From Candidatus Shapirobacteria bacterium (GTDB taxonomy: Bacteria > Patescibacteriota > Microgenomatia > UBA12405), in assembly GCA_041665485.1 (NCBI GenBank), contig JBAYIT010000001.1, positions 140,270-204,269 on the forward strand: a stretch of DNA of 64,000 nt, in the 5' to 3' direction. Numbering within the stretch: the first letter of the stretch is position 1; the number at the start of each line of letters is the position of its first letter. This document shows positions 1-64,000 of this stretch, piece by piece. Under the pieces are notes generated by a model. The model was not told the DNA's origin. It searched no databases and saw nothing but the letters and a program-made list of their open reading frames with translations. A program made the position numbers and the translations under genes.

Positions 1-127
1 TGGAAAGAAGCTACATCTATTTGATTATCAACCAAAAAATCGGTAATTTTTTCTGGGGATCTAAGAAGAGAAGAGTTGAGTTGGAGATGTTTGAGGTTCA
101 TGGTTCTTTGGTAAGTTTATCAGAGTG

Positions 128-1039
128 TCAAAAAAGCGAGGATTGGTTGGGGTTTTTGACTAACTTGATGGGCTTTTGGGAGTGGGTTTTGTGAAGGCGG
201 GAGAGGAGGGATTTGAAATTGTAGTCTTTAAAAATGGCTTCAAGGCCGGTAATTTTGTCTTCATTCCAACGGGCGGATTTAAGGCGGAATTTAATGGGAA
301 TATTGGAAATTAAAGTGGCCAGTTTTTGGGAAAGATAGGCATCTTCCCGACTGGTTTCGAGTTTTGATTTAATGGTAGGGCTAATATCGGCGAGGTGGAA
401 ATAAATAGTGTCTAAATTTTGATATTTGGTTAAGAGGTCAGTGGCGGTTTTGGGGCCGATGCCGGCAACACCGGGATAATTATCAGACATATCCCCCATC
501 AGAGCTTTAAGATCGATAACTTGGGTGGGGAGAACGCCAAGTTTTTCTTTAACCTCGTTGATGCCATAAATTTTAGTTTCGGAAAGGCCGCGAATAGGGA
601 CAAAAAGGTTAACCCGGCGGTCGACCAACTGCATAAGATCCTTGTCGCCGGTAATAATAGTTATTTTTCTGACAAAGCGCTTTTTTTTGTAAACAATGGT
701 AGCGATTAAATCGTCGGCCTCGAAACCACCAACAGCGTAAAAAGGGATTTGGGAAGTTTCCAGAGTTTGAGGAAGAACGGGAAGCTGACTAATAAGATCA
801 TGATCGGGAACTTGGCGTTTGGCGCGGTAGCCAACAAATTCAGACGAGCGAAAAGTTGGGCCGGGAGAATCGACACAAACAACGAGGTGACTGGGTTTTA
901 GGGTGTCGATGGCCGATAAAAGCATGGAATAAAAGCCATAAATAGCGTTGACTGGCTCGCCGTTGTGAGTTAGGGGTGGAATGGAGTGGTAGGCGCGATG
1001 AAGAATGGCATGGGCATCGATGATGACGAGATGAGACAT
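128..1039 (-). CDS. 5'-3' exonuclease (FEN / Pol I N-terminal-domain family)
   Basis: 303-aa ORF with 5'-3' exonuclease family motifs (GFEADDLIAT, ITGDKDLMQLV, H3TH-like GIGPKTA). Confidence 0.8.
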   Translation of the reverse strand: MSHLVIIDAHAILHRAYHSIPPLTHNGEPVNAIYGFYSMLLSAIDTLKPSHLVVCVDSPGPTFRSSEFVGYRAKRQVPDHDLISQLPVLPQTLETSQIPFYAVGGFEADDLIATIVYKKKRFVRKITIITGDKDLMQLVDRRVNLFVPIRGLSETKIYGINEVKEKLGVLPTQVIDLKALMGDMSDNYPGVAGIGPKTATDLLTKYQNLDTIYFHLADISPTIKSKLETSREDAYLSQKLATLISNIPIKFRLKSARWNEDKITGLEAIFKDYNFKSLLSRLHKTHSQKPIKLVKNPNQSSLF

Positions 1040-1045
1040 AAGTAA

Positions 1046-1306
1046 TTAACGATAGAGCTGGCTGTGAGTGCCAATTAACTGAAAAATAATAAGGTCTTCG
1101 TTGATGGAATATAAAGCCCGACAGTCTCCTGAAACATTAATACTGTAAAGGTGGGACAATTTACCCTTAAGACGATGTAAGTTTAAAATAGGATTGTTTC
1201 TATCGTCAATAAATTGGCCGAGTCGTTTATCAAAAGCTGTTTGAAGATTTCTTGGCAGTTTACGGTATAGTTTTTTAAAATTTTTCGTAAATTTAATCTT
1301 GGTCAC
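1046..1306 (-). CDS. type II toxin, RelE/ParE (YafQ-like) family
   Basis: 86 aa; RelE/ParE-like core LHRLKGKLSHLYSINVSGDCRALY; overlaps the upstream antitoxin-like ORF by 14 nt, as in TA operons. Confidence 0.7.
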   Translation of the reverse strand: MTKIKFTKNFKKLYRKLPRNLQTAFDKRLGQFIDDRNNPILNLHRLKGKLSHLYSINVSGDCRALYSINEDLIIFQLIGTHSQLYR

Positions 1307-1583
1307 TCTTCAACCATTTTAGCGCATCTTTCGACTTAGTGAAGGCGGGAGAGGTTTGCCCGGCTTCCAAATCAGAAACGGACTTTGCCAGATTATTGGA
1401 AAACCATTGGGAAGGCTTGGTTTCATCTGGTTCAAGAGAGAGATGGAGCGACTTGTTGCGGATGAATTGTTTTAACAAAACATTGATTAACGAGCTTAGA
1501 CTAAGCCCAAGTTCTTCGGCTAGATAGGCAGCCTGCCGTTTAATATTTAAATCAGTTTTGATGTTGATGACAGAGGTGTTCAT
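1293..1583 (-). CDS. DinJ/RelB-family antitoxin (start trimmed to the internal ATG at 1583)
   Basis: N-terminus MNTSVINIKTDLNIKRQAAYLAEELGLSLSSLINVLL resembles DinJ/RelB antitoxins; the track ORF 1293..1691 starts on TTG and its first 36 codons look non-genic; forms an operon with the RelE-like toxin. Confidence 0.5.
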   Translation of the reverse strand: MNTSVINIKTDLNIKRQAAYLAEELGLSLSSLINVLLKQFIRNKSLHLSLEPDETKPSQWFSNNLAKSVSDLEAGQTSPAFTKSKDALKWLKSDQD

Positions 1584-1682
1584 TAGGAAGTAGTATATAC
1601 GATGTATGGATATTGTAAATAGTGAAATTACCGTTAATTTGGAGTGTGTGGTAGGTTGGATAATAAATGATAAAATGGGCAT

Positions 1683-2441
1683 ATGAAACAACCAATTACT
1701 GATAGTTATCAGCGAATATTTGCCGATAAAAAAAGGGTGTTAGTGGTTTTTGCCCATCCTGATGACCTTGAACTCTACTGTGGTGGTACGGTTGCCCGCC
1801 TAATCTCGGATGGAAAAATAGTACGATCTGTCAAAATGACCAGTGGCGAGATGGGTTCGCGCCAGGAAAAGATTACTCAAGAGGAATTGCTATCCATTAG
1901 AGAAAAAGAGGACTCGGCCTCAATGACCGAATTGGGAATTGCCAGGGAAGATAATGTTTATCTTCGTCGCGGGGATGGCAAAATCGAAAATAATCTTGAA
2001 ATTATTGGCGATGTGGCTAAGCAAATTCGATTATTTCAACCTGATTTAATTATTACCCATAATCCACAGGACTTAGTTATTCGTTTTGATAAAGACATAA
2101 ACTGGTTTAATCACAGGGATCACCGCAATACCGGCCAGATCGTTATTGATGCTTCTTACCCATACGCGCGCGATATTCTCTTTTATCCAGACCACTTTCA
2201 AGATCCGGTGGCAAAATCTTGGACGTGTACTGAGTTTCTTTTGGTTGACTCATACGGCCATGAGGATAGTGTTTTCGTTGATATCACCAAATTTATTAGC
2301 AAAAGAGTAGCAGCTCACGCAAGACACAAATCTCAATACTCAACAAAAGACGCCAAAGATTCGGCTGATTTTTTTACCAAAAGTTGGGACTCACAAGGAA
2401 AAAACAAATATGAAACATTCCGCCATGTTATCGTCGACTGA
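1683..2441 (+). CDS. PIG-L/LmbE-family N-acetylglucosaminyl deacetylase
   Basis: VVFAHPDDLELYCGGT signature near the N-terminus plus downstream His/Asp metal-ligand region. Confidence 0.8.
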   Translation: MKQPITDSYQRIFADKKRVLVVFAHPDDLELYCGGTVARLISDGKIVRSVKMTSGEMGSRQEKITQEELLSIREKEDSASMTELGIAREDNVYLRRGDGKIENNLEIIGDVAKQIRLFQPDLIITHNPQDLVIRFDKDINWFNHRDHRNTGQIVIDASYPYARDILFYPDHFQDPVAKSWTCTEFLLVDSYGHEDSVFVDITKFISKRVAAHARHKSQYSTKDAKDSADFFTKSWDSQGKNKYETFRHVIVD

Positions 2442-2528
2442 TCTACGTCTTTTTTCTGACAATGTGATAAGTTTTTTTCATCGTTCCGCTAAATATAAGT
2501 AATTGATTTGCGGATGCGGCTGTTGGAC

Positions 2529-3434
2529 CTAGGACAGTAATTTCTCATCTGGTAGTAATAAGTAGGGAGCCATTTCTTGAGCTGTTTTTAAGATTCTTTG
2601 CCATTCTTCGTCTATTAGACGAAATTGTTGGCCAACATATTCTCTATAACCCTGATCATTTTCATCCAAAGGTTCTCTTTCAGTTCTGTTAATTTCATCC
2701 AACCAGCTTTGTCTTGAAATACGAACCAATTCAACATCTCTTGCAATAGATCTGATAGCCAGTATCTCTACAGGAGGGTGCATTTGGCCATCAAACCATA
2801 GAGGATTATTCCCCTTTACTATTTCAATCTCCTCAGCGCTTAAAGGAGTACCATCATCTCTGTAAATTCCAATTAATCTAGTGCCTATTCCACCTTTTTC
2901 GTTTGTAATTATTTCGGCCTCTGTCAAGTCAGGCATCTTTTGTATAACTGGATGAACAGCACTGTAAAAGAGAACATTTTCCACTGGCATCTCCACAACT
3001 GAGTAATATCCTCTTCCTTGTATTCCTCCCAATCCACATGCTTCACCAGCCCATGCTTGAGCAATGTCTTCAGTCATAGTATATGAGTCATAAGGAAAAA
3101 GTCTTAGTCTTTCTATTGGTAAACCTCTACCGAAACCACGCCATGCAGTAAATCTTTTCCCTAATTTCTGTTCAGCCTGTCGTTGAGAGATTGATTGGAT
3201 TTCAGCCGCTTCAGCTGGATTATCAATAATAGCTTTGACCACGTCTTCTTTACCTTGGGCTCCAGGACTTCCTACCCATCCAATTAATGCTCTATGAACC
3301 GGCATGTTTTCGGTTGCAGTAAACCACTTGTAAGTATCCTTAAAAATCTCTCTCCATTTTCGTGTAATGTCATCATCGAGAACAAGGGGGTCTTGTTGGT
3401 TTGTAGGAACAGGGATTTTTTCATCTAATATCAT
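2529..3434 (-). CDS. hypothetical protein with atypical codon usage (candidate horizontally acquired gene)
   Basis: 301-aa ORF rich in A/T-ending codons (tta, aga, cct, gct), whereas neighbours prefer G-ending codons (ttg, gtg, ggg); no family recognised by eye. Confidence 0.5.
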   Translation of the reverse strand: MILDEKIPVPTNQQDPLVLDDDITRKWREIFKDTYKWFTATENMPVHRALIGWVGSPGAQGKEDVVKAIIDNPAEAAEIQSISQRQAEQKLGKRFTAWRGFGRGLPIERLRLFPYDSYTMTEDIAQAWAGEACGLGGIQGRGYYSVVEMPVENVLFYSAVHPVIQKMPDLTEAEIITNEKGGIGTRLIGIYRDDGTPLSAEEIEIVKGNNPLWFDGQMHPPVEILAIRSIARDVELVRISRQSWLDEINRTEREPLDENDQGYREYVGQQFRLIDEEWQRILKTAQEMAPYLLLPDEKLLS

Positions 3435-3585
3435 AAAATGATTGGGTTCTGACTAGATAACACTAACTTTGTTGCCTCCTAATGTTTTCTTGCCCACAAA
3501 TAACACTCGGGGCCGAGGAATAATCAAATATTCGCATACAGTTAAGTATAACGCAGGGTGGGACGTTAGCTGTTAGAATTAATAA

Positions 3586-4506
3586 ATGGAACAGCATTCG
3601 ATCCCGCAACAGATAAGCTCGTATGAGTTTAAGCTGGTGGGGGAAATGACTTTGAAACAGTTTTTGAAGGCGGCAGTGGGGATAGTACTGGCCCTAATGA
3701 TTAATGCCACTGGACTGGTGTTTTTTATAAAATACCCCTTAGTTTTGGCGCTTGGAGGCGGAGGTTTGGCTTTGGCGTTTGTGCCTTTTGAAGACAGACC
3801 GCTGGAAACTTGGATTTTGTCTTTTTTGAAGTCAATTTATACTCCGACGATTTTGATTTACAAAAAAAGGGCTGATAAAAACTGGCTTAATATTGACTAC
3901 ACTAGGGCCAAGTTTATTGAGGAAGAAAAAGAAGAGGAGGAAAAAGCGATTCCGATGAAGAATAAAAGCAAAGTGGCAGAATTTATCGATTCGTTGCCAT
4001 CGGTAAAAAGAGCGGATGAGGAGGGTGAGAATCTAGAATCTGGAATCAAGAATCTAGATTTGAAAACCAAAAACCAAGAAATGGGAGAACAGAAATTAGT
4101 AACTAGTAACAAGATACAAGAAGGAGCCGAGCAAAAGACAACTGACTGGAGGGGGGCAGCGGCAAATTTGGGATTGAAATCGGAAAAATTAGAAGCAACG
4201 GCAAAAGCAACTTTTGGATCGATACCAATGCCAGATATTCCCGACCTACCAAACCTGTTGGTTGGAATGGTGACTAGCAAAGAAGGAAAAATAGTTGACG
4301 GAGCAATCGTTGAAATTTTGGACAACTTGGGCAACCCAGTAAGAGTATTAAAGACTAACCCCTTGGGACAATTTAGAACCTCGACACAATTAAGTGACGG
4401 AAAATATCTGGTAGTGACTGAAAAAGAAGGGTTTGGCTTTGATAGAGTAGAAATAAACCTATCAGGAGGGATAGTTGAGCCGATTAAAATCCAGGCATTG
4501 GCCTAA
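3586..4506 (+). CDS. PrgI/VirB3-like T4SS membrane protein with long C-terminal extension
   Basis: N-terminus SYEFKLVGEMTLKQFLKAAVGIVLALMI followed by two TM helices matches PrgI-family proteins that precede VirB4 in Gram-positive-type T4SS; the C-terminal ~190 aa contain an in-frame GAATCTAGAATCTGGAAT repeat and a beta-sandwich-like tail. Confidence 0.5.
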   Translation: MEQHSIPQQISSYEFKLVGEMTLKQFLKAAVGIVLALMINATGLVFFIKYPLVLALGGGGLALAFVPFEDRPLETWILSFLKSIYTPTILIYKKRADKNWLNIDYTRAKFIEEEKEEEEKAIPMKNKSKVAEFIDSLPSVKRADEEGENLESGIKNLDLKTKNQEMGEQKLVTSNKIQEGAEQKTTDWRGAAANLGLKSEKLEATAKATFGSIPMPDIPDLPNLLVGMVTSKEGKIVDGAIVEILDNLGNPVRVLKTNPLGQFRTSTQLSDGKYLVVTEKEGFGFDRVEINLSGGIVEPIKIQALA

Positions 4507-4538
4507 AGACGAGAGATTGGTTATTATTATGTAGCAAT

Positions 4539-5252
4539 ATGGCAACTGACCCGTTAAAAGTCGCAATTAGAGGAACAACACAAGACCACCTACCAATGGA
4601 GGATGTGATTGATGATGTGGTGTTAATGAAAAACGGCGAATGTGCAGCGATAATGCAAGTTTCGTCGGTAAACTTCGACCTTTTGTCGGAAAGAGAGCAA
4701 CAAGCAATGGTCTATGCCTATGGAGGGATTTTAAATTCCCTTAATTTTCCAATCCAAATTGTAATTTATTCAAATACCAAGGATGTTGGTTTTTATCTTT
4801 CGAACCTTAAGATAGCAGAAGAAAAACAGACTAACGGATTATTAAAAACGAGGATTCAGTCGTACCGCAAATTTATCGAGGAAACGGTTAGGAAAAATGA
4901 TGTTTTGTCAAAGTCGTTTTACGTGATAGTCCCCTTCTCAATTTTAGAGTTAGGAATTAAAAGTGCCCAAAGCTCAATTACCGGAAGCTTTAAACTACCA
5001 TTTGGTAATCACAACAAACAAACAGAGTTGCCATTTGAAAAAAACTATATTATAGAAAAGGCTAAAGCTAGTTTAAAACCAAAAAAAGACCATATTATTA
5101 GGTTGTTTGCAAGGTTGGGGTTAGAGATTAAAGCTTTAAATACCAAAGAAATAATTGAATTACTTTATAAAATTTACAATGAAGACACGGCGGCTAATCA
5201 AAAATTACAAACATTAAATTACGATGCGCCAGTGGTTACCGCTAAAATTTAG
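4539..5252 (+). CDS. VirB4 N-terminal-domain-like protein (possibly a split VirB4 segment)
   Basis: EDVIDDVVLMKNGECAAIMQVSSVNFDLLSEREQQAMVYAYGGILNSLNFPIQIVIYS matches the conserved N-terminal segment of VirB4/TrbE/CagE ATPases (DG..L.KDGSL.A..E..G.D..S..EE......N.AL). Confidence 0.5.
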   Translation: MATDPLKVAIRGTTQDHLPMEDVIDDVVLMKNGECAAIMQVSSVNFDLLSEREQQAMVYAYGGILNSLNFPIQIVIYSNTKDVGFYLSNLKIAEEKQTNGLLKTRIQSYRKFIEETVRKNDVLSKSFYVIVPFSILELGIKSAQSSITGSFKLPFGNHNKQTELPFEKNYIIEKAKASLKPKKDHIIRLFARLGLEIKALNTKEIIELLYKIYNEDTAANQKLQTLNYDAPVVTAKI

Positions 5253-5293
5253 ATCCTAGATGATAGATCTTAGATCTTAGATAAAAACAAAAA

Positions 5294-7924
5294 ATGGGAC
5301 TTAATATATTTGCAAAAAAGAAAGCAGACACAACAGCCGTGGCATCGGTTGCGCCACCTGTCGAGAAAACTAAACCTACCGGGGAAAAAGCGTTTGTGGA
5401 GGGATTAGTGTCGACCAAAGACATTATTGCTCCGGGAGCACTGGAGGTTGATTTTAATGAAATTAGAATAAATAACAAGTACTATCGGACCTGTTTTATT
5501 GCCGGATACCCCCGGTTTGTGGGAATGAACTGGCTCTCTCCATTAATCAATTTTGACGCATCGCTTTCGGTGTCGATGTACATCTACCCAACCGACGGCA
5601 AACAAATTTTGGACGATCTTAGGAGAAAAATTGCAGAAATGGAGGCGGAGATAAGTACTGATATTCAAAGAGGAAGGGTGGTTAATCCAACAACACAGGC
5701 AAAGTTGGAAGATGCACTTAATTTACAGGCAGATTTGGCCAAAGGAGAGGAGAGATTTTTTCAATTTGGGTTATATGTGACAATGGCAGCGGAAACAAAA
5801 GACGACTTAAATCGGATTACAAAAAACCTTGAGGCAGCGTTGGGGGCCTTAATGATTAGTAGTAAGAAATCAACCTTGCAGATGGAGGAAGGGTTTATAA
5901 CAACATTGCCTCTGGGAGCCGATAAATTGCAAATAACGAGAAACATGGACACGACGTCGTTGGCGACAACTTTCCCGTTTGTTAGCTCTGATCTTTCCGA
6001 CGATAAGGGGATAATGTATGGAATTAACGAACACAACGGCAGTTTGGTGATTTTTGACCGGTTTTCAATGCCAAACTACAACTCAGTCGTTTTTGCCACT
6101 GCCGGAGCGGGAAAATCATATTTAATTAAATTGGAAGTAATGAGGTCGTTAATGCTGGGAACAGAGATCATCGTTATTGACCCAGAAAACGAATATAAGG
6201 ACTTGTGCGAATCGGTTGGTGGGCAGTATGTGGCTTTTGGTTATAGTGAACCCTCAAAAATAAATCCTTTTGATTTGTCCTTGGTAACAGATGAAGGGGA
6301 AAACGCCCTTAATTCAAAGATTTTGGATTTGCACAAGTTGCTTAAGATAATGATTGGAGAGATGGACCCGATTGAGGAGTCGATTCTAGATAGGGCGGTA
6401 ATGGACGCCTATAAAATGAAGGGAATTACACCGGATCCAGAGACACAAAATAAAGAACCACCTCTAATTGAGGATTTGTATAAATCATTGATTGGAATGG
6501 AGGAGGAAAAAGCGAGAGGTTTGTCGGCCAGAATTGAAAAATATATTAAAGGGTCGTTTGCCGGTATTTTTAATCAAAAAACAACGGTTAGTTTAAACAA
6601 CAAGTTTGTGGTTTTTGGGATTAGAAATTTGGAAGATGCTCTGCGGCCGGTGGCAATGCAAATAATTCTTGACTATATTTGGACGACAGTAAAGAAAAAT
6701 TTAAAAAAGAGAATATTGGTGGTTGATGAGGCGTGGTACTTGATGCAATATGATGATTCAGCGGCGTTTTTGAGAGGAATTGTGAAGAGAGGGAGAAAAT
6801 ATTACTTGGGGGTAACAACAATAACCCAAGATGTGGACGACTTTTTACAAACGCCATATGGCAAAGAAATTGTGACCAATAGCTCGATTCAAATATTGCT
6901 AAAACAGCATAGCGCGGCAATAGATATGATTGGTGATGTTTTTTACCTGTCTGAAGGGGAAAAACAGCTATTAATGTCAGCGGCGAAGGGCGAGGGGATA
7001 TTTTTTGCCGGGCAAAATCATGTAGCGATTAGAGTGATTGCCTCGGAAGAAGAGCATCTTCTGATTACATCAAACCCAGAGGAAGTAATGAAGATTAAGA
7101 ATCAACGAATCAAAGAATCTGCGAATTTAGATTTAAGCAATACAAATATTACAAAACCAGAACCTGCTGAACCGGCTCCCGTGATACAACCTAATGATCC
7201 CGTGGTGCCAGTCGATCCAACTCCTACATCGATCCCAACCCCAGTGGTTGAGCCGTCTATCAGCCCGGTTCCAGTAGTTCCGGCTCCTGTAGCTCAAACC
7301 CCCGTAGTACCAGTAGTAAGTGAACCAAGTAAACCCAGATTTGTAACGGAGGTAGTGGGTGTACCTCAAGAAACTAGCCATGAGGAATTGCTATCAAAAA
7401 AGATTAATGAAATGGAGGAACTGGAAAAGGCCGAATTGGCAAAATTCGAGGAACAGAAAAAGATAGATGACGAGAAAAAGAAGAAAGAGGAAGAAGAAAA
7501 GGCAAAAATGGGTGGATTTGGAGGAAGTAGTTTTGGGGGGTTACCCAAATACGGCGATTTATTTAAATCAGCCGGAAAGTTACCACCACTACCTCCCCTA
7601 CCACCTTTACCTAAATATCAAGCACCAACAGTAAATAACCAAACAATTTCTCCGTCTGAGACGGATTCCGCTTCGCTTCACAATAACCAAATTCCAAGTT
7701 CCAAACAGGAAGATAAAAAAACTAAACCAATATTCGTGGATATGACGGAGAAACAAATACCCCAACCACTGCAATTGCAGAAAAAAGCAAAACCCATTTT
7801 TGAAGAATCTACGAATCTAGAATCTGGAATTAAGAAAGACAACAAAAATGAGGAAATAGGAACAAAAAAAGACGACAAAGTAAACAAATCCTATGATGAG
7901 TTGTTTGGAAACGGGATTGTTTAG
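5294..7924 (+). CDS. virB4: VirB4/TrbE/PrgJ-family type IV secretion ATPase with Pro-rich and Lys/Glu-rich C-terminal tail
   Basis: Walker A VFATAGAGKSYL, Walker B ILVVDEAWYL and the VirB4 N-domain segment YYRTCFIAGYPRFVGMNWLSPLI; about 180 aa of tail contain a PxP-rich stretch, PPLPPLPPLP and a repeat-encoded ESTNLESGIKK. Confidence 0.85.
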   Translation: MGLNIFAKKKADTTAVASVAPPVEKTKPTGEKAFVEGLVSTKDIIAPGALEVDFNEIRINNKYYRTCFIAGYPRFVGMNWLSPLINFDASLSVSMYIYPTDGKQILDDLRRKIAEMEAEISTDIQRGRVVNPTTQAKLEDALNLQADLAKGEERFFQFGLYVTMAAETKDDLNRITKNLEAALGALMISSKKSTLQMEEGFITTLPLGADKLQITRNMDTTSLATTFPFVSSDLSDDKGIMYGINEHNGSLVIFDRFSMPNYNSVVFATAGAGKSYLIKLEVMRSLMLGTEIIVIDPENEYKDLCESVGGQYVAFGYSEPSKINPFDLSLVTDEGENALNSKILDLHKLLKIMIGEMDPIEESILDRAVMDAYKMKGITPDPETQNKEPPLIEDLYKSLIGMEEEKARGLSARIEKYIKGSFAGIFNQKTTVSLNNKFVVFGIRNLEDALRPVAMQIILDYIWTTVKKNLKKRILVVDEAWYLMQYDDSAAFLRGIVKRGRKYYLGVTTITQDVDDFLQTPYGKEIVTNSSIQILLKQHSAAIDMIGDVFYLSEGEKQLLMSAAKGEGIFFAGQNHVAIRVIASEEEHLLITSNPEEVMKIKNQRIKESANLDLSNTNITKPEPAEPAPVIQPNDPVVPVDPTPTSIPTPVVEPSISPVPVVPAPVAQTPVVPVVSEPSKPRFVTEVVGVPQETSHEELLSKKINEMEELEKAELAKFEEQKKIDDEKKKKEEEEKAKMGGFGGSSFGGLPKYGDLFKSAGKLPPLPPLPPLPKYQAPTVNNQTISPSETDSASLHNNQIPSSKQEDKKTKPIFVDMTEKQIPQPLQLQKKAKPIFEESTNLESGIKKDNKNEEIGTKKDDKVNKSYDELFGNGIV

Positions 7925-7947
7925 GAAATTTTGGGTATAATTTCGGT

Positions 7948-10857
7948 GTGGCAACAGACATAAAACAAAGACGACAACCTATTGAAGTGGTGGGGGCCGG
8001 CGGATGGGATAGAAACGAACCAGAAACAGTGGGAGAAGTTTTGAGGTTACTTGAAGCTAGAGGCGGAAGAATAATAGACATAGAGGAAGAAGGTGGAGTT
8101 TGGCGGAAAATTGTTCAAATTTGTCAATACTTTGGAGTTACTGGTAAATTAAGCGTTGATCCGGTAGAGATCTTGAAGACACTTAAGATTGAGGCAAAAG
8201 ATGAAAATTTGACTTTGGATGAGGTGGCTGAAGAACTTAATAAAAGAATAGAAGAGGCGATTGAAAGGCCGGAGTTGGAGACTAAGACGTTGAATTCGGA
8301 ACAACTAAAGATATTGCTTAGGAAACTTGACGACCATTTGATGGAGCAAGGAAAAACAACAGAGGCAGTTGAGAGAGTGGCAAAAACATACGGCCTCGAC
8401 AAGGACGGAGAGGCTTTATTGGCCCAGGCGGTGGCGAGAAAAAAAGAAATTGAGATAAAACTGGCGAAACATGGAGCTGATGTCATCAGTGACAGCCAGG
8501 TAGTAGCTGAAGCAATGTTGGTTGAGGAAGGGTTGTCCAAAAAAGAAGCCAAAGAATCGGCAGAAAAGATGGTTGAAGTAGTGGTGGAAGATAGAACTAA
8601 TAGACCGAAAGTTAGAGAAGAGCTTGCTGGTGAGAGTGAATCAGTAAGACAGGTGGCGGAAGAGTTGACAGTAGCCTTGGAAATCGAAGAAAAGCTTCAA
8701 GATGCAACGAGGGAAACAGTGGAACTAACTAGAGAGACAGAGGCAAAATTGAGACCAGTGCTGGGTGATAGGGCACTGGAAGTGGCAGTGGCGGTGGCAA
8801 ATGGAACCGAACCAGAGAAGGCAGTGCCAACGGAATTAAAAATAGAAAGAAGAGAGAGGGAGGTAGTGATAGTAGAACTAGGACATGAAAGAGAAACGAT
8901 AATGGTCGAACAACAAATCAGAGAAAAGGTAAATATTGTTTCGACTAGATTGGCAGAAGTGTTGGGAATAGAAAGGGATGGTGTGGCAGTTGAAGAGATA
9001 AGACGAGAAGTGGAAGAAAGAATGAGGATGACAATGAGAGATGGAGGTGATTTGAACCGACCAGTGGCGACTGTAGTGTCAGGGACAGAAGGTGTAGTAG
9101 TACGAACGACAATGATAGGTAAAGTTGAGGAGGTGGTAGGGGCTGAAGTACCAACAGAAAAACTGAAGCAGGTAAATTCAATATTGGATGGCGCGAGTCA
9201 GGAGCTGAATAAATACCAAGATCAGTTTGGTGATGTTTTAGCTTGGCGCAAAAGACATACTCGGGAAGAAGTAATTGATGCGATGGTGGCTAGAAGCGGA
9301 GTAAGCAACCAGTCTATTGTCGATTATGCTTCGAGATTGGCTGATATAGCCGAGAAAGAGAGTCCAATTGAAAAATGGAAAAATGTAGCTTTAAGTAATC
9401 TTGAAGCACAACAAATGAATTTGGCCGAAAACGAAAGATTAAGCCCGACTCAAAGAGAAAATGCTTGGGATAAAATAGTGGGGATTTCAAAAATCCTAAG
9501 AATGTCGCCTGACGTTTTTGATGCTACAGTAGCAGCTAGGAATAAAGTGGTTGAAGCGATTGGTGAAACAGCCGTTGATGGAGTAAAACTAGGTAGAGTC
9601 GGTATTTATGATCAGATATTTAAGTTGGCGGGGGAAAATGAGGGGCTGAAATCGATGTTGAATTTTGTTCAAAAGAAAGTGGCCTTTTTTGAACAATTTA
9701 ACAACCTTGGCTTTCAAATATTTAGCCGATTGGGCGGAGAAGAAATGGCGCTTAATTTTGCCGGCAGAATTGCCGGACAAGCAGGGGTGGAGTTTGCCAA
9801 AGAAGGTTTAATGATAATGGCGGAACAAGGAGCTGGGGCAGGAATAAGATTTGGATTGGAGAAAATTGCTGGGCAATTAGCGGTAAGATTTGGGATAAAC
9901 TCGGCGACTACAGTTGCAACTAGCGGGGCAACAACTGGATCAATTGCGGTGGCGGGAGCGGCGACAGGCCCACCAGGATGGGTGATAGCAGCAATAGTAA
10001 TTGGTGTTCAATTGGTAGGAAAGGCGGTGGGGTGGGTGGTGGGGAAAATTAAGGGATTTTTTGGAGGAATGCTGGGGGCACTGGGAATAGATGCCAAGAT
10101 GTTTGATGCGGTTGGGGGAATTAAAAACTTTTTGAAAGAGAATGGTATGGGACTGTTGAACAAGCCGATGGAATTGATTGAGGGTTTACTGAATATAATC
10201 GGGATGGGGTGGATAGCAAAGGATTTGGGGAACTTAATAATTTGGGTGGTTAGTGGAGTTTTTGTGGGGTTTTTACTGATTTCTTCAATGCTGACGGCTC
10301 CGATTGCCTCACTTTTTCTGCCACCGGGGAGAGGGGTGGGAGGGGCGGTGGTGGACCAGACGACGCTAAACGGCGGTTATTTGGCGGCGGCGCCATGGAG
10401 CGGTGACATAAACGAACTGCCAGACTCCTGCCCACCAGATAGCTTGCCAATTGGGGGAACGGTGACACAGGGACCTTTAGCAAAAGACTGCTCTCATGCT
10501 CTTTACAAAAACGTCATTGATGTGGCCGGACCGAAAGATAATATCTTATCAACTCATGATGGAGTAGTAGAAGCAGTAATAAATATGGGTGATGGGTATG
10601 GGCAATATGTTGATATTAGGGGAAGGTGTGGCACGACTACTTTTGTAACCCGTTATGCGCACATGGTTGTTGGTTCACCTAAAGTGAAGGTGGGAGAAAA
10701 AGTGGAAAAAGAGAAAACAATACTTGGGACGCGAAATAGTTCGGGAAATTCAAGCGGAAATCACTTACACTATGAAATTAGAGGACTAACAACAGAATAT
10801 TTTCATGACTGGGAGGGATGTTGTAATGAAAATAATGGTACTTTTTGTAAAAATTAA
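7948..10857 (+). CDS. large coiled-coil / Gly-rich membrane protein with C-terminal M23 (LytM) peptidase domain
   Basis: 969 aa. The N-terminal ~470 aa are Glu/Arg/Lys-rich and predicted coiled-coil. The middle has Gly/Ala-rich hydrophobic segments. The C-terminus carries M23 motifs HDGVV...YAHM...GNSSGNHLHYEI. Confidence 0.7.
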   Translation: MATDIKQRRQPIEVVGAGGWDRNEPETVGEVLRLLEARGGRIIDIEEEGGVWRKIVQICQYFGVTGKLSVDPVEILKTLKIEAKDENLTLDEVAEELNKRIEEAIERPELETKTLNSEQLKILLRKLDDHLMEQGKTTEAVERVAKTYGLDKDGEALLAQAVARKKEIEIKLAKHGADVISDSQVVAEAMLVEEGLSKKEAKESAEKMVEVVVEDRTNRPKVREELAGESESVRQVAEELTVALEIEEKLQDATRETVELTRETEAKLRPVLGDRALEVAVAVANGTEPEKAVPTELKIERREREVVIVELGHERETIMVEQQIREKVNIVSTRLAEVLGIERDGVAVEEIRREVEERMRMTMRDGGDLNRPVATVVSGTEGVVVRTTMIGKVEEVVGAEVPTEKLKQVNSILDGASQELNKYQDQFGDVLAWRKRHTREEVIDAMVARSGVSNQSIVDYASRLADIAEKESPIEKWKNVALSNLEAQQMNLAENERLSPTQRENAWDKIVGISKILRMSPDVFDATVAARNKVVEAIGETAVDGVKLGRVGIYDQIFKLAGENEGLKSMLNFVQKKVAFFEQFNNLGFQIFSRLGGEEMALNFAGRIAGQAGVEFAKEGLMIMAEQGAGAGIRFGLEKIAGQLAVRFGINSATTVATSGATTGSIAVAGAATGPPGWVIAAIVIGVQLVGKAVGWVVGKIKGFFGGMLGALGIDAKMFDAVGGIKNFLKENGMGLLNKPMELIEGLLNIIGMGWIAKDLGNLIIWVVSGVFVGFLLISSMLTAPIASLFLPPGRGVGGAVVDQTTLNGGYLAAAPWSGDINELPDSCPPDSLPIGGTVTQGPLAKDCSHALYKNVIDVAGPKDNILSTHDGVVEAVINMGDGYGQYVDIRGRCGTTTFVTRYAHMVVGSPKVKVGEKVEKEKTILGTRNSSGNSSGNHLHYEIRGLTTEYFHDWEGCCNENNGTFCKN

Positions 10858-10859
10858 TT

Positions 10860-11831
10860 ATGAAAATAAAAATAATTGGCTTAATTTTGGTAATAATGGC
10901 AATAGTGGGGTTAACGGTGCTAAGTTTGGTTAACAAAAACAAAACCGACCAAGACCAAACGATAAAAATGGGGAAGATTCCAGAGATTGCTGATAAACCA
11001 GTTTACAGAAAGGAGTATTTGGAAAACTATGAAAGGGTGAGCAATATTTGGTGGGAAACGGAAAGGGTAGAACTGCCAACTGAGGCCCAGGCAATAAAAT
11101 TAAAACCAGGGTTTGTGGACATAGCTAATTTAAGACAATGGGCAGAGAAGATGGGACTAGAGTATGTGGAGGGCAAGTGGACCGACGGCAATAAAAAACA
11201 ACTAAGCTATAACCCGCAAACAAAAAAGTTGGAGTATGCAGAAAATATTGAGAGCAAAAAACAACTAACGGGAAACAACCTACCAATAGAAACAATTAAA
11301 GATAATTTAATAAAACTTTTGGCGGAAATTGAAGGACCAAAAAATTTGCCGGTGGTAATTACCGAAACAATTCCCAGAAAACTGGTTTATCCAAGGTGGG
11401 TGACAACAACAGAAAAAGAGGCTGAAGTGTTTGAAATCAGAGCCAATTATAAAATTAACGGAGTGGAAGTGGCTATTGACGGCTGGGAATCGATAAAAAG
11501 TGTCTGGACTCGAGGTGGAAAACTAATAAAACTAGTGACGGTTTGGCCGTTAGAGACGGGGGAGAAACAAGATATAAAAACTAAAAATCTAGCTGAAATA
11601 CAGAGCGCTTTAAATGGGGGTGGAATAAGAATATGGCAAGTTAGAGGAGGAGAGAAAACCGATTTAAGCTACAATACAGAGACAATAAATAGGGCGGTAA
11701 ATGAAATAAGCCTGATGTATGTTTATGATGAAAAAAATAGTTGGCTAATGCCTTATTACAAATTAGTGGGAAATGCAATTGCTAACAATGAGCCGGTTAG
11801 AATTGAATTTGTTGCGGAAGCAGGAAATTAG
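10860..11831 (+). CDS. membrane-anchored hypothetical protein (T4SS-locus associated)
   Basis: N-terminal TM helix IIGLILVIMAIVGLTVLSLV; the start codon overlaps the upstream stop; no recognisable domain. Confidence 0.5.
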   Translation: MKIKIIGLILVIMAIVGLTVLSLVNKNKTDQDQTIKMGKIPEIADKPVYRKEYLENYERVSNIWWETERVELPTEAQAIKLKPGFVDIANLRQWAEKMGLEYVEGKWTDGNKKQLSYNPQTKKLEYAENIESKKQLTGNNLPIETIKDNLIKLLAEIEGPKNLPVVITETIPRKLVYPRWVTTTEKEAEVFEIRANYKINGVEVAIDGWESIKSVWTRGGKLIKLVTVWPLETGEKQDIKTKNLAEIQSALNGGGIRIWQVRGGEKTDLSYNTETINRAVNEISLMYVYDEKNSWLMPYYKLVGNAIANNEPVRIEFVAEAGN

Positions 11832-11852
11832 ATGTTAGATCCTAGATTTTAG

Positions 11853-12254
11853 ATGATAGATATTAAAAATAAATACCAAAAATATCAGATTTTGATTTGG
11901 TTAGGAGCGATAGTGGTGGCGATGTCGGTGATAAAAATTACCTATAAACCGGATAAAAACGAGATTATTAATCAACAAATTAGTCAACCGGGGGTGACTA
12001 TTGCTTTGACACCAACGGTGGAGCCGGAACCACCAATAACCGAACCGGAAACAAATTATGATGAAGATTTTCCCTTGTGGCAGTTACTCCCCTACTCGGG
12101 AGCCGGGTTTACGGTTGACCGCTATTTATCGCCAAAAACGCTTGGGGTAAAAATTAAGGGAATTGATAAAAAAATAGTGGAGGAAAGAATTAAAACGTGG
12201 CTTCTACAAAATAAGATTGAGGAAGGAAGTCATAAAATTGAATACCTCAATTAA
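11853..12254 (+). CDS. membrane-anchored hypothetical protein
   Basis: 133 aa with an N-terminal TM helix ILIWLGAIVVAMSVI. Confidence 0.45.
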   Translation: MIDIKNKYQKYQILIWLGAIVVAMSVIKITYKPDKNEIINQQISQPGVTIALTPTVEPEPPITEPETNYDEDFPLWQLLPYSGAGFTVDRYLSPKTLGVKIKGIDKKIVEERIKTWLLQNKIEEGSHKIEYLN

Positions 12255-12308
12255 ATTTTTAATTTGAAATTTTTAATTTTTAATCAATTTTTAATTATTA
12301 AATTTTAA

Positions 12309-12572
12309 ATGATAAAAAAAATAGTTTTAACTATGCTTTTTGGTTTAATGTTGGGTGGGTGTAGTTTGGGAAAACCACAAGAGAGTGCAGTGGTAGAGAT
12401 GATGGGAACAGTAAAAACGAAAGTTGGCGATGAATATATTTTTATGACTAACGGCGAACTGAAAAACATTACCAGCAACAAAGTTAATTTAGACCAATAT
12501 GTAGGAAAAGAGATAAAAGTAAAGGGAATGTATTCGGGATCAACATTGTATGTGGATGAAGTGGGGAATTAG
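12309..12572 (+). CDS. small lipoprotein
   Basis: Signal peptide with lipobox LMLGGCS. Confidence 0.55.
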   Translation: MIKKIVLTMLFGLMLGGCSLGKPQESAVVEMMGTVKTKVGDEYIFMTNGELKNITSNKVNLDQYVGKEIKVKGMYSGSTLYVDEVGN

Positions 12573-12595
12573 AAACCAGAAATAAGAGATAAGAA

Positions 12596-13063
12596 CTAAG
12601 AGCTAAGATCTTTTTCTAGGTCAACAACCCAATCCTCTACCCCATTATAAATTCCGTCCAAGTATGGTTTGTCAGAGATTACTTTGTAGTCGAGTTTTTC
12701 GTATAATCTTTTAGCGTTGGCATTTAAATCAGGATTAACGGCTAAACCAGTCTTTTTAAACCCTTTATTTTTGGCTTTATTTTCGCATTCTTGAATTAGA
12801 GCGGTTCCAAAACCCTTGCCTCTTTCAGAATCTTTAATGTAAAGATCACCCATGTCGGGATATTCGGGATGAGTTTCTTTGCCAGTCCACTTTAAAACAA
12901 CAAAACCAATAATTTGGCCATCAACTTCTATGATTAAAAATTCAGAATCACCTTTATTTTGATCTGACAGTCTTTGATTAATAATCTCGTCGGAAAGATT
13001 TTCGGAGCGAATAAGTTTAAGTGAGGAAATATCGGAATAAATGACGGGGCGAATAGTAATCAC
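12596..13063 (-). CDS. GNAT-family N-acetyltransferase (start set to GTG at 13061-13063, 2 nt after the dnaN stop)
   Basis: GNAT motifs IGFVVL...RGKGFGTALIQ; the track ORF extends to 13183 but would overlap the dnaN 3' end by 118 nt. Confidence 0.65.
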   Translation of the reverse strand: MITIRPVIYSDISSLKLIRSENLSDEIINQRLSDQNKGDSEFLIIEVDGQIIGFVVLKWTGKETHPEYPDMGDLYIKDSERGKGFGTALIQECENKAKNKGFKKTGLAVNPDLNANAKRLYEKLDYKVISDKPYLDGIYNGVEDWVVDLEKDLSS

Positions 13064-13065
13064 TT

Positions 13066-14184
13066 TTAGTCCTGAATGCGGACAGGCATGATGATGTGGG
13101 TGAAATGAGGACTGCCTTGATCTTGGAAGGAGCCGGGGGTTAAGGATTGATTGAGACCAATAACGATTTCTTCGCCTTGGCAAACAGCCAGAAAGTCAGA
13201 AACATATTTATAGTTAAAGGCAATTTCTAAAGGCTCGCCTTCAATTTTGGCGTCAACGACGGCGAGATTTTGGCCAATTTGGGGAGCATTGGCAGTCAAC
13301 TCAAGAGTGGAGGACTTAAAATTAAACTTAACCACATTGGCTGATTCACGGGCAAAAACAGAGGCGATTTTAACGGCTTGAGCTAGTTCTTCGCGATTAA
13401 CAAAGGCCTTGGTGGTAAATTCGGGAGGGATAATTCTTTGGTAATCAGGGTAGTCGCCCTGAAGGAGACGGGAGACAATCTCTAGATCCTCTAGAACGAA
13501 GACGACTTGATGGGAGTCGCTGGTGAGACCAACCTTGACAGTCTTGGCGTTTTTAGCAAGCTTAGTGACTTCAGATAGGGTTCGGGAGGGAATAAGAAAG
13601 GTGTTAGAGTCATCGGCTTTTAGGTCGATAGGGTTGACCAGTTTAACGTCTTCCAGAGAAAGACGAAAACCGTCGGTGCCGACCATGAGTAAATTATTGG
13701 CAGAAAAACGGCAAAGAATGGAGGTTAAAACGGGGCGGGAATCATCGATGGCGGCGGTAAAGGCGACTTTGCCAACAGCTGGAGAAAAAGATTGATAGTC
13801 GAGCTCAAAAGCAGTTTTGGGATCGAGGGTAGGGATTTGGGGAAAGTCGGCAACAGGGGTAGTGGCAAAAGTGGAATTGGCCTTAGGAGAAGAAATTTTT
13901 AATAAGCCATTAGTAACCTCAAGGTCTATTTTTCCAGGAGTAAGGTAAGAAACAAACTCGGTAATTTCTTTGGCGGGAACACTGATGGCACCTTCTTCGT
14001 CGATTTTGGCACCTAACCAATAATTGATACTTAAATCAAGGTTGGTGGCGGAAAGTTTGAGACGGCCGGAATCAGTGGCTAGGACAATATTATTCAAGAT
14101 GGGTAATTGAGATTTGGAGGCAACAAAACGGGAAACGTGAGTGAGAGCAGTTTGGAAGTTGTCTTGAAGGAGAGAAAGTTTCAT
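13066..14184 (-). CDS. dnaN: DNA polymerase III beta sliding clamp
   Basis: 372 aa with beta-clamp three-domain pattern; lies immediately downstream of dnaA. Confidence 0.9.
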   Translation of the reverse strand: MKLSLLQDNFQTALTHVSRFVASKSQLPILNNIVLATDSGRLKLSATNLDLSINYWLGAKIDEEGAISVPAKEITEFVSYLTPGKIDLEVTNGLLKISSPKANSTFATTPVADFPQIPTLDPKTAFELDYQSFSPAVGKVAFTAAIDDSRPVLTSILCRFSANNLLMVGTDGFRLSLEDVKLVNPIDLKADDSNTFLIPSRTLSEVTKLAKNAKTVKVGLTSDSHQVVFVLEDLEIVSRLLQGDYPDYQRIIPPEFTTKAFVNREELAQAVKIASVFARESANVVKFNFKSSTLELTANAPQIGQNLAVVDAKIEGEPLEIAFNYKYVSDFLAVCQGEEIVIGLNQSLTPGSFQDQGSPHFTHIIMPVRIQD

Positions 14185-14451
14185 GTTGGTTTATATTAAC
14201 AAATTAGTTTAATTAAACAGTAGTGATGTTAATAGAGGGTGGGGATTTGTGTATAAGAAATAAAAACGACGTAATCAGTAACTGGTAATTGGTAATTAGT
14301 AATTGGGGAAAACAAGAAATGGTGACAGAAAAGAATAAAAACAACTTTTCTATCTTATAGAACGAGGTCAGATTTGGGTAAGATTCGGGGGAAAAAAGGG
14401 AAATATTTTGGGGAAAGAAATGTGGATAAGTAGAGGCCTTTGGTGGATAAG
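14185..14451. promoter_or_regulatory. putative oriC segment: AT-rich stretch plus DnaA boxes in the dnaA-dnaN intergenic region
   Basis: TGTGGATAA at 14421-14429 is a perfect consensus DnaA box; GTGGATAA at 14443-14450; variant TGTGTATAA at 14249-14257; AT-rich 14190-14240. Confidence 0.5.
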
Positions 14452-15789
14452 TCATAGTGATGAGGAAATTTGAGCTTTAAGACGGTGGACAAGTTCTTGA
14501 GATTGTGGATTAGTGGATAAGTCGTGAGCGATTTTGTCGCGGGCGTGGATAATGCTGGTGTGATCACGGCCACCAAGAAGACGGCCAACATCCTGAAGAG
14601 GGAGTTTAAGTTCAGAGAGGAGGAGGTAGGCGGTGATGTGGCGGGCGGTGACAAGATTTTTGGAACGGGCAGGACCGCAGAGATCACCGGTTTTGATGTC
14701 AAAAAATTTAGCACAAACGGAAATAAGGTGGCGGGGGGTAGCTTGAGCGACGTCGGGAGAAGATGATGAAGACATTAAGCCGACAATTTCAGGGGTAACC
14801 CGACTAATCTTTTGAGAAAGACATTTGGCGCTGATCTCCTGAATTTTGCCTTCGATATCGCGGATATTTGAAGTTAGGTTTTCGGCCATGTAGGAGAGAG
14901 CCGGAGAGTCGATAGTTAATCCCCTATCTTCAAATTTCTGGCGGATGATGGCGTGGCGCATTTCCAGGTCGGGCGGTTGAATATCAACGGTGAGACCACC
15001 AAGAAAACGGGAAACCAGCCGGTCGGCTAGTCCGGAGATATCACTTGGTTTACGGTCGGAAGTAAGAATGATCTGTTTGCCGTTAAGATGGAGAGCGTTG
15101 AAGGTGTGAAAAAATTCTTCTTGAATATATTCCTTGCCGGCGATGAATTGAATATCATCAACAAGAATACAATCGACGGAGCGGTATTTGTCTTTAAACT
15201 GGTTGATGGTTTTAGATTTAAGGGCAGAAATGAGCTCGTTACCAAAAGTTTCGGCGGGGAAATAACGGATTTTAAATTGATTGTTTTTGGTTAAAAGCTC
15301 ATGGCCGACAGCCTGCATTAAATGGGTTTTGCCGACCCCTACCCCACCCCAGATAAAGAAAGGGTTGTAGATAGTGCCGGGATTATTAACAATGCCTTGG
15401 GCGGCAGCAAAGGCAAAATTATTACTGTTGCCAACAATAAGATTGGCAAAAGTGTATTTGGGGTGAAGATTGGTTTTGGTGGCAGGGACGAAAGTGGGAG
15501 CGTCAAAAAGAGGAGCGGGCGAGGGAGTGGAGGTGCTGGAGATAACGGGAGAAGTAATAAATTCGAGGATGCAGGTTTGCTGGGATTGGTGGTCGAGGGC
15601 GGATTTAAAAAGTTGATGATAGCGGCGACGGTTGAGATCGGCTAAATATTCATTGGAACAGCCGATGGTGGCTTGGCTGTTGTCGAGTTTAATAAGTTGA
15701 GTGTTGGCAACAAAGGTTTGGTAGACGGCTGGGGCCATAACAACACGGAGCTCTTCCTGGGTATTTTTCCAAAGCCTTGTTAAGTCCAT
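14452..15789 (-). CDS. dnaA: chromosomal replication initiator DnaA
   Basis: AAA+ Walker A GGVGVGKTHL, DnaA box-VII region and C-terminal DNA-binding domain. Confidence 0.9.
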   Translation of the reverse strand: MDLTRLWKNTQEELRVVMAPAVYQTFVANTQLIKLDNSQATIGCSNEYLADLNRRRYHQLFKSALDHQSQQTCILEFITSPVISSTSTPSPAPLFDAPTFVPATKTNLHPKYTFANLIVGNSNNFAFAAAQGIVNNPGTIYNPFFIWGGVGVGKTHLMQAVGHELLTKNNQFKIRYFPAETFGNELISALKSKTINQFKDKYRSVDCILVDDIQFIAGKEYIQEEFFHTFNALHLNGKQIILTSDRKPSDISGLADRLVSRFLGGLTVDIQPPDLEMRHAIIRQKFEDRGLTIDSPALSYMAENLTSNIRDIEGKIQEISAKCLSQKISRVTPEIVGLMSSSSSPDVAQATPRHLISVCAKFFDIKTGDLCGPARSKNLVTARHITAYLLLSELKLPLQDVGRLLGGRDHTSIIHARDKIAHDLSTNPQSQELVHRLKAQISSSL

Positions 15790-16039
15790 GTTGTTTAGAA
15801 TCTACGAATCTAGAATCTACGAATTTAGATAGAACAAATAAATAACCTAAATACCGGCAAGAAACAGTCTCGGGGAGGAGAAAGGGGTAGGAGGTTTTCC
15901 ACAGTCATAATAGAGGAGTTTTCCACAATTGACAAGAGGGAAAAAGAATCTACGAATTTACGAATCTACGAATTAGAGAGAGTTGGGGGTGGAGAATGGG
16001 AGGGGTTTGGAGTAAATTGGAGGTAGTCATCTTTTAAAT
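15790..16039. promoter_or_regulatory. dnaA upstream region with two DnaA-box-like TTTTCCACA sites, flanked by GAATCTACGAAT repeats
   Basis: TTTTCCACA at 15896-15904 and 15919-15927, each one mismatch from TTATCCACA; tandem word repeats at 15797-15830 and 15945-15973. Confidence 0.4.
15797..15830. repeat. word-repeat family A (GAATCTACGA variants), representative copy
   Basis: GAATCTACGAATCTAGAATCTACGAATTTAGAT; other copies at about 4023-4053, 7806-7835, 15945-15973, 24016-24055, 37847-37880, 37974-38040, 43631-43670, 56754-56785. Confidence 0.8.
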
Positions 16040-16930
16040 ATGCCGGAAGGTTTGTTTCCAACACCCGATTTTGTTCGAACAGTAATTAACCTTGAGCCTG
16101 ATTTGAGGAATAATGCTTATATTAGGAGAGCGGTGGCGCCACTATTTCCAGAAACAGATTTTTTGGGAATGGGAGCAGATTGTATAACGATTGTTCATCC
16201 ATATGATCAAGGAAAAGTCGTTTCATATGAAAAAGGGGTGCAAAACGATGATCCTTTTAGTGCTTGGGAACTGTATTACGTTCACAATTTTCTCTGGGCG
16301 TTGTTCCCCCATAATTTTCCAAAGGTGTATGGAAAAACTTCTGGCCTTGATTCGAAAAGGGTGGCAGAGAGAATTGTTGACGGAGGTGGGGAGGTAATTT
16401 TTCCGTTTAGTAAAGTAATTGAAACGTGTGAAGAGATGTGTTTCCCTTTGAGTATTGATGGAAATTCGGGAAATTTTATTGTTGGTAGTGACGGGGGCGA
16501 GTATTATGTGGACAAAGTTGATGTGGGGGTGAATGATCTTGAGATGGCAAATTTCTTGAGAAGTAGACAAACTAAGGATGGTTGGGATCAAAAAACGATT
16601 TTGTATTTTACTCGATTAAGAGAGTTGATGGCAATAAAAAATTTGTGGGGATTTGTAAGTAATCCAGAAATTACCCCAATTAAGTATCAGAAAAACCCTG
16701 GGTTATGGTATGAAAAATTAATAGACCAGTGTGGCTTTGATAGAGAAGGTGAAGACCTAGAGTCGAGAGAGAGAATAATGAGAATTACGAGTCGGTTAGA
16801 GGAAATTAGGGAGGGTGTTGTTCCAGAGAAAAAGGAAGTTGGTTTATTTAAAAAATGGATTTTGGTGGTGGGTGACGTGGCAAACACTGTAAAAAATCAT
16901 TTGAGATCATTTAGGAGAAGCGGTGAGTGA
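16040..16930 (+). CDS. hypothetical protein
   Basis: 296-aa soluble protein with no recognisable motif; lies between dnaA and rpmH. Confidence 0.45.
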   Translation: MPEGLFPTPDFVRTVINLEPDLRNNAYIRRAVAPLFPETDFLGMGADCITIVHPYDQGKVVSYEKGVQNDDPFSAWELYYVHNFLWALFPHNFPKVYGKTSGLDSKRVAERIVDGGGEVIFPFSKVIETCEEMCFPLSIDGNSGNFIVGSDGGEYYVDKVDVGVNDLEMANFLRSRQTKDGWDQKTILYFTRLRELMAIKNLWGFVSNPEITPIKYQKNPGLWYEKLIDQCGFDREGEDLESRERIMRITSRLEEIREGVVPEKKEVGLFKKWILVVGDVANTVKNHLRSFRRSGE

Positions 16931-16969
16931 GTGAGTAGATTTTAGGGTGGGTTTGGTGTAAATTGGGAT

Positions 16970-19429
16970 ATGGGTCAACAGGATAAACAAATAGGTTTGC
17001 CGGCGCAACCTGATGAATTAAGTCAGGCGGCAGAAGTGGCTCGTGGGAGTGTGCAAATAGAAATTCCTTTTGGTGTTATGAGACTTCAATCTGGTAATGT
17101 ATATGTGGGTCTTTGTGGCGGTAATTTGGCAATAAGAGCAAGTGAAGAAGAGTTGACACAAGAAGCAAGAGTAAAACTTGGAATGATGGGGCCGAAAGCG
17201 ATAGAGGTTTTGCCTGGGGTGGCAACAGTTATTCCGGCAATGATTGGAGTTAGTTCAGTTCAAGTGCAAGTAAATGGAGGTGGTATGGCAGAGGTAAAGG
17301 TGCATCATCATGGTGGTGATGGACAGGAACATCACGAGACATACTCTGTTAGTAACTTTATTCGGCTATTTTCGGGTAATAATCCGGCTCTGTCGAGAAT
17401 GGCGGGAACGGCTGATTCAGATGTTTATGTTTTGTATTTACCAGTTAAGGGTGATCCAAGTGCCAGATTGGCCTGTTTTCTAACAGATAACACAGATCCA
17501 AGAGACGTAAGAGCAATACCGGGGACAGCCTTGTTGGGGCCATTATCGAGAGGGGTGGTGAGTCAAGTGTTGACGGAAGGGAGTGGTTTATATCAAGCAT
17601 TTTTGGAGGGAGTATATGCGAGTGAGGGTTTTCCCCTGGCTTTAGCAACAACATGGGAAGGGGTAAGGCCTGATCAGGTGGCAGGTATGAGAGATGGTTT
17701 AATCAGAAGTGCTTTGGGAAGTATGTCGGAGGAAAGTTTTGATGAGAGGAGGAGGGCAGACAGAGAGAGGTTTGCAAACTTACATCATGATAATTTTGGC
17801 TATACGGCGTGGCCGTCTTTGTTGGAAGTTGCCGCTTTGGCAAAAAATTGGGATAAAATAGGTAGATGTGGCTCAATTGAAGAGGCGAGGGCGTTGGGAA
17901 AAAGTCATAGTGTTGATGCTAATGATTTGGATCAACTATTTGTTGAGGGACAGGTTGGCAGGGCGGAAGAAAGACCAGTTCGACGGATAGTAAAAAAAAG
18001 GAGAACGATCAAGCCTGTTGTTGGGCAACAAGTGGCTAAAGTTGAAACAGTGATGGTTGGGCCGACAAAACCACCAGTGGTATTTAAGGCAGAAGTGGTG
18101 GCGTCAGCGGTTGAACCAAGACAAGAAAGAGTTGAGGCGGCAAAGGCAAGGTTGGGAGCGGAGGTTGTTTCAGGTAGTGGCAGGATGACAGAAGATGGAA
18201 CACGAAGTGTTCTTGATTATTTGGTATGGAGTGACGTAAGTGTGTTTAGTGGTGATCCCTTTAAAGGGATAGAAGAGATGGTGAGATTCGGTAATTTTAC
18301 AGGTATAACGGATTATCATCGAGCCAGGTTTCCGTTGGAAATAGATGGTTCAGAAAAGCAAAAGGTTAATTTTGGGTATTATTCTGGGACGGTGAAGTTT
18401 AGTAGACCAGATGGTAGCACTTATGGAATGGATAGCAATTTAATAATAATATGGGGAATAGAACATGCTTTGTGGTGTATTGGATCAGTAGGACTAGGCG
18501 AGGTTTTTGTTGCCAGAGATATTACAATGAGGGACGGTGTGGTTTGTGTTGATTCCTCCAGTAATAGGGTTATGCTAAAGAATCCTCGGGAGGCATATGG
18601 ATTAAAGGATGGTAGTTTAGAAGAATTTGAGAGTCGGTTTCCTTCTGATATTAGGGATAGAGCATGTCGAGCGCTAGAGGGTGTGATGTCTGCGTATTTG
18701 GACATGAAGCTTGAACACAGACGAATGATTGAAAGAGATTTTGGAGATTATCGAGATATTAATAATGGAGTCAGGTGGGGTGATCTTTTAAGAAGGGCCC
18801 AAGAGGGCAATATGGGAGATATTGGGCGAATAATTGGTTGGTACAAACAAGGTGGTTCTGGGGGAAGATCTGAAAGAGATTATAGAGACAGGGGGAGGGA
18901 AAAGGATCTGTACCCAGGATATATTGAAGAAATGATACTTTTAGCGGAAAAGATGAAAGCGACGGAGAAACATGCCGGAGGGATCATGGCGGCATCTTCT
19001 TTGGTGGGCGCAGTGGCGGGTGCAGGGCTTACAGCATGGGTGATGGTTAGTTTGGGTTTAATTGGTGTACCAACCATAGGAGTGGTAACAGGGGCAGGGG
19101 GGATGTCTTTTGGTGCGGGGTTTGCGTTCGGAAAAGGATGGGTTGAGGGAAAAATTGCATTTAGCCCGGGATGGAGATATGCCGGGTTAAGAGAAATTAT
19201 AATTAAGGCAATAGGACTGCGAGAATGTCCGGATCCGGCAACGGAAAGACTGTTGTCTTATTTTGATGCAGGGAAAACAAAAGAAGATGAGAAGGAGTTG
19301 GGGCAGGTTGTTTCTACTGAAACAGTAGCCTCTGAGACTGTTGGATATGGGGCGAGGAGCGAGGGTGATCTAGATGAAGATTTTGGGCGTGGGCAAAAAA
19401 GAAAACAAGCCAGGGTGGCAGGTGCTTAA
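16970..19429 (+). CDS. large hypothetical protein with C-terminal Gly-rich hydrophobic segment
   Basis: 819 aa with His-rich patch HHHGGDGQEHHE and a TM-like AASSLVGAVAGAGLTAWVMVSLGLIGVPTIGVVTGAGG near the C-terminus. Confidence 0.45.
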   Translation: MGQQDKQIGLPAQPDELSQAAEVARGSVQIEIPFGVMRLQSGNVYVGLCGGNLAIRASEEELTQEARVKLGMMGPKAIEVLPGVATVIPAMIGVSSVQVQVNGGGMAEVKVHHHGGDGQEHHETYSVSNFIRLFSGNNPALSRMAGTADSDVYVLYLPVKGDPSARLACFLTDNTDPRDVRAIPGTALLGPLSRGVVSQVLTEGSGLYQAFLEGVYASEGFPLALATTWEGVRPDQVAGMRDGLIRSALGSMSEESFDERRRADRERFANLHHDNFGYTAWPSLLEVAALAKNWDKIGRCGSIEEARALGKSHSVDANDLDQLFVEGQVGRAEERPVRRIVKKRRTIKPVVGQQVAKVETVMVGPTKPPVVFKAEVVASAVEPRQERVEAAKARLGAEVVSGSGRMTEDGTRSVLDYLVWSDVSVFSGDPFKGIEEMVRFGNFTGITDYHRARFPLEIDGSEKQKVNFGYYSGTVKFSRPDGSTYGMDSNLIIIWGIEHALWCIGSVGLGEVFVARDITMRDGVVCVDSSSNRVMLKNPREAYGLKDGSLEEFESRFPSDIRDRACRALEGVMSAYLDMKLEHRRMIERDFGDYRDINNGVRWGDLLRRAQEGNMGDIGRIIGWYKQGGSGGRSERDYRDRGREKDLYPGYIEEMILLAEKMKATEKHAGGIMAASSLVGAVAGAGLTAWVMVSLGLIGVPTIGVVTGAGGMSFGAGFAFGKGWVEGKIAFSPGWRYAGLREIIIKAIGLRECPDPATERLLSYFDAGKTKEDEKELGQVVSTETVASETVGYGARSEGDLDEDFGRGQKRKQARVAGA

Positions 19430-19464
19430 AATATCGGGTGATTTTGTTGATATAATTCCCCTAT

Positions 19465-19605
19465 ATGAAACAAAAAGGAACTTTTCAACCAAAAAAGAAA
19501 AAGAGAGTTAGAGTCCATGGCTTTATGAAGCGGATGGAAACCCAGGATGGGCGGAACGTGATTAAAAGGAGACGGGTGAAGGGCCGGGCCAAACTAACGG
19601 TGTAG
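19465..19605 (+). CDS. rpmH: 50S ribosomal protein L34
   Basis: Translation of 19465-19602 gives [46 protein letters not shown], which matches L34; it is below the track's 60-aa cutoff; sits just upstream of rnpA. Confidence 0.85.
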
Positions 19606-19608
19606 TAC

Positions 19609-19980
19609 ATGGCATTAAAAAAAGCATACCGATTAAAGAAAAAAAAGGAATTTGAGGAGGTTCGAGAGAAAGGCCGTGTTTGGCATGGGCCAAAAATAAG
19701 CCTGGCGGTGTTAGAAAAGGATGAAGGAGGAATGAGGGTGGGAGTGGTGGTGTCGAAAAAGGTTGATAAAAGAGCGGTGGAAAGAAATCGATTAAGAAGG
19801 CTAGTGGCTGAAGTGTTCAGAAAAAATTGGAAGGTTTGGGGGAAGCAAAATCGGTGGTTGGTGGTGATTGTGAGGAGGAATCAGTTGAATTTGAAAGAGA
19901 TGGAGGAGGAAATTGCGGGATTGCTTCGTCCTCCGAAAGCTTTCGGAGTCCTTCCGTCTGAGCCGGACGCGGCGCAATGA
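19609..19980 (+). CDS. rnpA: ribonuclease P protein component
   Basis: Conserved rpmH-rnpA order; basic RnpA motif KKVDKRAVERNRLRRL. Confidence 0.85.
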   Translation: MALKKAYRLKKKKEFEEVREKGRVWHGPKISLAVLEKDEGGMRVGVVVSKKVDKRAVERNRLRRLVAEVFRKNWKVWGKQNRWLVVIVRRNQLNLKEMEEEIAGLLRPPKAFGVLPSEPDAAQ

Positions 19981-19992
19981 CGCAACTTAGTT

Positions 19993-20196
19993 ATGAAACA
20001 AATAATATTAAAAAGTTTAAAGTTTTATAAAAGATATTTATCTTTTGGTAATCATTGCCGGTTTGATCCGAGTTGTTCGGTGTATGCCTACCAGGCGGTG
20101 GAAAAATATGGGGTAATAAGGGGGTTGTGGCTGGGGTTGGTGGGTTTAGTACATTGTCACCCGTGGAGCAAAGGGAATGATAGAATAGCCCTATGA
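19993..20196 (+). CDS. yidD: membrane protein insertion efficiency factor YidD
   Basis: CRFDPSCSVYAYQAV...HCHPW motifs. Confidence 0.8.
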   Translation: MKQIILKSLKFYKRYLSFGNHCRFDPSCSVYAYQAVEKYGVIRGLWLGLVGLVHCHPWSKGNDRIAL

Positions 20197-20990
20197 ATTT
20201 ACTAATTGCTCCGTTTGTGAACGCTTTGTTTGGATTGTATTATTTGACGGGAAATTTAGGGTTGGCAGTAATTTTGGTGACGGTGATTATTAGGGTATTA
20301 CTTTTTCCCTTAGTTCTCCCCTCTTTTAAATCAGCCCAGAAAATGCGGGAGTTGCAACCAAGGTTGAAGAAGTTGCAGGAAAAATATGCCGGAGACAAAG
20401 AAGGATTAGCCAAGGCGCAGATGGATTTCTATAAGCAAGAAGGGGTAAACCCGCTGGGAGGTTGTTTGCCACAATTGGCACAAGTGGCTATATTGATAAT
20501 TTTTTTCTCGGCCTTTAATTTGGTGACCGGATTTAGTGAGGGGAAAAAGACAATGGTGGAAATCAACCAACAGTTAATCCCCTCTTTTCAAATAAAAGAC
20601 GATTTTAAATTTGATGTAAATTTCTTGGGCAGTGATTTAAGAGAAACGCCGGCGAAGATTTTTCAGAAAGGGATAGGAATCTGGTTAGTGGTGCCTTTGT
20701 TTATGTTGCTGGGATCGGGAGTGTTGCAGTATTTGGGAGCGAAGCTTATGTTGCCTGGTGGCAACAAGTTATCAGTTACGAGTGATCAGTTACGAATTAA
20801 AGAAAAAGAGGAAGAGAAACCGAAATCTGACGATATGCAGGAGATGATGAGAACGCAGACAATGTATATGATGCCGTTAATGACGATATTTATTGGCTGG
20901 AGCTTTAGTATTGGAATACTTCTATATTGGTTTGTGAACAGTGCTGTCATGACGGCGCAACAGGTGTGGGTGAATGGGAAGAAGAATTAA
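20193..20990 (+). CDS. yidC: YidC/Oxa1-family membrane protein insertase (short form)
   Basis: Position after yidD; YidC core LLFPL...Q.KMRELQP....L.EKY; in-frame AGTTACGA repeat at 20764-20793. Confidence 0.8.
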   Translation: MNLLIAPFVNALFGLYYLTGNLGLAVILVTVIIRVLLFPLVLPSFKSAQKMRELQPRLKKLQEKYAGDKEGLAKAQMDFYKQEGVNPLGGCLPQLAQVAILIIFFSAFNLVTGFSEGKKTMVEINQQLIPSFQIKDDFKFDVNFLGSDLRETPAKIFQKGIGIWLVVPLFMLLGSGVLQYLGAKLMLPGGNKLSVTSDQLRIKEKEEEKPKSDDMQEMMRTQTMYMMPLMTIFIGWSFSIGILLYWFVNSAVMTAQQVWVNGKKN

Positions 20991-21020
20991 GAGATAAGAA
21001 TCAAGTATAATTTCTCGTGT

Positions 21021-22835
21021 ATGCGCGAAACCCCTGTGGGAAAGATTCCGAATGTAGTGCCTGAAGGTACGACGTTGGCCGTTGACAGAGTACCTCCAAT
21101 TGCCATTTCATCTGAGGCGATAAGGCTTACACCAAAACTAGTTCCACTTGATGGTGCTACTCTTTTTGACCTACTTGCTGGTAAATCTGCTTTTATCGAA
21201 GCTTGCAAGAGACGGTGTTATAGTGGCACGTATGATGACTCGGATTTGAGTGTATATTCGGATGAGATGGCTGCCTTGTTGTCATCAGGCGGACAACTTG
21301 TTGATGGGGTGACGGCAACAAGTTCTACTGGCCGGGAGGTTGACGCTCTTGAAATTATGAGAAGGTCTACTTTAGGGGTAATTGCCGGCCATCTACCTAA
21401 CTTACAGGAAGATTTAAAATTTATGGGTAACAGTGTTCCACTAATGGTGGTGAGTCGTAGGTTGCTTAAAGAGAGTGTGGAAGACGCTAGGTTGTTTGAA
21501 GAGGCTTCGGCTAAAGGTGTTTATGTTCCCCCATCGCTTTTGCAGACGGCTTCTAGCCGTATGGATATCGACCTTGGTTCTCATGTGAACGTAGCTTATC
21601 CACCAAGATTTTTAGCTGATTTATATTCCTACGCACATGAGTTAGGTCATCATGTGGAAAGAACGATTAGGCTAAATAACACTGAGAGGCCAGAAGATAT
21701 GGATTTAGCGGTGAAGGATGAGGAGGTTTTAGCTTGGCAGTATGCCGATGAAATATTTGCCGACTTGACAGGCGCACTAGGGGTAGATATGGAACCATAT
21801 AACGTGATGTTGCTAAGGTTTACCGCTTTAGCATCTCGATTTACTTATCACCAATCTGAATTTTTTTCGCTTATTCAGGACTACAATCGTCGGGGTAGGT
21901 GGGGAGGTTTAGAAGGAGAGAGACTCTCAGAACTGGTGCGCGTATTAAGACGATCTGAGCGTTTGGGTGAGAGGGTACATGCTAGGATAAGCGAAAGGTC
22001 ATTTGATATCAGTGGAGTGAGGGAGGAGGATTTTCTGGCTGCATACGATGTGCTTGAGAGGTATTTTACTGCTTTAAATCAAGGGGGTGAGGTTACGAAT
22101 CGGGAGACATTTGAGTTTGCTGATCGGAGGTCATCAATCGAGGCTGGGGATCCTAGTGCCCTTCAGGATTTACAAGGTTTTTTAATTTTGCATTACTATG
22201 GCGAACAAGTACTTGAGACGAGAACCGCAAGTTCACTTGGTGACTTGGCAAGCGGATATGTGGATGTTGAACCAGTTGGTTCTTTTTTAGTGAGAAGTGG
22301 TGTTTACTCAAAACTTAGACCGATGGATGCGATACTGGCCAGTGGTAGAAAGTCCCCATTTTTTGTTGAAGTGGCGGACGACAAGGGTGGAAAATGGATA
22401 AGTATTAGAAATCCTCGGGAGTTTGTCGAGTTTCATTTTTGTCCATTTGCAACTTTAAATAATGTAGAAAACCCCGAACTTACGCTACCTATGTTGGCCA
22501 TGTGTGTTGCTGACTTTAGATCTTTACTCGAGATATTGAACAATACTCGTAAAAGCGATAGACCAGACCATGTTGTAACCTATGCTGCGACCAAAAATTC
22601 GAGGATTGTAAATCTTGCAAGAAAAATGGGTTTTGGAACAGCCAGGGTCCATTATGGTGGGAGTGATTCCGATCAAACCATACTTTATGTGTCAATAAAA
22701 AATCTTCTTGAAGGGTTTGAACAAAAGACAGAATCTCTTGATAGAACCCAAGCCATTATTACAAGAAGAGGCTGGAGTGTTGAACGAGCACGTAAGTTGG
22801 CTATTACAAGCCTGGCAAAAAACATTGTTAACTAA
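21021..22835 (+). CDS. hypothetical protein with HExxH zinc-metallopeptidase-like motif
   Basis: 604 aa; YAHELGHHVERT contains HExxH; inserted between yidC and jag, which are usually adjacent. Confidence 0.45.
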   Translation: MRETPVGKIPNVVPEGTTLAVDRVPPIAISSEAIRLTPKLVPLDGATLFDLLAGKSAFIEACKRRCYSGTYDDSDLSVYSDEMAALLSSGGQLVDGVTATSSTGREVDALEIMRRSTLGVIAGHLPNLQEDLKFMGNSVPLMVVSRRLLKESVEDARLFEEASAKGVYVPPSLLQTASSRMDIDLGSHVNVAYPPRFLADLYSYAHELGHHVERTIRLNNTERPEDMDLAVKDEEVLAWQYADEIFADLTGALGVDMEPYNVMLLRFTALASRFTYHQSEFFSLIQDYNRRGRWGGLEGERLSELVRVLRRSERLGERVHARISERSFDISGVREEDFLAAYDVLERYFTALNQGGEVTNRETFEFADRRSSIEAGDPSALQDLQGFLILHYYGEQVLETRTASSLGDLASGYVDVEPVGSFLVRSGVYSKLRPMDAILASGRKSPFFVEVADDKGGKWISIRNPREFVEFHFCPFATLNNVENPELTLPMLAMCVADFRSLLEILNNTRKSDRPDHVVTYAATKNSRIVNLARKMGFGTARVHYGGSDSDQTILYVSIKNLLEGFEQKTESLDRTQAIITRRGWSVERARKLAITSLAKNIVN

Positions 22836-22862
22836 ATTCGTTGTTGTGTTAGAATAGCCTCA

Positions 22863-23333
22863 ATGGACAACAAAGAAAGAAATGAAAAAATTTTGGCGTT
22901 AACGTGTGAGTTGTTGGGAAAGATGAATTTTGAGATGGAAAATGCTTTTGTGGAAGATGTGGAAGGCGAAGAACCACAGGTGCTGGTGGGAGTTGAAGTA
23001 GCAAATCCAGGAAGCTTGATTGGTTTTAAGGGACGGAATTTGGCGGCGGTGCAATTGATTTTGAGCTTGATGGTGAAAAAATCGCTGGGAGAATGGGTGA
23101 GAGTTCTACTTGACGTAAATAATTACAGGCAAGAGCAGAGAATGAGACTAGAGACGATGTCCCGAGATTTGGCTAAGAAAGCAATAGAAACAGGCAAGCC
23201 GGTGGCGATGATGACAATGAGCCCGTATGAAAGGCGGATTTGCCACGTGGTGCTGACGGAAACAGAAGGAGTGACGGGAGAGTCGGAGGGAGAAGGAGAA
23301 GAGAGACATATCGTAATTAAACCTACTGTTTAA
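22863..23333 (+). CDS. jag: Jag/KhpB-like KH + R3H domain RNA-binding protein
   Basis: R3H motif ERRICHVVL; position within the rnpA-yidC-jag cluster. Confidence 0.8.
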   Translation: MDNKERNEKILALTCELLGKMNFEMENAFVEDVEGEEPQVLVGVEVANPGSLIGFKGRNLAAVQLILSLMVKKSLGEWVRVLLDVNNYRQEQRMRLETMSRDLAKKAIETGKPVAMMTMSPYERRICHVVLTETEGVTGESEGEGEERHIVIKPTV

Positions 23334-23356
23334 TTACGAAATTTTTAATTTGAAAT

Positions 23357-24667
23357 TTGAAATTTTTAATCAATTTAAAATTTTTAATTTTAAAATTAGA
23401 TTGGAATAAGTGGTTGTGGGTGGTTTGGTTGTTGCTGGTGCCGACGCAGTTGGGAAAACATTTTTGGCCGGAGTGGAGCTTGGTGGCGGGAGTAAGGGTG
23501 GACTATCTATCACCTACTTTGTATTTGGGGGACATTATTTGGGTTTTGCTCGTAATTTTTAATTTGAAATTTGTCCGTCTGAGACGGACTTCGCTTCGCT
23601 TCGAAATTATTAAATTAATTAAAAGCAGGAAGTTTTGGGTGGGGGTGGTTTTAGTAGTGATAAATATTTTGGTGGCGGGGAATAGATGGGAGGCAATTTA
23701 TAGGTGGATAAGAATAGGACAGGTTTTAATTAGTTTAAAGTTTATCAAGTTTAAAGTTTATCAAGTTAGGTGGTATTTGTTGTGGATAATACCGATTTGG
23801 ATAGTGGTGGAGAGTTGGTTGGGATTGGCGCAAGTGGTGAATGGGGGAAGTTTGGGAGGGATTTGGTGGTGGCTAGGAGAAAGAAGATTTGCTTTGGGAG
23901 GAATAGGATTGGCGGAATGGCAGGTGGCGGGAGAAAACATAATTAGAGCTTATGGGACATTCTCTCACCCTAATAGTCTCGCCGGTTTTCTTTTAGTATC
24001 GTTGATTTACTGGCTAGGAATCTACGAATCTAGGAATCTAGGAATTAAGAATTTTTATAAATGGACAGTTTTATGGAGTGGGGTTTTGGGAATAGTTTTG
24101 AGTGGAAGTAGAGTAGTTTGGGGAGTGGGAATAATTATTCTCATAATTTCTAATTTCCAATTTCTAATTTCTAAAAAAAATATTAATTTAAGAAAAATAA
24201 TAGGTTACTTAGGAGTGGGATCGGGGGTAATAATATTAATTTTAGGTTTGATTTCAATAAATTATAGAGTTGGGGATTTTGTGGGAGGGTGGGATAGAAA
24301 CTCAATAGATAAAAGATTGGAATTAGCGAGGCAGGCGGGGGCAATGATAAAGCTTAATCCCCTATTTGGGGTTGGGGCGGGGAATTTTTTGGTGGCTCAG
24401 CCAAGGTTTGAGATTGAAGGACAAGGGAGATGGAGACAGCCGGTGCATAATATATTTTTGTTGTGGCTTAGTGAAATGGGAATAATTATTACGATTTATA
24501 TAATCCACAAATTACAAACCTACAAGTTCCAAACAAATTTCAAAAAACAATTTCCAAATTACAAATTAGTGATTATGGGGGTGATAGCCATAACGGGGAT
24601 GGTGGACCATTATTGGCTGACATTGCCACAAAACTGGTGGCTGTTGGCGATAATGTTGGCGGTTTAA
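23357..24667 (+). CDS. O-antigen ligase/polymerase-family polytopic membrane protein (start uncertain)
   Basis: Ten or more TM helices and the loop GVGAGNFLVAQPRFEIEG...HNIFLLWLSEMGII typical of WaaL/Wzy-like proteins; the first ~15 track codons are coded by an A/T word repeat; three further word repeats lie in-frame. Confidence 0.6.
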   Translation: MKFLINLKFLILKLDWNKWLWVVWLLLVPTQLGKHFWPEWSLVAGVRVDYLSPTLYLGDIIWVLLVIFNLKFVRLRRTSLRFEIIKLIKSRKFWVGVVLVVINILVAGNRWEAIYRWIRIGQVLISLKFIKFKVYQVRWYLLWIIPIWIVVESWLGLAQVVNGGSLGGIWWWLGERRFALGGIGLAEWQVAGENIIRAYGTFSHPNSLAGFLLVSLIYWLGIYESRNLGIKNFYKWTVLWSGVLGIVLSGSRVVWGVGIIILIISNFQFLISKKNINLRKIIGYLGVGSGVIILILGLISINYRVGDFVGGWDRNSIDKRLELARQAGAMIKLNPLFGVGAGNFLVAQPRFEIEGQGRWRQPVHNIFLLWLSEMGIIITIYIIHKLQTYKFQTNFKKQFPNYKLVIMGVIAITGMVDHYWLTLPQNWWLLAIMLAV

Positions 24668-24681
24668 GTTAAAATACAGAC

Positions 24682-25893
24682 ATGTGGGCGACAATTTGGA
24701 ATACCGGAGTACAGGTGGGAGGGAAAGTAACGACGGGTTTGTTGGGCCTGGTGGCAACAATGCTTTTGACCCGGGGTTTGGGGGTGGAGCATTACGGGCA
24801 GCTGTCGCTTATTACTGCCTTTTTGGTGTTTTTGGACACGCTGGCGGATTTTGGAACAAGATTGATTGGAGTAAGGGAGATGGCTAAGAATCAAGAGGGG
24901 GTGTGGAGCCAGATGGTGTGGTTGAGAGTTATAACAACGGGATTAGCTTTTGGCTTGGGGGTGGTAGTAATTGGCTGGTGGCCGGGGTTTGAAGGGGTGA
25001 GAGGAGAGGCGATAGTGGCAATAATGATGGTGTGGCTGACAATGTTGGCCGGCAACCTAGAGATGGTGTGGCAGGCAAAACTCCGGATGGGAATGAAGGT
25101 AATGGGCGAAGTGTTGTTTTCGGTGCTGATTTTGGTGTTTTTATATCTATTTAGGATAGAGATTAACTTGATGTTGGTGATGGAAATATACCTGATAGCG
25201 AGAATTTTGAGCTTGGTGGTGGCGACGGGTTGGCTTAATAAACTCACTGGAGTGAGCAGGATTGAAAAATGGCAAAAAGACGACCTGGGACGACTGTGGA
25301 GGGAGGTTTGGCCAATGGGAGTGTATCTACTGATCTTTGCGGCTTATGACCGAGTGGTGGACTCACTGATGATTGAAAGATTTTTGGGGATAAGGGAGGT
25401 GGCCTGGTATGGACTGGCTTATAAGATGTATGCGGTGTTGATTATGCCGGCTTATTTTTTAATGGGAAGTGTGTTTCCCCTACTAGCCAAGGGTGGCAAT
25501 AATAAAGAAGCTGAAAAGAAAGTTAGGTGGTTGCTGATGGCCGGAGCAATAGGAGTAATTTTAGTGGTGGAACTCTTGGCGCCGATAATGGTGGCAATTA
25601 TGGGTGGAGACAGCTACTGGCCAACAATTGGGGTATTGCGGGGATTGATGGTGGCGCTGTTTTTTGCTTATAACAACCATTGGTTAGGGTTTAAGTTAAT
25701 AGCGAGGGGCGAACAGAAGCTAGTGTTAAAGGCAGGCCTGGTGGCGTTGACAGTGAATTTTGTAGGAAATTTATGGGCAATACCGAGGTTTGGAATTATG
25801 GGAGCGGTGGCAGTGACCGGATTGACGGAGTTGGTGTCGAGTGTGGTACTTATGGGTAGAGATAAGAACACAGAGATAAGAAATAAGAGATAA
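24682..25893 (+). CDS. Wzx-like polysaccharide flippase (MOP superfamily)
   Basis: Twelve-TM protein with Polysacc_synt-like N-terminus LLGLVATMLLTRGLGVEHYGQLSLITAFLVFLDTLADFG; its C-terminus RDKNTEIRNKR is coded by the GAGATAAGAA repeat. Confidence 0.7.
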   Translation: MWATIWNTGVQVGGKVTTGLLGLVATMLLTRGLGVEHYGQLSLITAFLVFLDTLADFGTRLIGVREMAKNQEGVWSQMVWLRVITTGLAFGLGVVVIGWWPGFEGVRGEAIVAIMMVWLTMLAGNLEMVWQAKLRMGMKVMGEVLFSVLILVFLYLFRIEINLMLVMEIYLIARILSLVVATGWLNKLTGVSRIEKWQKDDLGRLWREVWPMGVYLLIFAAYDRVVDSLMIERFLGIREVAWYGLAYKMYAVLIMPAYFLMGSVFPLLAKGGNNKEAEKKVRWLLMAGAIGVILVVELLAPIMVAIMGGDSYWPTIGVLRGLMVALFFAYNNHWLGFKLIARGEQKLVLKAGLVALTVNFVGNLWAIPRFGIMGAVAVTGLTELVSSVVLMGRDKNTEIRNKR

Positions 25894-26176
25894 GAAGCAA
25901 GATTTTGATATATTTCTCTGTTTGATGTAATGACAGTTTTATGGTGAGGTTGGGACGGTTTTTTGAGTTGAGAAAACAAGTTTTTAAGCATTGCCGATTT
26001 CAACGAGATTGCTTCGCTACGCTCGCAATGACGTTATTGAGGTTATGACGGATTTTTCACGTTCCGACCAGATACTTTGATGGAGTAAGAACAGATTGAT
26101 AAGATAATTACCGCATAATCCCCTTATTATCCCCGCAGGTAACTCAATGCCGATTTAATTTGGCTAAAATGGAGAC

Positions 26177-29134
26177 ATGGAAGCACGGATGGTGGCAGTA
26201 ATAATCGGTGGGGAAGATAGCTTGGTGGCCAATAGACTAGAGGAGTGGCTAAGGGAACACGGAGTGGAGGCGGTGAGAGCTGACCGTGAACAGTTAACCG
26301 TTGACAGTAAACCGTTAGAAGCAAAGTATGTATTTATATTCGATAGTTCTGGATTAGACCAGATGGCTTGGAGTGAAGGATCGAGGGTGGTGTTTGTTAA
26401 TGAGAACTCAGAACTAAGAACTAAGAATCAAGAATTAAATTCAGGTTTTGACTGGAGGGCAATAAAATTACATGATGTTTATGGGCCAGGGATGGGGGAT
26501 GAGGGGTGGTTGCCGACAACTTTGAGATTGGCGGTAAAGAACCAGAATTTAATACTACCACCGCCTAGCCAAAAAATTAGATTGCTGTATGTGGAAGACG
26601 CAGTGGAAGCGATTATGAGGGCATGTTTGATGTCGGGGACAGCGGGAAATACTTTTGAGGTTTATGGCGAGGAAATAACTTCGGCTGATTTGGCAGTATT
26701 GTTGATGGATCTGGCAAAGATGACGAAGACACATGTGGCCCAGATAGAGCCATCCTTCGCCAAGGCTTCGGATGATGTAAATGTGGTGGAAACTTGGGAG
26801 AAATTAAGATGGCGACCAGAGATGGGGTTTAGAGAGGGGATGGAGCCGACCTTGCAATATTTTTTTGGCAAAATAGATGAAGAAGCAAGGCGTCCTAAAC
26901 CTGTGACACCTAAAGTGGTAATAGAAAGGGAAAAGAAAGGGTGGGATGTTGAAGTCGAAGAGAGTAATCAGTTACCAGTTACGAGTTACGAGTTAGAAAA
27001 AGAAACAGAAGAAATAAAGATAGAAAAAGAACCGGAGCCGACTTCGTCAAGCTATGACGGCCGGGGAGCTACGGCGGGTAAAGAGGAAATAGTGGAAGAG
27101 CCACTAAAAATTGATAATAGGATTCTGGAGATAAGAAATAAGATGTTAGAAGATAAACTAGAGATAAGAGCTAAGAAGCAAGAGCTAAGAGAAGAAGAAA
27201 TAATTGAGGAGAGTGAGGCTGATAGGATCCTAGATCCTGGATCTTTGATCTTAGATAAAGAAGAGAAAAAGCCAGAAGTTAGAGACAAGAACACAGAGAT
27301 AAGAACTAAGAAGTTTAAGTTGCCTAGGATTAGATTTGGATTAATATTGTCGGGAATATTGGGGATAGTAGCGGTGGGAATGGTGGCGTGGTGGGGGTGG
27401 CCGATAATGAAGGTGGCTAATTTGGTTTCGGCAACAGAGAAAGCTTTAGCAGAGGGGAAAACAGAAAAAGTGGCCTTGGAGTGGGCTAAATTAGCCGACC
27501 TTTCCCGAAGCCGATTGGAAGTGTCGGGAGGGGGGAACTATGGGGAATTGATGAGATTGATTGAGGAAGGTTCAACATCAATGATGGGGCTGGTGGAGAC
27601 AAGTAGAACAGCAGAAAATGTGGCCAACTCGATCTTGAATGATAAAGACATAAATTGGGAAACAGAAGGAAAGAGTTTAATAAATGGGGTAGATAAATTG
27701 TGGACGAATAGCGGAAAACTGTCGGCGCGAATGGCGGGTGATTGGCGATGGTTGCCTTTTGGCGCTGGAGGGAAAATTAATGACTGGCGAAAAAGGCTGG
27801 TTACTGAAAGAGAAGGCCTTGAAGAGGCGAAAAAATTAGTAGGACTATTGCCGGAGATTTTGGGAGTTTCGGGAAGAAGAGAATATATGGTTTTACTCCA
27901 AAATCAGATGGAGCTGAGACCAAGTGGCGGATTTATTGGGAGTTATGGAATACTAACTTTTGAAAACGGGAAGCTGACAAACTTTACGGTCAACGATGTA
28001 TATGAGGCTGATGGCCAACTTAAGGGACACGTGGAGCCACCGGAACCAATTAAGAAATATTTGGGAGAAGCGGGCTATTTTATGAGGGATGCTAACTGGA
28101 AGGCCGACTTTACCGAAGTCTCAAAAGATATCCAGTGGTTTTTGGAGAAGGAGACAGGGAGGAAAGTTGACGGAGTGATAGGAATAAATCTTGAGGTGGT
28201 GAGGGCAATTTTGGGAGTAGTGGGGGAAATGAATGTGCCTGATTTTGGGGAAAAAATAAATAAAGATAATCTCTATGAACAGGCGGAGTATTATTCGGAG
28301 ACAAAGTTTTTTCCGGGGTCAAAACAGAAAGCCAGTTTTTTGGGAGGAATTTCCCGACAATTGTTTGAGGAGATAAAAACAGCTTCTGGAGAGAAGAGAT
28401 GGAAAATGATGGAAGCAATGCTTTTAATGCTTAATAATCGGGAAATTCAGATGGCGATTAACAATAAAGAAGTGGCGAGAGCGCTGGCTGAAACAGGGTG
28501 GAGCGGAGGGATGTTTGCTGGGGAGTGCGCCAAAGACAGATGTTTGGCGGATTATTTGTTTCCGGTAGAGGCAAATCTGGGGGTAAACAAGGCTAATTAC
28601 TTTATAAGACGGCAAACAGAAATGCTGGTGGAAATAGGGACGAATGCGGTGGTGAGAACAGTAAAGATTAGTTATGAAAATACGGCCAAAAGTAATGCCT
28701 GGCCGGGAGGGGATTATAAAAATTATTTGCGGGTTTACTTACCGATTGGAATTAATATGGCGGGAGTAAAAATAAGTGACGGGAGTACTGGGGAAATAAT
28801 AAAGACGATGGGTGGGGAGGATATGACGATAATGACGGTGGCAGGGAAGACGGAGGTGGGAATGCTAGTAATGGTGCCGATTAATAGCAAACGGGTGGTG
28901 GAGTTCAAATACGTGTCGCCAATAAACCTGTTGACCGGAGACAAGTTTTCTTACCTGTGTTACCTGCAAAAGCAGTCGGGGTGGGGGGATACGGGGCTGG
29001 TGACGTTGGTGTCGATGCCTCCTGGCTGGCAGCCAGTGCAAGTCGAGCCGGAGGCAACGGTGGTGGGAGGGAAATTATTGTTTAATAGGAGGTGGGAGAG
29101 GGATATAAAGCTTGGAGTTGAAATTTCTAAATAA
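26177..29134 (+). CDS. fusion protein: truncated NAD-epimerase/dehydratase-like domain, repeat-encoded charged linker, TM helix, DUF4012-like domain
   Basis: N-terminal region resembles the C-terminal half of SDR epimerases (VYGPGMG...LYVEDAVEA). Residues 830-870 contain MELRPSGGFIGSYG, the DUF4012 hallmark. The linker at 26940-27310 is built from GAGATAAGA, AGTTACGAG and GATCTTAGAT word repeats. Confidence 0.55.
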   Translation: MEARMVAVIIGGEDSLVANRLEEWLREHGVEAVRADREQLTVDSKPLEAKYVFIFDSSGLDQMAWSEGSRVVFVNENSELRTKNQELNSGFDWRAIKLHDVYGPGMGDEGWLPTTLRLAVKNQNLILPPPSQKIRLLYVEDAVEAIMRACLMSGTAGNTFEVYGEEITSADLAVLLMDLAKMTKTHVAQIEPSFAKASDDVNVVETWEKLRWRPEMGFREGMEPTLQYFFGKIDEEARRPKPVTPKVVIEREKKGWDVEVEESNQLPVTSYELEKETEEIKIEKEPEPTSSSYDGRGATAGKEEIVEEPLKIDNRILEIRNKMLEDKLEIRAKKQELREEEIIEESEADRILDPGSLILDKEEKKPEVRDKNTEIRTKKFKLPRIRFGLILSGILGIVAVGMVAWWGWPIMKVANLVSATEKALAEGKTEKVALEWAKLADLSRSRLEVSGGGNYGELMRLIEEGSTSMMGLVETSRTAENVANSILNDKDINWETEGKSLINGVDKLWTNSGKLSARMAGDWRWLPFGAGGKINDWRKRLVTEREGLEEAKKLVGLLPEILGVSGRREYMVLLQNQMELRPSGGFIGSYGILTFENGKLTNFTVNDVYEADGQLKGHVEPPEPIKKYLGEAGYFMRDANWKADFTEVSKDIQWFLEKETGRKVDGVIGINLEVVRAILGVVGEMNVPDFGEKINKDNLYEQAEYYSETKFFPGSKQKASFLGGISRQLFEEIKTASGEKRWKMMEAMLLMLNNREIQMAINNKEVARALAETGWSGGMFAGECAKDRCLADYLFPVEANLGVNKANYFIRRQTEMLVEIGTNAVVRTVKISYENTAKSNAWPGGDYKNYLRVYLPIGINMAGVKISDGSTGEIIKTMGGEDMTIMTVAGKTEVGMLVMVPINSKRVVEFKYVSPINLLTGDKFSYLCYLQKQSGWGDTGLVTLVSMPPGWQPVQVEPEATVVGGKLLFNRRWERDIKLGVEISK

Positions 29135-29145
29135 ATTTCAACTCC

Positions 29146-29290
29146 AAGAATTTCCAATTTCCAATAACCAATTTCCAAACAAATCACAACGATCAATAAC
29201 TCCGCCAGAGGCGGACTTCGCTTCGCTTCGCAAATTCTAATTTCCAAACAAATCACAATGATCAAATTGCAAACTCCAAATAAAAAATTT
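29146..29290. repeat. word-repeat families E (AATTTCCAATAACC / CAAACAAATCACAA) and G (CCGTCTGAGACGGACTTCGCTTCGCTTCG) in one intergenic block
   Basis: Family E also occurs at 24150-24180, 24495-24560, 54735-54765 and in both 23S insertions; family G also at 7646-7680, 19940-19975, 23575-23615. Confidence 0.75.
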
Positions 29291-29362
29291 ATAAAAATAA
29301 AAGAAGATTAACCCGATAAATCTACTACTTGACTAGTGAAATAACCGGGTTATTATTAAGGT

Positions 29363-30628
29363 ATGATTAAAAGAAGTTTATTTTCTGATATTAAGGCGCA
29401 CCTCAAAAATCCTGAAATTACCTTGATCATTGGCCCTCGTCAAGCAGGTAAGACCACGTTAATGCGTCAATTGATGGATGATTTGAATAAAGATGCTGAG
29501 AAGACTTTATTTTTAAGCCTAGACAACGACTTAGATCGGCCGTATTTTGATTCGCAAGATGCTTTGATTGGTAAGATTGAGCTAGCTTTTGGCAACCAAA
29601 AAGGTTATGTTTTTATTGATGAAATTCAAAGAAAGGTTGATGCGGGTTTGTTTTTGAAAGGAATTTACGACAGAGGTCTGCCTTATAAATTTATTGTGAC
29701 TGGCTCAGGGAGTGTTGAGTTGAAAGAGAGGGTCCATGAGTCGTTGGTGGGTAGAAAAAGGCTGTTTGAGTTGAGTACTCTTTCGTTTGGGGAATTTGTA
29801 AATTATAAAACGGAGTATAGGTACGAAAGTAAATTAGCTGATTTCTTTTTGGTTGAGTCAGGGTTGACTCAAAAATATTTTCAAGAATATTTAGATTTTG
29901 GTGGGTATCCAAGGGTTGTTTTGGCCGAAACTGAAGAAGAAAAGAGAAAAACTATTCAAGACATTTACGAAAGTTATTTGGAAAAAGATATTGCCTTGTT
30001 GTTAAACATTCAAAAAACGGTTAGTTTGACAAACTTAGTTAGGCTATTGGCGTCTCAAGCGGGAGGTTTGGTTAATGTTTCGGAAATATCATCAACTTTG
30101 GGGATATCGGTTGAGACGGTTAACAATTATCTTTGGTATTTGGAAAAAACATATATTGTGGAAAGAGTTACGCCATTTTTTAAGAATATTCGTAAAGAAA
30201 TTACAAAATCGCCAATTTACTATTTTGTGGATTTGGGGATGAAAAATTATGCCCAAAGACAATTTGGGTCATCGTTTCAACACCTGGCCGATGGTCATTT
30301 GTTTGAAAATTTTGTTTATCTACTTCTTAAAGGAAGCTTAATTCCGCCAACAAGTTTACATTTTTGGCGAACTCAAGATAAAGCCGAAGTTGATTTCGTA
30401 ATTGATTTTGGCAACGAAATAGTTCCTGTTGAGGTTAAGGCGACTAAGTTGACGGAACCAAAAATAACCCGATCTTTTAGGTCGTTTACTGATAGTTATC
30501 AACCAAAAGAGGCCTATGTGATTCATCTGGGAAAAGAATTTCAATTCAAGATCAACAATCTGACTGTTTCATTTTTGCCTTATTTTTCTTTGTTAACTAA
30601 CCATATTAGTACTTATGATGGGGATTAG
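29363..30628 (+). CDS. AAA+ ATPase (AAA_14 + DUF4143 architecture)
   Basis: Walker A GPRQAGKTTL, Walker B VFIDEIQ and the C-terminal region typical of DUF4143 ATP-binding proteins. Confidence 0.75.
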   Translation: MIKRSLFSDIKAHLKNPEITLIIGPRQAGKTTLMRQLMDDLNKDAEKTLFLSLDNDLDRPYFDSQDALIGKIELAFGNQKGYVFIDEIQRKVDAGLFLKGIYDRGLPYKFIVTGSGSVELKERVHESLVGRKRLFELSTLSFGEFVNYKTEYRYESKLADFFLVESGLTQKYFQEYLDFGGYPRVVLAETEEEKRKTIQDIYESYLEKDIALLLNIQKTVSLTNLVRLLASQAGGLVNVSEISSTLGISVETVNNYLWYLEKTYIVERVTPFFKNIRKEITKSPIYYFVDLGMKNYAQRQFGSSFQHLADGHLFENFVYLLLKGSLIPPTSLHFWRTQDKAEVDFVIDFGNEIVPVEVKATKLTEPKITRSFRSFTDSYQPKEAYVIHLGKEFQFKINNLTVSFLPYFSLLTNHISTYDGD

Positions 30629-30654
30629 TTAAGAAAATTCTGGGTATAAAGATT

Positions 30655-30954
30655 ATGAAAAATTTTATAAAAAAAATAGAAAATTTTAAATGTGAGAGGT
30701 GTGGGGAAGAGGTGACGGGGGATGGGTATACGGATCATTGCCCACGGTGTTTGTGGGGGAAGCATGTGGATGAAATTATTCCGGGGGATAGGAAAAGTGG
30801 GTGCAAAGGCTTAATGGAGCCGGTGGGGGTGGACAAGGTGAAGGGCGAGGATAAAATAGTTTACAAATGCCTCAAGTGCGGGCATAAATTTAGAGTAAGA
30901 TTGGCGGAAAATGATGATAGAGGGGTGTGGGAAAAAGTAGGATGCGGGGAATAA
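30655..30954 (+). CDS. zinc-ribbon protein, RNHCP-domain-like
   Basis: CERCG...[12 protein letters not shown]...CLKCGH cysteine pairs. Confidence 0.5.
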
Positions 30955-31011
30955 AAGGAGAATGTGCGGAGTTTTTTGTAGAGATAAGAACTAAGAGATA
31001 AGAACTAAGAA

Positions 31012-31020
31012 TGGTATAAT
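31012..31020 (+). promoter_or_regulatory. extended -10 promoter TGGTATAAT for ftsH; the ATG lies 8 nt downstream (leaderless)
   Basis: TGGTATAAT at 31012-31020; ftsH ATG at 31029; no Shine-Dalgarno sequence. Confidence 0.45.
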
Positions 31021-31028
31021 CGGAGACG

Positions 31029-32969
31029 ATGAAAAAGTGGCTAGAAAAGATTAGAAATTGGCGGAAGAAAACGGTAAAAAAACCGGTGAAAAAGGCCGAT
31101 AATTTGGGAATACCTAAGGAGGTATTGGATAAACTCCCGCCGGGAGTGAAGATTAAAAAAATTGAAATTGGGCCACAACAGATTTTAAAAACAGTCTTGT
31201 GGATGCTATTAATTTTTTGGGGGTTGGGGGCGGTTCGACAACTATTAGTGCCGGAAGTATTGGAAAAAGTAACTTTGTCTAAGGCGATAGAAATAATCAA
31301 AACGACTAAGGGGGCGGAGGTGTCGGTGATGGATAATGAGATTTTAATCAAGTTAAAAGACCAGAATAAAATTCTGACGGCATCGAAAGAGGGGAATGTG
31401 GCGATGTCTGACTTGTTGCAAAAAGAAGGGGTTGATATTGCCACCATAAATTTTGGAGTTGACAATAGAAGTGGTTGGAAGATATTGGGAGATTTAGTGG
31501 TAACGGTGCTGACGGTGGGGCCGATACTGCTATTGGTATATTTTATGTTTATGCGACAAGGTGGTGGGGGAATGGGGGGCGGGATGTTTGGCTTTGGCAA
31601 ATCAAATGCAAGGCTTTTTGTGAAGGGGAAGCAAAATATAAAGTTTGACCGGGTGGCGGGGGTGGAAGAGGCAAAGAAGGATTTGGAGGAAGTAGTCGAC
31701 TTTTTGAAGAACCCGGATAAATATCTGAAGATGGGGGCGAGAGCGCCAAAGGGAGTGTTGTTGGTGGGCCCGGCGGGAGTGGGAAAAACTTTACTGGCAA
31801 AGGCGGTGGCGGGAGAAGCTAATGTGCCATTCTTTTCGATGGCAGGAAGTGAATTTATGGAAATGTTGGTGGGGGTAGGAGCGAGTCGGGTGCGGGATTT
31901 GTTTGCAACAGCCAAAAAAGCCGGGAAAGCGATTATTTTTATTGATGAAATTGATGCGATTGGGCGGATGCGGGGCGGAATGGATGGGGGGCACAGCGAG
32001 CGGGACCAAACTTTAAATCAGATATTGGTGGAAATGGACGGGTTTGAACCGAGTACGGCAGTGGTGGTGTTGGCGGCAACTAATAGAGGCGACTTGCTTG
32101 ACCCAGCGTTGTTGCGGCCGGGGAGATTTGACCGGAGGGTGGTGCTAGAAATTCCAGACCTTAAGGCGAGAATAGAAATACTTAAGATTCACGCTAGGGG
32201 CAAACCGTTTGAAAAAGATGTTGACTGGGAGGTGGTGGCCAGACGGACAGTGGGGTTTTCGGGGGCGGATTTGGAAAATACTTTAAACGAGGCGGCAATT
32301 AAAGCGGCCAGGGAAGACAAAAAGACAATAAGTATGGAGGATATTGAAGAATCGGCCTTGAAAGCAAAGCTCGGACGAGAGAAGAGGCGGGACCAAACCG
32401 AGGAGGACAAGAAAATGACGGCCTACCACGAAGCCGGGCACGCGATTGTTAATTATGTAGAGGGCCTAGATTCGGTGACAAGAATATCGATAGTGTCTCG
32501 CGGGATGGCGCTTGGGTTTACCTTAGTGCCACCAAAGAGAGATGAAATTCACCAAACAAGAAGTAATTTGATTAAGCGGATGGCAATGGCGATGGGGGGA
32601 AGGGCGGCGGAAGAGATAGTGTTTGGGGATATAACCACGGGGGCGGCCTCGGATATTACCCATGTAACGGCGATAGCTCGCGACATGGTGGTGGAATGGG
32701 GAATGAGTGAACTTGGGCCCATAAACCTGGGGCCGCAGGTGGATGTGTCGGACTGGGGCAAGGCTTATTGGGAGCCGGCCAAAATATCGGACGCCATGCA
32801 GGCAAAAGTGGACAAAGAAATAGGGGGATTGGTTAATACGGCTCTGGCGAGGGCGAGAACGATATTAAAGCAAAACCGAAAAAAGATGGATGAGTTGGCA
32901 AAAATTTTGGTAGAGAAAGAGACGATTGGGGAGGAGGAGTTTGGGATCATTATGGGGACTAAGAGATAA
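31029..32969 (+). CDS. ftsH: ATP-dependent zinc metalloprotease FtsH
   Basis: Walker A GPAGVGKT, Walker [10 protein letters not shown], second region of homology, HEAGHAIV zinc site and two N-terminal TM helices. Confidence 0.9.
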
Positions 32970-32982
32970 GAACACAGAACTA

Positions 32983-33426
32983 AGAACACAGAGATAAGAG
33001 ATAAGAAGCAAAAAAAATTACTTAAAGGTTTTTGTTTTGGCAATTAAACCCAATAACAGTCTCTGAACATCCATTAGTTTTCCCAATAATTTAGTAAAAT
33101 CATCAACCGAAATAAAACCCAAATCCTTGGCAATAATTAATTGGTTTTTGACCTCCATTAAAGACCCTAAAGATAAATAATAAAAGTGGACTTTATCTTT
33201 ATATGTTTTTCTTCCGAATCCTTCAGCAATATTACTTGTTATTGAAACAACAGCTCTTTTTAATTGATCCACTAAGGCGTAAGTTTCGGTTTTGGGAAAT
33301 TTTCCCACTAATTTGTAAACCAATAAAACTGTTTCGTGACCTATCTGCCACACAACCAAATCTGTAAACTCATTAATCATTATTCTAATTTACCATCTTA
33401 TTTCTTATCTCTTATCTCTGTGTTCT
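32983..33426. repeat. 24-nt perfect inverted repeats AGAACACAGAGATAAGAGATAAGA (32983-33006 and 33403-33426) bracketing the four-helix-bundle gene
   Basis: Read directly from the sequence; the right copy is the exact reverse complement. Confidence 0.7.
33018..33380 (-). CDS. four-helix-bundle protein of the 23S-rRNA intervening-sequence family
   Basis: 120 aa; conserved ITSNIAEGFGR and four predicted helices typical of the TIGR02436-type family usually encoded inside 23S IVS elements. Confidence 0.75.
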   Translation of the reverse strand: MINEFTDLVVWQIGHETVLLVYKLVGKFPKTETYALVDQLKRAVVSITSNIAEGFGRKTYKDKVHFYYLSLGSLMEVKNQLIIAKDLGFISVDDFTKLLGKLMDVQRLLLGLIAKTKTFK

Positions 33427-33488
33427 TGATCAAAGTATTATAGGACTTGCTTATTGAAAATACGGGGTGGGGAGGGTAAAATGAGGGT

Positions 33489-36107
33489 ATGGCTGGAAGC
33501 GAAGCAGATAATAGAATACGTGAGGCTCAACAAAGGGAGGCGGTATTGCGCGATAGGGAGAGATCGGAGCAAACGAGGTTAATAAGGGCGGAGAGAACGA
33601 GGCATGATGCAATTGGAGTGGCTGGCCGAATTCTTGACGCAAGGATAAGAACTCCAGACGTTATTCAGCCGGAGCTGGTGGGGTTTGTGGCAGTAGCGGC
33701 GGCTGAAGGAGATGCGATATCGCCGTACGAAGCTGGGCCAATAAGAAGCGCTTTGTTGATTAGAGCAATGAGTGGCAACGTGGAAAGAGTTCAGGCTGGA
33801 TTGGTAGCAGAGAGAGATCGAGAAATGGAAGGAATGATGATGAATCCGTTGTTGGTGTCGGCTTTACATAAGTACAGTGCTATTGATCCAGATATTTTAG
33901 ATAGACCAGTGGAAATGACAGCAGATGAATGGAAGCTTTTTGGAGATTATCAGGTGGTAAAAGATGAAAGGCAGGCGATTGTAGACTCAATGACCAATGG
34001 GGTGGCGGGTTTGTATGATGACAGAGAAGATTTGCAGAGGAGGGTAGCGAAACTTGGAGCAAGACTGGAAGACTTAAGGTCGAGGGCAGGAAGTTTGGGT
34101 GGAGCAGAAAAGACAAGATATGAAGAACTTTTAACAAAAATGTTTAAGGAATTAAGGGGGCCAGAGGCGGCGAATTATAGTAGATGGGCAGGAATGGACC
34201 AAGACAACTTGAGACCAGAAGAAGCGGTGATGTTGGCTGATGTTTGGGGAAAGATGATGAGGGCGTTGGACGGAGGGGAGGAAGGAGAACTAGAAGAATT
34301 GAGGGAAAGGAAAGTAAGGGCGTTGAGGCCCGAAGAGCAGAGATTATATGATAAAAGGTTAGGCCAATTGAGGAGCAAAATAACAGATGCGGCAGAATTG
34401 GCGGAGTTTAATAGATTGATGGCTATTCCGTCGTACAAGAGGACGAAAGATGAAACTGAAACATTGGAGATGAGATTGGAGTTGGTGGCGGAAGATGCCG
34501 GGATTAGACCGGCGGAAATGACAACCTTTGAAAAATTAAAGGAGAGGGCTGAAGGAGCGGTGAGGTTGACGGAACTGGAAGCAAAGAAGGCACGAGGAGC
34601 TTTGTCGACTGGAGAGAGAGGGGAATTTGAGGATTTAAGGTCGAGGGCAGGGCTTTTAACTGAAGCAGAAACAGGGAGTATTGGGGTAATAGATGGTTTG
34701 GTAACAAATTTAAGGGGAAAGATTGGGGATATAAATAGACAAATTAGAGAAAAAACGGAACATTTAGGCGAGTCGTCGGAATGGATGAAAATGGTTAAGG
34801 CTTTTGATGGAATGGTGACTAATATAAACGTGACGGATCAGTGGAGAAAAGCGTGGCATGATTATGGAGCGGGAGCACAGGAGAGTTTTACTCAAACTAG
34901 ATGGGCGGAATATCAGAGAGTGTCGGATTTGGTGGCATTAATGGAAATGCCAATGGTGGGAGTAGCAATGCAGACGGCATTTAGGGCGATGTGTTTGATT
35001 GGATTAAATAGGACTGGTGATGTTGCTGGGTCGGCAAATATTATGCAGATGGAAAAATTGACCGAACAACAAGTACAAGAAAGATTTGTTGAACCGTGTA
35101 GAGGATATGTAAAACAAGCACTAAGGTATACTCCCGATCTGTATGTAAATTTTGGAGTGGAGATGGCGAGAATGTTGTTTGAGAATGGGTTTTGTGCTGG
35201 ATGGTTGTGTGTGGAAAGGGGGAACGATGGAAATATCATGTATAGAGAGACGGTGGTGGAAAGGAATGGGAATTTAAGATACGACGATTCCTCTGACTTT
35301 GGGTCTGTGGCGTATCGCTACGGTGTTCCAAAGGTTGTGGGGGATGGAACTGTTTATGCAGATAGACAAAATGATTATATTAAACCAGCAGCAACTAGGG
35401 CGAAGCAGATGAAGGAATACTCAAAAGGTTACGAAACGGGATTACCAGCATTGATCCCTGTTTTACCTGATAATTTGTCACAACCATGGGTTAGTCATCA
35501 AGAGATGTTGGCGATTGCAAATGGTAGGGTCAATTTAGCTGATGTTTTTAGAACAAGACCAGACAATAGTAGATGGGGTTGGACATATGGGATATTTAGA
35601 GGAGGACAGGTTTACGAGTTAGTTTCAAAATTTATTATTGGTTTGAAAGGGTATCGCGGAGTTGGAGAGGAAGTAGACTTTTTCTTTAATTCGCCGGCAA
35701 ACATGGGGTCGGTAGCAAAGAAAATCGACGTGGCTCTCAATTACTCTTTGGAGGCGAGGAGGTTGAGAATGAATTTGTTTATGGCGGCAGTGTATGCGAT
35801 AGATGATGATGCTGCCAACCCGGAAAGGTCTGACCAACTAAAGACGGTGTTGTCAGATATGACGAAAGCTCCCGAAAAGAGGTGGTTGAATTTTCAGAAA
35901 GATGATTATCGGCGTGCGTTTGTAAGAAATGGGTTTTTAACAGAAGAAGAATTTAACTATGCTTGGGGGAGGATAAAGAATATTTTGCCGGGTGATGGAG
36001 GAAAGGCTGGGAGTGGCTTGATAAAGAAGTCGGAAGAAGCGGGTTTGGCTAGGCTGAATGGATCAGGAGTGCAAAGAAGGGATAGGAGATTAGCAGATCA
36101 AGTGTAA
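33489..36107 (+). CDS. large hypothetical protein (soluble, Arg/Glu-rich)
   Basis: 872 aa with no recognisable domain. Confidence 0.45.
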   Translation: MAGSEADNRIREAQQREAVLRDRERSEQTRLIRAERTRHDAIGVAGRILDARIRTPDVIQPELVGFVAVAAAEGDAISPYEAGPIRSALLIRAMSGNVERVQAGLVAERDREMEGMMMNPLLVSALHKYSAIDPDILDRPVEMTADEWKLFGDYQVVKDERQAIVDSMTNGVAGLYDDREDLQRRVAKLGARLEDLRSRAGSLGGAEKTRYEELLTKMFKELRGPEAANYSRWAGMDQDNLRPEEAVMLADVWGKMMRALDGGEEGELEELRERKVRALRPEEQRLYDKRLGQLRSKITDAAELAEFNRLMAIPSYKRTKDETETLEMRLELVAEDAGIRPAEMTTFEKLKERAEGAVRLTELEAKKARGALSTGERGEFEDLRSRAGLLTEAETGSIGVIDGLVTNLRGKIGDINRQIREKTEHLGESSEWMKMVKAFDGMVTNINVTDQWRKAWHDYGAGAQESFTQTRWAEYQRVSDLVALMEMPMVGVAMQTAFRAMCLIGLNRTGDVAGSANIMQMEKLTEQQVQERFVEPCRGYVKQALRYTPDLYVNFGVEMARMLFENGFCAGWLCVERGNDGNIMYRETVVERNGNLRYDDSSDFGSVAYRYGVPKVVGDGTVYADRQNDYIKPAATRAKQMKEYSKGYETGLPALIPVLPDNLSQPWVSHQEMLAIANGRVNLADVFRTRPDNSRWGWTYGIFRGGQVYELVSKFIIGLKGYRGVGEEVDFFFNSPANMGSVAKKIDVALNYSLEARRLRMNLFMAAVYAIDDDAANPERSDQLKTVLSDMTKAPEKRWLNFQKDDYRRAFVRNGFLTEEEFNYAWGRIKNILPGDGGKAGSGLIKKSEEAGLARLNGSGVQRRDRRLADQV

Positions 36108-36142
36108 ATAAATGTGAGGCGGAAACAAAGATATTAAGTTTT

Positions 36143-37912
36143 TTACAGTTTCCCATCTTGCACTTTCTTTCCTATGTCTTGGACTGCTTTTCCAGCCCTG
36201 CCGGTTAGAGATGGATTCATACCCCAGGGAAGTTTGATTTTACTAAGTGGGCCTGTGTTGCTGGCAATACGAGAACCAACCTCTTGAATTAGTGGTCCAC
36301 CAATCTCTTGTCTTGCTGTAGATTCGATAAATTTATTGCTATAGCTTTGACCAATGGCTTGGGACCAGGGGGATGGTTTAAGGGAGAAGATAAACTGGGG
36401 GATCATCTCGGGCATTTTGGAGACAAGACCAAGGCCGGCGAGGCCGAGGCCGGCTTTGACGATGGCGTTGGCACTCCACCAGTTACTACCAGCGGCACCA
36501 ATGAGGAGTTGGCCGGGAATCCAGAGACTTTTACCGGCATCACTTAGGATTGTTTCGCCAATAAGGTTTAAAAGAACTAAGAATATAGTGGTGATGGGGA
36601 AAATGGCGATATAGCCAATAAGATCATTAATCCAAGAGGAAAATCCCATTTTGGAGCCGGGGAAAGCACCCATGGCAATTTCTAGTGGGGCAATAATAAT
36701 TTTAAAGATAATGGTGATATAGGCTTTGATTAGACCAAAAAATAGCTTGATGAGCCAGAAGGTCATGATGATGGTCATGACAAGAGAAACTAAGACTCCA
36801 CCGATGGTGCCACCGACGAGACCGCCGGTAATACCCATTCCGATTCTGGCAATATCGTTGCCTACTCCTCCCATAATAAGGTTGAAAATACCACCACCAA
36901 GGGTGCCCAGAACGACACTACTAACCATACCACTTAGGGCGTAGAGGGCCCAAGAGGGCATAGCATGATAGACCAGACTTTGATAAGTATTAAAGCTGGG
37001 GTTGGTGAGATGTTCGAGGGTGTAGGGACTGGTACCGGTAAATTGTTGATAAGCAGATTGTATAGCTGTTCCTGCCCAAGAGGTGGGCATAATATTATTA
37101 AAGATTCTCCAGGGGTTAAGAAGGTCACCGCCGAAGGCGGTGCCAGTAATGGTGTAGAACATGGCAATAACCAGGCCGGCGAGGAGATAGATAAAATCAA
37201 TGGCCAGACCGGCAATAGCGTAAGAGAAAGTGACGAGAATGAGAGTGGTGATGAGTCCCGGGATGGCATTTTGGATGGTGATGACGGCTTGGGGAGAGAT
37301 TTTGACCCGCAAAATTATCATGATGCCGATGGCGATAAAAACAATAGAAGATAAAACATAAACAATGTTTCTGAAACCACGCCAAAGAGGAAGAAGAGGC
37401 TGGAGACCGGCAAAACCAACACCTTGAGCGTAGGCTGGCTTACCTAAAAAATTATCTTTAACAGAGGCGATATATTCTATTCCAGATGCTTGGGGATAAT
37501 TTAGAGTGGCAATCATGCCAGAGAGATTGCCAGCAACACCTCCGGGAACCCATTGAGAAGAAGCGATGGGCTGACCGTTTTCAATAGAAGAAAGTAAACC
37601 ATCAGGAATGTCAATAATGTTGGTTAGAATGTTGAGAAAGTGAAAAATGGTGGTGAAAATGGTTGAACCGAACCAACCTTCGACGCTACCACCGGCTTTG
37701 ATAGCGTCGCGCTGATAGCGAATTTCAGATTTTTCGGCGGCGACAGGAACAGCAACTAGAAACAAGAAACAAAAACCGAGAACTAAGAGAATTTTGGTGG
37801 ATTTGGAGAGCTTGGGAAGAAGGGGGAGGTCACGACGATTAAGATTGGAATCTACGAATCTACGAATCTGGAATCTGGAAAAAAATGATGAAAAGCGAGA
37901 ACTTAGAGACAT
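36143..37912 (-). CDS. polytopic membrane protein, possibly VirB6/TrbL-like (start uncertain)
   Basis: 589 aa: signal/anchor, an extracytoplasmic domain of ~130 aa, then eight or more TM helices with Gly-rich loops; the track N-terminus is coded by GAATCTACGAAT repeats; lies downstream of the pilin-like array. Confidence 0.4.
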   Translation of the reverse strand: MSLSSRFSSFFSRFQIRRFVDSNLNRRDLPLLPKLSKSTKILLVLGFCFLFLVAVPVAAEKSEIRYQRDAIKAGGSVEGWFGSTIFTTIFHFLNILTNIIDIPDGLLSSIENGQPIASSQWVPGGVAGNLSGMIATLNYPQASGIEYIASVKDNFLGKPAYAQGVGFAGLQPLLPLWRGFRNIVYVLSSIVFIAIGIMIILRVKISPQAVITIQNAIPGLITTLILVTFSYAIAGLAIDFIYLLAGLVIAMFYTITGTAFGGDLLNPWRIFNNIMPTSWAGTAIQSAYQQFTGTSPYTLEHLTNPSFNTYQSLVYHAMPSWALYALSGMVSSVVLGTLGGGIFNLIMGGVGNDIARIGMGITGGLVGGTIGGVLVSLVMTIIMTFWLIKLFFGLIKAYITIIFKIIIAPLEIAMGAFPGSKMGFSSWINDLIGYIAIFPITTIFLVLLNLIGETILSDAGKSLWIPGQLLIGAAGSNWWSANAIVKAGLGLAGLGLVSKMPEMIPQFIFSLKPSPWSQAIGQSYSNKFIESTARQEIGGPLIQEVGSRIASNTGPLSKIKLPWGMNPSLTGRAGKAVQDIGKKVQDGKL

Positions 37913-37931
37913 GGAAAGATTATACTAAAAA

Positions 37932-37973
37932 GAGTTACGAGTTACGAGTTATCAGTTACGAGTTTGAAATCGG
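37932..37973. repeat. word-repeat family B (AGTTACGA variants), representative copy
   Basis: GAGTTACGAGTTACGAGTTATCAGTTACGAGTT; other copies at about 20764-20793, 26957-26990, 42800-42840, 56395-56420. Confidence 0.8.
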
Positions 37974-38058
37974 GAATCTACGAATCTGCCTGCCGGCAGG
38001 CAGGTCTGGAATTTACGAATTTAGAACCAGAAATTGGGTTTACGATTTACAAAATAAA

Positions 38059-40326
38059 TTAGAGTTGCCAGGAGGCGGGGAGGAGTTGGGGGTAGAACTT
38101 GTCGTGGTTAATGTCGGTTTGGGCGCCGGGGTGGGCGATAGGGAGCTGGGCGCCACCGCCGGCAGTGGAGTCGGAACCGGTGCGGGCCAATTTGCCTTGG
38201 TCTTTTTGAGGAGTGAGATTGAAGTAGGTTTGAGTGAGACTACCTTCGTTCTTAGCGATGTTGGCGGGATAATCGACTTCTACTTCAACTTTGGCAGTGA
38301 GAGTGGTGTCTTCGGTTATTTGCCTCCAGAGATTTTTAACCCAGGCAACAAAATCAAGAGGCGAGGGTTTGTTTTGAGTGTTGTAGCCACCACCCATGGA
38401 ACAAACATCGGGCTTGGGAATACTACTTTGTTGCTTGTAGGGAATCCACCAAGCGGTGGCCTCACCGGCTTGACCACTGCTCATGGCGGCTAAATTGGGC
38501 ATGGTGTGGGGGTAAGGAGTAGGTTCGACGCCACCACCGGCGCCAACATTTTTAACAGTTGTTTCCAGATTGGCGGAAGCGCAACCGGGATTGGTGGCGA
38601 GAAAATAGGTGTAGCCGTTTTTGTAGCAACCACTGTAGGTTTCCCAAAAAGGGATGCCAGTGCGCTTTTCGTAACCACCACCTTCGTATTGTTTGGAGAG
38701 GAGTTCGCGAACATCACCGGGGACACCGTCTTCTACAATTTTTCCTTGAACACATTTGACGGCGAATTGATTGATTTTACCGGATTTAATCATGCCCCAA
38801 ACATATTCACTCATAAACATTGGTCGGCCGGCGCCTTGGCCGGATTTGTCCATGTCACGACAACCGCCAGTGTCGTGATAGGCGGTGCCGATTTGCTGGT
38901 CGTTGGCAATAAGATAGGGGTTGCGTTTAAGTTTGTCTTCTTCAAGAGAACGGACGGCTTCCTGGAAAAGTTTCCATTTTAGGTCAAGTTGCATGCAATA
39001 ACTCATGGAGCGGGTGACGGGGTTGTAGCCAAAACGATTGAATTTGCCGAACTCGCTTGCTAGAGAAAGAGGATCAGTGCGATTGGCGTGGACAATGTAT
39101 TGCTGGTGGTGGGTGGGGAGCTGGGAATAACTAGTGTAAGTGCAGTATTTGGCCGGGCCGAGGTTGGTTTGAGGGCCATCGACTTTGACTTCTTCTTCAA
39201 CTGAAGTAACGGTAAGTGGCTCGGTTTCGGTGGTGGTGGAACCGTCCTGATTTTTAGTAGTAGTTTTTTTGGGGGAATAAGATTGTTTGATGCTAGCCTG
39301 AAAGGTGCAGATTTGACCACCTTTGAGGTTGGCGTAGGCGTTAGTGTCGTAAATGCCGTTAATGTAACCGCGGGGATGAAGATAGGGGGTAGTGTTGACG
39401 GCGGGGGGGAGGAGGTCGTCGATTGACTCGCCACCGAGCTTGCTGGTAGGTAGAGGGGTAACGGAGGGACGGTGATTGGGGTTGGGGAGATTGGTTTGGT
39501 CGCATTTGCCGGAGATGGCATTGGCGACGTTGTCGTTGATAGTCCAGGAACCACCACTGAAATTACCGGGGGCGGCGGTGAAAAGAAAATAGGCAAGAAC
39601 GTCTGGTTTTGATTGCCATTGACTGATGATATTTTCGCCACAAAAGAAGTTGATAAAAGCCTGATCGTCATAGATTAGACCGTTTTTGTCGACGCCGATT
39701 TCAGTAAAAAGAAATTTTTTGCCAGCGAGGGGGCCTTTGTCATAATTAATAGCGGTGTCAGAGCGGTAAGGGTGATAGGAAATAATGTCAAAATAGGAAA
39801 AGGCCTTACTGGTGACGGGGTAATTGGGATTTTGAGGATCGAGAGCGGGGGAGATAAGGGTGGCGTTTTGAAGTTGGCTTTTGATGTCTTTAATGAAATT
39901 GTTGGCTCGGGAAATGGATTCTTCCAGAGTAATGTAGCCATCGGGAGCGCGCCGTTCGTAGTCTTGTTCAAGTTCGTTGAAAGGTTCGACATAAACGGTT
40001 TTACCGGAGGCGGCGAATTGGTTGATGGCTTGGCTCCATTCGGAAGCAATGGTGGCCTGTTGTTCTTTGGAACCGAGCATGAGTTGGCCGGTTTCGGTCC
40101 AAGAGGAATGAATGCGGACAACGACATTATTGGCCTGAATATCGGCTGTGAGCAGTTCTTGGGGAGAGCCGGGGGCGTAGAGAACCCAGTTTTGAACGTC
40201 TTGGTTAACAGTGTAACCGGCGGAGCTGGGATCGTTAATAAGATTGAGACCGGGGTCGGCGGCATTAACCGGTTGGGGAGAAATAAGAACTAAGAGATAA
40301 GAGATAAGAGATAAGAGATAAAACAC
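38059..40326 (-). CDS. secreted protein with N-terminal clan GH-A (GH5-like) glycoside-hydrolase domain (GTG start)
   Basis: Signal peptide with AxA site ...VLISPQPVNA/ADP; VEPFNELEQDY gives an NEx acid/base candidate; KFLFTEIGVD gives a TE nucleophile candidate, about 100 aa after the NEx; about 470 aa of C-terminal region are unrecognised; the hydrophobic core of the signal peptide is coded by the reverse complement of the GAGATAAGA repeat. Confidence 0.5.
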   Translation of the reverse strand: MFYLLSLISYLLVLISPQPVNAADPGLNLINDPSSAGYTVNQDVQNWVLYAPGSPQELLTADIQANNVVVRIHSSWTETGQLMLGSKEQQATIASEWSQAINQFAASGKTVYVEPFNELEQDYERRAPDGYITLEESISRANNFIKDIKSQLQNATLISPALDPQNPNYPVTSKAFSYFDIISYHPYRSDTAINYDKGPLAGKKFLFTEIGVDKNGLIYDDQAFINFFCGENIISQWQSKPDVLAYFLFTAAPGNFSGGSWTINDNVANAISGKCDQTNLPNPNHRPSVTPLPTSKLGGESIDDLLPPAVNTTPYLHPRGYINGIYDTNAYANLKGGQICTFQASIKQSYSPKKTTTKNQDGSTTTETEPLTVTSVEEEVKVDGPQTNLGPAKYCTYTSYSQLPTHHQQYIVHANRTDPLSLASEFGKFNRFGYNPVTRSMSYCMQLDLKWKLFQEAVRSLEEDKLKRNPYLIANDQQIGTAYHDTGGCRDMDKSGQGAGRPMFMSEYVWGMIKSGKINQFAVKCVQGKIVEDGVPGDVRELLSKQYEGGGYEKRTGIPFWETYSGCYKNGYTYFLATNPGCASANLETTVKNVGAGGGVEPTPYPHTMPNLAAMSSGQAGEATAWWIPYKQQSSIPKPDVCSMGGGYNTQNKPSPLDFVAWVKNLWRQITEDTTLTAKVEVEVDYPANIAKNEGSLTQTYFNLTPQKDQGKLARTGSDSTAGGGAQLPIAHPGAQTDINHDKFYPQLLPASWQL

Positions 40327-40331
40327 GGTTA

Positions 40332-40337
40332 ATTATA
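40332..40337 (-). promoter_or_regulatory. -10 box TATAAT (minus strand) 5 nt upstream of the GTG start of the GH-A-like gene (leaderless)
   Basis: Minus-strand reading AGTTATAATTAACCGTG. Confidence 0.4.
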
Positions 40338-40341
40338 ACTT

Positions 40342-40380
40342 AAAGTCCGAAAAGTCCAAAAAGTTAGAAAGTCCAAAAAG
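40342..40380. repeat. word-repeat family C (AAGTCCAAAA variants), representative copy
   Basis: AAGTCCGAAAAGTCCAAAAAGTTAGAAAGTCCAAAAAG; other copies at about 46056-46098, 47145-47185, 47535-47580, 58325-58375. Confidence 0.8.
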
Positions 40381-40385
40381 CTATT

Positions 40386-40793
40386 CTAGCCGGGGATTTG
40401 GAAGATAGTGAGAGTGGAAATACCGGTGAAATTTTGGATAAGGCGTAAGATTAGCCAAGATGCAATGACACCAACTAGGCCGATAATGGCAGAAGTGAGG
40501 GTGCCAGCAGCGCCGGCGGCTTTTTTAGGATCGCCGTTACTTAGGACATAATTGAACCCACCAACAATAAACATAACCAAGAACACTAAACCGGCAATAG
40601 TGACGACGACAGATAGAGTGTTGTAAAAGAGACATTCGAGACCCTGAATAGTGGCAACGTCAGGGTTGGCTTTATCGACACAACGGGGGTCGCGAGCTTT
40701 CCAGTCTTGTTGGGCGAGGGCGGGGGCGGGGGCGGGAGAGATAAGAACTAAAAGATAAGAGATAAGAACTAAGAGATAAGACAGGCGGGACAT
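40386..40793 (-). CDS. pilin-like two-TM 'GDSKK-loop' protein, paralog 6 (start trimmed to ATG at 40791-40793)
   Basis: [29 protein letters not shown] signal-like segment coded by the repeat, then TM1, loop NGDPKKAAGAAG and TM2; the track ORF to 40949 would overlap paralog 1. Confidence 0.5.
   Translation of the reverse strand: MSRLSYLLVLISYLLVLISPAPAPALAQQDWKARDPRCVDKANPDVATIQGLECLFYNTLSVVVTIAGLVFLVMFIVGGFNYVLSNGDPKKAAGAAGTLTSAIIGLVGVIASWLILRLIQNFTGISTLTIFQIPG
40731..40790. repeat. word-repeat family D (GAGATAAGA / ACTAAGA variants), representative copy
   Basis: Other copies at about 12565-12605, 25855-25895, 26405-26440, 27110-27310, 30975-31010, 32960-33006, 33396-33426 (inverted), 40285-40320. 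Confidence 0.8.
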
Positions 40794-40800
40794 AAGTGGA

Positions 40801-40840
40801 TTATAGCAAACTAAAACCCCTCCGATAGCTATCGGAGGGG
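40801..40840 (-). terminator. Rho-independent terminator candidate after pilin paralog 1
   Basis: Perfect 24-nt palindrome CCCCTCCGATAGCTATCGGAGGGG (40817-40840) followed on the minus strand by TTTTAGTTT. Confidence 0.5.
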
Positions 40841-40867
40841 TTTGGAAAACAAGATCAGTTTCCAGAC

Positions 40868-41236
40868 TTATGGCTGGAAAGTGGGAACAGTCAAGGTTCC
40901 GAGAATGTCGATACCAAAGACGGTACCAATTAGCTTCATGATAGCCCAAGCAGCGAAGACAATGGCCAAACCAATGAGAGCATTGGTGATTTGATTTCTG
41001 GCACCTTCAACATTTTTACTATCGCCTTGGCTCATGACCCAACGAAGGCCACCCCAGACGAGCATAAAGAAAAACACAAGGGCAACGACCAACATAATAA
41101 GGGAGATGGCGCCGGAGATTATACCGCCAGCAGTAAGACCAGTAAGGGAATCCCACCCGCCACCAGCTTTTGGCTGGAGTTTAATTTGTTGTTGGGCGTA
41201 AGCCGGAACAACCAGAGAAAGTTGACTTAGGTTCAT
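40868..41236 (-). CDS. pilin-like two-TM 'GDSKK-loop' protein, paralog 1 (TrbC/VirB2-like architecture)
   Basis: 122 aa: signal-like N-terminus with AYAQQ, TM1, loop SQGDSKNVEGARNQ and TM2. Confidence 0.55.
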   Translation of the reverse strand: MNLSQLSLVVPAYAQQQIKLQPKAGGGWDSLTGLTAGGIISGAISLIMLVVALVFFFMLVWGGLRWVMSQGDSKNVEGARNQITNALIGLAIVFAAWAIMKLIGTVFGIDILGTLTVPTFQP

Positions 41237-41291
41237 AGTTTTTTAATTTATAAGTTAAATTTGGTTTATTTTAGCAATAAACCTTAATTTA

Positions 41292-41612
41292 TTAAATAGG
41301 GAGGAAAATTTGGAGATTTTCCAGATCCTTAAGGCCGAAGACCCAGCCGACTAATTTAAGGACAGCAAAGAGAGAGAAAAGAAGAACAAGACCAATCATG
41401 CCGTTGGTGAGCTCTTTTTTGGACTCTTCAATTTTTTTGCTGTCGCCTTGGCCGTCAATGAGATGAAAAGCAGCCATGAAGATAAACCAACAGAAATAAA
41501 GAACGCCAACTAACATAAAGATGGAGAAAACCGATTGAATAACGTTGTTAAGATAGATGATGGGTTCGTTGACCTGGGCTCCCGGAGTTTTGAGAATTGG
41601 GTTGGTGATCAT
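41292..41612 (-). CDS. pilin-like two-TM 'GDSKK-loop' protein, paralog 2
   Basis: 106 aa: TM1, loop DGQGDSKKIEESKK and TM2. Confidence 0.55.
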   Translation of the reverse strand: MITNPILKTPGAQVNEPIIYLNNVIQSVFSIFMLVGVLYFCWFIFMAAFHLIDGQGDSKKIEESKKELTNGMIGLVLLFSLFAVLKLVGWVFGLKDLENLQIFLPI

Positions 41613-41974
41613 AGGCCAAGTTTATCAAACATACTATTGAGATCGAGGACATTTTCCAGACCGAGGAGCTTGGCCATAAGAGCACCCAGGCCGAGAGAAA
41701 CAACAACAATAAATAAACCTAAAATGCCGTCGGTAAGGCGCTTTTTGGCATCTTGGGCTTTTTTGGCATCACCTTCGGAAGAAATGTAGGCATAGCCGGC
41801 AAAAATAATCTGGATAGAGAAGTAAATGACAGCAACAACGGTGAGGATGCCGATAACACGACCGACGGTGAGCTCGAGAGCGCTGGTGGCAGTTTTGGGA
41901 GAATTGGGATTTTGACCCGGACCACTTAGACCGTAATTGTTGTGAGGAATTTGGGCTAAAAGTTTATTGAACAT
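41609..41974 (-). CDS. pilin-like two-TM 'GDSKK-loop' protein, paralog 3 (start trimmed to ATG at 41972-41974)
   Basis: TM1, loop SSEGDAKKAQDAKK and TM2; the stop of the preceding paralog overlaps. Confidence 0.5.
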   Translation of the reverse strand: MFNKLLAQIPHNNYGLSGPGQNPNSPKTATSALELTVGRVIGILTVVAVIYFSIQIIFAGYAYISSEGDAKKAQDAKKRLTDGILGLFIVVVSLGLGALMAKLLGLENVLDLNSMFDKLGL

Positions 41975-41978
41975 AAAA

Positions 41979-42335
41979 TTAATTTGGCCCCCAAATAACA
42001 GGTTTGGTGGCGGAGATACCGGTGAGGCGCTCGATAACACCGGAAAGAATAAAAGCCGAAGAAATAATAACCAACCCTAAAATACTTTGCCAAATTTTGG
42101 CCCAAGCCAGCTCGGTTTTTTTGGAATCACCATTGGCAGAAATATATTCGTAACCGGCGATAATGAATTGAAAAACAACATAAATAGCGCCGATAGTGCC
42201 AACAATTTTAAAAATATTGCTCATGAAGATAAAGAGACCGGAGCCGGCATCGCTTTTATATGCAGTGGGGTTGCCAACTGTACCAAAAATTCCGGCTGCA
42301 GAAGCGGGAATTTTAGAAACTAGAAACCCCCCCAT
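41979..42335 (-). CDS. pilin-like two-TM 'GDSKK-loop' protein, paralog 4 (start uncertain; track ORF extends to 42488)
   Basis: TM1, loop SANGDSKKTELAW and TM2; upstream 42339-42420 holds a 13-nt inverted repeat and is more likely intergenic. Confidence 0.45.
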   Translation of the reverse strand: MGGFLVSKIPASAAGIFGTVGNPTAYKSDAGSGLFIFMSNIFKIVGTIGAIYVVFQFIIAGYEYISANGDSKKTELAWAKIWQSILGLVIISSAFILSGVIERLTGISATKPVIWGPN

Positions 42336-42444
42336 GCCCGTCATCGCGAGGCCGAAGGCCGTGGCGATCCCAACGAGATTGCTTCGTCCCCCGATAGTTA
42401 TCGGGATCCTCGCAATGACGTATGGGGTTATTTGTTTGATCATG

Positions 42445-42780
42445 TTAGATGGTGGGGTTGAGGATTTTGAGGCCAGTAATAACTTCAACTATTTGAATAA
42501 TAAAGTAAGCTAAAAAGACAACTAAAAAACCAATAAGGGCGTTGGTGATGGCTCCAGATGATTGAGCTGTTTTTTTAGAATCACCGCTACCGGCATTAAT
42601 TATAAAGGTAAGACCGCCGAAAATCAAAAGAGCCAGAAAAACAATACCAGCAACAGTGAGAGCGTTTTTGAGAATAATGGAGACGAGAACGGCCAGATTG
42701 GGATAGGAAGAGGAGATGGTGTGGCCACTGCCAAGAGGAGTATCACCAATTTGAACTTGAGCAAGAACTGGTTTAAACAC
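42445..42780 (-). CDS. pilin-like two-TM 'GDSKK-loop' protein, paralog 5 (first gene of the array; GTG start)
   Basis: 111 aa: TM1, loop NAGSGDSKKTAQSSG and TM2. Confidence 0.55.
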   Translation of the reverse strand: MFKPVLAQVQIGDTPLGSGHTISSSYPNLAVLVSIILKNALTVAGIVFLALLIFGGLTFIINAGSGDSKKTAQSSGAITNALIGFLVVFLAYFIIQIVEVITGLKILNPTI

Positions 42781-42786
42781 GGGTTA

Positions 42787-42792
42787 ATTATA
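42787..42792 (-). promoter_or_regulatory. -10 box TATAAT (minus strand) 6 nt upstream of the GTG start of the pilin-like array (leaderless)
   Basis: Minus-strand reading CATAGTATAATTAACCCGTG, near-identical to the context of the GH-A-like gene. Confidence 0.45.
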
Positions 42793-42862
42793 CTATGTCA
42801 GTTGACAGTTTTCAGTTACGAGTTACGAGTTATTGGGTACTAGGTACTTGGAGCTAGGTACA

Positions 42863-42871
42863 TGGTATAAT
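42863..42871 (+). promoter_or_regulatory. extended -10 promoter TGGTATAAT for the divergent 7TM/ATP-grasp cluster
   Basis: TGGTATAAT at 42863-42871; ATG at 42894. Confidence 0.4.
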
Positions 42872-42893
42872 ACGGCCAAATTAGATCCCCCCT

Positions 42894-43637
42894 ATGCTTA
42901 ACAAAATAATAGTATTTGTGTTGGCCGGAGCATTAGTTGCCAGCTGGCGAACAACTCCGATTTTGGCAGTAGAGCATTGGAACGGGTGGAATGGAATGAG
43001 GGTGATAGTGGGGATGGCAATTGAGCGAGGAGTTCCGGCGGAAACGATTGTTCTATTATTGTTATTGCCAGTAGTGGCGACAATGGTGGGGATTATTCAT
43101 TATTTGGTAGGTTTTACCGGTTACGGGATTTTTATGCCAACGATGGTGGCAGTGGTGTTGACGGCAACAGGAATTCCGAGCGGTTTATTACTTTTTGGCC
43201 TGATTTTGATGATATCGAGCGGAGGAAATATGCTTTTGAAGCGACTCAAACTTCATTTTTGGCCGTCAAGATCGATTAATTTAGTAATGATTGGACTGGG
43301 GACGTTTGGGTTGATGCTGTTGGGGACAGTAACTCCGTGGATAGATTTGAGTAAGATATCGATTTTCCCGGTGTTATTTATGGTGATGTTGGCGGAGGAG
43401 TTTGTGAGAACGCAGTTGATTAAAAGCCGAAAAGAGGCGGTGAAATTGACTTTGGGAACATTGATTTTAGCGGTGGTGGGGGCAGTAATTATGGATGTTG
43501 GCTGGATTAGAGAGGCGGTGTTGTTAAATCCGGAAATTGTTTTGGTGGTGGTAGCGGTTAATTTGCTGGTGGGAAACTATAGTGGGATTAGACTGACGGA
43601 GATTGCTAGATTTAAGAAAGCGATTCGGAAAAAATAA
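42894..43637 (+). CDS. seven-TM membrane protein (resembles the 7TM module found next to ATP-grasp peptide ligases)
   Basis: 247 aa with about seven hydrophobic helices; first gene of an operon with ATP-grasp genes. Confidence 0.45.
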   Translation: MLNKIIVFVLAGALVASWRTTPILAVEHWNGWNGMRVIVGMAIERGVPAETIVLLLLLPVVATMVGIIHYLVGFTGYGIFMPTMVAVVLTATGIPSGLLLFGLILMISSGGNMLLKRLKLHFWPSRSINLVMIGLGTFGLMLLGTVTPWIDLSKISIFPVLFMVMLAEEFVRTQLIKSRKEAVKLTLGTLILAVVGAVIMDVGWIREAVLLNPEIVLVVVAVNLLVGNYSGIRLTEIARFKKAIRKK

Positions 43638-43676
43638 GAATTTACGAATATACGAATCTACGAATTAAGATAAAAA

Positions 43677-45041
43677 ATGATATTTGGATTAGAGAAATAC
43701 AAACAGTTTTTGACGAAAAATGAGAGAAATAAGGTGTATTTGCGAAAAAATTCGATAGAGGGAAGGCGAGTGGCGGATAGTAAATGGAAAACAAAGATGG
43801 TGTTGCAAAAAGAAGGGGTGGGGGTGCCAAAATTGATCGGGAGATTGAGATCGGGGGCAGGGGTAGAGAAATTTGAGTGGGAAAAATTAACAGGTAATTT
43901 TGTAATTAAGCCGGTGTCGGGATATGGAGGAGAAGGGATATTAATAATAAAAAAGAAAATTTCTAATGACAAATTTCTAATGATGGATGGGAAAACTATA
44001 TTTATAGAAGATTTAAAGAGGCATTGTTTAGAGATATTGGCGGGGAGATATAGCTTGTATGGAATGCCGGACACGGTGTTAATTGAAGAAAGAATAAAAA
44101 TTCATCCGATGTTTTTGAGCTATACCCGAACTGGGACGCCGGATATCCGGGTAATTGTTTATAACCGAGTGCCGGTAATGGCGATGTTGCGGATTCCAAC
44201 CGAAAAAAGCCAAGGAAAGGCAAATTTACAACAGGGAGCAATGGGGCTGGGGGTGGATTTGGCTACAGGAATTACTACTTTTGGAATTGAGGGCAAAGGA
44301 GAAATAATCAAGAAAATTTATGACCGAGGGAAAAAGAGAATGATTAAGGTGAATGGAATTAAAATTCCAAAATGGAGAGAAGTGCTGGAAGTGGCGATAA
44401 GTTGCCAGAGAGCGATTCCGGAATTGGGCTTTGTGGGAGTGGACATAGTCTTAGATAAGGAAAGAGGGCCATTGGTGCTGGAAGTCAATTCCCGCCCCGG
44501 ATTGTCAATACAATTATGTAATCGGGCGGGATTGAAGGCTAGAATGCAAAAAGTTGAGGATGTGGAGGCAAAAAGTGTGGAGCACAGTATTTCCCTGGCT
44601 AAGTATCTATTTGGGGAGAGCTTTTTTGAGAAAGTAGAGCAAAAAGAGAGGGCAAAAACAATCAAGCCAATTGAAATAATTGAAATTAAAGTGCCAAAAG
44701 GCTTTGTGCCAAGTTTTGAAAAAAGCCCAGTGCTAAAAAAAGGAAAACATCGGGTGGTGGAAGTGAGAGCTAAAATAGATACCGGGGCATTTAGGAGTTC
44801 GATTGATAAGGTTCTGGCGGAAAAGATGGGGTTGCTTGATAAAACACGGGTGTTGTATTATCGACATTATCGGTCGAGTTTGGGAAGACAGGTGGACAGG
44901 CCAGTGGTGGGAGTAACTTTCTGGGTGTTGGGGAAAAAGATTGTGACGGCGGTAAATGTGGCCGATAGACATAAGTTGAGGACAAAATTTTTATTGGGGA
45001 GAAAAGATTTAGAAGGTTTTTTAATTTCTGCAAATAAATAA
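43677..45041 (+). CDS. ATP-grasp ligase (alpha-L-glutamate-ligase-related type) fused to C-terminal retropepsin-like 'Zn-protease' domain
   Basis: ATP-grasp motifs FVIKPVSGYGGEGI, GVDIVLDKERGPLVLEVNSRPG; the C-terminal ~120 aa (RVVEVRAKIDTGAFRSSID...) resemble the RimK-associated putative protease domain. Confidence 0.6.
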   Translation: MIFGLEKYKQFLTKNERNKVYLRKNSIEGRRVADSKWKTKMVLQKEGVGVPKLIGRLRSGAGVEKFEWEKLTGNFVIKPVSGYGGEGILIIKKKISNDKFLMMDGKTIFIEDLKRHCLEILAGRYSLYGMPDTVLIEERIKIHPMFLSYTRTGTPDIRVIVYNRVPVMAMLRIPTEKSQGKANLQQGAMGLGVDLATGITTFGIEGKGEIIKKIYDRGKKRMIKVNGIKIPKWREVLEVAISCQRAIPELGFVGVDIVLDKERGPLVLEVNSRPGLSIQLCNRAGLKARMQKVEDVEAKSVEHSISLAKYLFGESFFEKVEQKERAKTIKPIEIIEIKVPKGFVPSFEKSPVLKKGKHRVVEVRAKIDTGAFRSSIDKVLAEKMGLLDKTRVLYYRHYRSSLGRQVDRPVVGVTFWVLGKKIVTAVNVADRHKLRTKFLLGRKDLEGFLISANK

Positions 45042-45140
45042 AAACCCTTCCCCTAACCCCTTCACCTCCGCCTGTCGTCGGACAGGTTGACAGGGCAGGG
45101 GAAAAAATAATTTTTAATTTTAAATTTTTAATTTTAAAAA

Positions 45141-46100
45141 ATGACAAAAGTTGCGGTGTTTTATGGAGGAAAGTTGACTGATCATTTGGTGATGCTAAAG
45201 CGGGCAGGAAAGAAAGAAGGGGTGGAGTTAAAGTTGTTTTCTTACAACAAAGTGGTGTTTAGTAGTGACAGGCCCAATATTATGCTGAGAGATGGATTAA
45301 CCAAGTCGTTGAAAAGCGGGCGTGATTATGGCCTTGATTATTTTGATGTGCTGTTTTTTAGAACGGCGAAAAAGCACTGGCAAGAGGTGTCTTGGTTGGT
45401 TGATGAGGCTAAGATCTTAGGGAAAATAATTGTTGACCCGGTGGTGGGGAGTGCCAGACCAACTGACGCCTGCAAGGCATTTCAAATGTTACAGATGTTA
45501 AAAGCGGGAATTCCGACACCAAAAACTTTATATGGAAGTTTGGGTTATTTATTAACTGAAGCGCCAAAATATTTAGGTTTTCCAGTAATAATTAAGGGAA
45601 GTGGAGGCCATCGGGGAGGGAGTGTGTATAAAGCTGACAACAAAATGGAGTTGGATAAAATCATGGCAGAGTTAAGACCAGTAGAGATTGCCGAAGGGAG
45701 GAGATATTTAGCTCAAGAGTTTATTAAAAATAGCGGGGATTATCGGGTGATTGTGTTGGGAGACAAAGTACTGGGGGCGATGAAAAGATCGGCTCAGGTG
45801 GAAGGAGAATTTAGAAATAATTTCTCCCGAGGAGGGACGGTAGAATTAGCGGAACTTGACGAAGAAACAAAGAAGTTGTGTGTAAAGGCAGCAAAAGCTT
45901 GCGGATTATGGGTGGCAGGAGTGGATTTGGTGTTTGCCAATGATGATAAAAAAAGGCCAATGTTTTGGGAAGTTAACCGAGGACCGCAGTTTAGAGGGTT
46001 TATGCAGGCGACAGGAATTGATGTGCCACGAGAAATCGTAAGATTTCTGGTAAGTTTAAAGTTAGAAAGTCCAAAAAGTCCAAAAAGTCCAAAAAGTTAA
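45141..46100 (+). CDS. RimK-family ATP-grasp ligase 1
   Basis: FPVIIKGSGGHRGGSVYK, YLAQEFIKNSGDYRVIVLGDKVLGAMKR and GVDLVFANDDKKRPMFWEVNRGP motifs; C-terminus LESPKSPKSPKS coded by the AAGTCCAAAA repeat. Confidence 0.75.
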   Translation: MTKVAVFYGGKLTDHLVMLKRAGKKEGVELKLFSYNKVVFSSDRPNIMLRDGLTKSLKSGRDYGLDYFDVLFFRTAKKHWQEVSWLVDEAKILGKIIVDPVVGSARPTDACKAFQMLQMLKAGIPTPKTLYGSLGYLLTEAPKYLGFPVIIKGSGGHRGGSVYKADNKMELDKIMAELRPVEIAEGRRYLAQEFIKNSGDYRVIVLGDKVLGAMKRSAQVEGEFRNNFSRGGTVELAELDEETKKLCVKAAKACGLWVAGVDLVFANDDKKRPMFWEVNRGPQFRGFMQATGIDVPREIVRFLVSLKLESPKSPKSPKS

Positions 46101-46107
46101 AACATAA

Positions 46108-46677
46108 ATGATTAAAGAGGGGGAGTTGAAGAAAAGGCGGATACCGAAGATTTTTTGGGCGGGGTTGATATTGGCCGGAACGGTGGGAATGGTAAAGATG
46201 GGAGCCTTTGGTGATTTCAGAAATAATAAGCTGGTATTTCCAACTAAGACAGTCGTAACCGTGATAATTGATGGTGATACTTTTACGCTTAAAAATGGGT
46301 TAAGTTTTCGGTTGGCGGGAGTAAATGCTCCAGATAGAAATGTTAATTATGAAGATTATTTGAAGGCCAAGGACTGGTTAACAAGAAGAATCAAAGACAA
46401 AGTGGTGTATCTAGAGTATGATCGGTATTTGGATGAAAAATTTGGAAGATTAACAGGATATGTGTGGCTGGGGTGTGAATCTACTCCAAAGTTTAAACCT
46501 TGGAATTACATGAAAAAAAGTCAAAACGAATCTATGCCGGAATTAAGGGAGAATCCTGATGGGTGCAAGGCTGGTGTGATGGTTAACGAAGAGTTAATCA
46601 AATCTGGGAATGGAAAGTTTAAGGTGTATAGCGAGTGGGGAAAGCTGAAATATCAGGGAAGATTGGGAAAAGATTAG
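46108..46677 (+). CDS. staphylococcal-nuclease-like (SNase/thermonuclease) protein with N-terminal TM anchor
   Basis: VIDGDTFTL...RLAGVNAPD...GRLTGYVW motifs of SNc-fold nucleases. Confidence 0.65.
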   Translation: MIKEGELKKRRIPKIFWAGLILAGTVGMVKMGAFGDFRNNKLVFPTKTVVTVIIDGDTFTLKNGLSFRLAGVNAPDRNVNYEDYLKAKDWLTRRIKDKVVYLEYDRYLDEKFGRLTGYVWLGCESTPKFKPWNYMKKSQNESMPELRENPDGCKAGVMVNEELIKSGNGKFKVYSEWGKLKYQGRLGKD

Positions 46678-46731
46678 ATCTTAGATTTTGGTTCTTAGTT
46701 CTTAGATACTGGGTACTGGATGCAAAATGTG

Positions 46732-46740
46732 TGGTATAAT
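46732..46740 (+). promoter_or_regulatory. extended -10 promoter TGGTATAAT; ATG 7 nt downstream (leaderless RimK-2)
   Basis: TGTGGTATAATCGGCCAGATGG; the track ORF start at 46727 lies inside the promoter. Confidence 0.4.
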
Positions 46741-46747
46741 CGGCCAG

Positions 46748-47686
46748 ATGGATAAGAAGATAATTGCTTTTACGATGTCGCCGAAACAAAGCCAATTTGA
46801 GGTGGATAGGTTGGCACAAGAAGGGAAGAAGTTGGGAGTGGAAGTGGAGAAAGTAAATTATCGAGATTTGACTTTTGAGGTTAATAATCAAAAACCTAGG
46901 GTATATATAAATAGTATAGAGAGAAATGGGGAGAACACTTTGGGCTGTTGGTTTAGAGTGGCGGGAACAAAGTCGGGGAAATATGTGGAAGGGAGGAATA
47001 TGCTAATCCGATTAAAACAAAATGAGATGTTTTGTGTTAATGCGGGGAGCTATTTGGGTTGGCCAAGAATGGGGAAGATTTCCCAACATGCGGTGTTTGT
47101 GGAGGCGGGAATTCCAGTAGTGCCGACGGCGATCTTCTATGAAAGATCGCAAGTCAAAAGTCTGAAAGTAGAAAGTCCAAAAAGTTTTGGTGAGTGGGAT
47201 TTTCCGATAATTACAAAACATGAGAGGGGGTATCAGGGGAAGTCGGTGAGGAAACTTGAGAATTGGGAGGAAGTGGAAAAGTGGCTTAATAAGATCGATG
47301 AAAAAAATTTGGGGATGTTTTTGTGGCAAAAGTTTTTGCCGGGGGGGTGGGATTTGAGGGTGATTGTGCTTGACGGTAAGGTGCTGGGAGCAATGAAGCG
47401 GACGGCTTCCGGTGATGAATTTAGAAGTAACTATAGCCTTGGAGGGGCGGTGGAAAAATGGGAGTTATCGGATGAGGACACTAAATTAGCGGAAAAGGTG
47501 GCTAAAGTGTGCGGGCTGGATTATTGCGGAGTGGATATTATGAAGTCCAAAAAGCCTGAAAGTCCAAAAAGTGAGGAAAGTGTGGTGTTGGAGGTGAATA
47601 GGCAGTGCCAGTTTAAGGGGTTTGAAGAGGCAACAGGAATAAATGTGGCTAGGGCAGTGGTTGACATGATAAGAAAAAGAGGCTAA
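46748..47686 (+). CDS. RimK-family ATP-grasp ligase 2 (start set to ATG at 46748)
   Basis: FPIITKHERGYQGKSV, WDLRVIVLDGKVLGAMKR and CGVDIMKS...VVLEVNRQCQF motifs; two in-frame AAGTCCAAAA-type repeats code ESPKSF and KPESPKSEES. Confidence 0.75.
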   Translation: MDKKIIAFTMSPKQSQFEVDRLAQEGKKLGVEVEKVNYRDLTFEVNNQKPRVYINSIERNGENTLGCWFRVAGTKSGKYVEGRNMLIRLKQNEMFCVNAGSYLGWPRMGKISQHAVFVEAGIPVVPTAIFYERSQVKSLKVESPKSFGEWDFPIITKHERGYQGKSVRKLENWEEVEKWLNKIDEKNLGMFLWQKFLPGGWDLRVIVLDGKVLGAMKRTASGDEFRSNYSLGGAVEKWELSDEDTKLAEKVAKVCGLDYCGVDIMKSKKPESPKSEESVVLEVNRQCQFKGFEEATGINVARAVVDMIRKRG

Positions 47687-47694
47687 ATTTATTT

Positions 47695-48903
47695 GTGCGA
47701 AGAATATTTTGGCCAATAGTTTTGATAATTTTTTTGGTTTTTGGCGTGACGGGAGTGAGAGCAGAGACTGATTGGTGTAAGCAAATAAGAGAAGTTTATG
47801 AAGCCTCAAAGGGCGGACGGTGTAATGAAGACGATCAAGATAAAAAATTTAGTTATTTTGCTGATCTTGATATTAATGATGTTGTCAATGAAGCCGACAA
47901 TGAACAGCTGGGCCGATTAACAGTGGAGCAGTGTAAAAATAAGATTGAGCATTCTAAAGCTATTTCAGAAACGGGTGAGTGCCGATGTGAGACAGGGTAT
48001 TGGCATACTCTTAATATTTTTAATTGTGACAAGCGAACTTTTTGTGGAATGAGCCTGATGACTGATAATGGCTTAAGGATTTTTAATACAGAGGATGAGT
48101 GTAAAAAAAGTGCTGGAGAAGAGGAGAAAAGGAGGGGTGGAGTGGGAATGCCGAATCCGGCATCGTTTTTTTGTGTTGATATGGGTTATCAAAATGTCGG
48201 AGGAATGTGCGTGAATGGGGAAAGTAGATGCAATGAATGGGCATTTTTTATGGGAGAATGTCGCTTGAATGGCAGTGGTAGTAAGCCACATCTTTATTTG
48301 GAGAGAAAGAGCGAAGAGACTAAGATTGGGGAGACAATGATGGTTACGGTGGGGATTGATAGTAAAGATAGAAAAATCGTTGGAGCTGATGTCATGATTA
48401 AGTTTAATGGTTCGTTAAATCTCGAAAAAGCGGAAATGGTGGATGAGTCTTTAGTTGGGTATCGTTATGATAGGAATAATTTTTATGGCAAGATTAATAA
48501 TGAGACTGGGGTTTATGATGTGACTTTAGTACCACCCAGTGAAGAATATGTTGGTTTGATGACTAAAACAGCAAAGGGGCCGGTGGTAAATTTGACTTTT
48601 CGACGAACAGATGGTGGATTACCCCAGGTATATTTTGCCTGTCGTCAAAATACGGTGAGAGATTCAAACATTATTAGTGACGATGCGATAGATATCATAA
48701 GTTGTGGTGACAACTTAAATTTGATTGGAATGGCGGGGGATGCAGATTGGGATTGGAATGTTGGTTTTAAAGATTTATTGATTTGGAAGGGTGGCTACTT
48801 GTACAAAGAGGATATGAGGGCTGATTTTGACCGGAGTAAGGAAGTTGATTTTGCTGATTTGAAAATATGGAAAGATAAATACCTGTTGTACCAAAATAAT
48901 TAA
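47695..48903 (+). CDS. secreted Cys-rich protein with DUF333-like segment
   Basis: Signal peptide; MPNPASFFCVDMGYQNVGGMCVNG...CNEWAFFMGEC resembles DUF333 (putative hemolysin-like) modules; C-terminal D/W-rich repeats DADWDWNVGFKDLLIWK and DFADLKIWK. Confidence 0.45.
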   Translation: MRRIFWPIVLIIFLVFGVTGVRAETDWCKQIREVYEASKGGRCNEDDQDKKFSYFADLDINDVVNEADNEQLGRLTVEQCKNKIEHSKAISETGECRCETGYWHTLNIFNCDKRTFCGMSLMTDNGLRIFNTEDECKKSAGEEEKRRGGVGMPNPASFFCVDMGYQNVGGMCVNGESRCNEWAFFMGECRLNGSGSKPHLYLERKSEETKIGETMMVTVGIDSKDRKIVGADVMIKFNGSLNLEKAEMVDESLVGYRYDRNNFYGKINNETGVYDVTLVPPSEEYVGLMTKTAKGPVVNLTFRRTDGGLPQVYFACRQNTVRDSNIISDDAIDIISCGDNLNLIGMAGDADWDWNVGFKDLLIWKGGYLYKEDMRADFDRSKEVDFADLKIWKDKYLLYQNN

Positions 48904-48905
48904 AC

Positions 48906-50390
48906 GTGTTAGATTTATCTGTGAAGAATAAATTTCAGCTGATAGTTTTGCTGATTTTAGGAGTGGCCCTGGCGGGTGGGGTGTATCTTTCTCAAAGAAG
49001 CCAGGAAACAAGAAGAGGAGCGGCGGGAGGAGAAAAAGTAATTTTGTTTATGCCGGATGAAAGAAACTTGAAGGTGGGGGAGGTGTTGGAAACAACGATT
49101 GTGGTTGGTACCGAGCCAGGGTATGGTTTATCTGCCGCAACTTTAAATATAAAATATAACCCACAGGTTGTTGATTTTCAGACGGCAGATGCGTTATCGT
49201 ATTTTGGGATTTTTAGTGAGACAGGTGTGTCGGGAGACAAGAACTTTGACCTAGTATATAAACCGGGAGGAGCAACGTTTGGCCCAGTATCGTTGGTTAA
49301 GTTAAGGTTCTTAGCTAAAGTTGCTGGTGCGGTTGATTTAAATGTTGGTGGAAATATCGACTTGTTGGATGCAGAAAACAACACATTGAGTGCTGTGGGA
49401 AGAAAACACAAGATAGTTTTTCTTACTTCGGAAATGGTGGCGAAGCCGAACTATGTGGTGGAAGGGAACCCAGTGGTGATTCCTTCGGGAACGGTTTGCA
49501 AAGAAGGGGTTAATACCTTGAAGATGGATGAGAACTACTCTTGCGATAGTGGAGGAGGATATAGGTATGCGAATTGCGAATGTTATGATGGGTTTGGTGC
49601 CAGAATCGGGTCGGAGGATGGCTGTTATAACTATGGAGAAATGGCAGAGTTGGCGAGGAAAGAGTGTGTGGGTAGATCTAATTGCTCAACAATACCAATT
49701 CCCGGAAGCGATGTTTCATTGAGTTTGTCGCTGTTGGGCAATGAGCCAGCGGTGGTGGGCAAACCGTTTAAGATCGGGGTTGATTTTAACTCAATTGATT
49801 CGAAAGTTCGGGTTTCAGGACTAAAGCTTAAATTTAATTATAATACGGACTATGTTTCTGATGCCAAGTGGCGTCCAGGAATTTTTTCCCAGGTTGGATC
49901 AACCGACACTGATATACAAAGTTTAGTCGGCGGAGAGCTGGATTTAAACTTGGTTTCAATGAAGCAAGGAGATGAATTATTGTCGAGCGGAAGAGTGGCA
50001 GAAATTGAGTTGATGCCAACTTTTCCGAAAGTAATGGATGGGGCTACGTTTAATGTATATTTGGATGTTGTTGAAGTAGTTGGAGTTGATATAAACGGAA
50101 AGAGTAAATCGTTTGGGGTGAAAGAAAGAACTATTAGTTTGCCGGTATCGGTGGTTTTACGGAAGCCAACGATTACTGATATGTGCCGATTTTGCCCGGA
50201 GGGCGAGAGAATTTTGGGTGACGCTAATTGTGACAATAGTGTAAGTATGCTTGATTTTGAGGTTTGGAGAAGCGCTAAACACGACCTGACCCCAATCTCG
50301 ATAATGGCGATGGCGAACTTGGATTGTAGTAGTGATGGGGTGATGATGGCTGACTTTGAAGTTTGGAGAAAAGCGATGTTTGACAAATAG
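48906..50390 (+). CDS. membrane-anchored cohesin-like + double dockerin-like protein
   Basis: N-terminal anchor; cohesin-like region VGEVLETTIVVGTEP...LNIKYNPQVVDF; C-terminus with two segments GDANCDNSVSMLDFEVWRSA and LDCSSDGVMMADFEVWRKA that fit the dockerin calcium-loop pattern D.N.D..V...D. Confidence 0.55.
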   Translation: MLDLSVKNKFQLIVLLILGVALAGGVYLSQRSQETRRGAAGGEKVILFMPDERNLKVGEVLETTIVVGTEPGYGLSAATLNIKYNPQVVDFQTADALSYFGIFSETGVSGDKNFDLVYKPGGATFGPVSLVKLRFLAKVAGAVDLNVGGNIDLLDAENNTLSAVGRKHKIVFLTSEMVAKPNYVVEGNPVVIPSGTVCKEGVNTLKMDENYSCDSGGGYRYANCECYDGFGARIGSEDGCYNYGEMAELARKECVGRSNCSTIPIPGSDVSLSLSLLGNEPAVVGKPFKIGVDFNSIDSKVRVSGLKLKFNYNTDYVSDAKWRPGIFSQVGSTDTDIQSLVGGELDLNLVSMKQGDELLSSGRVAEIELMPTFPKVMDGATFNVYLDVVEVVGVDINGKSKSFGVKERTISLPVSVVLRKPTITDMCRFCPEGERILGDANCDNSVSMLDFEVWRSAKHDLTPISIMAMANLDCSSDGVMMADFEVWRKAMFDK

Positions 50391-50436
50391 GGTGTTAATT
50401 ATGTTAAATTTATCTATATAAAGTTTTTTTAACAAA

Positions 50437-52887
50437 ATGCAAAAAATATTAGGGGGGGTGGGATTGTTAGTTTTGTTAGCGGCGTTGGCGGGAGGAGTCT
50501 ATCTTTCCCAAAAAAGCCAGGAAACGAGAAGAGGGGCGGCGGGAGGTAATGGAGTGGTGTTGTTTACACCAACAGAGAAAAATTTTAGAGTTGGTGAATT
50601 ACTTGAATCAACAGTGATATTGGATGTGGCCGGTTTGGGGGTAAGTGGAGCAACTGGTTTGTTGGGAGCTGAAGTCAATGTGGCTTATGATACGAATGTG
50701 GTGGGGTATGAAGGGATAGAACCATTATCCGGATATGAATTAATGTTTGATAAGATAGCTGATACAAGAACGGGGACGAATCTTTCTTTGGTTTTTACGA
50801 GAACGACAGCAGAACCGAACGGATCGGTGCAGTTGGCAAAATTGAAGTTTAGAGCTTTGAGGCCGGGTAATGTTAATTTGAAAGTGACGGGTGTATTTTC
50901 TGTGGTTAGATCAGCGACAACTGAATTAGCCAAGATAACGGTGACTGAAGAAAGAAATGCTGTGGCTGGCTATGTGGTGTTGGGTGATGCTTCGCCAACA
51001 GTGAGACCCGTGGTTGACTGTAGTCGATGCAGTGTTCTTTATGATAACCAGGCGGCTAAGTGGAGAGCAGTTGATTGCACTGTATTTCCGGGAGATGAGG
51101 TGGTGGAGAGAATTTATGACCCAGTGAATTGTCCACTGGCTCCGGCTTCAACCCGGAGAGTAAACACTTGTCAAAGATGTAGCACAGTAAACCAAGGACA
51201 GTATGTGTGGTGGGAGATTTCGGAGGGGGAGAGCTGTAATCGTGATCCGGCGCCCGGGGCTAAGATTTATCGAGCAGAGGGGGTGGCGATGTGTTTGACA
51301 ACGACACCAACAGTGAGTGTTGTTCCGGCTAAACCGATCGTTCTTACGATTGATTGTGCCAGAAAAGAAGCAAAAGGAGTTATTGCCGGCGGTTTGTCAA
51401 ATCAGAGAAATTTATGGTTGGTGATTCGTGATATGGTTACTGGCGATAAGATTATTCGCACTTATGTTGAGTCGTGGAGTGATACTTTGGCGGTGATAAA
51501 CACAGCTTCGGGAACATTGATTTCAATTCGGACAGGACAGGGGTATGTGTCGAGAATGTCTTTAATTGCTGATAGGCATTACGAAGTTTCAATTTATTCG
51601 GCGCCGTTTACGACGGGAATACCGACTTTTGGAACACCGTTGGCGCAGGGTGATTTGCATTATGATTGCCCGACGGTGGGTTTGACTTCGACACCAATTC
51701 CAACTCCAACTCCAACTTCTATAACCCCTACTTTGACTCCAACACCAACTCCAACAATAGCACCTTTGTCGTGTGGAGGGAGGTGTTATGGAGATGCTGA
51801 TTGCGCTAGTGGCTATACCTGTTTTCCGGTAGGAATGGATCGGTGTGAGGGGATTGCTTGGCCAACAGTGAAGAAATTTACTTCAGGAGAAAGACTTAAT
51901 ACACTGGAGATGGCAGACATAAAGAGAAGGTGTCCGGATTCGGTGGCGATAGTAAATAACATTGTGGCTGATCCGGAAAGAATGGTGGGCCAATGCCGAA
52001 AAGAAGAATGTGTGACCGATAAGAACTGTGCTTGTACACCCAGGTTTGGTTGCACTAGCGACAGCGGTTGTGAATCTTGGGAAAGGTGTGATGTGGCCAG
52101 AAATGTTTGCTTGTCTAATACCTGCGATATTGATGCTGATTGCCCATCTGACAGAAGGTGTATTAATAGGGTTTGCTTATCAAAAACGGTTAGCGAGGAT
52201 ATCGTTTCTCTGTCTATGAGTGGTGTTTCTCAAGCAGTTGTTGGCCAGCCGTTTGTGGTAACAATTAAATACAATACCGGAGACCTGAACAAGAAGGTGT
52301 CGGGATTGAAAATGACTTTTAAGGTGCCATCGGGTAGCTTTAAAATTTTGTCAAACATGGTTAGTGACGATTTTAAGGGAACTGGTAGTTCGACGCTTGT
52401 TACTGGCGACGGAATGACTAGCTCAGTGGAGTTTAATCTGGTGTCACTTAAAACATTTGAGGAATTGAAATCGAGCGGAGTGGCAGTGGAGATAAAAATA
52501 ATGCCATTAGTAACAGGAGTGTTTGTTGGCTCTGAAGATGGTGCAATAAGACTATTTACGACGGAAGTGGTGGGAAAGACTGTTTCTGGTGGGAGCATTT
52601 CTTATCCAATTGGCGGAGAAGTTAATCTTCCTATTACAGTAGTAAGTGGACCAACAATATCAGCTGATATTTGTCGTTTTTGTCCGAGTGGTGAGAGACT
52701 GGTTGGAGACGCTAATTGTGATGGCGCTCCGAGCATGCTCGACTTTGAAGTCTGGCGGAGTGCGATGTTTGATAAAACTCCACTTAGCCAGAGAGCGATG
52801 GCAGATATGGACTGCACCGGAGACGTAAAAATGCTTGACTTTGAAGTCTGGCGGAGTGCTTTCTTTGATAAAGTTTATGCCAATTAA
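50437..52887 (+). CDS. membrane-anchored cohesin-like + Cys-rich + double dockerin-like protein (paralog of 48906..50390)
   Basis: Shares the N-terminus ...LAGGVYLSQKSQETRRGAAGG... and the C-terminal CRFCP.GERL.GDANCD...MLDFEVWRSA repeats with its upstream paralog. Confidence 0.55.
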   Translation: MQKILGGVGLLVLLAALAGGVYLSQKSQETRRGAAGGNGVVLFTPTEKNFRVGELLESTVILDVAGLGVSGATGLLGAEVNVAYDTNVVGYEGIEPLSGYELMFDKIADTRTGTNLSLVFTRTTAEPNGSVQLAKLKFRALRPGNVNLKVTGVFSVVRSATTELAKITVTEERNAVAGYVVLGDASPTVRPVVDCSRCSVLYDNQAAKWRAVDCTVFPGDEVVERIYDPVNCPLAPASTRRVNTCQRCSTVNQGQYVWWEISEGESCNRDPAPGAKIYRAEGVAMCLTTTPTVSVVPAKPIVLTIDCARKEAKGVIAGGLSNQRNLWLVIRDMVTGDKIIRTYVESWSDTLAVINTASGTLISIRTGQGYVSRMSLIADRHYEVSIYSAPFTTGIPTFGTPLAQGDLHYDCPTVGLTSTPIPTPTPTSITPTLTPTPTPTIAPLSCGGRCYGDADCASGYTCFPVGMDRCEGIAWPTVKKFTSGERLNTLEMADIKRRCPDSVAIVNNIVADPERMVGQCRKEECVTDKNCACTPRFGCTSDSGCESWERCDVARNVCLSNTCDIDADCPSDRRCINRVCLSKTVSEDIVSLSMSGVSQAVVGQPFVVTIKYNTGDLNKKVSGLKMTFKVPSGSFKILSNMVSDDFKGTGSSTLVTGDGMTSSVEFNLVSLKTFEELKSSGVAVEIKIMPLVTGVFVGSEDGAIRLFTTEVVGKTVSGGSISYPIGGEVNLPITVVSGPTISADICRFCPSGERLVGDANCDGAPSMLDFEVWRSAMFDKTPLSQRAMADMDCTGDVKMLDFEVWRSAFFDKVYAN

Positions 52888-53342
52888 TGAGAAATAAAAT
52901 AATTTTGGGATTGATTGGGTTATTAGTGGTAGGGGGAGTGGTGATGGTAGCAATGAAGGTATTGCCGGGGGTGTTAGAGAAGAAGACGAATGAAGCAGTG
53001 GTGGTGATAGAGTGGAAAAAGGCTAATGGCCAATATGAGTTAGTGATCAATGGTGGCGAGAGAAAGGTGACGGCGGTTTCTTTAGAGGGAACGGGAGCAG
53101 TAACTAAAATTGAGACAGAGACTAGAGATGGATTGGTGGGAGAAATGGGGAAAACGATTAAAGGCGGAAGCTGGCGATGGGGGGCAGGAGTGTTGGGCCC
53201 GGCGGATAAAATAGAGACTGGCAAACAAGTGTGGGCGAGGTTTGAAGTTGGAGAGGGTGGAGTAAAGGCGAAAGGCTCGGTGGTGTTGGCCAAGCAAGGT
53301 GATAAGCCGGCAGAGGAAATTGAAGTTGAAGGAGGGATTTGA
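52887..53342 (+). CDS. small signal-anchored hypothetical protein
   Basis: N-terminal TM helix ILGLIGLLVVGGVVMVAM. Confidence 0.4.
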   Translation: MRNKIILGLIGLLVVGGVVMVAMKVLPGVLEKKTNEAVVVIEWKKANGQYELVINGGERKVTAVSLEGTGAVTKIETETRDGLVGEMGKTIKGGSWRWGAGVLGPADKIETGKQVWARFEVGEGGVKAKGSVVLAKQGDKPAEEIEVEGGI

Positions 53343-54097
53343 TGATTAAGTGGCTGGTTTTGGGGTTAAGTTTTTTGTGTTTTGCTACGGGTGTTTTAGC
53401 GGAGGATAAGGTAATAGTCAGGGTTGAGGCGCCAGGGAATGGGGAAATAAAATTGGGGGAAAAAATAACTTTGGAAGTGGTGGTTGAGGCAGGGGGGGCA
53501 AGGCTTTCGGCGGTTGATGTTGATTTGAGTTACGACTCGACTAAGATGACGGTGAATAAGGTGACAATGGGAGAGGCGATGTCGAAATTAAAAGCAACGG
53601 AAGCGGGAGGGGTGGTGAGTTTGGCGGGAGTGATCATGAGTGGTAATAGTGATTTGGTGACGGGCAGGATTAATCTGGGGACAATTGAAATTACTGGTAA
53701 AACGGCTGGAAAGATTGGTTTTACCTTAAAACGAATGGAAATAGTTGGCTATGGGGCAGGAAAAAGTGTGGTGGGAGTGGTGAGTGAGTATGGAGGGATG
53801 GTGGCGACAGGGGCGTCAGCCTTACCCACTTCTACTGGCGCTGGGACACCAACTTTGCCTGTTTCAAATTCTGACTGTAAAAAGGCAAATCTTGATTTAA
53901 GCAGTAAAGATGTTGGAATGGCAGATGGAAATGTTGATACACTCGATTACTCGTTTGCAAAAACAAGAGCTTTGGCAAGGGCAAGAGCAAATAGTGGTGG
54001 CTTATTGATGGCTGATATTAACGGGGACTGTATAGAGAATATGGCTGATTTGGGCTTGATAATAAGGCAAATGATATTGAAAATGGAGAGCCTCTAG
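53339..54097 (+). CDS. secreted cohesin-like + dockerin-like protein
   Basis: Signal peptide; cohesin-like beta region (ITLEVVVEAGGARLSAVDVDLSYD); C-terminal GMADGNVDTLDYSF and MADINGDCIENMADLGLII dockerin-like pair. Confidence 0.55.
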   Translation: MMIKWLVLGLSFLCFATGVLAEDKVIVRVEAPGNGEIKLGEKITLEVVVEAGGARLSAVDVDLSYDSTKMTVNKVTMGEAMSKLKATEAGGVVSLAGVIMSGNSDLVTGRINLGTIEITGKTAGKIGFTLKRMEIVGYGAGKSVVGVVSEYGGMVATGASALPTSTGAGTPTLPVSNSDCKKANLDLSSKDVGMADGNVDTLDYSFAKTRALARARANSGGLLMADINGDCIENMADLGLIIRQMILKMESL

Positions 54098-54128
54098 AAA
54101 CCTTAAGTGTGATATATTATCTTAGTTT

Positions 54129-54295
54129 GGGGTGATTAGCCCCACCTTCGTCCCGATAGCTATTGGGACTACGGCGGGCAAGTCAGTTAAAGTTGAGTAG
54201 TTTAACAATTTGGGTGTGGGGATACCCCACAATTAGAGTTAGAGCACTCCGACGTGACGTCGGAGGGGTCAATGGTTCGAGTAGTTTAAAAATTT
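54129..54295 (+). repeat. two degenerate tRNA-like pseudo-copies (54129-54211 and 54212-54295) in tandem upstream of tRNA-Ile
   Basis: Each copy starts with GGGTG and carries arm-like hairpins plus a T-arm-like GGGGTCAATGGTTCGAGT, but cannot close an acceptor stem; direct repeat GAGTAGTTTAA[A/C]AATTTGGGTG at both junctions. Confidence 0.4.
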
Positions 54296-54369
54296 GGGTG
54301 ATTAGCTCAGTTGGTTAGAGCACCGTCCTGATAAGACGGGGGTCAATAGTTCGAGTCTATTATCACCCA
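54296..54369 (+). tRNA. tRNA-Ile (anticodon GAT)
   Basis: 74-nt cloverleaf folded by hand: acceptor GGGTGAT/ATCACCC, D-arm GCTC/GAGC, anticodon arm CCGTC-CTGATAA-GACGG, T-arm AATAG-TTCGAGT-CTATT; CCA is not encoded. Confidence 0.85.
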
Positions 54370-54374
54370 CACAA

Positions 54375-54650
54375 ATGCTAGGATATGTATATATTCTCGT
54401 GAGTGAGAAAAATGGTAGATATTATGTTGGTAGTAGCTTTGACCCAAAGAAGAGATTGGTTGAATTTCATAATTGTGGCAAAGTGAAGGCAACTAAATAT
54501 ATGACTCCATGGAAAATTGTTTTTGTCCAACAATATGAAGATGTTTCTATGGCTAGGAAAATCGAGCGTAGAATAAAAACCCTTAAATCAAGGAAAATCA
54601 TTGAAAAGATAATTGAGGATGGCAAATGTAATATAATAACTAGTGGTTAG
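54375..54650 (+). CDS. small stand-alone GIY-YIG nuclease-domain protein
   Basis: 91 aa; GYVYILVSEKNGRYYVGSS...RLVEFHN is the GIY-YIG core; lies 5 nt after tRNA-Ile and its last three codons run into a tRNA-derived fragment. Confidence 0.75.
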   Translation: MLGYVYILVSEKNGRYYVGSSFDPKKRLVEFHNCGKVKATKYMTPWKIVFVQQYEDVSMARKIERRIKTLKSRKIIEKIIEDGKCNIITSG

Positions 54651-54703
54651 AGCACTCCGACGTGACGTCGGAGGGGTCAATAGTTCGAGTCTATTATCAC
54701 CCA
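54643..54703 (+). repeat. partial tRNA 3' copy (D-loop to 3' end) with a replaced anticodon hairpin
   Basis: GGTTAGAGCAC + CTCCGACG-TGA-CGTCGGAG + GGGGTC-AATAG-TTCGAGT-CTATT-ATCACCC-A; T-arm and acceptor 3' strand are identical to tRNA-Ile; 35 nt (54647-54681) are identical to 54239-54273. Confidence 0.5.
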
Positions 54704-54828
54704 CAAGCAATTTTGCTCAAGCAAAATTGAAATTTTCAATTTCCAATAACCAATTTACAAAATAAAAATGAGAAAAATTGATTTTATAAAAACATTGGGG
54801 ATAGTAATGGCGGTGGTGTTGGTGGTAT

Positions 54829-56100
54829 TTGGGGGAATTGAAAATTTGTGGAGAACGATTAAAAGCATTAAGTATTAAATTAAGAATCAAGAACTTAGAG
54901 CTAAGAACTAAGATTTTTTTCTTTGTAATTTTGATCCTAGTGGTGATGGGAGGGGCGGGGTGGTGGTTTATGAGAGGAGAGGATGGGGGAATTTTGTCAC
55001 CTTTGGGAATGAAGAAACAAGAGAATGGCCTTAAAATAGTTGGTTTTTTGCCGACTTGGATGGTGGGCAAAACAAAAATCTATGGGGAAGAACTGGACAG
55101 GTTGGTATTTTTGGGAGTAGAAGTAAATGAAAAGGGAGATTTGGTTTGGGATGTTCAGGGAAAAAAGATAAATAATCCTGACTACCTTAAAATAAAGGAG
55201 GAGATTAAAAAGACAGGGGGCGAAAATATTTTGGGAGTGAAGTTGTTTAAAGACGAAAAACTGAAAAAGTTGATGGCTAGCAGTGAGGCGAGGGGGAGGC
55301 TAGTGGAGCAAGTAATGGCAGCAGTAGAGGCAGGTAATTTTGACGGGGTTAACCTTGATTTTGAGTATCAATATGACCCGCTGGCGGTGACGGAGGAAGT
55401 TTTTTTGGGATTAATTGCCGAAATGAGGGGGGCGGGGATTGAAAACATAAGCCTGGACGTGTTTGCTAACACAATTATTAAGAGCGGATATGAAAGACTC
55501 TTCAAGCTGGTGGGGGCGGTTGATGAGGTATTGGTGATGGCTTATGATTTTCACGCCAGTGGAAGTAGTAGCGCCGGGCCGGTGGCGCCATTGGGGGCAC
55601 CAACGGGTGAGAGAAGTATTTTGGAAGTGTTGGAGAAAATTGAAAGTAGCGGGGTGGATAAAAACAAAATAACGATTGCTTTGCCTTTATATGGCTACCA
55701 ATGGAAGACGGAAACGACCGAACTCGGATCACCGGCAACAGATTATGTGGCAATGTTGACTTATGCAAAAATGGGGGAATTTTTGCAGAGTGACGAGTTT
55801 TTAGGTAGAGTTAATCAAAATTGGGACGAATTGAGCGCCACGCCATGGATATGGCTCAAAAAGCAGGAGACAGTGAGCTGGAAAGAGAGGGTTAAAGTGG
55901 GAAAAGTGTGGAAAACGGTGGCAAAATCGAAACAGGTTGAGGTGATACATCAGGTTTATTACGAAGACCAGAGGAGCCTAATGGAAAAAATTAAGGCAAT
56001 TCGAGAGGCAGGAATAAATAGTATTGGCTTTTGGGCACTAGGGTATGAGGGAGAGACGAATTTGCTTGGTACAATAAGAAATGATCAAAACGATAATTGA
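54829..56100 (+). CDS. glycoside hydrolase family 18 (chitinase-like) protein with N-terminal membrane anchor
   Basis: GH18 catalytic motif FDGVNLDFEY (DxxDxDxE). Confidence 0.7.
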   Translation: MGELKICGERLKALSIKLRIKNLELRTKIFFFVILILVVMGGAGWWFMRGEDGGILSPLGMKKQENGLKIVGFLPTWMVGKTKIYGEELDRLVFLGVEVNEKGDLVWDVQGKKINNPDYLKIKEEIKKTGGENILGVKLFKDEKLKKLMASSEARGRLVEQVMAAVEAGNFDGVNLDFEYQYDPLAVTEEVFLGLIAEMRGAGIENISLDVFANTIIKSGYERLFKLVGAVDEVLVMAYDFHASGSSSAGPVAPLGAPTGERSILEVLEKIESSGVDKNKITIALPLYGYQWKTETTELGSPATDYVAMLTYAKMGEFLQSDEFLGRVNQNWDELSATPWIWLKKQETVSWKERVKVGKVWKTVAKSKQVEVIHQVYYEDQRSLMEKIKAIREAGINSIGFWALGYEGETNLLGTIRNDQNDN

Positions 56101-56752
56101 TTTCTTTTTGCATATTGATAAAAATTTGGCTTGGATAATTGGAGCCTTTGGGGGGTGGAGCTATGCCATATTATTTTTGGTTATTTTTGTGGAGACAGGG
56201 TTGGTGATAATGCCGTTTTTACCGGGTGATTCTTTGCTTTTTGCGGCGGGAGCCTTAACGGCTTCTTTGGGGGTATTTAATATATTTTTGTTGTGGGGAT
56301 TAATGATAATGGCGGCATTTGTTGGGGACACAGTCAATTATTGGATAGGACATACTATTGGGTCGAAAGCTTTTGACCCAAATTACAGGTTAAAAGTTTT
56401 CAGTTACGAGTTACGAGTTTCGAAAATACTGAAACCAGAATATTTAATCAAAGCGCAGGGATTTTATGATAAACATGGGGGGAAGGCGATAATACTGGCC
56501 CGTTTTGTGCCGATTGTGCGAACTTTTGCCCCATTTGTGGCCGGGGTGAGCAAAATGAGCTACCCTAAGTTTTTATCGTTTAATTTGGTGGGAGGAGCCC
56601 TGTGGGTGTCGGCGTTTGTGTGGGGAGGGTACTTGTTTGGAAATATACCATTGGTTAAGGATAATTTTCACTATTCAGTGGTTTTGATTGTGTTAATTTC
56701 GGTAGTGCCGATTGGGGTGGAGTGGGTGAAAAGTAGGAGGGCAAGAATTTAA
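56081..56752 (+). CDS. DedA-family (VTT domain) membrane protein
   Basis: LVIFVETGLVIMPFLPGDSLLFAAGAL signature; in-frame AGTTACGA repeat at 56395-56420. Confidence 0.8.
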   Translation: MIKTIIDFFLHIDKNLAWIIGAFGGWSYAILFLVIFVETGLVIMPFLPGDSLLFAAGALTASLGVFNIFLLWGLMIMAAFVGDTVNYWIGHTIGSKAFDPNYRLKVFSYELRVSKILKPEYLIKAQGFYDKHGGKAIILARFVPIVRTFAPFVAGVSKMSYPKFLSFNLVGGALWVSAFVWGGYLFGNIPLVKDNFHYSVVLIVLISVVPIGVEWVKSRRARI

Positions 56753-56816
56753 GAATCTGCGAATCTAGAATTTAGAAATAAGACTAAAGATTGGTGTAAA
56801 ATAGAGAAAATAAAAT

Positions 56817-57992
56817 ATGGTTGATAAAGGGGTAATTGAAACTGTTAGAGGACATGATGGTGTATTTCGACCGATTGGTGTGGTAGCCGAGAGTGGGGGA
56901 GTGGGAGAAGAGGAGTCGAGGTTGGCAAGGAGGGGTGCGTTTGTGGAAAGGTTAGTCGGAGAGAGATGTGGGAATCGAAGACCATATGGTGAAGAAGCCA
57001 TGCGGTTATTTAATTTAAGGAGGGAGTGGGAGGATAATTGTAAGAAGACTGGCTGTGTTGAACAATGGCGGTGGGGAGAGCCAAGATATTTACGGGCGGC
57101 GGTTGGCGACGGGGAGGCAGGAGAAGAAGGGGGTTGGCTGGATGAAGAGTATAAAAGGTATTTAACAGGGGTGGTTGGTGTAGAGCTAGTGGGGGAGAAA
57201 AAAGTTGTTTCTGGAAAACCATGGGAGGTGGCGGAGGCTCCGATTGACGGGCCTCGTTGGCGGAGAGTAGCAGAGCAGTTGGAACCGATTTTAAACCATT
57301 CATCCGGTGGAAGTAACTGTGTTCCAGAAGTAGCAACTTGGTGGGTGGCTTTAGCGAGAGGTGTGGACGGGACTGATAATTTGGAGAGATTAAGGAATGA
57401 GGTAATGGCAGATGTAGCTAGGGTTAGGCAAGATAGAAGCTTTACAAGGGGAAGATCTGATTGGTTGGATTCCAAATATCTTTATCGTGGATTAAGTGCA
57501 ACTATTGACGACAGTGGAGTTGGTCCGGGCAGACTGGGAGATACGATTCCGTATATAGATTTTTTGGGAACTAATGGTTTTTCTTGGCAAGAGCCGCAGG
57601 TTAAACAATTGGAAAGAGTAGTTAATTCGGCGGACGCTGGTAGGGTCATTTTGTCAAATTTTGCTGGGACACAAGAGCGATTTTGGGGACATCCAGTGAT
57701 AGCTTTAAATGTAATTAGTGAAATCGACGCTAGAGTAGTGATAACAAAGCCGGAGAATGAGTTTTTCAGAGAGGCAAAGTTTGGCCAACAGAGGGCACCG
57801 AGAGTAGGAGAAAAATGGACGTTAATTGGGGCACATTATGCGATGATAATAGGTTGGGACGAGAAACAGTTTATGGTGTTAGATCCACAGACGGGGATGG
57901 TTTTGGGAGTAAACAGAGATCTCTTTAACCAGAGACTGAAAGCTAGCGACTTAGTTTTGGATGGAGCAATTACGATTGATACAAGTAGATAG
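56817..57992 (+). CDS. hypothetical protein (soluble, Arg/Glu/Gly-rich)
   Basis: 391 aa with no recognisable domain. Confidence 0.45.
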   Translation: MVDKGVIETVRGHDGVFRPIGVVAESGGVGEEESRLARRGAFVERLVGERCGNRRPYGEEAMRLFNLRREWEDNCKKTGCVEQWRWGEPRYLRAAVGDGEAGEEGGWLDEEYKRYLTGVVGVELVGEKKVVSGKPWEVAEAPIDGPRWRRVAEQLEPILNHSSGGSNCVPEVATWWVALARGVDGTDNLERLRNEVMADVARVRQDRSFTRGRSDWLDSKYLYRGLSATIDDSGVGPGRLGDTIPYIDFLGTNGFSWQEPQVKQLERVVNSADAGRVILSNFAGTQERFWGHPVIALNVISEIDARVVITKPENEFFREAKFGQQRAPRVGEKWTLIGAHYAMIIGWDEKQFMVLDPQTGMVLGVNRDLFNQRLKASDLVLDGAITIDTSR

Positions 57993-58133
57993 AAAATAGC
58001 GAGTGATTTGGTGGGTTGATTATATTGAGATAATTAGATAGAATAGGTGCACTTGATGCTAGAAGGAGAAATAAAGTTTAACGGAATGGGGAGGGGGAGT
58101 ATCGCGTAGATTTTGTTTGGGAGAATGGAATTG

Positions 58134-58166
58134 GCCGAAGGCATCAAGCTTTCGGCATTTTTTTTG
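58134..58166 (+). terminator. Rho-independent terminator
   Basis: Hairpin GCCGAAGGCATCAAGCTTTCGGC followed by ATTTTTTTTG. Confidence 0.6.
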
Positions 58167-58246
58167 CCGAAAATCGTACATTAAATCAGGCTTGGGCCCG
58201 CCTACGTTGCACTACGGCGAGGTAAACCTGTGGCTTAGTCTAATGA

Positions 58247-58320
58247 TGGGCCCATGGCTCAGTTGGCTAGAGCACCTCATTTGCAATGAGGAGGTCAGGA
58301 GTTCGAGCCTCCTTGGGTCC
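58247..58320 (+). tRNA. tRNA-Ala (anticodon TGC)
   Basis: 74-nt cloverleaf: acceptor GGGCCCA/TGGGTCC with one G-U pair, anticodon arm CCTCA-TTTGCAA-TGAGG, T-arm AGGAG-TTCGAGC-CTCCT; G3:U70 Ala identity pair present. Confidence 0.85.
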
Positions 58321-58506
58321 ACAACAAGTTAAAAGTCCGAAAAGTGGAAAGTTAAAAAGTAGTTAGAAACAGAGGAAGTCAAACTTCCTCTGAACTGACT
58401 ACAACAGTACATTAACAATCTGTTGAATCGAAATTCCGAAGACACTTTGTCCGTGTCTTTGGAAAACTATTATTATCGAAACTAATAGGCCGGTAATAAT
58501 AGAGTT

Positions 58507-58527
58507 TTAGCGACTAAATTGAGTTGC
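58507..58527 (+). other. 5' half of the 23S processing stem (perfect 21-nt inverted repeat with 62109-62129)
   Basis: TTAGCGACTAAATTGAGTTGC versus GCAACTCAATTTAGTCGCTAA flanking the 23S gene; this is the classical RNase III processing-stem arrangement. Confidence 0.6.
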
Positions 58528-58699
58528 TAAATTGTTGATAAATTTTAATAAAGCAAATGGTGGATGCCTAGGTAGTCGAGACCGATGAAGGACGCAGAAG
58601 GCGGCGAAACAGATTGGGGAGTTGCCAACAAACGGTGATCCAATCAAATCCGAATGGAGAAATCCCGGCCCGAGCAATCGGGCTGAGCCACTGTTTCAC

Positions 58700-58835
58700 G
58701 GAGATAACAAATTACAAATCTACAAGTTCCAAGCAAATCACAAATTCAAAATTACAAGTTCCAGATGTTATATTTGAAATTTGTTTTTTGGAAATTGTTT
58801 GGAAATTGTTTTTTGTGAATTTGGAATTTCTGTGA
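58700..58835 (+). other. ORF-less intervening sequence / expansion in the 23S 5' domain (helix 9-10 region), built from AATTTCCAAACAAAT-type word repeats
   Basis: About 130 nt inserted between ...CACGGAGATAAC and GTGAAGCGGTGGC... where E. coli has a short helix; the two halves are roughly self-complementary. Confidence 0.5.
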
Positions 58836-59161
58836 AGCGGTGGCGGGTAAGCCGGGGAAGTGAAACATCTCAGTACCCGGAGGAAAAGAAATCGTATTCC
58901 GTCGTAAGACGGACATAGGAGATTCCGTTAGTAGCGGTGAGCGAAAACGGAAAAGCCCAAACCTGTCGCAAGACAGGGGTTGTAGGGTTTGGTATAAGGC
59001 ATTGAAAATCCAGAAAAACGTCCTGGAATGGGCGGCCAAAGAGGGTGAGAGCCCCGTATTTAAATGATAAGTAAATGCTGACCAAATACCTGAGTACTAC
59101 GGGACACGCGAAATGCCGTAGGAACCTGGGGAGACCAATCTCCAAGGCTAAATATCTCGAC

Positions 59162-59201
<40 letters not shown>

Positions 59202-59921
59202 ATACTGCAGATCGCAGGGTGAAATATATCTGAAACCATTTGCTAACAAACAGACAAAGCTCCGTAAGGGGTGATGTCGTGCCTATTGAAGAATGAGCCC
59301 GCGAGTGTTCTCAATTACCAAGTTTAATCCCCGATGGGGTGGAGGCGTAGCGAAAGCAAGTCTGAATAAGGCGATTAGGTAATTGGGGATGACCCGAAGC
59401 CACTTGAGCTAACCCTGGGCAGGGTGAACTTCGATGAAAATCGAAGGGAGGCCCGTACGGATCAGAGCTGCAAATCTGTCCGATGACTTGGGGTTAGGGG
59501 TAATATGCCAATCGAAAGTGGGAATAGCTGGCTCTCTCCGAAATATATATAGGTATAGCGCTTGGTGTTCAACGACGGGGGTAGAGCTACTGGATGAATG
59601 TTTTCAGCGCAAGCTGAGGCATTTAACCAAACTCCGAATACCGTTGTTCTAAGCCAGGCAGTCAGTCCGACCGGGCTAAGCTGGCCGGGCAAAAGGGGAA
59701 GACCCCAGACTCTCATCTAAGGTCTCTAAATCTATGCTAAGTGGGAAAGGTAGTGATTTTCCTCAGACAGGCAGGAGGTTGGCTCAGAAGCAGCCATCCT
59801 TTAAAGAAAGCGTAACAGCTCACTGTTCGATTTGTCCCGACGCAAGTTGGGACGGAGGAAGATTGCGCCGAAAATGTAACGAGGCTAAAGCATAGTACCG
59901 AAGGTGGAGAACTCGTCCTTT

Positions 59922-60062
59922 GGACGAGAAATTTCAATAATCAATAACCAATTTCCAAACAATAACCAATAACCAATTTCCAAATTTACAAACTTTTGTT
60001 TGTTATTTGAAATTTGTTATTTGTTTGGAACTTGTAGGTTTGTAATTTGGAATTTCCCGTCC
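59922..60062 (+). other. ORF-less intervening sequence at the helix-45 position of 23S, a known IVS site
   Basis: GGACGAGAAATTT...AATTTCCCGTCC form a terminal stem around about 115 nt of A/T-rich word repeats, inserted before the conserved CAGAGGATGGGTTGGTAGG. Confidence 0.55.
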
Positions 60063-61417
60063 AGAGGATGGGTTGGTAGGAGAGCGTTGTGGAGGCGGTG
60101 AAGGTTGGCTGTAAGGCTGGCTGGAGCGTCCACAAGTGAGAATGCGGGCATGAGTAGCGTAACTCTGGTGAGAATCCAGAGCGCCGAATATCCAAGGTTT
60201 CCTCAGCTACGTTGTTCGACTGAGGGTTAGGCGATCCTAACACGAACCTCGTATAATGCGGGGGTAGTGGACGGATAACCGGTTAATATTCCGGTCCTTT
60301 CTTGAATTCGTTTTAAGTTGGGGCATGACGACAAATGAAAGACTAGGTCTTGCAGTGAAATTGCAGGATTTAAGTATTAAGTTAGAAGGGGATTGGGAAA
60401 TCCGCCTCTTCGTTATAAAATGAAATACGAGTAGAAGTCTGGCGAAAGCCGGGCAATCTGGTTACGTTTATTTGTCCAAGAAAATTGTCGCAAATAGAAT
60501 TCAGGAAATTCGTACCAAAACCGACACTGGTGGATAGGTCGAGTAGACCAAGGCGATTGGAAGACAGATGGTTAAGGAACTTGGCAAATCAACTGGGCGT
60601 AAGTTTTACAAGATGCCCTGCCCCGATTAGTATCGGGGCTACAACAAAAGAATGCACGGCGACTGTTTACCACAAACACAGGTCCATGCAAACCCGTAAG
60701 GGGAAGTATATGGGCTGAAACCTGACCGGTGCCAGAAGGTTAAGAAGGCGGGTGATATCGCAAGATTGAGCCTGTTTTATAAGCCCTGGTGAACGTCAGC
60801 AGTAACTCTAACTGTTCTAAGGTAGCAAAGTCCTTTGTCGGGTAAGTTCCGACGCGTATGAAAGGTTTAACGACTGTGCAACTGTCTTAACTGTCTATCC
60901 AGCGAAATTGAAAGAGCGGTGAAGATGCCGTTTAGTTACTACAGGACAAAAAGACCCCATGAAGCTTTACTGGATCTTTACATTGATGAGAACTTAATGA
61001 TTGTCGAGCGTAGGAGGGAGCCTTCGGGCGTCAATGGAACACCTCCCTTTGTTAATTTCAAGTCTCACCTACTCCAATGGATGTTGGAGGGGAACCGTGT
61101 ATGGTTGCTAGTTTGCCTGGGGCAGGCACCTGCAAAAAAATAACGCGGGTACACAAAGGTCACCTTGGTCCGGCTAGAAATCGGACTATAAGTGCAAAAG
61201 CAAAAGGTGGCTTGACTGCGAGACATACTTGTCGAGGTCCCCGATTTATCGGGGGCATTTCAACCCAGTTTACTGTGTTGGAATCAGGGTCGAAAGACGG
61301 TTTTAGTGATCCTCGTGACCCACTGGTATGGGCACGGGCTTACTGGATAAAAGCTACTCTGGGGATAACAGGCTAGTCGCGTCCGATAGTTCATATTGAC
61401 GACGCGGTTCGGCACCT

Positions 61418-61699
61418 TAGCCAATTAAGGCTTATCGGGGTGGGCGGAAGTAATTCCGTTAGTCTGTTTTTTTTAATATCTAGCTCATAACGGTGAACGC
61501 TATATGCCAACACCGTGGGAAGTCCTCCGATGTGTTTCGGAGTGACCCCGTAACGACTTGTTGTTCGACGTCACGTCGAACACGGAGTCTTCTTTTTATT
61601 AAGGAGGCTAACACGCTAGCTCCTACTCTATCCGATGTTTATCGGATGACAAGAGGATGAAGGTATAGTCTAAAAATAACCTATTTATAGGTGAAATTG
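61418..61699 (+). mobile_element. candidate ORF-less group I intron in 23S, inserted after the U of GGCACCU (E. coli position ~2449)
   Basis: 282 nt interrupt ...CGGCACCT|...|CGATGTCGAC; the 5' exon ends in U and the insert ends in G; GGGGTG near the 5' end can pair with the exon CACCU (P1 with a U-G pair); AAGGTATAGTC resembles the conserved S/P7-3' element. Confidence 0.45.
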
Positions 61700-62240
61700 C
61701 GATGTCGACTTGGCGCATCCTGGCCTTGAAGAAGAGGCCAAGGGTTGGTCTGTTCGCCCATTAAAGCGCTGCGTTAGTTGGGTTCAGAGCGTCGCGAGAC
61801 AGCTCGGTCTCTATCCGTAGTAACCGTTCGATTCTTGAAGGGATTCACCTACAGTACGAGAGGACCTAGGTGAGGAAACCTCTAGTGGGCCAGTTGTTCC
61901 GTCAGGGGCAACGCTGGGTAGCTACGTTTCTATTTAGATAACTGCTGAAAGCATCTCAAGCAGGAAGCTGACCCTAAGATTAGGAATCGTTTTCCGAGCA
62001 ATCGGGATTAAGATCACCGGGAGACTACCGGTTTAATACTTTGGCGGTGGAAGGTCCGTAAGGATTTAAGCTTACCAAAGGATGGATCAAATAAATTTTT
62101 CAACAATTGCAACTCAATTTAGTCGCTAATATAGCGAAATCCTTGTTATGTTTTTTGAGTTCTGGCCAATGTGTGACCACGTTGGAGGAACTCAAAATTC
62201 CATAACTTCGGATTTTTTATTTTTAATAATTTGGTTTTTG

Positions 62241-62362
62241 GGTTCCGGTCATTGGAGCGATGTGGTACCACCTTTTCCCATTCCGAACAGAGAAGTGAAA
62301 CGCATCAGCGCTGACAATAGCTTCGGGGCAACTTGGAGTGAAAATAGGTCGTGACCGGAACC
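62241..62362 (+). rRNA. rrf: 5S ribosomal RNA
   Basis: Terminal helix GGTTCCGGTCA/TGACCGGAACC and conserved CCCATTCCGAACAGAGAAGT...GGTAGTG-like core. Confidence 0.85.
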
Positions 62363-62430
62363 GAGAAACCATGCGGGGAAGATTCAACAGATTGCATTTA
62401 TTCATTTATTTAGGGTAAACAATCCCGTTT

Positions 62431-62460
62431 ATCCCGAAGTAAATTTCGGGATTTTTATTT
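62431..62460 (+). terminator. Rho-independent terminator of the rRNA operon
   Basis: Hairpin ATCCCGAAGTAAATTTCGGGAT followed by TTTTTATTT. Confidence 0.6.
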
Positions 62461-62464
62461 AAAT

Positions 62465-63568
62465 ATGGCAAAAGTAAAAAAGGTAAGCAAAAAAAAGAAT
62501 GAGGCAATGACGATGGAGGAGTTGCTTTCGAATGAGAAAGTGGATTTGGTAGGACTTAAGAAAGGTCAGGAGTCTAAGGGAAGAATAACATCAATTAGGA
62601 GTAAGGCGATTTATATTGACGTTGGTGGAAAAACCGATGCGGTGGTGGCGGGAAAAGAATTTGAATTTGTTAAGGATTATGTTTCTGATTTAAAAACCGG
62701 AGACGAAATTGATGTTTTGATAAAACAGCCGGAAAACGATAAGGGCCAAATTTTAGTGTCGATTCGGGGAGCGGCTTCGGGTTATGGTTGGAACTATTTT
62801 AGCGAAAAAGAAAAATCGGGTGGAGAAGTGACAGTTTTTGCTAAGGAGCTAAACAGGGGTGGAGCGGTGGTGGTGGCTCCTTTTGGTTTCTTTGGATTTA
62901 TTCCAGGGAGTCAAATAGGTTCTAAATATGATGGAGACCCGGATAAGATGATTGGCAAAAAAGTGAAAGCCAAGGTGTTGGAGGTTGACCAAGCGAAAAA
63001 TAGATTGGTGTTTTCGGAGAGATTAGTGTCTGAGCCGGGAAAAGTGGGTGATGAAGCAAATGCAATTGAAGCCTTGGCTTTGGGTGATGAGTTCGAAGCA
63101 GATGTGGTTAGAGTTGAACCCTTTGGTGTTTTTGTAAGAATAGAGAAAGGAGAAATGAGACTTGAGGGACTGGTTCATATAAGTGAAATTTCTTGGGAGA
63201 AAGTTGAAAATGTTTCGAATATGTATAAACCAAAAGATAAAGTAGCAGTGAAGCTGATTAATAAAGATGATGGGAGGTTGCAATTTTCGATTAAGAGATT
63301 GCAATCTGATCCGTGGGAGAAGATTGAAGAAAGATATTCTAAAGACAAAGAAATTGATGGAGTGGTAACAAAAATTGCCAACTATGGAGCATTAGTTCGT
63401 CTGGAAAGCGGAATTGAGGGATTAGTGCATATTTCCAAATTGACATCGGGGATAAACTTTAAGGAAGGCGATAAACTTGAGGTTTACGTCGAATCTGTTG
63501 ATGTGGCCAAAAGAAAAATCTCTTTAGGACTAGTGGAGACAGATAAAAGTAGAGTAATTTACAAATAA
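62465..63568 (+). CDS. rpsA: 30S ribosomal protein S1-like (multiple S1 domains)
   Basis: 367 aa with four repeated S1-domain-like segments (G..V.G.V..I...G.FV). Confidence 0.7.
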   Translation: MAKVKKVSKKKNEAMTMEELLSNEKVDLVGLKKGQESKGRITSIRSKAIYIDVGGKTDAVVAGKEFEFVKDYVSDLKTGDEIDVLIKQPENDKGQILVSIRGAASGYGWNYFSEKEKSGGEVTVFAKELNRGGAVVVAPFGFFGFIPGSQIGSKYDGDPDKMIGKKVKAKVLEVDQAKNRLVFSERLVSEPGKVGDEANAIEALALGDEFEADVVRVEPFGVFVRIEKGEMRLEGLVHISEISWEKVENVSNMYKPKDKVAVKLINKDDGRLQFSIKRLQSDPWEKIEERYSKDKEIDGVVTKIANYGALVRLESGIEGLVHISKLTSGINFKEGDKLEVYVESVDVAKRKISLGLVETDKSRVIYK

Positions 63569-63579
63569 AACCGTTAACC

Positions 63580-64000
63580 GTGATTAGTAAACAGTTAACA
63601 GAAAAACTAGAACGGATTGGGGTTAGAGTGCCAAGGATTTTATTGCCCAAGGAAGGGGTGGATATGAGTAAGTGGGCGGTGGTGGCCTGCGATCAATTTA
63701 CTTCGGAGCCGGAGTATTGGGCGGGAGTAGAAAGGCTGGTGGCCGAGGTGTCGTCGACTTATAAAATAACATTGCCGGAGGTGTACCTCGAAAGCCCAGA
63801 TAAACAGGAGAGAATTAAGGAAATAAATGAGGAAATGAAAAAATATTTGGATGAGGAGGTATTAGAGGAAAAGTTTGAAGGATTCGTGTTGGTAGAAAGA
63901 ACGTTGAAAAGTGGTAAGGAGAGGCGGGGATTAATGGTGGCGTTGGATTTGGAGAAATATGATTATCACAAGGGCAGTAAAACTTTGATTCGGGCAACAG
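63580..64000 (+). CDS. DUF1015-family protein (5' partial, runs off the window end; GTG start assumed)
   Basis: WAVVACDQFTSEPEYW and LMVALDLEKYDYHKGS..LIRAT resemble conserved DUF1015 blocks. Confidence 0.45.
   Translation, partial: MISKQLTEKLERIGVRVPRILLPKEGVDMSKWAVVACDQFTSEPEYWAGVERLVAEVSSTYKITLPEVYLESPDKQERIKEINEEMKKYLDEEVLEEKFEGFVLVERTLKSGKERRGLMVALDLEKYDYHKGSKTLIRAT

Follow-up and report, generated by a model that had tools for sequence, protein, structure and literature searches.

Heptamers are the over-represented class of SSR, for which polymerase slippage was proposed (Mrazek 2007, as cited in PMC4679880 and PMC4692102). The repeats of Xanthomonas form convergent pairs and, in two species, sit at identical junctions, where their length and sequence vary (PMC4692102). 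In Coxiella, the helix-45 IVS carries polymorphic heptameric repeats upstream of the S23p ORF (PMC4990558), and short non-intron insertions are common at IVS sites in CPR 23S genes (PMC11270868). We analyzed a 64-kb stretch (the window) of a metagenome-assembled genome (MAG) from a tiny, uncultured Candidatus Shapirobacteria bacterium, with features on the plus strand unless stated. Its arrays are short tandem repeats with a heptanucleotide period, a known but little-studied class that is new for this lineage. The cyanobacterial STRR, the heptameric SSRs of Xanthomonas (GGGAATC) and Nostoc, and the TAACTGA repeats of Beggiatoaceae/Beggiatoa belong to the same class.

Heptanucleotide arrays in the window

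TRF gave 122 rows, which were merged into 81 repeat blocks. The original prediction listed recurrent words in more than 45 blocks; each word recurred exactly as given, and the count held because about 50 of the 81 blocks fell in A/T-rich word families; shuffles gave roughly none. Against dinucleotide shuffles, GAATCTACGA was observed in 10 copies (0.08 expected) and AGAGATAAGA in 21 (0.16 expected). A lag scan showed peaks at 7 (11 arrays) and 14 (9 arrays), with about 0 in shuffles. The dominant periods were 7, 14 and 21, and some units had 8 or 9 nt. The words, predicted to be 7-16 nt long, were real, but their basic unit was 7 nt (some 8 or 9), and the 8-10-nt words were mis-phased heptamers or octamers. 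CCGTCTGAGACGGA(CTTCG)3, listed as a tandem word, was instead a hairpin-plus-pentamer module with three copies.

TRF blocks covered 15% of the 4950 spacer nucleotides versus 3.0% of annotated nucleotides. Almost every spacer had been said to carry a block; among the 40 spacers with 15 nt or more, only 23 touched one, which was over half. The words lay nearly all on the plus strand (about 70 versus about 5), also beside minus-strand genes, and the window had a strong purine skew.

An assembly artefact was rejected, since identical arrays came from two assemblers and sources, and over 120 stretches belonging to many phyla had comparable arrays. The independent JGI assembly L007 matched positions 36194-50405 over 14.2 kb with one mismatch and no gaps. 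A third assembly (NCBI/JGI, 410,903 bp) encoded the same proteins.

Arrays at gene junctions and in coding sequence

All three intergenic TTAGATS arrays began at the TAG of the upstream gene. The TTAGATC array at 5249..5282 ran from the stop of the TraC-like gene, filled the 41-nt spacer and ended 11 nt before the VirB4 ATG. The TTAGATG/TTAGATC array at 11828..11865 included the upstream TAG and the next ATG, at a junction that is a 4-nt overlap in relatives. The TTAGATC/TTAGTTC array at 46674..46707 began with the TAG that ends the SNase-like gene. DUF4012 contained a fourth member of the family.

AATTTTT/AATTTGA arrays filled a 54-nt spacer (12250..12317) and occupied the Jag/Wzy junction (23329..23397), a position held by an AATTACG array in the relative L003. 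An AGAAATA/AGAGATA/AGAACTA array separated convergent genes (12567..12608). Around dnaA, a GTAATYR array lay in the dnaN-dnaA spacer (14271..14304), a GAATCTA(C) array was found 6 nt upstream of dnaA and antisense to it (15796..15829), and a GAATCTAC array lay between dnaA and a 296-aa gene (15946..15973). The DUF4012/AAA_14 spacer (29149..29266) held an AATTTCC/AATAACC array, a hairpin with (CTTCG)3 and a second AATTTCCAAACAAATCACAA copy; the spacer ahead of GH18 held an AATTTYC/AATAACC array (54731..54760) with 94% identity to 29149-29179. AGAGATAAGAACTA, repeated 2.2 times and abutting a TGGTATAAT motif (30980..31011), preceded the FtsH ATG by 17 nt. Upstream of the TrbL-like gene, the spacer (37932..38033) contained a GAGTTAC array with sub-threshold GAATCTA/GAATTTA units, and another spacer contained a 9-mer array of AAAGTCCAA (40342..40380). 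In a divergent spacer, a CAGTTNN/AGTTACG array was followed by a GGTACTA array and abutted ATGGTATAAT (42796..42861). A GAATNTAC array filled its spacer to within 6 nt of the ATP-grasp ATG (43634..43670), a TAATTTT array ended 2 nt before the RimK1 ATG (45108..45138), and an AAGAATYT array covered the stop codon of VTT (56743..56771).

The relatives differed strongly in array density. Period-7 arrays per 10 kb numbered 5.3 in the window, 0.5 in L137, 0.4 in L004, 2.7 in L002 and 5.6 in L003. The words of the relatives were other than those of the window. L137, the closest relative (77% nucleotide identity), thus had about ten-fold fewer. The junctions TraC|VirB4, hyp323|hyp133, hyp133|hyp87 and hyp87|next were filled with arrays here and overlapped or abutted in relatives; at TraC|VirB4, the gap was 3 nt in L002 and the genes overlapped in L004. 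This comparison of sequences showed that the arrays are recent and lineage-specific insertions. Promoter-like spacers (GGTATAAT) were array-free and conserved across relatives.

Arrays were also found inside genes. In the PrgI-like gene, an AGAATCT array and then an AAAACCA array (4028..4077) were in frame in a variable linker and encoded ENLESGIKNLD..KTKNQ. The C-terminal tail of VirB4, hypervariable among 16 homologs, carried a AAGAATCA/ACGAATCA array (7097..7119), an in-frame hairpin and (CTTCG)n module with a CCAAATT array after it (7645..7705; ISPSETDSASLHNNQIPSSK) and a GAATCT(A/AC) array (7803..7836; EESTNLESGIKK). Translation confirmed the predicted NLESGIK in both proteins. An AGTTAYC/AGTTACG array (20767..20795) lay in a YidC loop (KLSVTSDQLR) that was 5 aa longer than in orthologs. 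The O-antigen-ligase-like (Wzy-like) protein was indeed partly repeat-coded, with six blocks in its ORF. These included an in-frame hairpin and (CTTCG)3 module with an AAATTAWT array (23568..23623), AGTTTAAAGTTTATCA repeated 2.2 times (23732..23767), a CTAGGAAT/CTACGAAT array (24014..24045; LGIYESRNLGI), a TAATTTC array (24144..24174) and an ACAAATT/ACAAGTTCC module with matches to the 23S gene (24507..24568).

The AGAGATA/AGAACAC array at 25858..25902 formed the C-terminus (RDKNTEIRNKR) and stop of Wzx. DUF4012 contained an AGAACTA array (26403..26438; ENSELRTKNQEL) and two array groups in linkers: a CAGTTAC/GAGTTAC array and then an AGAAAA-type array (26969..27031), and an AGAGCTA array, a GATCCTA array and an AGAACAC/AGAGATA module (27160..27312). 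The last group included RDKNTEIR, so that its occurrence in both proteins was borne out by translation. Variant units abolished in-frame stops in coding arrays: in Wzy the third TAATTTC unit was CAATTTC, and in the AGAACTA array of DUF4012 units 1 and 4 were variant, each removing an in-frame TAA.

In the TrbL-like gene, on the minus strand, the N-terminus contained AACAAGA and GAATCTAC/GGAATCT arrays (37754..37880). The reverse complement of an AGAAATA/AGAACTA/(AGAGATA)4 array (40279..40321) encoded 14 residues at the N-terminus of a 755-aa protein, and that of an AGAGATA/AGAACTA array (40737..40781) encoded 15 residues of a pilin signal or transmembrane segment. Translation of these two N-termini, of the 755-aa protein and the first pilin, confirmed YLLVLIS/SYLLVLIS. 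The ATP-grasp gene had a 14-nt tandem duplication of AAATTTCTAATGAC (43957..43983), and its L129 ortholog had (AATTACG)4 at the same site; the lengths differed by 15 nt, and the frame was therefore kept. A perfect (AAAGTCCAA)3.6 array (46066..46097) encoded the RimK1 C-terminus ESPKSPKSPKS, and AAGTCCAAAAAG units lay in RimK2 (47543..47581; KSKKPESPKSEES). SPKSPKS had been assigned to both paralogs; it stood for RimK1 (SPKSPKSPKS), and RimK2 had ESPKS twice instead. A TAAGAAC/TAAGAGC array (54881..54913) lay in the GH18 N-terminus (LRIKNLELRTK), and an AGTTTTC-AGTTACG-AGTTACG module (56389..56423) lay in the VTT-domain CDS.

Several modules matched other loci. The reverse complement of positions 60019-60049 in 23S was identical over 31 aperiodic nucleotides to Wzy 24508-24538, and the Wzy module also matched 58707-58738 in 23S (32 nt, 94%). 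Intergenic 42807-42831 was identical to 56395-56419 in the VTT-domain CDS (25 nt). In addition, 12253-12290 matched 23339-23376 (38 nt, 95%), and 15944-15975 matched 43636-43667 (32 nt, 94%). The long, aperiodic exact matches showed copying of multi-unit modules between loci.

Origin and spread of the arrays

We favor, with a probability of about 0.6, slippage-born repeats that were copied between loci, recently proliferated in one Candidatus Shapirobacteria lineage and are mostly selfish or neutral. Slipped-strand mispairing in a 7-nt register would create and resize arrays, some seeded by local sequence such as the TAG-ATG stop/start junction or, within ATP-grasp, the 14-nt duplication. Ectopic conversion or template switching could then copy or homogenize multi-unit modules, giving a genome-specific repertoire of about 10 words. 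Selection would purge harmful arrays, leaving near-neutral survivors in spacers, gene ends, variable linkers and loops, rRNA helix tips and hydrophobic N-terminal segments read from the opposite strand. A mini-satellite tolerated in loops and termini, one of three explanations originally offered with no preference among them, was supported: arrays lay in variable linkers, loops and gene ends, were lineage-specific at junctions, and had modules common to several loci.

Some observations do not fit easily. No array length variants were seen among the 3-4 assemblies, probably from one population. Arrays were short and degenerate, with the longest perfect runs of about 4 units, which disfavors ongoing slippage at a high rate. 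Simple slippage does not predict the plus-strand bias, and an extra assumption is needed, for example replication-strand asymmetry or purine skew. For the spreading of modules, no responsible enzyme was identified.

Selection for array function, not mere permissiveness, could also explain the positions. L003 had arrays at two junctions that also bear arrays in the window, and arrays overlapped the start codon or ended within 20 nt of it in 15 genes, an arrangement like that of the TAACTGA system, for which a regulatory role was proposed. Where arrays occupy the 5' ends of genes for surface proteins, their structure would allow phase variation or use as a recombination substrate; however, no length variant was seen in the one population sampled, and the arrays are short and degenerate. 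A classical MITE was not supported, with copies that were not uniform and no TIR/TSD around solo arrays.

The IVP gene and the 23S rRNA insertions

A minus-strand ORF (33018..33380) encoded a 120-aa four-helix-bundle '23S rRNA intervening sequence protein' (IVP; PF05635/TIGR02436), with profile matches at E = 5e-34 (PF05635) and 4e-32. Inverted arrays lay on both sides. The AGAGATA/AGAACAC array at 32962..33007 covered the FtsH stop and supplied the left arm (32982-33007). The right arm (33396..33427, minus strand) preceded the IVP start by 15 nt and was the only AGAGATA array on that strand; its positions 33402-33427 completed a perfect 26-nt inverted repeat. This bracketing of an IVP gene by a perfect inverted array pair is new, and the architecture recurs across phyla. 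The 120 cross-phylum loci yielded 6 IVP homologs, every one flanked by heptamer arrays, as were 11 of 12 plasmid homologs. By flank complementarity, the window IVP and five of the six homologs ranked 1, 4, 16, 26, 106 and 161 of 1766 ORFs; the sixth (L051) was too near a contig end to be ranked. Since the inverted arrays bracket the hallmark IVS gene, these results suggested that arrays and IVS-like cassettes form one selfish or near-neutral system. A single IVP gene in 64 kb versus about 50 arrays weighs against this.

Both 23S insertions had been described as word-built. Two are, but the gene holds three large insertions. Insertion 1 (58690..58842), near E. coli 153-171, had an ACAAATY/ACAAGTTCC array as its 5' arm and the complement as its 3' arm, and folded into a near-perfect hairpin (dG -55.4, z -7.2). 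Insertion 2 (59910..60074), in helix 45 after E. coli ~1171, paired a CAATAAC/CAATTTCC array with its complement in the same way (dG -67, z -8.7). The two were absent or different in L137, insertion 1 being absent. An array with its inverted copy at a helix tip corresponds to an IVS-type hairpin, and under slippage and copying such hairpins would arise at these tips and presumably be removed by RNase III. The third insertion, of 282 nt, was group-I-intron-like.

Heptamer arrays in the window

The original prediction described unrelated words of 7-16 nt that recur in tandem across the window, and all of the listed words were found again. GAATCTACGA occurred in 10 copies vs 0.08 expected, and AGAGATAAGA in 21 copies vs 0.16 expected, as estimated from dinucleotide-preserving shuffles. 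TRF gave 122 rows that were merged into 81 blocks, and about 50 of these fell in word families, which agreed with the predicted number of more than 45. The recurrence of the words was supported, but their size was not, as mostly heptamers were indicated by TRF and a lag scan. The best TRF period was 7, 14 or 21 in 34 of the 81 blocks, and the other word-family blocks were found at 8 or 9. The lag scan peaked at 7 and 14, and apart from a small number at 8/16 and 9/18, the arrays were at lags of 7, 14 and 21. The heptamers were AGAATCT, TTAGATC, AGAGATA, AGAACTA, AGAAATA, AGAACAC, AGTTACG, AATTTCC, AATAACC, ACAAATT, AATTTTT, AATTTGA, GTAATTA, and GGTACTA. AGAATCT also had an octamer form, GAATCTAC, and the sole 9-mer was AAAGTCCAA. 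The units matched at 62-100 %, perfect runs did not exceed 4 units, and the array lengths and unit order varied. CRISPR was ruled out by the lack of unique-sequence spacers, and a coding-periodicity artefact was ruled out because a period of 7 is not a multiple of 3. A pure composition effect was ruled out by the dinucleotide shuffles, in which the lag scan gave approximately zero arrays.

Heptameric tandem repeats have been known since 1990 as STRR. These are elements of heterocystous cyanobacteria. A general excess of heptameric "long SSRs", with polymerase slippage as the proposed origin, was attributed to Mrazek 2007 in PMC4679880 and PMC4692102. As in these repeats, the window showed head-to-tail 7-nt units in 2-6 or more copies with single-base variants, and lineage-specific words at many dispersed, mostly intergenic loci. 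TRF blocks made up 15 % of spacer bases vs 3.0 % of annotated bases. A block touched 23 of the 40 spacers of at least 15 nt, and so the expectation that almost every spacer carries one was too broad. The window differed from STRR and long SSRs in its host, a ~1-Mb-class CPR genome, and in about ten A/T- and purine-rich words that occurred together. It also differed in that ~70 % of array bases were located within annotated genes or rRNA, and in a strong single-strand polarity. The words lay on the + strand in ~70 cases vs ~5, irrespective of gene strand, which pointed to an asymmetry at the DNA level rather than the RNA level. The G-rich heptamers GGGAATC of Xanthomonas and GGGGAYT of Nostoc (Rehm et al. 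2015, PMC4692102) were also compared. They form ~70 convergent, stem-loop-capable pairs in Xanthomonas, and the same junctions carry them in two species with different array length and sequence (PMC4692102). The window resembled them in heptamers near ORF ends and in the GAATC core of its word GGAATCT/CGAATCT. However, the Xanthomonas and Nostoc repeats form G-quadruplexes and seldom lie in coding sequence, with a single word in each genome and no preference for either strand. The arrays of the window are a dense, coding-invasive case, from a new lineage, of a recognised repeat class that has received little study.

The word AGTTACG, found at four window loci, was used for a cross-phylum scan with (AGTTACG)2.6 and one genome per species. 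At least 120 stretches were found among the matches listed. Their hosts were Chloroflexota, Bacteroidota, Ignavibacteria, Planctomycetota, Acidobacteriota, several CPR groups, and a few gammaproteobacteria. In most of the listed stretches, several more period-7 arrays of unrelated words were present, and they were often paired with an inverted copy. Such multi-array stretches across phyla meant that the phenomenon is general and that the window is a dense CPR instance of it.

Array sites, relatives and copied modules

The number of period-7 arrays per 10 kb was 5.3 in the window. In the loci of its relatives, it was 5.6 in L003, 2.7 in L002, 0.4 in L004, and 0.5 in L137, the closest syntenic relative (77 % nt identity). 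Array density is a lineage trait, and the ten-fold gap among related Shapirobacteria is a natural experiment on the triggers of a burst. The words AATTACG, GATTTAT, AGTTAAC, and AGTAATC were found in L002, L003, and a further relative, L129, and L137 and L004 were nearly array-free. The same junctions differed among related species in the presence, length, and word of the array. TraC|VirB4, hyp323|hyp133, hyp133|hyp87, and hyp87|next were overlapping or abutting in L004 and mostly so in L002. In the window, these four junctions were all-array spacers of 21-54 nt, and L003 had its own arrays at two of them. The VirB4|M23 and PrgI|TraC spacers kept a conserved GGTATAAT-like motif and were array-free in all four genomes compared. 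It follows from this comparison that the arrays are derived insertions and not ancestral regulatory DNA. The possibility of lineage-specific insertion raised in the original prediction was borne out by this comparison of orthologues, and genes that once overlapped have been forced apart in the window.

Three intergenic TTAGATS arrays each started at the TAG stop of the upstream gene, and one of the three also took in the ATG of the next gene. In the case of the ATP-grasp gene, the window had a 14-nt local duplication where L129 had (AATTACG)4. The length difference was 15 nt, and therefore the reading frame was kept. These sites indicated that some arrays are locally seeded.

Longer identities were found between distant loci. 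The Wzy coding sequence at 24508-24538 was the exact reverse complement of 23S positions 60019-60049 (31 nt). The spacer at 42807-42831 was identical over 25 nt to the VTT coding sequence at 56395-56419. The two repeat-built 23S insertions shared 39 nt at 92 % in opposite orientation, two junctions had 38 nt in common at 95 %, and the dnaA spacer matched the 7TM|ATP-grasp spacer over 32 nt at 94 %. Independent slippage of one heptamer was ruled out for these long matches by the aperiodic unit order. Some process moves or homogenises multi-unit modules, and we infer ectopic conversion or template switching as the simplest candidate. A module of a hairpin and (CTTCG)3 was present in three copies, in frame in the VirB4 tail (7645-7693) and in Wzy (23568-23616) and in a spacer (29195-29243). 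The spacer copy carried a compensatory stem change from TCCGTC/GACGGA to TCCGCC/GGCGGA. No match to this module was found among the 150 fetched loci. The MITE-like origin considered in the original prediction was not supported, as the solo arrays of the window had neither uniform lengths nor TIRs nor TSDs. No TSD was evident at the sole element with inverted arms, the IVP cassette around a 120-aa "23S rRNA intervening sequence protein" gene.

The tolerance of arrays in loops and termini, which had also been proposed, agreed with their location in variable linkers, loops, and gene ends. In VirB4, the core (1-596) was conserved among 16 homologs and the tail that held arrays was not, being hypervariable and of low complexity. 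In other CPR species, the variable N- and C-terminal regions of VirB4 contained 7-aa SGQAPxx repeats with a 21-nt period (P0003 and P0092; columns ~60-90 and ~1000-1130 of alignment A1). These repeats are different ones, and therefore the in-frame invasion of VirB4 is recurrent. The PrgI-like array was within a variable linker, the YidC array loop was 5 aa longer than in orthologs, further arrays were located in the DUF4012 N-terminal linker and at C-termini, and the array regions of Wzy are probably loops. Shared peptides that had been assigned to the repeats were confirmed by translation, with RimK2 as the one partial exception. In the minus-strand genes, where the purine-rich words are read as their complement, they coded for hydrophobic stretches at the N-terminus. 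These were YLLVLIS in both the first pilin and the 755-aa protein, and FCFLFLV in the TrbL-like protein. The arrays have in this way supplied proteins with linkers, loops, and signal-peptide parts that are new. As 7 and 3 have no common factor, a stop-containing heptamer closes all three frames once it is repeated three times. In coding arrays, the unit that would put TAA in frame was a variant, as at 24144-24174 and at 26403-26438 (units 1 and 4). Borg repeats, which create disordered regions (PMC9879509), are similarly pervasive, both in spacers and, in frame, within ORFs. They are also A-rich, evolve fast, are concentrated in extracellular and membrane proteins, and code for linker-like peptides. 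They differ in being perfect and locus-unique, with units divisible by 3 inside ORFs, whereas the units of the window were 7 nt long, degenerate, and common to several loci.

The best-supported mechanism, to which we assign a probability of roughly 60 %, was that the heptamer arrays would be born by slippage, would spread between loci through copying, and would be filtered by selection at their positions. The hairpins in the rRNA and the IVP cassette would then be hairpin-forming members of the same array pool.

Alternatively, the arrays might be functional cis-elements at the RNA or DNA level that are read by a repeat-binding protein, as proposed for TAACTGA repeats. They might serve as landing pads in place of Shine-Dalgarno or UP-like promoter elements, as "insulators" between genes that stop all three frames, or, where paired in inverted orientation, as RNase III processing stems. 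This agreed with 15 genes in which the array ended within 20 nt of the start codon or overlapped it, with an A-rich gap and no SD. Arrays adjoined TGGTATAAT motifs at 31011 and 42861, three or more stop-containing units stopped all frames with several arrays beginning at the upstream stop, and the arrays of L003 at two of the same junctions were also consistent with it. TAACTGA repeats are located shortly before start codons in Beggiatoaceae, cyanobacteria, and Bacteroidetes, and translational regulation has been proposed for them (MacGregor 2015, PMC4679880). Their short sets likewise end a few nt before SD-less starts, with "split" sets of related heptamers and some reverse sets within ORFs, and they occur in several phyla, with marine Beggiatoaceae among the hosts. 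However, a single dominant word is placed there forward to the downstream gene. In the window, about ten different words were fixed in orientation to one DNA strand and were antisense to the minus-strand genes (dnaA, TrbL-like, the 755-aa gene, and the pilins), and they were also present within CDS, rRNA, and 3' ends. The same junctions in relatives were overlapping genes without an array, the closest relative was ten-fold poorer in arrays, and exactly those spacers with conserved promoter-like motifs were array-free. A general role as cis-elements was unlikely on these grounds. The window words CAGTTAC/GAGTTAC resembled TCAGTTA, the reverse complement of TAACTGA. This is a lead only, and by our own estimate (~12 word families, one mismatch) the probability of such a likeness by chance is roughly 20 %.

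As a separate observation, extended -10-like motifs (TGGGTATAAT, TGGTATAAT) were found 6-25 nt before several start codons, at 7925-7947, 30629-30654, 20991-21020, 31012-31028, and 42862-42893, and also in orthologous spacers of L002-L004. The motif at the VirB4|M23 junction was kept in four genomes. The short distances suggested that many mRNAs might be leaderless or have very short leaders.

Hairpins in the 23S rRNA and the IVP gene

The 23S gene was 3567 nt long and had three large insertions in the alignment with E. coli rrlH. Insertion 1 (~130 nt) was near E. coli 153-171, which we take to be the hairpin beside helix 9. Insertion 2 (143 nt) followed E. coli ~1171-1174 in helix 45, and insertion 3 (282 nt; window 61418-61699) followed E. 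coli ~2500. The original prediction that both 23S insertions are built from the words held for the first two, and it had not included the third, which was free of repeats. In the repeat-built insertions, the 5' arm was an A/C-rich array and the 3' arm was its complement. The hairpins had dG -55.4 (z -7.2) for insertion 1 and dG -67 (z -8.7) for insertion 2, and none of 200 shuffles was as good in either case. rRNA helices were thus lengthened to IVS-type hairpins from the same words. The known IVS helices are 9, 25, and 45. An IVS is cut out by RNase III, which leaves the 23S rRNA in fragments, and this may apply to the two hairpins. Helix 45 is the classic site (PMC4990558), and CPR 23S genes frequently carry short insertions at IVS sites that are not introns (PMC11270868). 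In L137, the region near 160 was uninterrupted, and helix 45 carried a 314-nt insert of unrelated sequence. The two hairpins resembled the rRNA IVS in the helix-45 site of insertion 2, extended stem-loop, and sporadic presence among close relatives, with an IVP-family gene in the genome. They also resembled the Coxiella IVS, which has heptameric repeats in the stem by the ORF (PMC4990558). In contrast to the IVS of Leptospira and Coxiella, the two hairpins were ORF-less and were assembled from genome-wide words. Insertion 3, which was absent from L137, was structured (z -5.1) and gave a weak group I intron match below gathering (RF00028, 21.6 bits, E = 0.0018). The 23S gene was also bracketed by a 39-nt, 92 % inverted repeat (58507-58545 vs 62093-62129). 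This repeat has no relation to the word families and corresponds to the usual stem for pre-rRNA processing.

The array at the FtsH stop had its inverted counterpart in the sole minus-strand AGAGATA array (33396-33427), and the two matched perfectly over 26 nt (arms at 32982-33007 and 33402-33427). The 120-aa ORF between them (33018..33380, minus strand) matched PF05635 with E = 5e-34 and TIGR02436 with E = 4e-32. This four-helix-bundle protein, IVP or S23p, had a weak likeness to the DGR protein Avd. The architecture was of the Leptospira/Coxiella IVS type, but the gene and its inverted arms were located in a protein-gene spacer and not in rRNA. The link between IVP and the arrays is new. All six IVP homologs in the 120 listed cross-phylum loci adjoined heptamer arrays, mostly inverted. 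In flank complementarity, the window IVP and five of the six homologs ranked 1, 4, 16, 26, 106, and 161 of 1766 ORFs, a significant enrichment compared to other ORFs; the sixth (L051) could not be scored because of its closeness to the end of the contig. In an independent sample of plasmid IVP genes (n = 12), 8 had inverted heptamer arrays and 3 had direct or offset ones. The hosts of this sample were Nostocales and other cyanobacteria, Riemerella, and Azospirillum. Altogether, the bracketing was seen in Omnitrophota, Roizmanbacteria, Ignavibacteria, Saprospiraceae, cyanobacteria, Riemerella, and Azospirillum. The Azospirillum copy appeared from its flanking sequence to lie within a helix-45 IVS. 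Several IVP copies were insertions within cas operons. In cyanobacterial plasmids, they were located between cmr2/cmr3 or cas6/cas4 with heptamer arrays on either side of each (L140, L143, and L145), and such copies may explain the earlier label "CRISPR-associated" (PMC3936711).

These results raised a further alternative, in which the arrays are termini, footprints, or target sites of a mobile IVS-like cassette family with the Avd-like IVP. The ORF-less 23S hairpins and the solo arrays would either be incomplete or decayed cassettes or mark sites that IVP makes or binds. The perfect inverted arms around the IVP ORF, the recurrence of the bracketing across phyla, and the cas operon insertions were consistent with it. 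It also agreed with the modules common to 23S hairpins, CDS, and spacers, and with plasmid IVP genes that were overwhelmingly from Nostocales, the classic STRR organisms. In Coxiella, polymorphic heptameric repeats lie beside the S23p ORF of the IVS, but S23p is apparently unexpressed (PMC4990558). However, the window had one IVP gene vs ~50 arrays, and some arrays were clearly of local-sequence origin. The flanking words varied by genome and matched the host while the ORFs kept ~70 % identity, and therefore the arrays follow the host repertoire and not the gene. No TSD was found, and recombinase and RT were absent nearby. Housekeeping cistrons were also located between an array and its inverted copy, namely nuoD, nuoK, groEL, KDPG aldolase, GNAT, and methyltransferase (L122, L121, L118, L125, and L110). 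The other inverted-array-flanked ORFs were such ordinary housekeeping genes, with no transposase, reverse transcriptase, or other mobility enzyme among them. While this weighed against the cassette, the bracketing of nuoD, nuoK, and groEL in other phyla was in favor of cis-elements, and inverted arrays might form long-range RNA stems around single cistrons. An origin of the arrays from a mobile cassette was considered rather improbable compared to slippage, copying, and selection.

A broader proposal, which we regard as tentative and rather unlikely, is that inverted heptamer arrays and IVP (PF05635/TIGR02436, Avd-like) might be one widespread cassette in CPR, cyanobacteria, Bacteroidota, Ignavibacteria, Omnitrophota, and alphaproteobacteria. 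The classic 23S IVS would be only its rRNA-resident form, and IVP would bind or propagate the arrays. The bacterial excess of heptamers (STRR etc.) would then be a footprint and not a polymerase quirk. If the bracketing by arrays is general, it joins two old puzzles, the function of S23p/IVP and the origin of heptamer repeats, and both are testable.

Length variation, authenticity and setting of the window

The arrays could also be contingency loci, in which surface genes (pilins, the 755-aa secreted protein, TrbL-like, GH18, and Wzy/Wzx) are switched on and off when their promoter or 5' coding region gains or loses a 7-nt unit. A change of one unit shifts the frame, as 7 is not a multiple of 3. 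The pilin, 755-aa, TrbL-like, and GH18 genes had arrays within their first 20-160 nt, and Wzy had them along its whole length. Phase variation typically targets envelope and T4SS genes, and a heptanucleotide case is known from Haemophilus (PMC8262952 and PMC2651432). Position and unit were thus those of contingency loci, but the tracts were short and degenerate, with at most 4 perfect units. Arrays were as frequent at housekeeping junctions (dnaA, FtsH, YidC, and RimK) and in rRNA. No frameshifted or array-length variants were found among the window, the independent JGI assembly L007, and a third assembly, which probably sampled one population. Protein cluster look-ups gave only start-codon differences and one A25S change. 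A metagenome scan with RimK1 gave 7 loci with a best aa identity of 83 % and no strain-level variants. Phase variation as the general explanation was very doubtful.

The L007 contig (JGI 3300037810) reproduced window positions 36194-50405, with about ten arrays within, at one mismatch and zero gaps, and the third assembly (NCBI/JGI, 410,903 bp) encoded the same proteins. The assembly or synthetic artefact that had been considered at first was practically negligible: the window belongs to a MAG and repeats often cause misassembly, but the sequence was identical in the MEGAHIT-style ENA and JGI assemblies, the NCBI MAG proteins agreed, the ORFs were open throughout the arrays, and the repeat class was also present in the at least 120 stretches, isolate genomes included.

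The window, part of a MAG of Candidatus Shapirobacteria (CPR/Patescibacteria), had a gene set typical of CPR. It included PrgI-like, TraC-like, VirB4, and M23 peptidase genes, dnaN and dnaA, YidC and Jag, Wzy and Wzx, DUF4012, FtsH, a TrbL-like gene and five T4SS pilins, three ATP-grasp/RimK genes and GH18, and tRNA-Ile, tRNA-Ala, 23S, 5S, and S1. Long ORFs were intact under table 11 and gave no reason to assume an alternative genetic code. At gathering thresholds, Rfam gave only the 23S, 5S, and one tRNA in the window, and the second tRNA was from ARAGORN. The VirB4-like protein (5294-7924) had 100 % identity to a protein of the ENA contig ERZ27249449:k141_1025756 (411,674 bp). An exact database look-up of the DnaA protein gave no match because dnaA was uncalled in the source annotation. 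In annotation, the arrays obscure where genes start and stop; among the ENA calls for this contig, dnaA was absent and several genes were broken up. DnaA-box-like motifs (TGTGGATAAG twice and TTTTCCACA twice) were found on either side of dnaA (14185-14451 and 15790-16039). Despite these motifs, the GC skew, which was strongly positive over the whole window, did not flip at dnaA, and the array words were on one strand across the locus. The replication origin may be elsewhere, or the skew may not be driven by replication.

Two further repeats were observed. tRNA-Ile (54296-54370) was followed by an ORF for a 91-aa GIY-YIG endonuclease (54375-54650). This pair was located between 45-nt tRNA-like copies that were 98 % identical (54238-54282 and 54646-54690), and the 3' 33 nt of tRNA-Ile were exactly duplicated at 54673-54705. 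The stretch 54238-54705 looks like a homing-endonuclease insertion beside or into a tRNA gene. The neighbouring cohesin-like genes of 494 aa and 816 aa had 61-nt (89 %) and 40-58-nt repeats in common (48970-49030 vs 50486-50546; 50176-50387 vs 52664-52872). These are paralogous coding segments and not word arrays.

Follow-up and report, generated by a model that had tools for sequence, protein, structure and literature searches.

A chromosomal type IV secretion-like gene cluster with a predicted two-piece VirB4 motor in Candidatus Shapirobacteria

Gene layout and the PrgI/VirB3-like protein

The locus lies in a 64-kb stretch of DNA from Candidatus Shapirobacteria (Microgenomatia), referred to below as the window and analyzed over its whole length. 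Seven open reading frames (ORFs) run in the same direction, spaced 2–54 nt apart, and encode in order a PrgI/VirB3-like membrane protein, a TrsD-family protein, a VirB4 ATPase of 876 aa (5294-7924, plus strand), a membrane-spanning cell-wall hydrolase, two single-pass membrane proteins, and a putative lipoprotein (Table 1). The order exo-PrgI-TrsD-VirB4-hydrolase-...-dnaN is kept in MAGs of Shapirobacteria, Woesebacteria, and Curtissbacteria, and dnaN comes after the cluster in most related loci. When the locus was scanned for promoters and terminators, the counts were not above those in shuffled sequence.

Table 1. Features of the gene cluster, its chromosomal neighbours, and the distant genes considered here
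Feature	Position	Strand	Description
PrgI/VirB3-like membrane protein, 306 aa	3586-4506	+	PrgI domain, charged linker, C-terminal beta-sandwich
TrsD-family protein, 237 aa	4539-5252	+	first part of VirB4 N-terminal domain (predicted), own polypeptide
TrsD-VirB4 spacer, 41 nt	5253-5293		five TTAGATC heptads, stop codon in every frame
VirB4 ATPase core, residues 1-~606	5294-7111	+	second half of N-domain and P-loop/RecA-like domain
VirB4 C-terminal tail, ~270 aa	7112-7924	+	low-complexity, P/K/E-rich, LPPLPPLPPLP, terminal KSYDELFGNGIV
Membrane-spanning cell-wall hydrolase (predicted), 969 aa	7948-10857	+	PF01551 M23 at C-terminus, residues 857-946
Single-pass membrane protein, 323 aa	10860-11831	+	TM 5-23; fast-evolving accessory subunit candidate
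Single-pass membrane protein, 133 aa	11853-12254	+	TM 13-31
Putative lipoprotein, 87 aa	12309-12572	+	hydrophobic N-terminus, lipobox-like LGGC ending signal peptide
dnaN and dnaA	13066-15789	-	chromosomal neighbours, mark replication-origin region
dnaN	13066-14184	-	DNA_pol3_beta domains
dnaA	14452-15789	-	Bac_DnaA, E = 9.7e-63
Polytopic membrane protein, 589 aa	36143-37912	-	candidate VirB6 analogue; TrbL/VirB6 E = 8.6e-4, under cutoff
VirB2-like pilin array, five paralogue genes	40386-42780	-	six overlapping ORFs match PF18895

The 306-aa protein had been placed in the PrgI family by the original prediction. Its own score against PF12666 (residues 6-89, 22.3 bits, E = 1.9e-4) was below the Pfam cutoff of 27, yet the model matched 70/70 orthologues scanned (best E 4.5e-10), which upholds the assignment. 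Two transmembrane (TM) helices, at about residues 21-39 and 45-63, lie within this N-terminal domain; six K/R residues come straight after the second, and the predicted topology is N-in/C-in. The beta-sandwich is CarboxypepD_reg-like (residues 226-295, PF13620, E = 1.1e-5) and was matched by 69/70 of the orthologues. The gene stands directly 5' of TrsD-VirB4 in at least 69 related loci.

The VirB4 motor and its tail

The VirB4 call, originally made on the Walker A and B motifs, was confirmed. The 876-aa protein scored 389 bits against NCBIfam NF045971 (CD1110 family; cutoff 325) and matched the VirB4 C-terminal domain in PDB 4AG5 (E = 2.9e-48), with Walker A (ATAGAGKS) at residue 271 and Walker B (ILVVDE) at residue 474. 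Its Pfam matches were PF19044, PF12846, and PF01935; PF03135, which had been proposed as the VirB4 test, did not match. Among 413 confirmed relatives, the best 80 were 60–85% identical, mostly with Shapirobacteria, Microgenomates, or Patescibacteria titles and with many others generic or evidently mis-labelled MAGs. The claim that this protein is a full VirB4 with its own N-terminal segment did not hold: residues 36-579 aligned to positions 182-734 of NF045971 and residues 59-593 to positions 237-761 of TIGR00929, and the protein starts at ~182/752 in NF045971, 237/792 in TIGR00929, and 271/800 in TraC. It therefore does not combine a complete N-domain with the ATPase in one polypeptide, as single-chain VirB4/TrbE/CagE proteins do.

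The first ~130–180 VirB4 positions, missing from the 876-aa protein, are supplied by the 237-aa protein. The latter aligned to positions 2-131/752 of NF045971 and to 104-233/894 of the Mbov_0397 VirB4 model, and carries a precomputed PF26593 TraC-like match. Its match to TrsD (NF041427, E = 2.4e-9) reached 37 bits against a family cutoff of 200, which makes it a homologue rather than a curated member of that family. Since phmmer and profile searches of the PDB with its sequence returned chance matches only (e.g., caspase-6), the fold search alone was informative. When the AF2 model (pLDDT 63, moderate; TM-score ~0.4) was compared with the PDB by Foldseek, the top 14 matches were chains of R388 inner-membrane-complex/TrwK (VirB4) entries, with E-values from 2.5e-4, and the first match beyond the R388 chains had E > 1. 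The family comprises 2614 representative clusters, and the domain was N-terminal in all 150 among those listed. In P0178, a fused VirB4 from an unannotated metagenomic library whose fusion could be a gene-calling artefact, residues 6-199 were 43% identical to the 237-aa protein and residues 213-776 aligned to residues 45-607 of the 876-aa protein, collinear with both ORFs. The 237-aa ORF had been taken to duplicate a segment of the 876-aa protein; BLASTP between the two was empty, ruling this out, and the non-overlapping positions in NF045971 (2-131 and 182-734) indicate that they are complementary. The VirB4 motor is thus predicted to be encoded as two pieces, TrsD-like 237 aa plus 876 aa.

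Such an arrangement could also arise if a frameshift or an error of assembly had interrupted VirB4 between 5252 and 5294, giving a pseudogene or artefact, as had been suspected. The ORFs are indeed adjacent, lie in different frames, and jointly reconstitute a full VirB4, and one fused 787-aa relative is known. Against this, 76/76 related species keep the genes apart, the overlaps and spacers varying among them and 5.5 kb lying between the ORFs in one locus (L063), and the JGI, ENA, and Logan assemblies agree exactly on both the 237-aa protein and the split. The best 120 homologues of the 237-aa protein are likewise stand-alone proteins of 231–254 aa, and a TrsD encoded on its own is already described for both the pGO1 subclass and Patescibacteria (PMC12102498). 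The split in all 76 species and its identity in three assemblies exclude a frameshift for practical purposes, and its probability is close to negligible.

The Pro-rich tail that had been described on VirB4 is present, including LPPLPPLPPLP, and its composition is P 13%, K 12.5%, and E 11%. In 74 relatives, its length varies between 6 and 426 aa. Of 40 long tails, 36 end in Y[DE]x[LIMV][FL] (shuffle expectation, 0.005) and 27 contain LPPLP. We therefore describe the tail, from these patterns, as a putative variable linker with internal LPPLP and a conserved terminal Y[DE]xLFG peptide; a long tail would act as a flexible tether presenting both, probably docking a partner protein. TrsD tails of other lineages end in LPPLPEI or FVVEEL. 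A bolder proposal, which we consider unlikely, is that in these systems, poor in coupling proteins, the long disordered tails of VirB4 in Shapirobacteria and of TrsD in other lineages are recruitment arms that take over part of the VirD4 role, their terminal peptides docking substrates or a partner such as the PrgI beta-sandwich or the charged ~660-aa domain of the hydrolase. Two other motif readings were discarded. NLESGIK, which occurs in both PrgI and the VirB4 tail, was rejected as a docking motif because it is absent from the orthologues (0/71 and 0/73) and is a product of the DNA heptad repeat AGAATCT. A beta-clamp-binding role for Y[DE]xLFG, considered because dnaN is adjacent, was dropped by reasoning, as the pattern does not match QLxLF.

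Cell-wall hydrolase, small proteins, and distant pilin genes

The M23 peptidase originally read at the C-terminus of the 969-aa protein was recovered with 47.4 bits against PF01551 (cutoff 28.7). The protein is predicted to have a charged cytoplasmic N-terminal part of ~660 aa, of which residues 1-470 are 35–37% DEKR, ~3 TM segments (679-697, 747-765, and 771-789), and an external peptidase with the motifs H850-x7-D858, H905, and H939xH941. The first motif is H-x7-D versus the canonical HxxxD, and the extended spacing is common to most M23-bearing orthologues; owing to this non-canonical spacing, M23 activity is a prediction from sequence. The orthologous position 3' of virB4 is occupied in 47 loci. 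Among 40 orthologues, the head domains were M23 (14), CHAP (7), C39_2 (5), VanY (2), Amidase_2 (1), and NlpC/P60 (1). From these domain assignments, the protein downstream of VirB4 appears to swap its cell-wall hydrolase head between species, and the 969-aa protein would be a functional stand-in for VirB1/PrgK.

The small proteins further downstream were characterized mainly by position and topology. For the 323-aa protein, six homologues were found, a syntenic gene of ~300–346 aa occurs in many relatives, and neither sequence nor family profile searches gave a Pfam or PDB match; an AF2 model from the six-sequence alignment was unusable (pLDDT 34.6). The 133-aa protein gave no Pfam match and is kept in about 22 or more related loci, by tblastn identity (29–47%) and syntenic position. 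In topology both proteins would suit VirB8/PrgL/TcpC-like subunits, which are single-pass membrane proteins with an NTF2-like domain, but neither Pfam nor PDB profile searches gave a match. Syntenic matches to the 87-aa putative lipoprotein were found in relatives at 35–54% identity. A Pfam scan of 53 small downstream proteins yielded nothing consistent.

The original prediction had also placed pilin and VirB6 candidates 25 kb away. The pilin part was borne out by six PF18895-positive ORFs in five called genes, with E-values of 5e-10 to 5e-5. For the VirB6 candidate, the gene itself is real, as its 593 homologues show, whereas the VirB6 identity is weakly supported: in addition to the match of E = 8.6e-4, TrbL (PF04610) was matched by 2/35 orthologues, and a PDB profile search with the family returned nothing. 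Its candidacy comes from genomic position, the gene being flanked by the pilin array and PrgI in nine relatives. In four relatives (L077, L085, L059, and L068), the pilin array is on the same strand and within 10 kb upstream of PrgI-TrsD-VirB4. In relatives, both the array and the 589-aa gene adjoin the core. The array is a second sub-locus of the same system; in this genome it and the possible VirB6 analogue have been moved 25–30 kb away.

Nature of the system and comparison with known systems

The main reading of the original prediction, a T4SS-like locus built on PrgI/VirB3, VirB4, and a membrane-anchored wall hydrolase, stands; recognition of the locus as the published Patescibacteria T4SS was absent from it. 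The Patescibacteria T4SS is derived from monoderm MPF-FATA conjugation machinery; TrsD is its most abundant component by virB4, relaxases are absent, the coupling protein (T4CP) is usually encoded at a distance from virB4, dnaA/dnaN are near the locus, and pilin arrays occur in Microgenomatia (PMC12102498). Our locus has the same TrsD homologue beside an MPF-FATA-like VirB4, the PrgI/VirB3 protein, the VirB2-like pilin array, a peptidase-type hydrolase 3' of virB4, no relaxase in the window, a chromosomal position by dnaN/dnaA, and a Microgenomatia host. Judged by this published norm, it is very probably a chromosomal T4SS cluster typical of ultra-small Patescibacteria, and the match to the published system (Quinonero-Coronel et al. 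2025) means that the locus type is already known.

Two other readings of the same genes were weighed. In the 64-kb window, domain searches found no relaxase, VirD4/coupling protein, or VirB11, as had been stated, and no integrase; the only P-loop proteins are VirB4, DnaA, FtsH, and an AAA_14 ATPase. Conjugation had been called unlikely because the first three are absent, and we agree that an ordinary Gram-positive conjugative element (an ICE or integrated plasmid), with its relaxase and coupling protein outside the window to which the search for them was confined, is very improbable. It would explain why PrgI, TrsD, VirB4, and the wall hydrolase are homologous to monoderm conjugation systems (pGO1, CTn2) and why VirB4 scores best with the model "conjugal transfer ATPase, CD1110 family". 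However, ~76 species keep the gene order from the 5'-3' exonuclease to dnaN/dnaA, with VirB4 60–85% identical, which points to vertical inheritance in the core chromosome, and the flanks are housekeeping genes fixed across species, with the same composition as the cluster. Relaxases are moreover present in only 103 Patescibacteria genomes, rarely near virB4 (PMC12102498). The second reading, in which the machinery is an import or uptake device for DNA or other host molecules, like the DNA-importing ComB T4SS of Helicobacter, and not an exporter of effectors, is possible and considerably less improbable, though we still consider it unlikely. It fits the lack of a coupling protein and relaxase nearby, the ABY1 class T4SS genes that adjoin comF, recG, and radA (PMC12102498), and the absence of nucleotide and lipid synthesis from Patescibacteria, which must acquire building blocks; a review proposes T4SS plus pilus as a conduit from the host (PMC12857230). 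No uptake-specific component was identifiable in the window, however, and transport direction is not readable from sequence. In Southlakia epibionticum ML1, the experimental Patescibacteria T4SS (Wang et al. 2023, cited in PMC12857230), cells deleted for comEC lose competence and stay viable, whereas according to that review the T4SS is essential; DNA uptake through ComEC thus does not account for essentiality.

For the preferred reading, a Patescibacteria T4SS, a mechanism can be proposed by analogy with R388 and Gram-positive T4SSs. PrgI and TrsD would anchor a VirB4 hexamer to the membrane, the hydrolase would open the wall locally, and the ATPase would power assembly of a pilin-based structure and/or substrate transfer between epibiont and host, rather than conjugation. 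Assigning such a function to a Microgenomatia system extends to it what is known from a single species of Saccharibacteria. Among T4SSs, that of Patescibacteria was the first for which essentiality to the cell carrying it was shown, and one more instance in Shapirobacteria adds little by itself. Three minor findings appear new and have no mention in PMC12102498: the VirB4 tail motifs, the swapping of hydrolase heads, and the PrgI C-terminal beta-sandwich. The TrsD/VirB4 split, the tail peptides, the swappable heads, and the adjacent PrgI-like gene offer handles for experiments on machine assembly and loading in a monoderm epibiont.

Compared with the published Patescibacteria systems, the present locus differs in that its pilin/VirB6-like part is detached. 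Few VirB3/VirB6 homologues were reported with virB4 in Microgenomatia (PMC12102498), whereas a PrgI-like gene was adjacent in every locus that we examined, which suggests that VirB3-, VirB6-, and VirB1-type partners in this group are missed in part by published HMM surveys. Among classical T4SSs, the pGO1/pSK41 Trs system of Staphylococcus (TrsC-TrsD-TrsE-TrsG), an MPF-FATA subclass, is the only one with a stand-alone TrsD by the VirB4 homologue (PMC12102498). It has the same order of VirB3-like protein, TrsD, VirB4, and wall hydrolase; its TrsD is remote from the 237-aa protein by the score given above, and the system is that of a conjugative plasmid, includes a relaxase and coupling protein, and lacks VirB2-like pilins.

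The Prg/Pcf system of pCF10 in Enterococcus (PrgI, PrgJ, and PrgK) and the CTn2/CD1110 ICE VirB4 share with our locus the PrgI domain, the CD1110 family as best VirB4 model, and a membrane-anchored multi-domain wall hydrolase at the PrgK position. By contrast, their VirB4 holds the first ~180 positions within one polypeptide, SLT and CHAP domains are found in PrgK-type hydrolases, which lack the long charged cytoplasmic part, and a relaxase, T4CP, and adhesins are present there. The R388 Trw inner membrane complex (TrwM/VirB3-TrwK/VirB4; PDB 7O41 and 8RTB) is part of a T4SS of diderms that has an outer-membrane core; its VirB4, a single chain, lacks a C-terminal tail, and sequence similarity is very low. 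Its entries are the only fold matches of the 237-aa model, and the ATPase domain of the 876-aa protein matches TrwK residues 446-739; these matches are the structural grounds for treating VirB3 and the N-domain of VirB4 as the membrane anchor.

Complementary parts of one VirB4

The 876-aa protein is a VirB4 ATPase, as originally called. It scored 389 bits against NCBIfam NF045971 (VirB4-like conjugal transfer ATPase, CD1110 family; cutoff 325), matched the C-terminal domain of Thermoanaerobacter VirB4 (4AG5) with E = 2.9e-48, and carries Walker A (ATAGAGKS, residue 271) and Walker B (ILVVDE, residue 474) motifs. PF03135, the VirB4 family named in the original prediction, gave no match in Pfam; P-loop_TraG, AAA_10 and DUF87 were matched instead. 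When the VirB4 core was used as query, with one genome per species, 413 confirmed relatives were obtained. The best 80 of these showed 60-85% identity; their informative titles were Shapirobacteria, Woesebacteria, Curtissbacteria or "Patescibacteria group", and many others were generic or evidently wrong (e.g., "uncultured Gammaproteobacteria").

The preceding 237-aa ORF had been read as a duplicate of the VirB4 N-terminal segment, possibly separated from the 876-aa ORF by a frameshift at 5252-5294. BLASTP detected no similarity between the two proteins, and on shared VirB4 models they cover different, consecutive parts: positions 2-131 and 182-734, respectively, of NF045971 (752 positions) and 104-233 and 294-889 of the Mycoplasma ICE VirB4 model (894 positions). 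TIGR00929 (792 positions) and F-type TraC (800 positions) were not matched by the 237-aa ORF, and the 876-aa protein begins at their positions 237 and 271, respectively. The 237-aa protein matched the TrsD/TraD family (E = 2.4e-9) and has a precomputed PF26593 "TraC-like" assignment. Foldseek analysis of its AlphaFold model (moderate quality, pLDDT 63) against the PDB yielded only chains of R388 type IV secretion system (T4SS) entries containing TrwK/VirB4, which made up the top 14 matches from E = 2.5e-4; the following match had E > 1. Among 1.84 billion representatives, a profile search identified 2,614 family members, and the family domain was N-terminal in all 150 among the matches listed. 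One of these 150, P0178, is a fused 787-aa VirB4 relative with a P-loop_TraG domain. Its residues 6-199 align with the 237-aa ORF (43% identity) and its residues 213-776 with residues 45-607 of the 876-aa protein (64% identity), collinearly and without overlap. The consecutive mapping on VirB4 models and the P0178 alignments indicate that the two ORFs together make up a single VirB4, each supplying a complementary half; the reading as a complete gene with an additional duplicate does not hold.

A frameshift was ruled out. The 237-aa protein and the split are unchanged, residue for residue, across three assemblies (JGI metagenome, a 411-kb ENA contig and Logan); trsD and virB4 are separate ORFs in all 76 related loci that hold both; and each of the top 120 homologues of the 237-aa protein is itself a separate protein, 231-254 aa long. 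In NCBI the 237-aa protein is entered as a hypothetical protein from a Candidatus Shapirobacteria MAG. The overlap or spacer between the genes varies among relatives, reaching 5.5 kb in one, and the 41-nt spacer here consists of five TTAGATC heptads.

VirB4 tails, membrane partners and the hydrolase

The VirB4 tail (residues ~606-876) is rich in P, K and E, and its length ranges from 6 to 426 aa among 74 relatives. Among the 40 relatives whose tails reach 140 aa or more, 36 have a terminal Y[DE]x[LIMV][FL], mostly followed by G (shuffle expectation, 0.005 of 40); this motif is missing from the 33 short-tailed VirB4s. The ending here is KSYDELFGNGIV. LPPLP, which corresponds to the PPLPPLPPLP of the original prediction, occurs in 27 of the same 40 tails. 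From this length variation and the conserved short peptides, the tail reads as a variable linker presenting such peptides. They may serve in docking to a hypothetical partner. The 2025 survey of Patescibacteria T4SSs (PMC12102498) makes no mention of this feature. In other Patescibacteria lineages, a long low-complexity tail (70-480 aa) is instead located on the TrsD homologue (P0122-P0270). TrsD homologues of at least 300 aa account for 103 of the 150 representatives listed; 32 of the long forms end in LPP[LI][PA]EI and 23 in F[VI]VEEL (also given as PF[VI]VEEL). These conserved ends parallel the VirB4 tail motifs of Shapirobacteria. The peptide NLESGIK, which occurs identically in the linker of PrgI and the tail of VirB4, was rejected as a conserved motif; it is absent from all orthologues and arises from a heptad array in the two coding regions.

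The 306-aa protein alone remained below the Pfam PrgI threshold (22.3 versus 27 bits), and the PrgI claim was secured by its orthologues from the syntenic position, all 70 of which matched (best E = 4.5e-10). A C-terminal CarboxypepD_reg-like beta-sandwich was found in 69 of the 70. Because there are two transmembrane helices and six K/R directly after the second, both termini are predicted to be cytoplasmic, which would turn the beta-sandwich towards the ATPase.

In the 969-aa protein, charged residues make up 35-37% of the N-terminal ~470 positions, about three transmembrane segments fall within residues 679-789, and the C-terminal M23 peptidase of the original prediction was recovered at residues 857-946 (47.4 bits). 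This layout places the N-terminal part putatively inside the cell and M23 outside, and it recurs in a 680-1240-aa protein encoded straight after virB4 in 47 related loci. The extracellular head varies among 40 scanned orthologues: M23 in 14, CHAP in 7, Peptidase_C39_2 in 5, VanY in 2, and Amidase_2 and NlpC/P60 in 1 each. The swapping of peptidoglycan-hydrolase heads on a conserved body supports a function like that of VirB1, PrgK or TraG. The first M23 motif reads H-x7-D where HxxxD would be expected; most M23-bearing orthologues share this spacing, and activity of the domain is therefore no more than plausible. The following genes, for two single-pass membrane proteins (323 and 133 aa) and a putative lipoprotein (87 aa), recur at the syntenic position in relatives, and no Pfam or PDB relatives of their products were found.

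Genomic setting

No promoter or terminator signals above chance emerged from a consensus scan of the core cluster, which, together with the short gaps, is consistent with a single operon. The cluster is flanked by housekeeping genes. Upstream lie a 5'-3' exonuclease gene, a RelB/YafQ toxin-antitoxin pair, a PIG-L deacetylase gene and an unknown 301-aa gene; downstream are a GNAT acetyltransferase gene, dnaN and dnaA, then rnpA, yidC and jag. The cluster is therefore located in the replication-origin region of the chromosome. In many relatives the exonuclease and PrgI genes abut, and no homologue of the 301-aa orphan was found in any related locus. GC skew remains positive over minus-strand dnaN/dnaA and the dnaA-rnpA region, where an origin-linked sign change might be expected.

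The pilin and VirB6 candidates had been placed away from the core. This holds for the pilin array; the VirB6 resemblance of the 589-aa ORF is weak, and its homologues mark it, by sequence, as a real, widespread gene. In more distant Microgenomates, including the closed 615-kb chromosome L077, a single same-strand cluster of ~16 kb ending at dnaN carries the pilin array, a 589-like gene, PrgI, TrsD, VirB4 and the hydrolase protein, in that order. The genome studied here has this cluster split into two sub-loci. The public gene call over the 589-aa ORF and its neighbor is probably wrong.

Short tandem heptanucleotide repeats were strongly over-represented in the whole window, with 34 arrays whose period is 7, 14 or 21, against ~2.6 in dinucleotide shuffles. 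Fourteen of the 34 fall in the intergenic ~9%, and several more at gene edges. As a stop codon is present in many of the units, an array introduces stops into each of the three reading frames. For Beggiatoaceae, the heptamer TAACTGA is reported as an abundant intergenic repeat (PMC4679880). The rRNA operon lacks a 16S gene within the window, and its 23S match contains no ORF of at least 100 aa.

Coordinates of the core cluster, detached genes and neighboring features
Feature	Position	Strand	Content
GC skew	1-64000		Strongly positive (0.16-0.48) nearly throughout; -0.03 at 2001-4000
Insert	1046-3434		~2.5 kb between exonuclease gene and PrgI: RelB/YafQ, PIG-L deacetylase, 301-aa orphan
Core cluster	3586-12572	+	Seven ORFs, one direction, gaps 2-54 nt
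AGAATCT arrays	4028-4058, 7804-7836		PrgI linker, VirB4 tail
TTAGATC arrays	e.g., 5249-5282, 11828-11865, 46674-46707
AGAGATA/AGAACTA arrays	e.g., 12578-12608, 30980-31010, 32962-32999, 40279-40321, 40737-40781
xAGTTAC arrays	e.g., 26969-26995, 37932-37964, 42814-42832, 56402-56423
Doubtful gene call	36143-40326		ENA: small plus-strand ORFs, truncated 261-aa gene; GC higher (0.49)
589-aa ORF	36143-37912	-	593 homologues; weak VirB6/TrbL similarity
755-aa ORF	38059-40326	-	Fills remainder of doubtful call; signal-peptide-like N-terminus
Pilin array	40386-42780	-	Six overlapping ORFs matching Pfam T4SS_pilin (five called genes)
Suggested peptide-ligase or modification module	42894-47686		Divergent from pilin array: 7TM_transglut membrane protein, ATPgrasp_ST protein, two RimK/GSH-S-like ATP-grasp ligases, SNase-like nuclease
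Large secreted-looking proteins	47695-54097		Weak cohesin/dockerin matches (402, 494, 252 aa); 816-aa protein without matches; may form cell-surface assembly
Unusual rRNA operon	54296-62360		tRNA-Ile (54296), then GH18 chitinase-like, VTT-domain and unknown 391-aa genes, then tRNA-Ala (58248), 23S, 5S
23S rRNA match	58537-62103		3567 nt versus 2925-position model, hence ~640 nt of insertions
Tandem-repeat tracts in 23S	58707-58823, 59935-60035

Comparison with known Patescibacteria systems

Precomputed and new Pfam annotations and a Walker-A scan detected no coupling protein (VirD4), VirB11 or relaxase within the 64-kb window, where VirB4, DnaA, FtsH and an AAA_14 ATPase are the only P-loop proteins. 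The original prediction had reported the same absence, and its reading of a non-conjugative T4SS-like locus is supported. Alongside the demonstrated parts list and TrsD/VirB4 complementarity, the R388 structure and Gram-positive systems suggest how the parts might work. PrgI and TrsD would surround the VirB4 hexamer as a collar close to the membrane; the hydrolase protein would open the wall and, via its cytoplasmic and transmembrane parts, may act as a channel scaffold; and VirB4 would drive the extraction and assembly of pilin, the passage of substrates between the epibiont and its host, or both.

Quinonero-Coronel et al. (2025, PMC12102498) described a VirB4 clade that is specific to Patescibacteria and related to the monoderm MPF-FATA machinery. 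The published system includes PrgI/VirB3 homologues, VirB2-like pilin arrays (especially in Microgenomatia and Saccharimonadia), and hydrolases, M23 among them, that take the place of VirB1; relaxases are nearly absent, coupling protein genes are mostly distant from virB4, and Microgenomatia loci lie near dnaA, dnaN and rnpA (PMC12102498). For Southlakia epibionticum, the T4SS is reported as essential for epibiotic growth, as are its TrsD and PrgI homologues, its pilin array and the downstream peptidase and lysozyme genes (PMC12102498, PMC12857230); loss of comEC is reported as tolerated (PMC12857230). The match to the features described in PMC12102498 identifies the present locus as an instance of this known, already published system. 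The original observation was thus largely correct, the duplication and possible frameshift being its mistaken detail. Modest additions to the published description are the explicit demonstration of the TrsD/VirB4 split, the tail motifs, the swapping of hydrolase heads, and the fusion of PrgI to a beta-sandwich, the PrgI gene being adjacent to virB4 in all Microgenomatia loci examined.

Follow-up and report, generated by a model that had tools for sequence, protein, structure and literature searches.

What machine is built by a minus-strand run of six small membrane protein genes, followed by one gene for a large secreted protein and one for a polytopic membrane protein, in a Candidatus Shapirobacteria cell, and what would such a cell do with six of them? 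We followed up this cluster within the whole stretch of DNA that was analysed, 64,000 nucleotides long and hereafter called the window. The original prediction had read the cluster as one part of a split, pilus-forming type IV secretion system (T4SS)-like apparatus, and this reading is supported by the pilin family matches, by the GH-A fold of the secreted protein and by a distant PrgI/TrsD/VirB4/M23 locus. We conclude that the cluster is most probably the envelope-spanning half of a chromosomal monoderm-type (MPF-FATA-like) T4SS.

Results

Six tandem genes match a T4SS pilin family

According to the sequence and the ORF calls, six ORFs, which we call P1 to P6 in reading order, lie back to back at 40386-42780 of the minus strand, and are followed by the gene of the 755-aa secreted protein and then by the 589-aa gene (Table 1); both of these larger ORFs were found as they had been described. 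With the likeliest start codons, the products of P1 to P6 have 111, 118-154, 121, 106, 122 and 135 residues. For P2, the product has 154 aa if translation begins at the ATG at 42443, and 121 or 118 aa if it begins at one of the in-frame ATGs (42344 and 42335, respectively); the shorter forms agree in the alignment with orthologues beginning MLG(I/L)FG. The stop codon of P3 overlaps the start of P4 (ATGA).

Table 1. Positions of the pilin/VirB6-like module, the ATPase locus and their expression signals in the window.
Feature	Position	Strand	Remarks
Pilin/VirB6-like module	36143-42792	-	source Candidatus Shapirobacteria (Microgenomatia, Patescibacteria)
TATAAT -10 box of P1	42787-42792	-	6 nt before GTG (42780); would drive the leaderless unit P1-P5
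P1	42445-42780	-	111 aa; loop GSGDSKK; TM 28-66, 74-107; PF18895 27.8 bits; positional orthologues 42-59% identical
REP-like GC-rich hairpin	42340-42419	-	between the P1 stop and the conserved part of P2
P2	41979-42443	-	start uncertain; PF18895 26.2 bits, E 8.4e-6
P3	41609-41974	-	121 aa; loop EGDAKK; PF18895 23.6 bits, E 5.4e-5; TrbC E 0.22
P4	41292-41612	-	106 aa; loop QGDSKK; PF18895 32.8 bits
P5	40868-41236	-	122 aa; PF18895 39.1 bits; NCBI name "pilin"
Intrinsic terminator	40814-40843	-	perfect 30-nt palindrome + TTTTAGTTT, 3' of P5; 100% complementary
TATAAT of P6	40805-40800	-	TATAAT-N6-ATG
P6	40386-40793	-	135 aa; own promoter; PF18895 39.7 bits
TATAAT of 755-aa gene	40337-40332	-	TATAAT-N5-GTG
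755-aa protein	38059-40326	-	signal peptide; GH-A-like (beta/alpha)8 domain ~25-280; Cys-containing fast-evolving region ~300-755
TATAAT of 589-aa gene	37924-37919	-	TATAAT-N6-ATG
589-aa polytopic membrane protein	36143-37912	-	candidate divergent VirB6/TrbL; own promoter
PrgI (VirB3-like)	3586-4506	+	PF12666 E 1.9e-4, below family cut-off
TrsD-like (VirB4 N-domain-like)	4539-5252	+	NF041427 E 2.4e-9, below family cut-off
VirB4-like ATPase, CD1110 (monoderm MPF-FATA) family	5294-7924	+	NF045971 389 bits > cut-off 325; PF19044 E 8e-31
969-aa protein	7948-10857	+	C-terminal M23 peptidoglycan endopeptidase domain, PF01551 E 2.2e-12
dnaN, dnaA	13066-15789		beside the PrgI/TrsD/VirB4/M23 locus

The prediction of six small tandem paralogs proved correct: all have two hydrophobic segments joined by a short G-D-x-K-K loop, with the orientation assigned by the positive-inside rule, and all match PF18895 (T4SS_pilin), although they are only 18-36% identical pairwise. 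The E-values of the six against PF18895 range from 5e-10 to 5e-5, well outside what chance would give, and four exceed the gathering score of 26.6 bits, with P2 and P3 just below it. When the six are taken together with 24 positional orthologues, PF18895 matches 30 of 30 sequences at E < 0.01, and no unrelated family scores well for these 30 sequences. The proposed TrbC/VirB2-type pilin class is supported via PF18895, the sequence match to PF04956 (TrbC/VirB2) itself being weak: in the window it is shown by P3 alone, and of the 30 sequences taken together 2 reach E 8e-4. There is also a weak NCBIfam match to the Mbov_0395 pilin-like conjugal transfer protein. Searching PDB sequences with the pilin profile gave no relevant match and no solved VirB2, and hhalign of the family against TrwL, a weak test with a single-sequence template, was null. 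By their family matches, we assign the six genes to the VirB2-like pilins of PF18895.

Two expected traits apply to part of the array. A G-D-[SA]-K-K loop had been described as conserved; it is present in P1 to P4 (GDSKK, GDSKK, GDAKK and GDSKK), whereas P5 reads GDSKN and P6 GDPKK. Likewise, of the signal-like N-termini expected on all six, a true signal peptide is found on P6, where it is coded by heptamer repeats, and more weakly on P5, but not on the rest; P1, P3 and P4 have only a leader of 7-13 residues that ends in a conserved "AQ". The leader of VirB2 is cut at Ala-Gln. P6 further has two Cys, conserved in the alignment, in its outer N-tail. The pilin loop SxGDxKK aligns with the loop SNDDPRT of PrgF at a marginal pairwise E of 0.019.

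Each pilin position forms its own lineage

The proposed synteny check showed the module order to be kept in 13 related loci, one of which ends inside the pilin array: six pilins, a variable secreted protein and then, wherever the locus extends far enough, the VirB6-like gene. The best matches of the pilins lie at the same position in 500 of 522 cases, and of 70 sequences, 69 fall into the one of six clusters that corresponds to their position. Positional orthologues are 43-62% identical, as against 21-30% between paralogs, and they evolve no faster than the VirB6-like protein (about 40-45% identity). From these comparisons, a new feature emerges: the pilins of the 13 related loci are strict positional orthologues, forming a fixed hexad in Shapirobacteria and relatives. 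The most conserved position is P5 (59-75% identity to its orthologues), our candidate for the major subunit; among the best 120 matches listed for it, only close orthologues from Shapirobacteria and Woesebacteria appeared.

Promoters, hairpins and flanking sequence

Leaderless promoters were found as predicted, with TATAAT, 5-6 nt and a start codon before P1, P6, the 755-aa gene and the 589-aa gene; the P1 promoter scan gave 10/12 matches. Because 13 genes of the window have this arrangement, it characterises the genome at large rather than the cluster. Heptamer repeats occupy the 5' coding ends of P6 (40737-40781) and of the 755-aa gene (40279-40321). Such repeats, like the leaderless promoters, are spread over the whole window. 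An exact-flank scan of a metagenome collection for copy-number variants of the heptamer repeat matched nothing, the source contig included.

The palindrome after P1, which had been taken for a strong terminator, turned out to be a REP-like hairpin with no T-run adjacent to it. Its 12-nt arms (42408-42419 and 42340-42351) have one mismatch, the RNA fold reaches -49.3 kcal/mol (z = -4.47), and partial copies are located at 19919-19982 and 26001-34; in the other related loci, this P1/P2 hairpin is absent. The intrinsic terminator after P5 folds at -26.3 kcal/mol (z = -4.4), and the related locus L018 has an analogous hairpin. Neither an invertible element nor silent cassettes were seen in a sequence scan. 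We considered whether the system includes the convergent 872-aa neighbour (33489-36107) and rejected this: the protein has zero Pfam/NCBIfam matches and shows no similarity to the gene at the same place in the related loci L001, L015 and L016. NCBIfam names none of the 589-aa, 755-aa and 872-aa proteins.

The secreted protein has a predicted GH-A-like domain

In Foldseek, the N-terminal domain of the 755-aa protein matched GH26, GH1, GH30 and GH5 with E 1.7e-4 to 1e-2 and a probability of 1.0. In the structure model, N117-E118 come just after strand 110-114 (strand 4) and E209 ends strand 204-210 (strand 7); all three residues are invariant in 19 sequences. A GH5-like hydrolase with an NE...TE pair had been foreseen, and the model agrees with this in the form of a clan GH-A TIM barrel carrying N117-E118 and E209. 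The Pfam GH5 match of the protein itself has only E 0.06, and the family member P0143 passes the PF11790 cut-off. We consider the domain to be clan GH-A-like and a putative glycosidase. It is rare, with 28 clusters among 1.84 billion representatives.

No SLT (PF01464), CHAP or lysozyme domain was found in the 755-aa protein. At least 10 of its relatives have a C-terminal SLT domain, and its alignment with the relative P0011 stops where the SLT linker of the latter begins. Comparison of residues 291-755 with PDB sequences gave nothing meaningful. The suggestion that the hydrolase domain is a constant part of the module was overstated and we rejected it, as more distant relatives do without the GH-A domain: L015 and L016 carry only a 418-aa and a 295-aa protein, respectively, neither matching this domain. 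The 418-aa protein is similar to the C-terminal region of the 755-aa one (E 4e-8); the 295-aa protein has no significant match to it. Because it is absent from these distant modules, the GH-A domain is not essential to the machine and is an add-on to the module.

The 589-aa protein is a candidate VirB6

The role of VirB6/TrbL foreseen for the 589-aa protein gains from its T4SS gene context and less clearly from its fold, but the match to PF04610 (TrbL/VirB6) falls below the cut-off, with 19.6 bits against a gathering score of 25.9 (E 8.6e-4, residues 306-462), and 2 of 39 members of its family match TrbL. Aligning the family by hhalign with TrwI of R388 and PrgH of pCF10, a weak test with single-sequence templates, gave no signal, and its profile had no match among PDB sequences. 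When the AlphaFold model was compared with 48,164 chains, DotA and TrwI/VirB6 came out as its best large structural matches. The Foldseek E-values of the model are 0.3-3, and its fold matches are of moderate strength for a membrane protein made wholly of helices. In the window, and likewise in all related loci long enough to reach it, the gene comes directly after the pilin array and its secreted protein, and neither T4SS locus of the window contains another VirB6 candidate. A survey of patescibacterial T4SSs reported VirB6 homologues to be scarce in Microgenomatia (PMC12102498); the 589-aa family, with 593 matches that are all named "hypothetical", is a candidate for this component.

A distant locus encodes a VirB4-like ATPase

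The VirB3/VirB4/M23 locus of the original prediction was recognised as PrgI(VirB3)-TrsD-VirB4(CD1110 family)-M23, ~30 kb and ~20 genes from the pilin/VirB6-like module. It has the hallmarks of a patescibacterial MPF-FATA-like T4SS: a VirB4 of the CD1110 lineage with TrsD and PrgI adjacent, on the chromosome and near dnaA. The window yielded no VirD4, VirB8 or relaxase.

Discussion

Based on our findings, we propose a mechanism for this apparatus that takes VirB2/VirB6 of R388 and PrgF/PrgH of pCF10 as its models. Each pilin would be a membrane-inserted hairpin whose two termini face outwards and whose G-D-x-K-K loop is cytoplasmic, and the leader, where present, would be cleaved at the conserved Ala-Gln. 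VirB4 would power the extraction of the pilins and their stacking onto the VirB6-like platform; the stacked pilins would form a tube, its lumen lined by the charged loop, that passes through the wall of its own cell to the host cell. The pilins may all be co-expressed, P1 to P5 in a single leaderless unit whose stop and start codons overlap and P6 from its own promoter; their co-assembly is proposed only from conservation and operon structure. In this scheme, the major subunit would be P5, and the other pilins may serve as minor, base or tip subunits. The secreted protein may locally open the wall or surface glycan through its GH-A-like domain, with an extra SLT domain in relatives. To our knowledge, a pilus has been seen in no patescibacterium so far.

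The array itself could be read in another way, as an antigenic or host-range repertoire, in which each pilin can take the place of the major subunit and the host determines which one or few are used. This reading was offered in PMC12102498, and it would suit the great divergence of the paralogs (18-36% identity), the separate promoter of P6 and the heptamer repeats, which could switch both P6 and the 755-aa gene on and off. Against it, every position is an orthologous lineage of its own and the order of positions is the same throughout the related loci, the orthologues evolve no faster than the VirB6-like protein (43-62% vs about 40-45%), P1 to P5 have a common promoter with P3 and P4 overlapping, and neither an invertible element nor silent cassettes were seen. 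Since each position is kept as its own lineage, the pilins most likely have distinct, non-redundant structural roles; interchangeable variants are unlikely, and we judge a repertoire of this kind to be quite improbable.

Still less probable, in our judgement, is that the small proteins form no extracellular filament at all and are membrane-resident translocon accessories or unrelated two-TM proteins (holin-like or immunity-like), even though they match no solved pilin in sequence, most of the six do without a normal signal peptide and their Pfam scores are modest (24-40 bits). All of them match one curated pilin family and nothing else convincingly, apart from the weak NCBIfam match to the Mbov_0395 pilin-like protein; they are in fixed linkage with a VirB6-like gene, and their loop motif is common to PrgF, which was shown by chemical labelling to be extruded (bioRxiv 10.64898/2025.12.18.695078). 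The 589-aa protein, in turn, could be no VirB6 homologue and merely a polytopic neighbour of the array, such as a transporter or a wall synthesis protein. The Pfam match below the cut-off and limited to 2 of 39 relatives, the negative PDB sequence and hhalign searches and the Foldseek E-values of 0.3-3 would all allow this. Even so, the T4SS channel proteins DotA and TrwI/VirB6 are its best large structural matches, the gene adjoins the pilins in every locus extending that far, and neither T4SS locus of the window offers a substitute, so we regard a mere neighbour as unlikely. We retain the reading as a pilin array on a VirB6-like platform.

Similar systems have been described. The patescibacterial survey (Quinonero-Coronel et al. 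2025, PMC12102498) found VirB2-like arrays of 2-11 genes with ~25% identity in 383 assemblies, abundant in Microgenomatia, together with a VirB4 of the MPF-FATA lineage, TrsD, PrgI and a site near dnaA/dnaN. The T4SS of Candidatus Southlakia epibionticum ML1 (SEML1_0006-0019; Wang et al. 2023, PMC10633639; review PMC12857230) has an array of six pilins, essential by Tn-seq (PMC12857230, PMC10633639). Six paralogs, held to be unusual in the original prediction, are thus within the known range. The survey covered 20 CDS on each side of virB4, and the window array lies partly beyond this range; positional orthology and the array-linked GH-A/SLT protein were not reported there. Like that of S. epibionticum, the system in the window is of the chromosomal monoderm type, with VirB3-, VirB4- and VirB6-like proteins, wall hydrolases, six divergent VirB2-like pilins and no recognised relaxase. 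It differs in belonging to Microgenomatia instead of Saccharimonadia and in the place of its pilins, which are inside one T4SS cluster in S. epibionticum and ~30 kb and ~20 genes from virB4 here.

With PrgF/PrgH of Enterococcus pCF10, the module shares the monoderm type and a small two-TM pilin with a comparable loop (NDDPR vs GD(S/P)KK). The PrgF loop is functionally essential, and its charged residues D37, D38 and R40 line the lumen in a filament modelled on a VirB6-like pentamer (bioRxiv 10.64898/2025.12.18.695078). pCF10 is, in contrast, a conjugative plasmid with relaxase and coupling protein; it has one pilin gene, not six, and its PrgH has 266 aa, not 589. Hairpin topology and an "AQ" near the N-terminus recall the VirB2 proteins of R388 (TrwL; with TrwI, PDB 7o3v) and Agrobacterium, and the 589-aa model resembles TrwI in fold, yet sequence homology is not detectable, an outer-membrane complex is missing, no VirB5 can be recognised and the pilin number is different. 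Several divergent tandem virB2 copies also occur in Bartonella and Anaplasma phagocytophilum (cited in PMC12102498), where a role in antigenic variation has been proposed for them, whereas the copies in the window are conserved lineages, which points to fixed separate roles. As a large secreted protein encoded with a T4SS, and with SLT domains in its orthologues, the 755-aa protein is reminiscent of the secreted or anchored PrgK (pCF10), TraG (pIP501) and VirB1 class of monoderm T4SS hydrolases, in which several wall-degrading domains are combined, but it has a rare clan GH-A-like barrel instead of SLT, CHAP or lysozyme domains.

As a tentative extension, which we hold to be possible without being the likely outcome, the six pilins may all be required and assemble together into a single heteromeric conduit on a very divergent VirB6, with P5 as the major subunit and the others as base, adaptor or tip (for instance the disulfide-bearing P6). 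Together with a modular, fast-evolving secreted protein that breaches the host envelope by interchangeable GH-A-like and SLT wall-cutting domains, this conduit would be the feeding or injection tube of Microgenomatia epibionts; the heptamer repeats might switch P6 and the secreted protein on and off.

Systems of this kind have already been published and the locus is no new kind, but it brings three points that can be tested into sharper focus, namely the hexad, the VirB6 candidate and the domain-swapping secreted protein. Few machines have been shown, as the T4SS has, to be essential when Patescibacteria grow in dependence on a host. That the hexad is fixed and its lineages are distinct speaks for a heteromeric structure and against antigenic variation, and, since the array-linked secreted protein swaps wall-degrading domains, this protein is a plausible determinant of which host envelope is breached.

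Six pilin genes in a conserved order

From 42792 down to 36143, the minus strand of the window encodes six small genes (P1–P6, numbered from the upstream end), then a 755-aa secreted protein and a 589-aa membrane protein, as the original prediction had described. The chromosome segment is from Candidatus Shapirobacteria bacterium (class Microgenomatia, Patescibacteria/CPR). Each of P1–P6 (sizes in the table take the most likely starts) has two strong hydrophobic segments with a loop between them; the G-D-[SA]-K-K loop motif claimed for all of them holds in P1–P4 but is altered in P5 and P6. In a profile search, all six match the Pfam family PF18895, “Type IV secretion system pilin,” four above the gathering score and P2 and P3 slightly under it (E 8e-6 and 5e-5), and with 24 positional orthologues added, 30 of 30 sequences match. 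P5 is identical to the NCBI protein “MAG: pilin [Candidatus Shapirobacteria bacterium],” and P1 and P5 weakly match NF045849, the NCBIfam “pilin-like conjugal transfer protein” of mycoplasma ICEs. Pilin identity is thus borne out. By sequence, the pilins belong to PF18895 and not to PF04956 (TrbC/VirB2): a TrbC/VirB2 match (E about 8e-4) appears in 2 of the 30 sequences, and no sequence resemblance of P1–P6 to pilins of solved structure or to the R388 pilin TrwL could be detected. The loop of the pilin profile aligns with that of the pCF10 pilin PrgF (SxGDxKK vs SNDDPRT, pairwise E 0.019); a 2025 preprint (10.64898/2025.12.18.695078) shows the PrgF loop to be essential and to come to lie on the cell exterior. 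Most likely, the six proteins act like VirB2.

A signal-like N-terminus, expected in all six, is seen in P6 and less clearly in P5, but the leaders of P1, P3 and P4 have 7–13 residues; many P2 orthologues begin directly at MLG(I/L)FG. “AQ” at the leader end is retained at nearly all pilin positions. Since Agrobacterium VirB2 is cleaved between Ala and Gln, cleavage of the pilins at this “AQ” may be taken as a lead, not a result.

Such arrays are known: 441 arrays of 2–11 pilin genes occur in 383 assemblies, most abundantly in Microgenomatia and Saccharimonadia, with an average identity of 25% (PMC12102498). The T4SS of Candidatus Southlakia epibionticum (Wang et al.; PMC10633639, PMC12857230) likewise has six divergent VirB2-like pilins. 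The cluster is therefore a published kind of system, and its six paralogs, a number previously called unusual, are ordinary.

Our main addition to published knowledge is positional orthology. We compared 13 related loci (L001, L002, L004, L005–L012 and L015–L018), among which L001, L002 and L004, whose coordinates and scores coincide, represent a single locus in copies. Every array has six pilin genes, except that four remain where it is cut by the contig end; a gene for a secreted protein of 295–1119 aa comes next and then, on all contigs long enough to show it, one for a homologue of the 589-aa protein. Most keep window-like flanks, with divergent 7TM_transglut and ATP-grasp genes upstream and ftsH and DUF4012 downstream. 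The best BLAST match of a pilin in another locus was the pilin at the same position in 500 of 522 comparisons; the other 22 all involve the truncated locus L008, and the more distant L015 and L016 also match by position. Over 103 core columns, orthologues average 43–62% identity and paralogs 21–30%, and when average linkage is used to divide the sequences into six clusters, 69 of 70 fall in the cluster of their own position. Conservation is highest at P5; in P6, two Cys of the outer N-tail and an IPG at the C-terminus are conserved. The genes must therefore be old and distinct, with their order kept. While six paralogs could be read as a repertoire for variation, the pilins evolve no faster than the VirB6-like 589-aa protein, and positional orthology together with co-transcription favours six pilins that would have non-redundant roles.

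The secreted and membrane proteins

The 755-aa protein (identical to NCBI WCV93_01020) has a signal peptide and a ~260-residue N-terminal domain modelled at pLDDT around 90. In Foldseek, this domain resembles TIM barrels of clan GH-A (GH26 lichenase, GH1, GH30 and GH5; E 1.7e-4 and upward, probability 1.0). In keeping with that clan, N117-E118 comes directly after strand 4 and E209 at the end of strand 7, and the three residues are invariant among 19 relatives. The sole Pfam match is GH5 at E 0.06; P0143, another family member, scores above threshold for PF11790 (“glycosyl hydrolase catalytic core”). The domain is rare: an exhaustive search of 1.84 billion representatives yielded 28 clusters, in nearly all of which it is N-terminal in a 500–1100-aa protein. 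In at least 10 relatives (846–1092 aa), an SLT lytic transglycosylase domain is added at the C-terminus; the 755-aa protein stops where their SLT linker begins and thus lacks it. Residues 300–755, poorly modelled, Cys-containing and fast-evolving, match nothing known. The protein is clan GH-A-like, family unassigned, and not VirB1/SLT. In the most distant syntenic loci, the middle proteins (418 aa in L015, 295 aa in L016) have no match to the GH-A-like domain; that of L015 matches residues 568–723 of the 755-aa protein (E 4e-8), and that of L016 has no significant match to it. It thus seems that enzyme domains have been added to a secreted protein which is itself variable.

The 589-aa protein has about 7–8 TM segments; one outer loop is 120 residues long, and the C-terminal tail is basic. 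We detect 593 members of its family, of which the best-scoring 120 have no functional name and no precomputed Pfam domain; those that are named come mostly from Shapirobacteria or Woesebacteria. Sequence evidence for the suggested VirB6/TrbL role is weak. Against PF04610 TrbL the protein scores 19.6 bits (E 8.6e-4), under the cut-off of 25.9, and 2 of 39 relatives match; it has no sequence match in the PDB, and hhalign of its family against TrwI (VirB6 of R388) and PrgH (VirB6-like, of pCF10) was negative. The top Foldseek matches of its AlphaFold model (mean pLDDT 72) are TrwI/VirB6 chains of the R388 machine, at non-significant scores. These weak signals and its fixed place after the pilins make it likely a divergent VirB6, i.e., “VirB6-like, membership unproven.” PMC12102498 reports that VirB6 homologues are seldom met in Microgenomatia, “suggesting extreme sequence divergence”; the 589-aa family provides a concrete candidate for the VirB6 of the class.

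Expression signals and surroundings

TATAAT, 5–6 nt and a start codon are found at P1, P6, the 755-aa gene and the 589-aa gene, and the arrangement is kept in L018, a 70% identical relative. The leaderless promoters predicted for the cluster are thus present, but TA(T/A/C)AAT, 4–8 nt and a start codon occur at 13 window genes, including ftsH, which suggests from sequence that leaderless mRNAs may be common, a habit of this genome.

P1–P5 are tightly packed, the P4 start being overlapped by the P3 stop, and a canonical intrinsic terminator (perfect 30-nt palindrome and T-run) follows P5. The palindrome predicted as a terminator after P1 is a different element, a GC-rich hairpin that lacks a T-run next to it. 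This palindromic element of ~80 nt (arms GTCATTGCGAGG / CCTCGCGATGAC, internal motif GATTGCTTCG) folds at -49 kcal/mol (z = -4.5) and has no counterpart in orthologous loci, which gives it the appearance of a mobile hairpin of the REP/MITE type. Because it falls in the would-be N-terminal extension of P2, P2 probably starts at the in-frame ATG 42344 or 42335.

In P6 and the 755-aa gene, heptanucleotide tandem repeats near the 5' end of the coding sequence specify the hydrophobic part of each signal peptide; L018 has heptamer repeats in the same two places (7555–7582, 8028–8050) with other units (GGTTTAC, CACTTGT). Since one unit gained or lost shifts the reading frame, phase variation of both genes is possible. 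Throughout the window, a large proportion of gene boundaries also carry tandem repeats of 7–8 nt in 3–6 copies, often directly upstream of -10 boxes, with a handful of recurring units (e.g., AGAGATAAGAACTA, AGAATCTAC, GAGTTAC, TTAGATC, AAAGTCCAA).

The 7TM_transglut and ATP-grasp genes diverge from the pilin promoter; in L001, L015, L016 and L018, those for 7TM_transglut, ATPgrasp_ST and at least one RimK-like ligase keep this position, and a functional tie to the pilins, e.g., peptide modification, is conceivable. Convergent with the VirB6-like gene is that of an 872-aa protein whose N-half is charged and coiled-coil-like; it has no match in Pfam or NCBIfam, and the occupant of its slot is dissimilar in L001, L015 and L016. 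An AAA_14/DUF4143 ATPase gene, between DUF4012 and ftsH in the window and directly after the hydrolase gene in L018 (10271–11389), occupies neither place in L001, L015 and L016; the gene seems mobile inside the syntenic region. Two proteins have weak cohesin-domain matches, and one is GH18 chitinase-like; L001 and L016 also have a GH18 gene close to the module. They may be additional surface or host-interaction genes. The 23S rRNA gene spans 3567 nt against a 2925-position model, implying ~640 nt of insertions, with no ORF of at least 150 aa inside. Plus-strand GC skew is positive in 31 of 32 2-kb bins (about 0.16–0.48; -0.03, marginally negative, at 2001–4000), falls to about 0.2 across the pilin cluster and does not change sign at dnaA/dnaN (13–16 kb).

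Features of the window and their positions
Feature	Position	Strand	Detail
PrgI (VirB3-like)	3.6–10.9 kb		T4SS locus
TrsD-like protein	3.6–10.9 kb		T4SS locus
VirB4	3.6–10.9 kb		T4SS locus; monoderm CD1110 family, 389 bits, above cut-off
969-aa protein	3.6–10.9 kb		T4SS locus; M23 peptidase domain
dnaA, dnaN	13.1–15.8 kb		
AAA_14/DUF4143 ATPase	29363–30628	+	
872-aa protein	33489–36107	+	
589-aa protein	36143–37912	-	
755-aa protein	38059–40326	-	
P6		-	135 aa; GDPKK
P5		-	122 aa; GDSKN
P4		-	106 aa; GDSKK
P3		-	121 aa; GDAKK
P2		-	118–154 aa, start uncertain; GDSKK
P1		-	111 aa; GDSKK
Heptamer repeats	40279–40321, 40737–40781		755-aa gene, P6
Palindromic element	42340–42419		between P1 and P2
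Its partial copies	19919–19982, 26001–26034		
7TM_transglut, ATPgrasp_ST, two RimK-like ligases	42894–47686	+	
Cohesin- and GH18-type proteins	47695–50390, 54829–56100	+	
23S/5S rRNA pair	58.5–62.4 kb		
23S rRNA	58537–62103		tandem repeats 59935–60035
Leaderless-type starts	7948, 26177, 31029, 33489	+	examples
Leaderless-type starts	37912, 40326, 40793, 42780	-	examples
Boundary repeats	4028–4058, 5249–5282, 12567–12608, 15796–15829, 25858–25902, 30980–31011, 32962–33006, 37932–37964, 46066–46097		examples

Proposed mechanism and implications

The predicted VirB3/VirB4/M23 locus was also recovered, and in gene set (PrgI, TrsD, VirB4, M23) and site beside dnaA it exactly matches the Patescibacteria T4SS of PMC12102498. 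By analogy, we propose that the pilins would sit in the membrane as hairpins, from which VirB4 would extract them; they would then stack on VirB6 into a tube, assisted by local wall hydrolysis. The observation of the cluster is confirmed and its interpretation supported. Our additions are modest: a fixed pilin hexad, a candidate VirB6 for Microgenomatia, and, in the secreted protein linked to the array, a rare GH-A-like domain, either swapped or combined with SLT.
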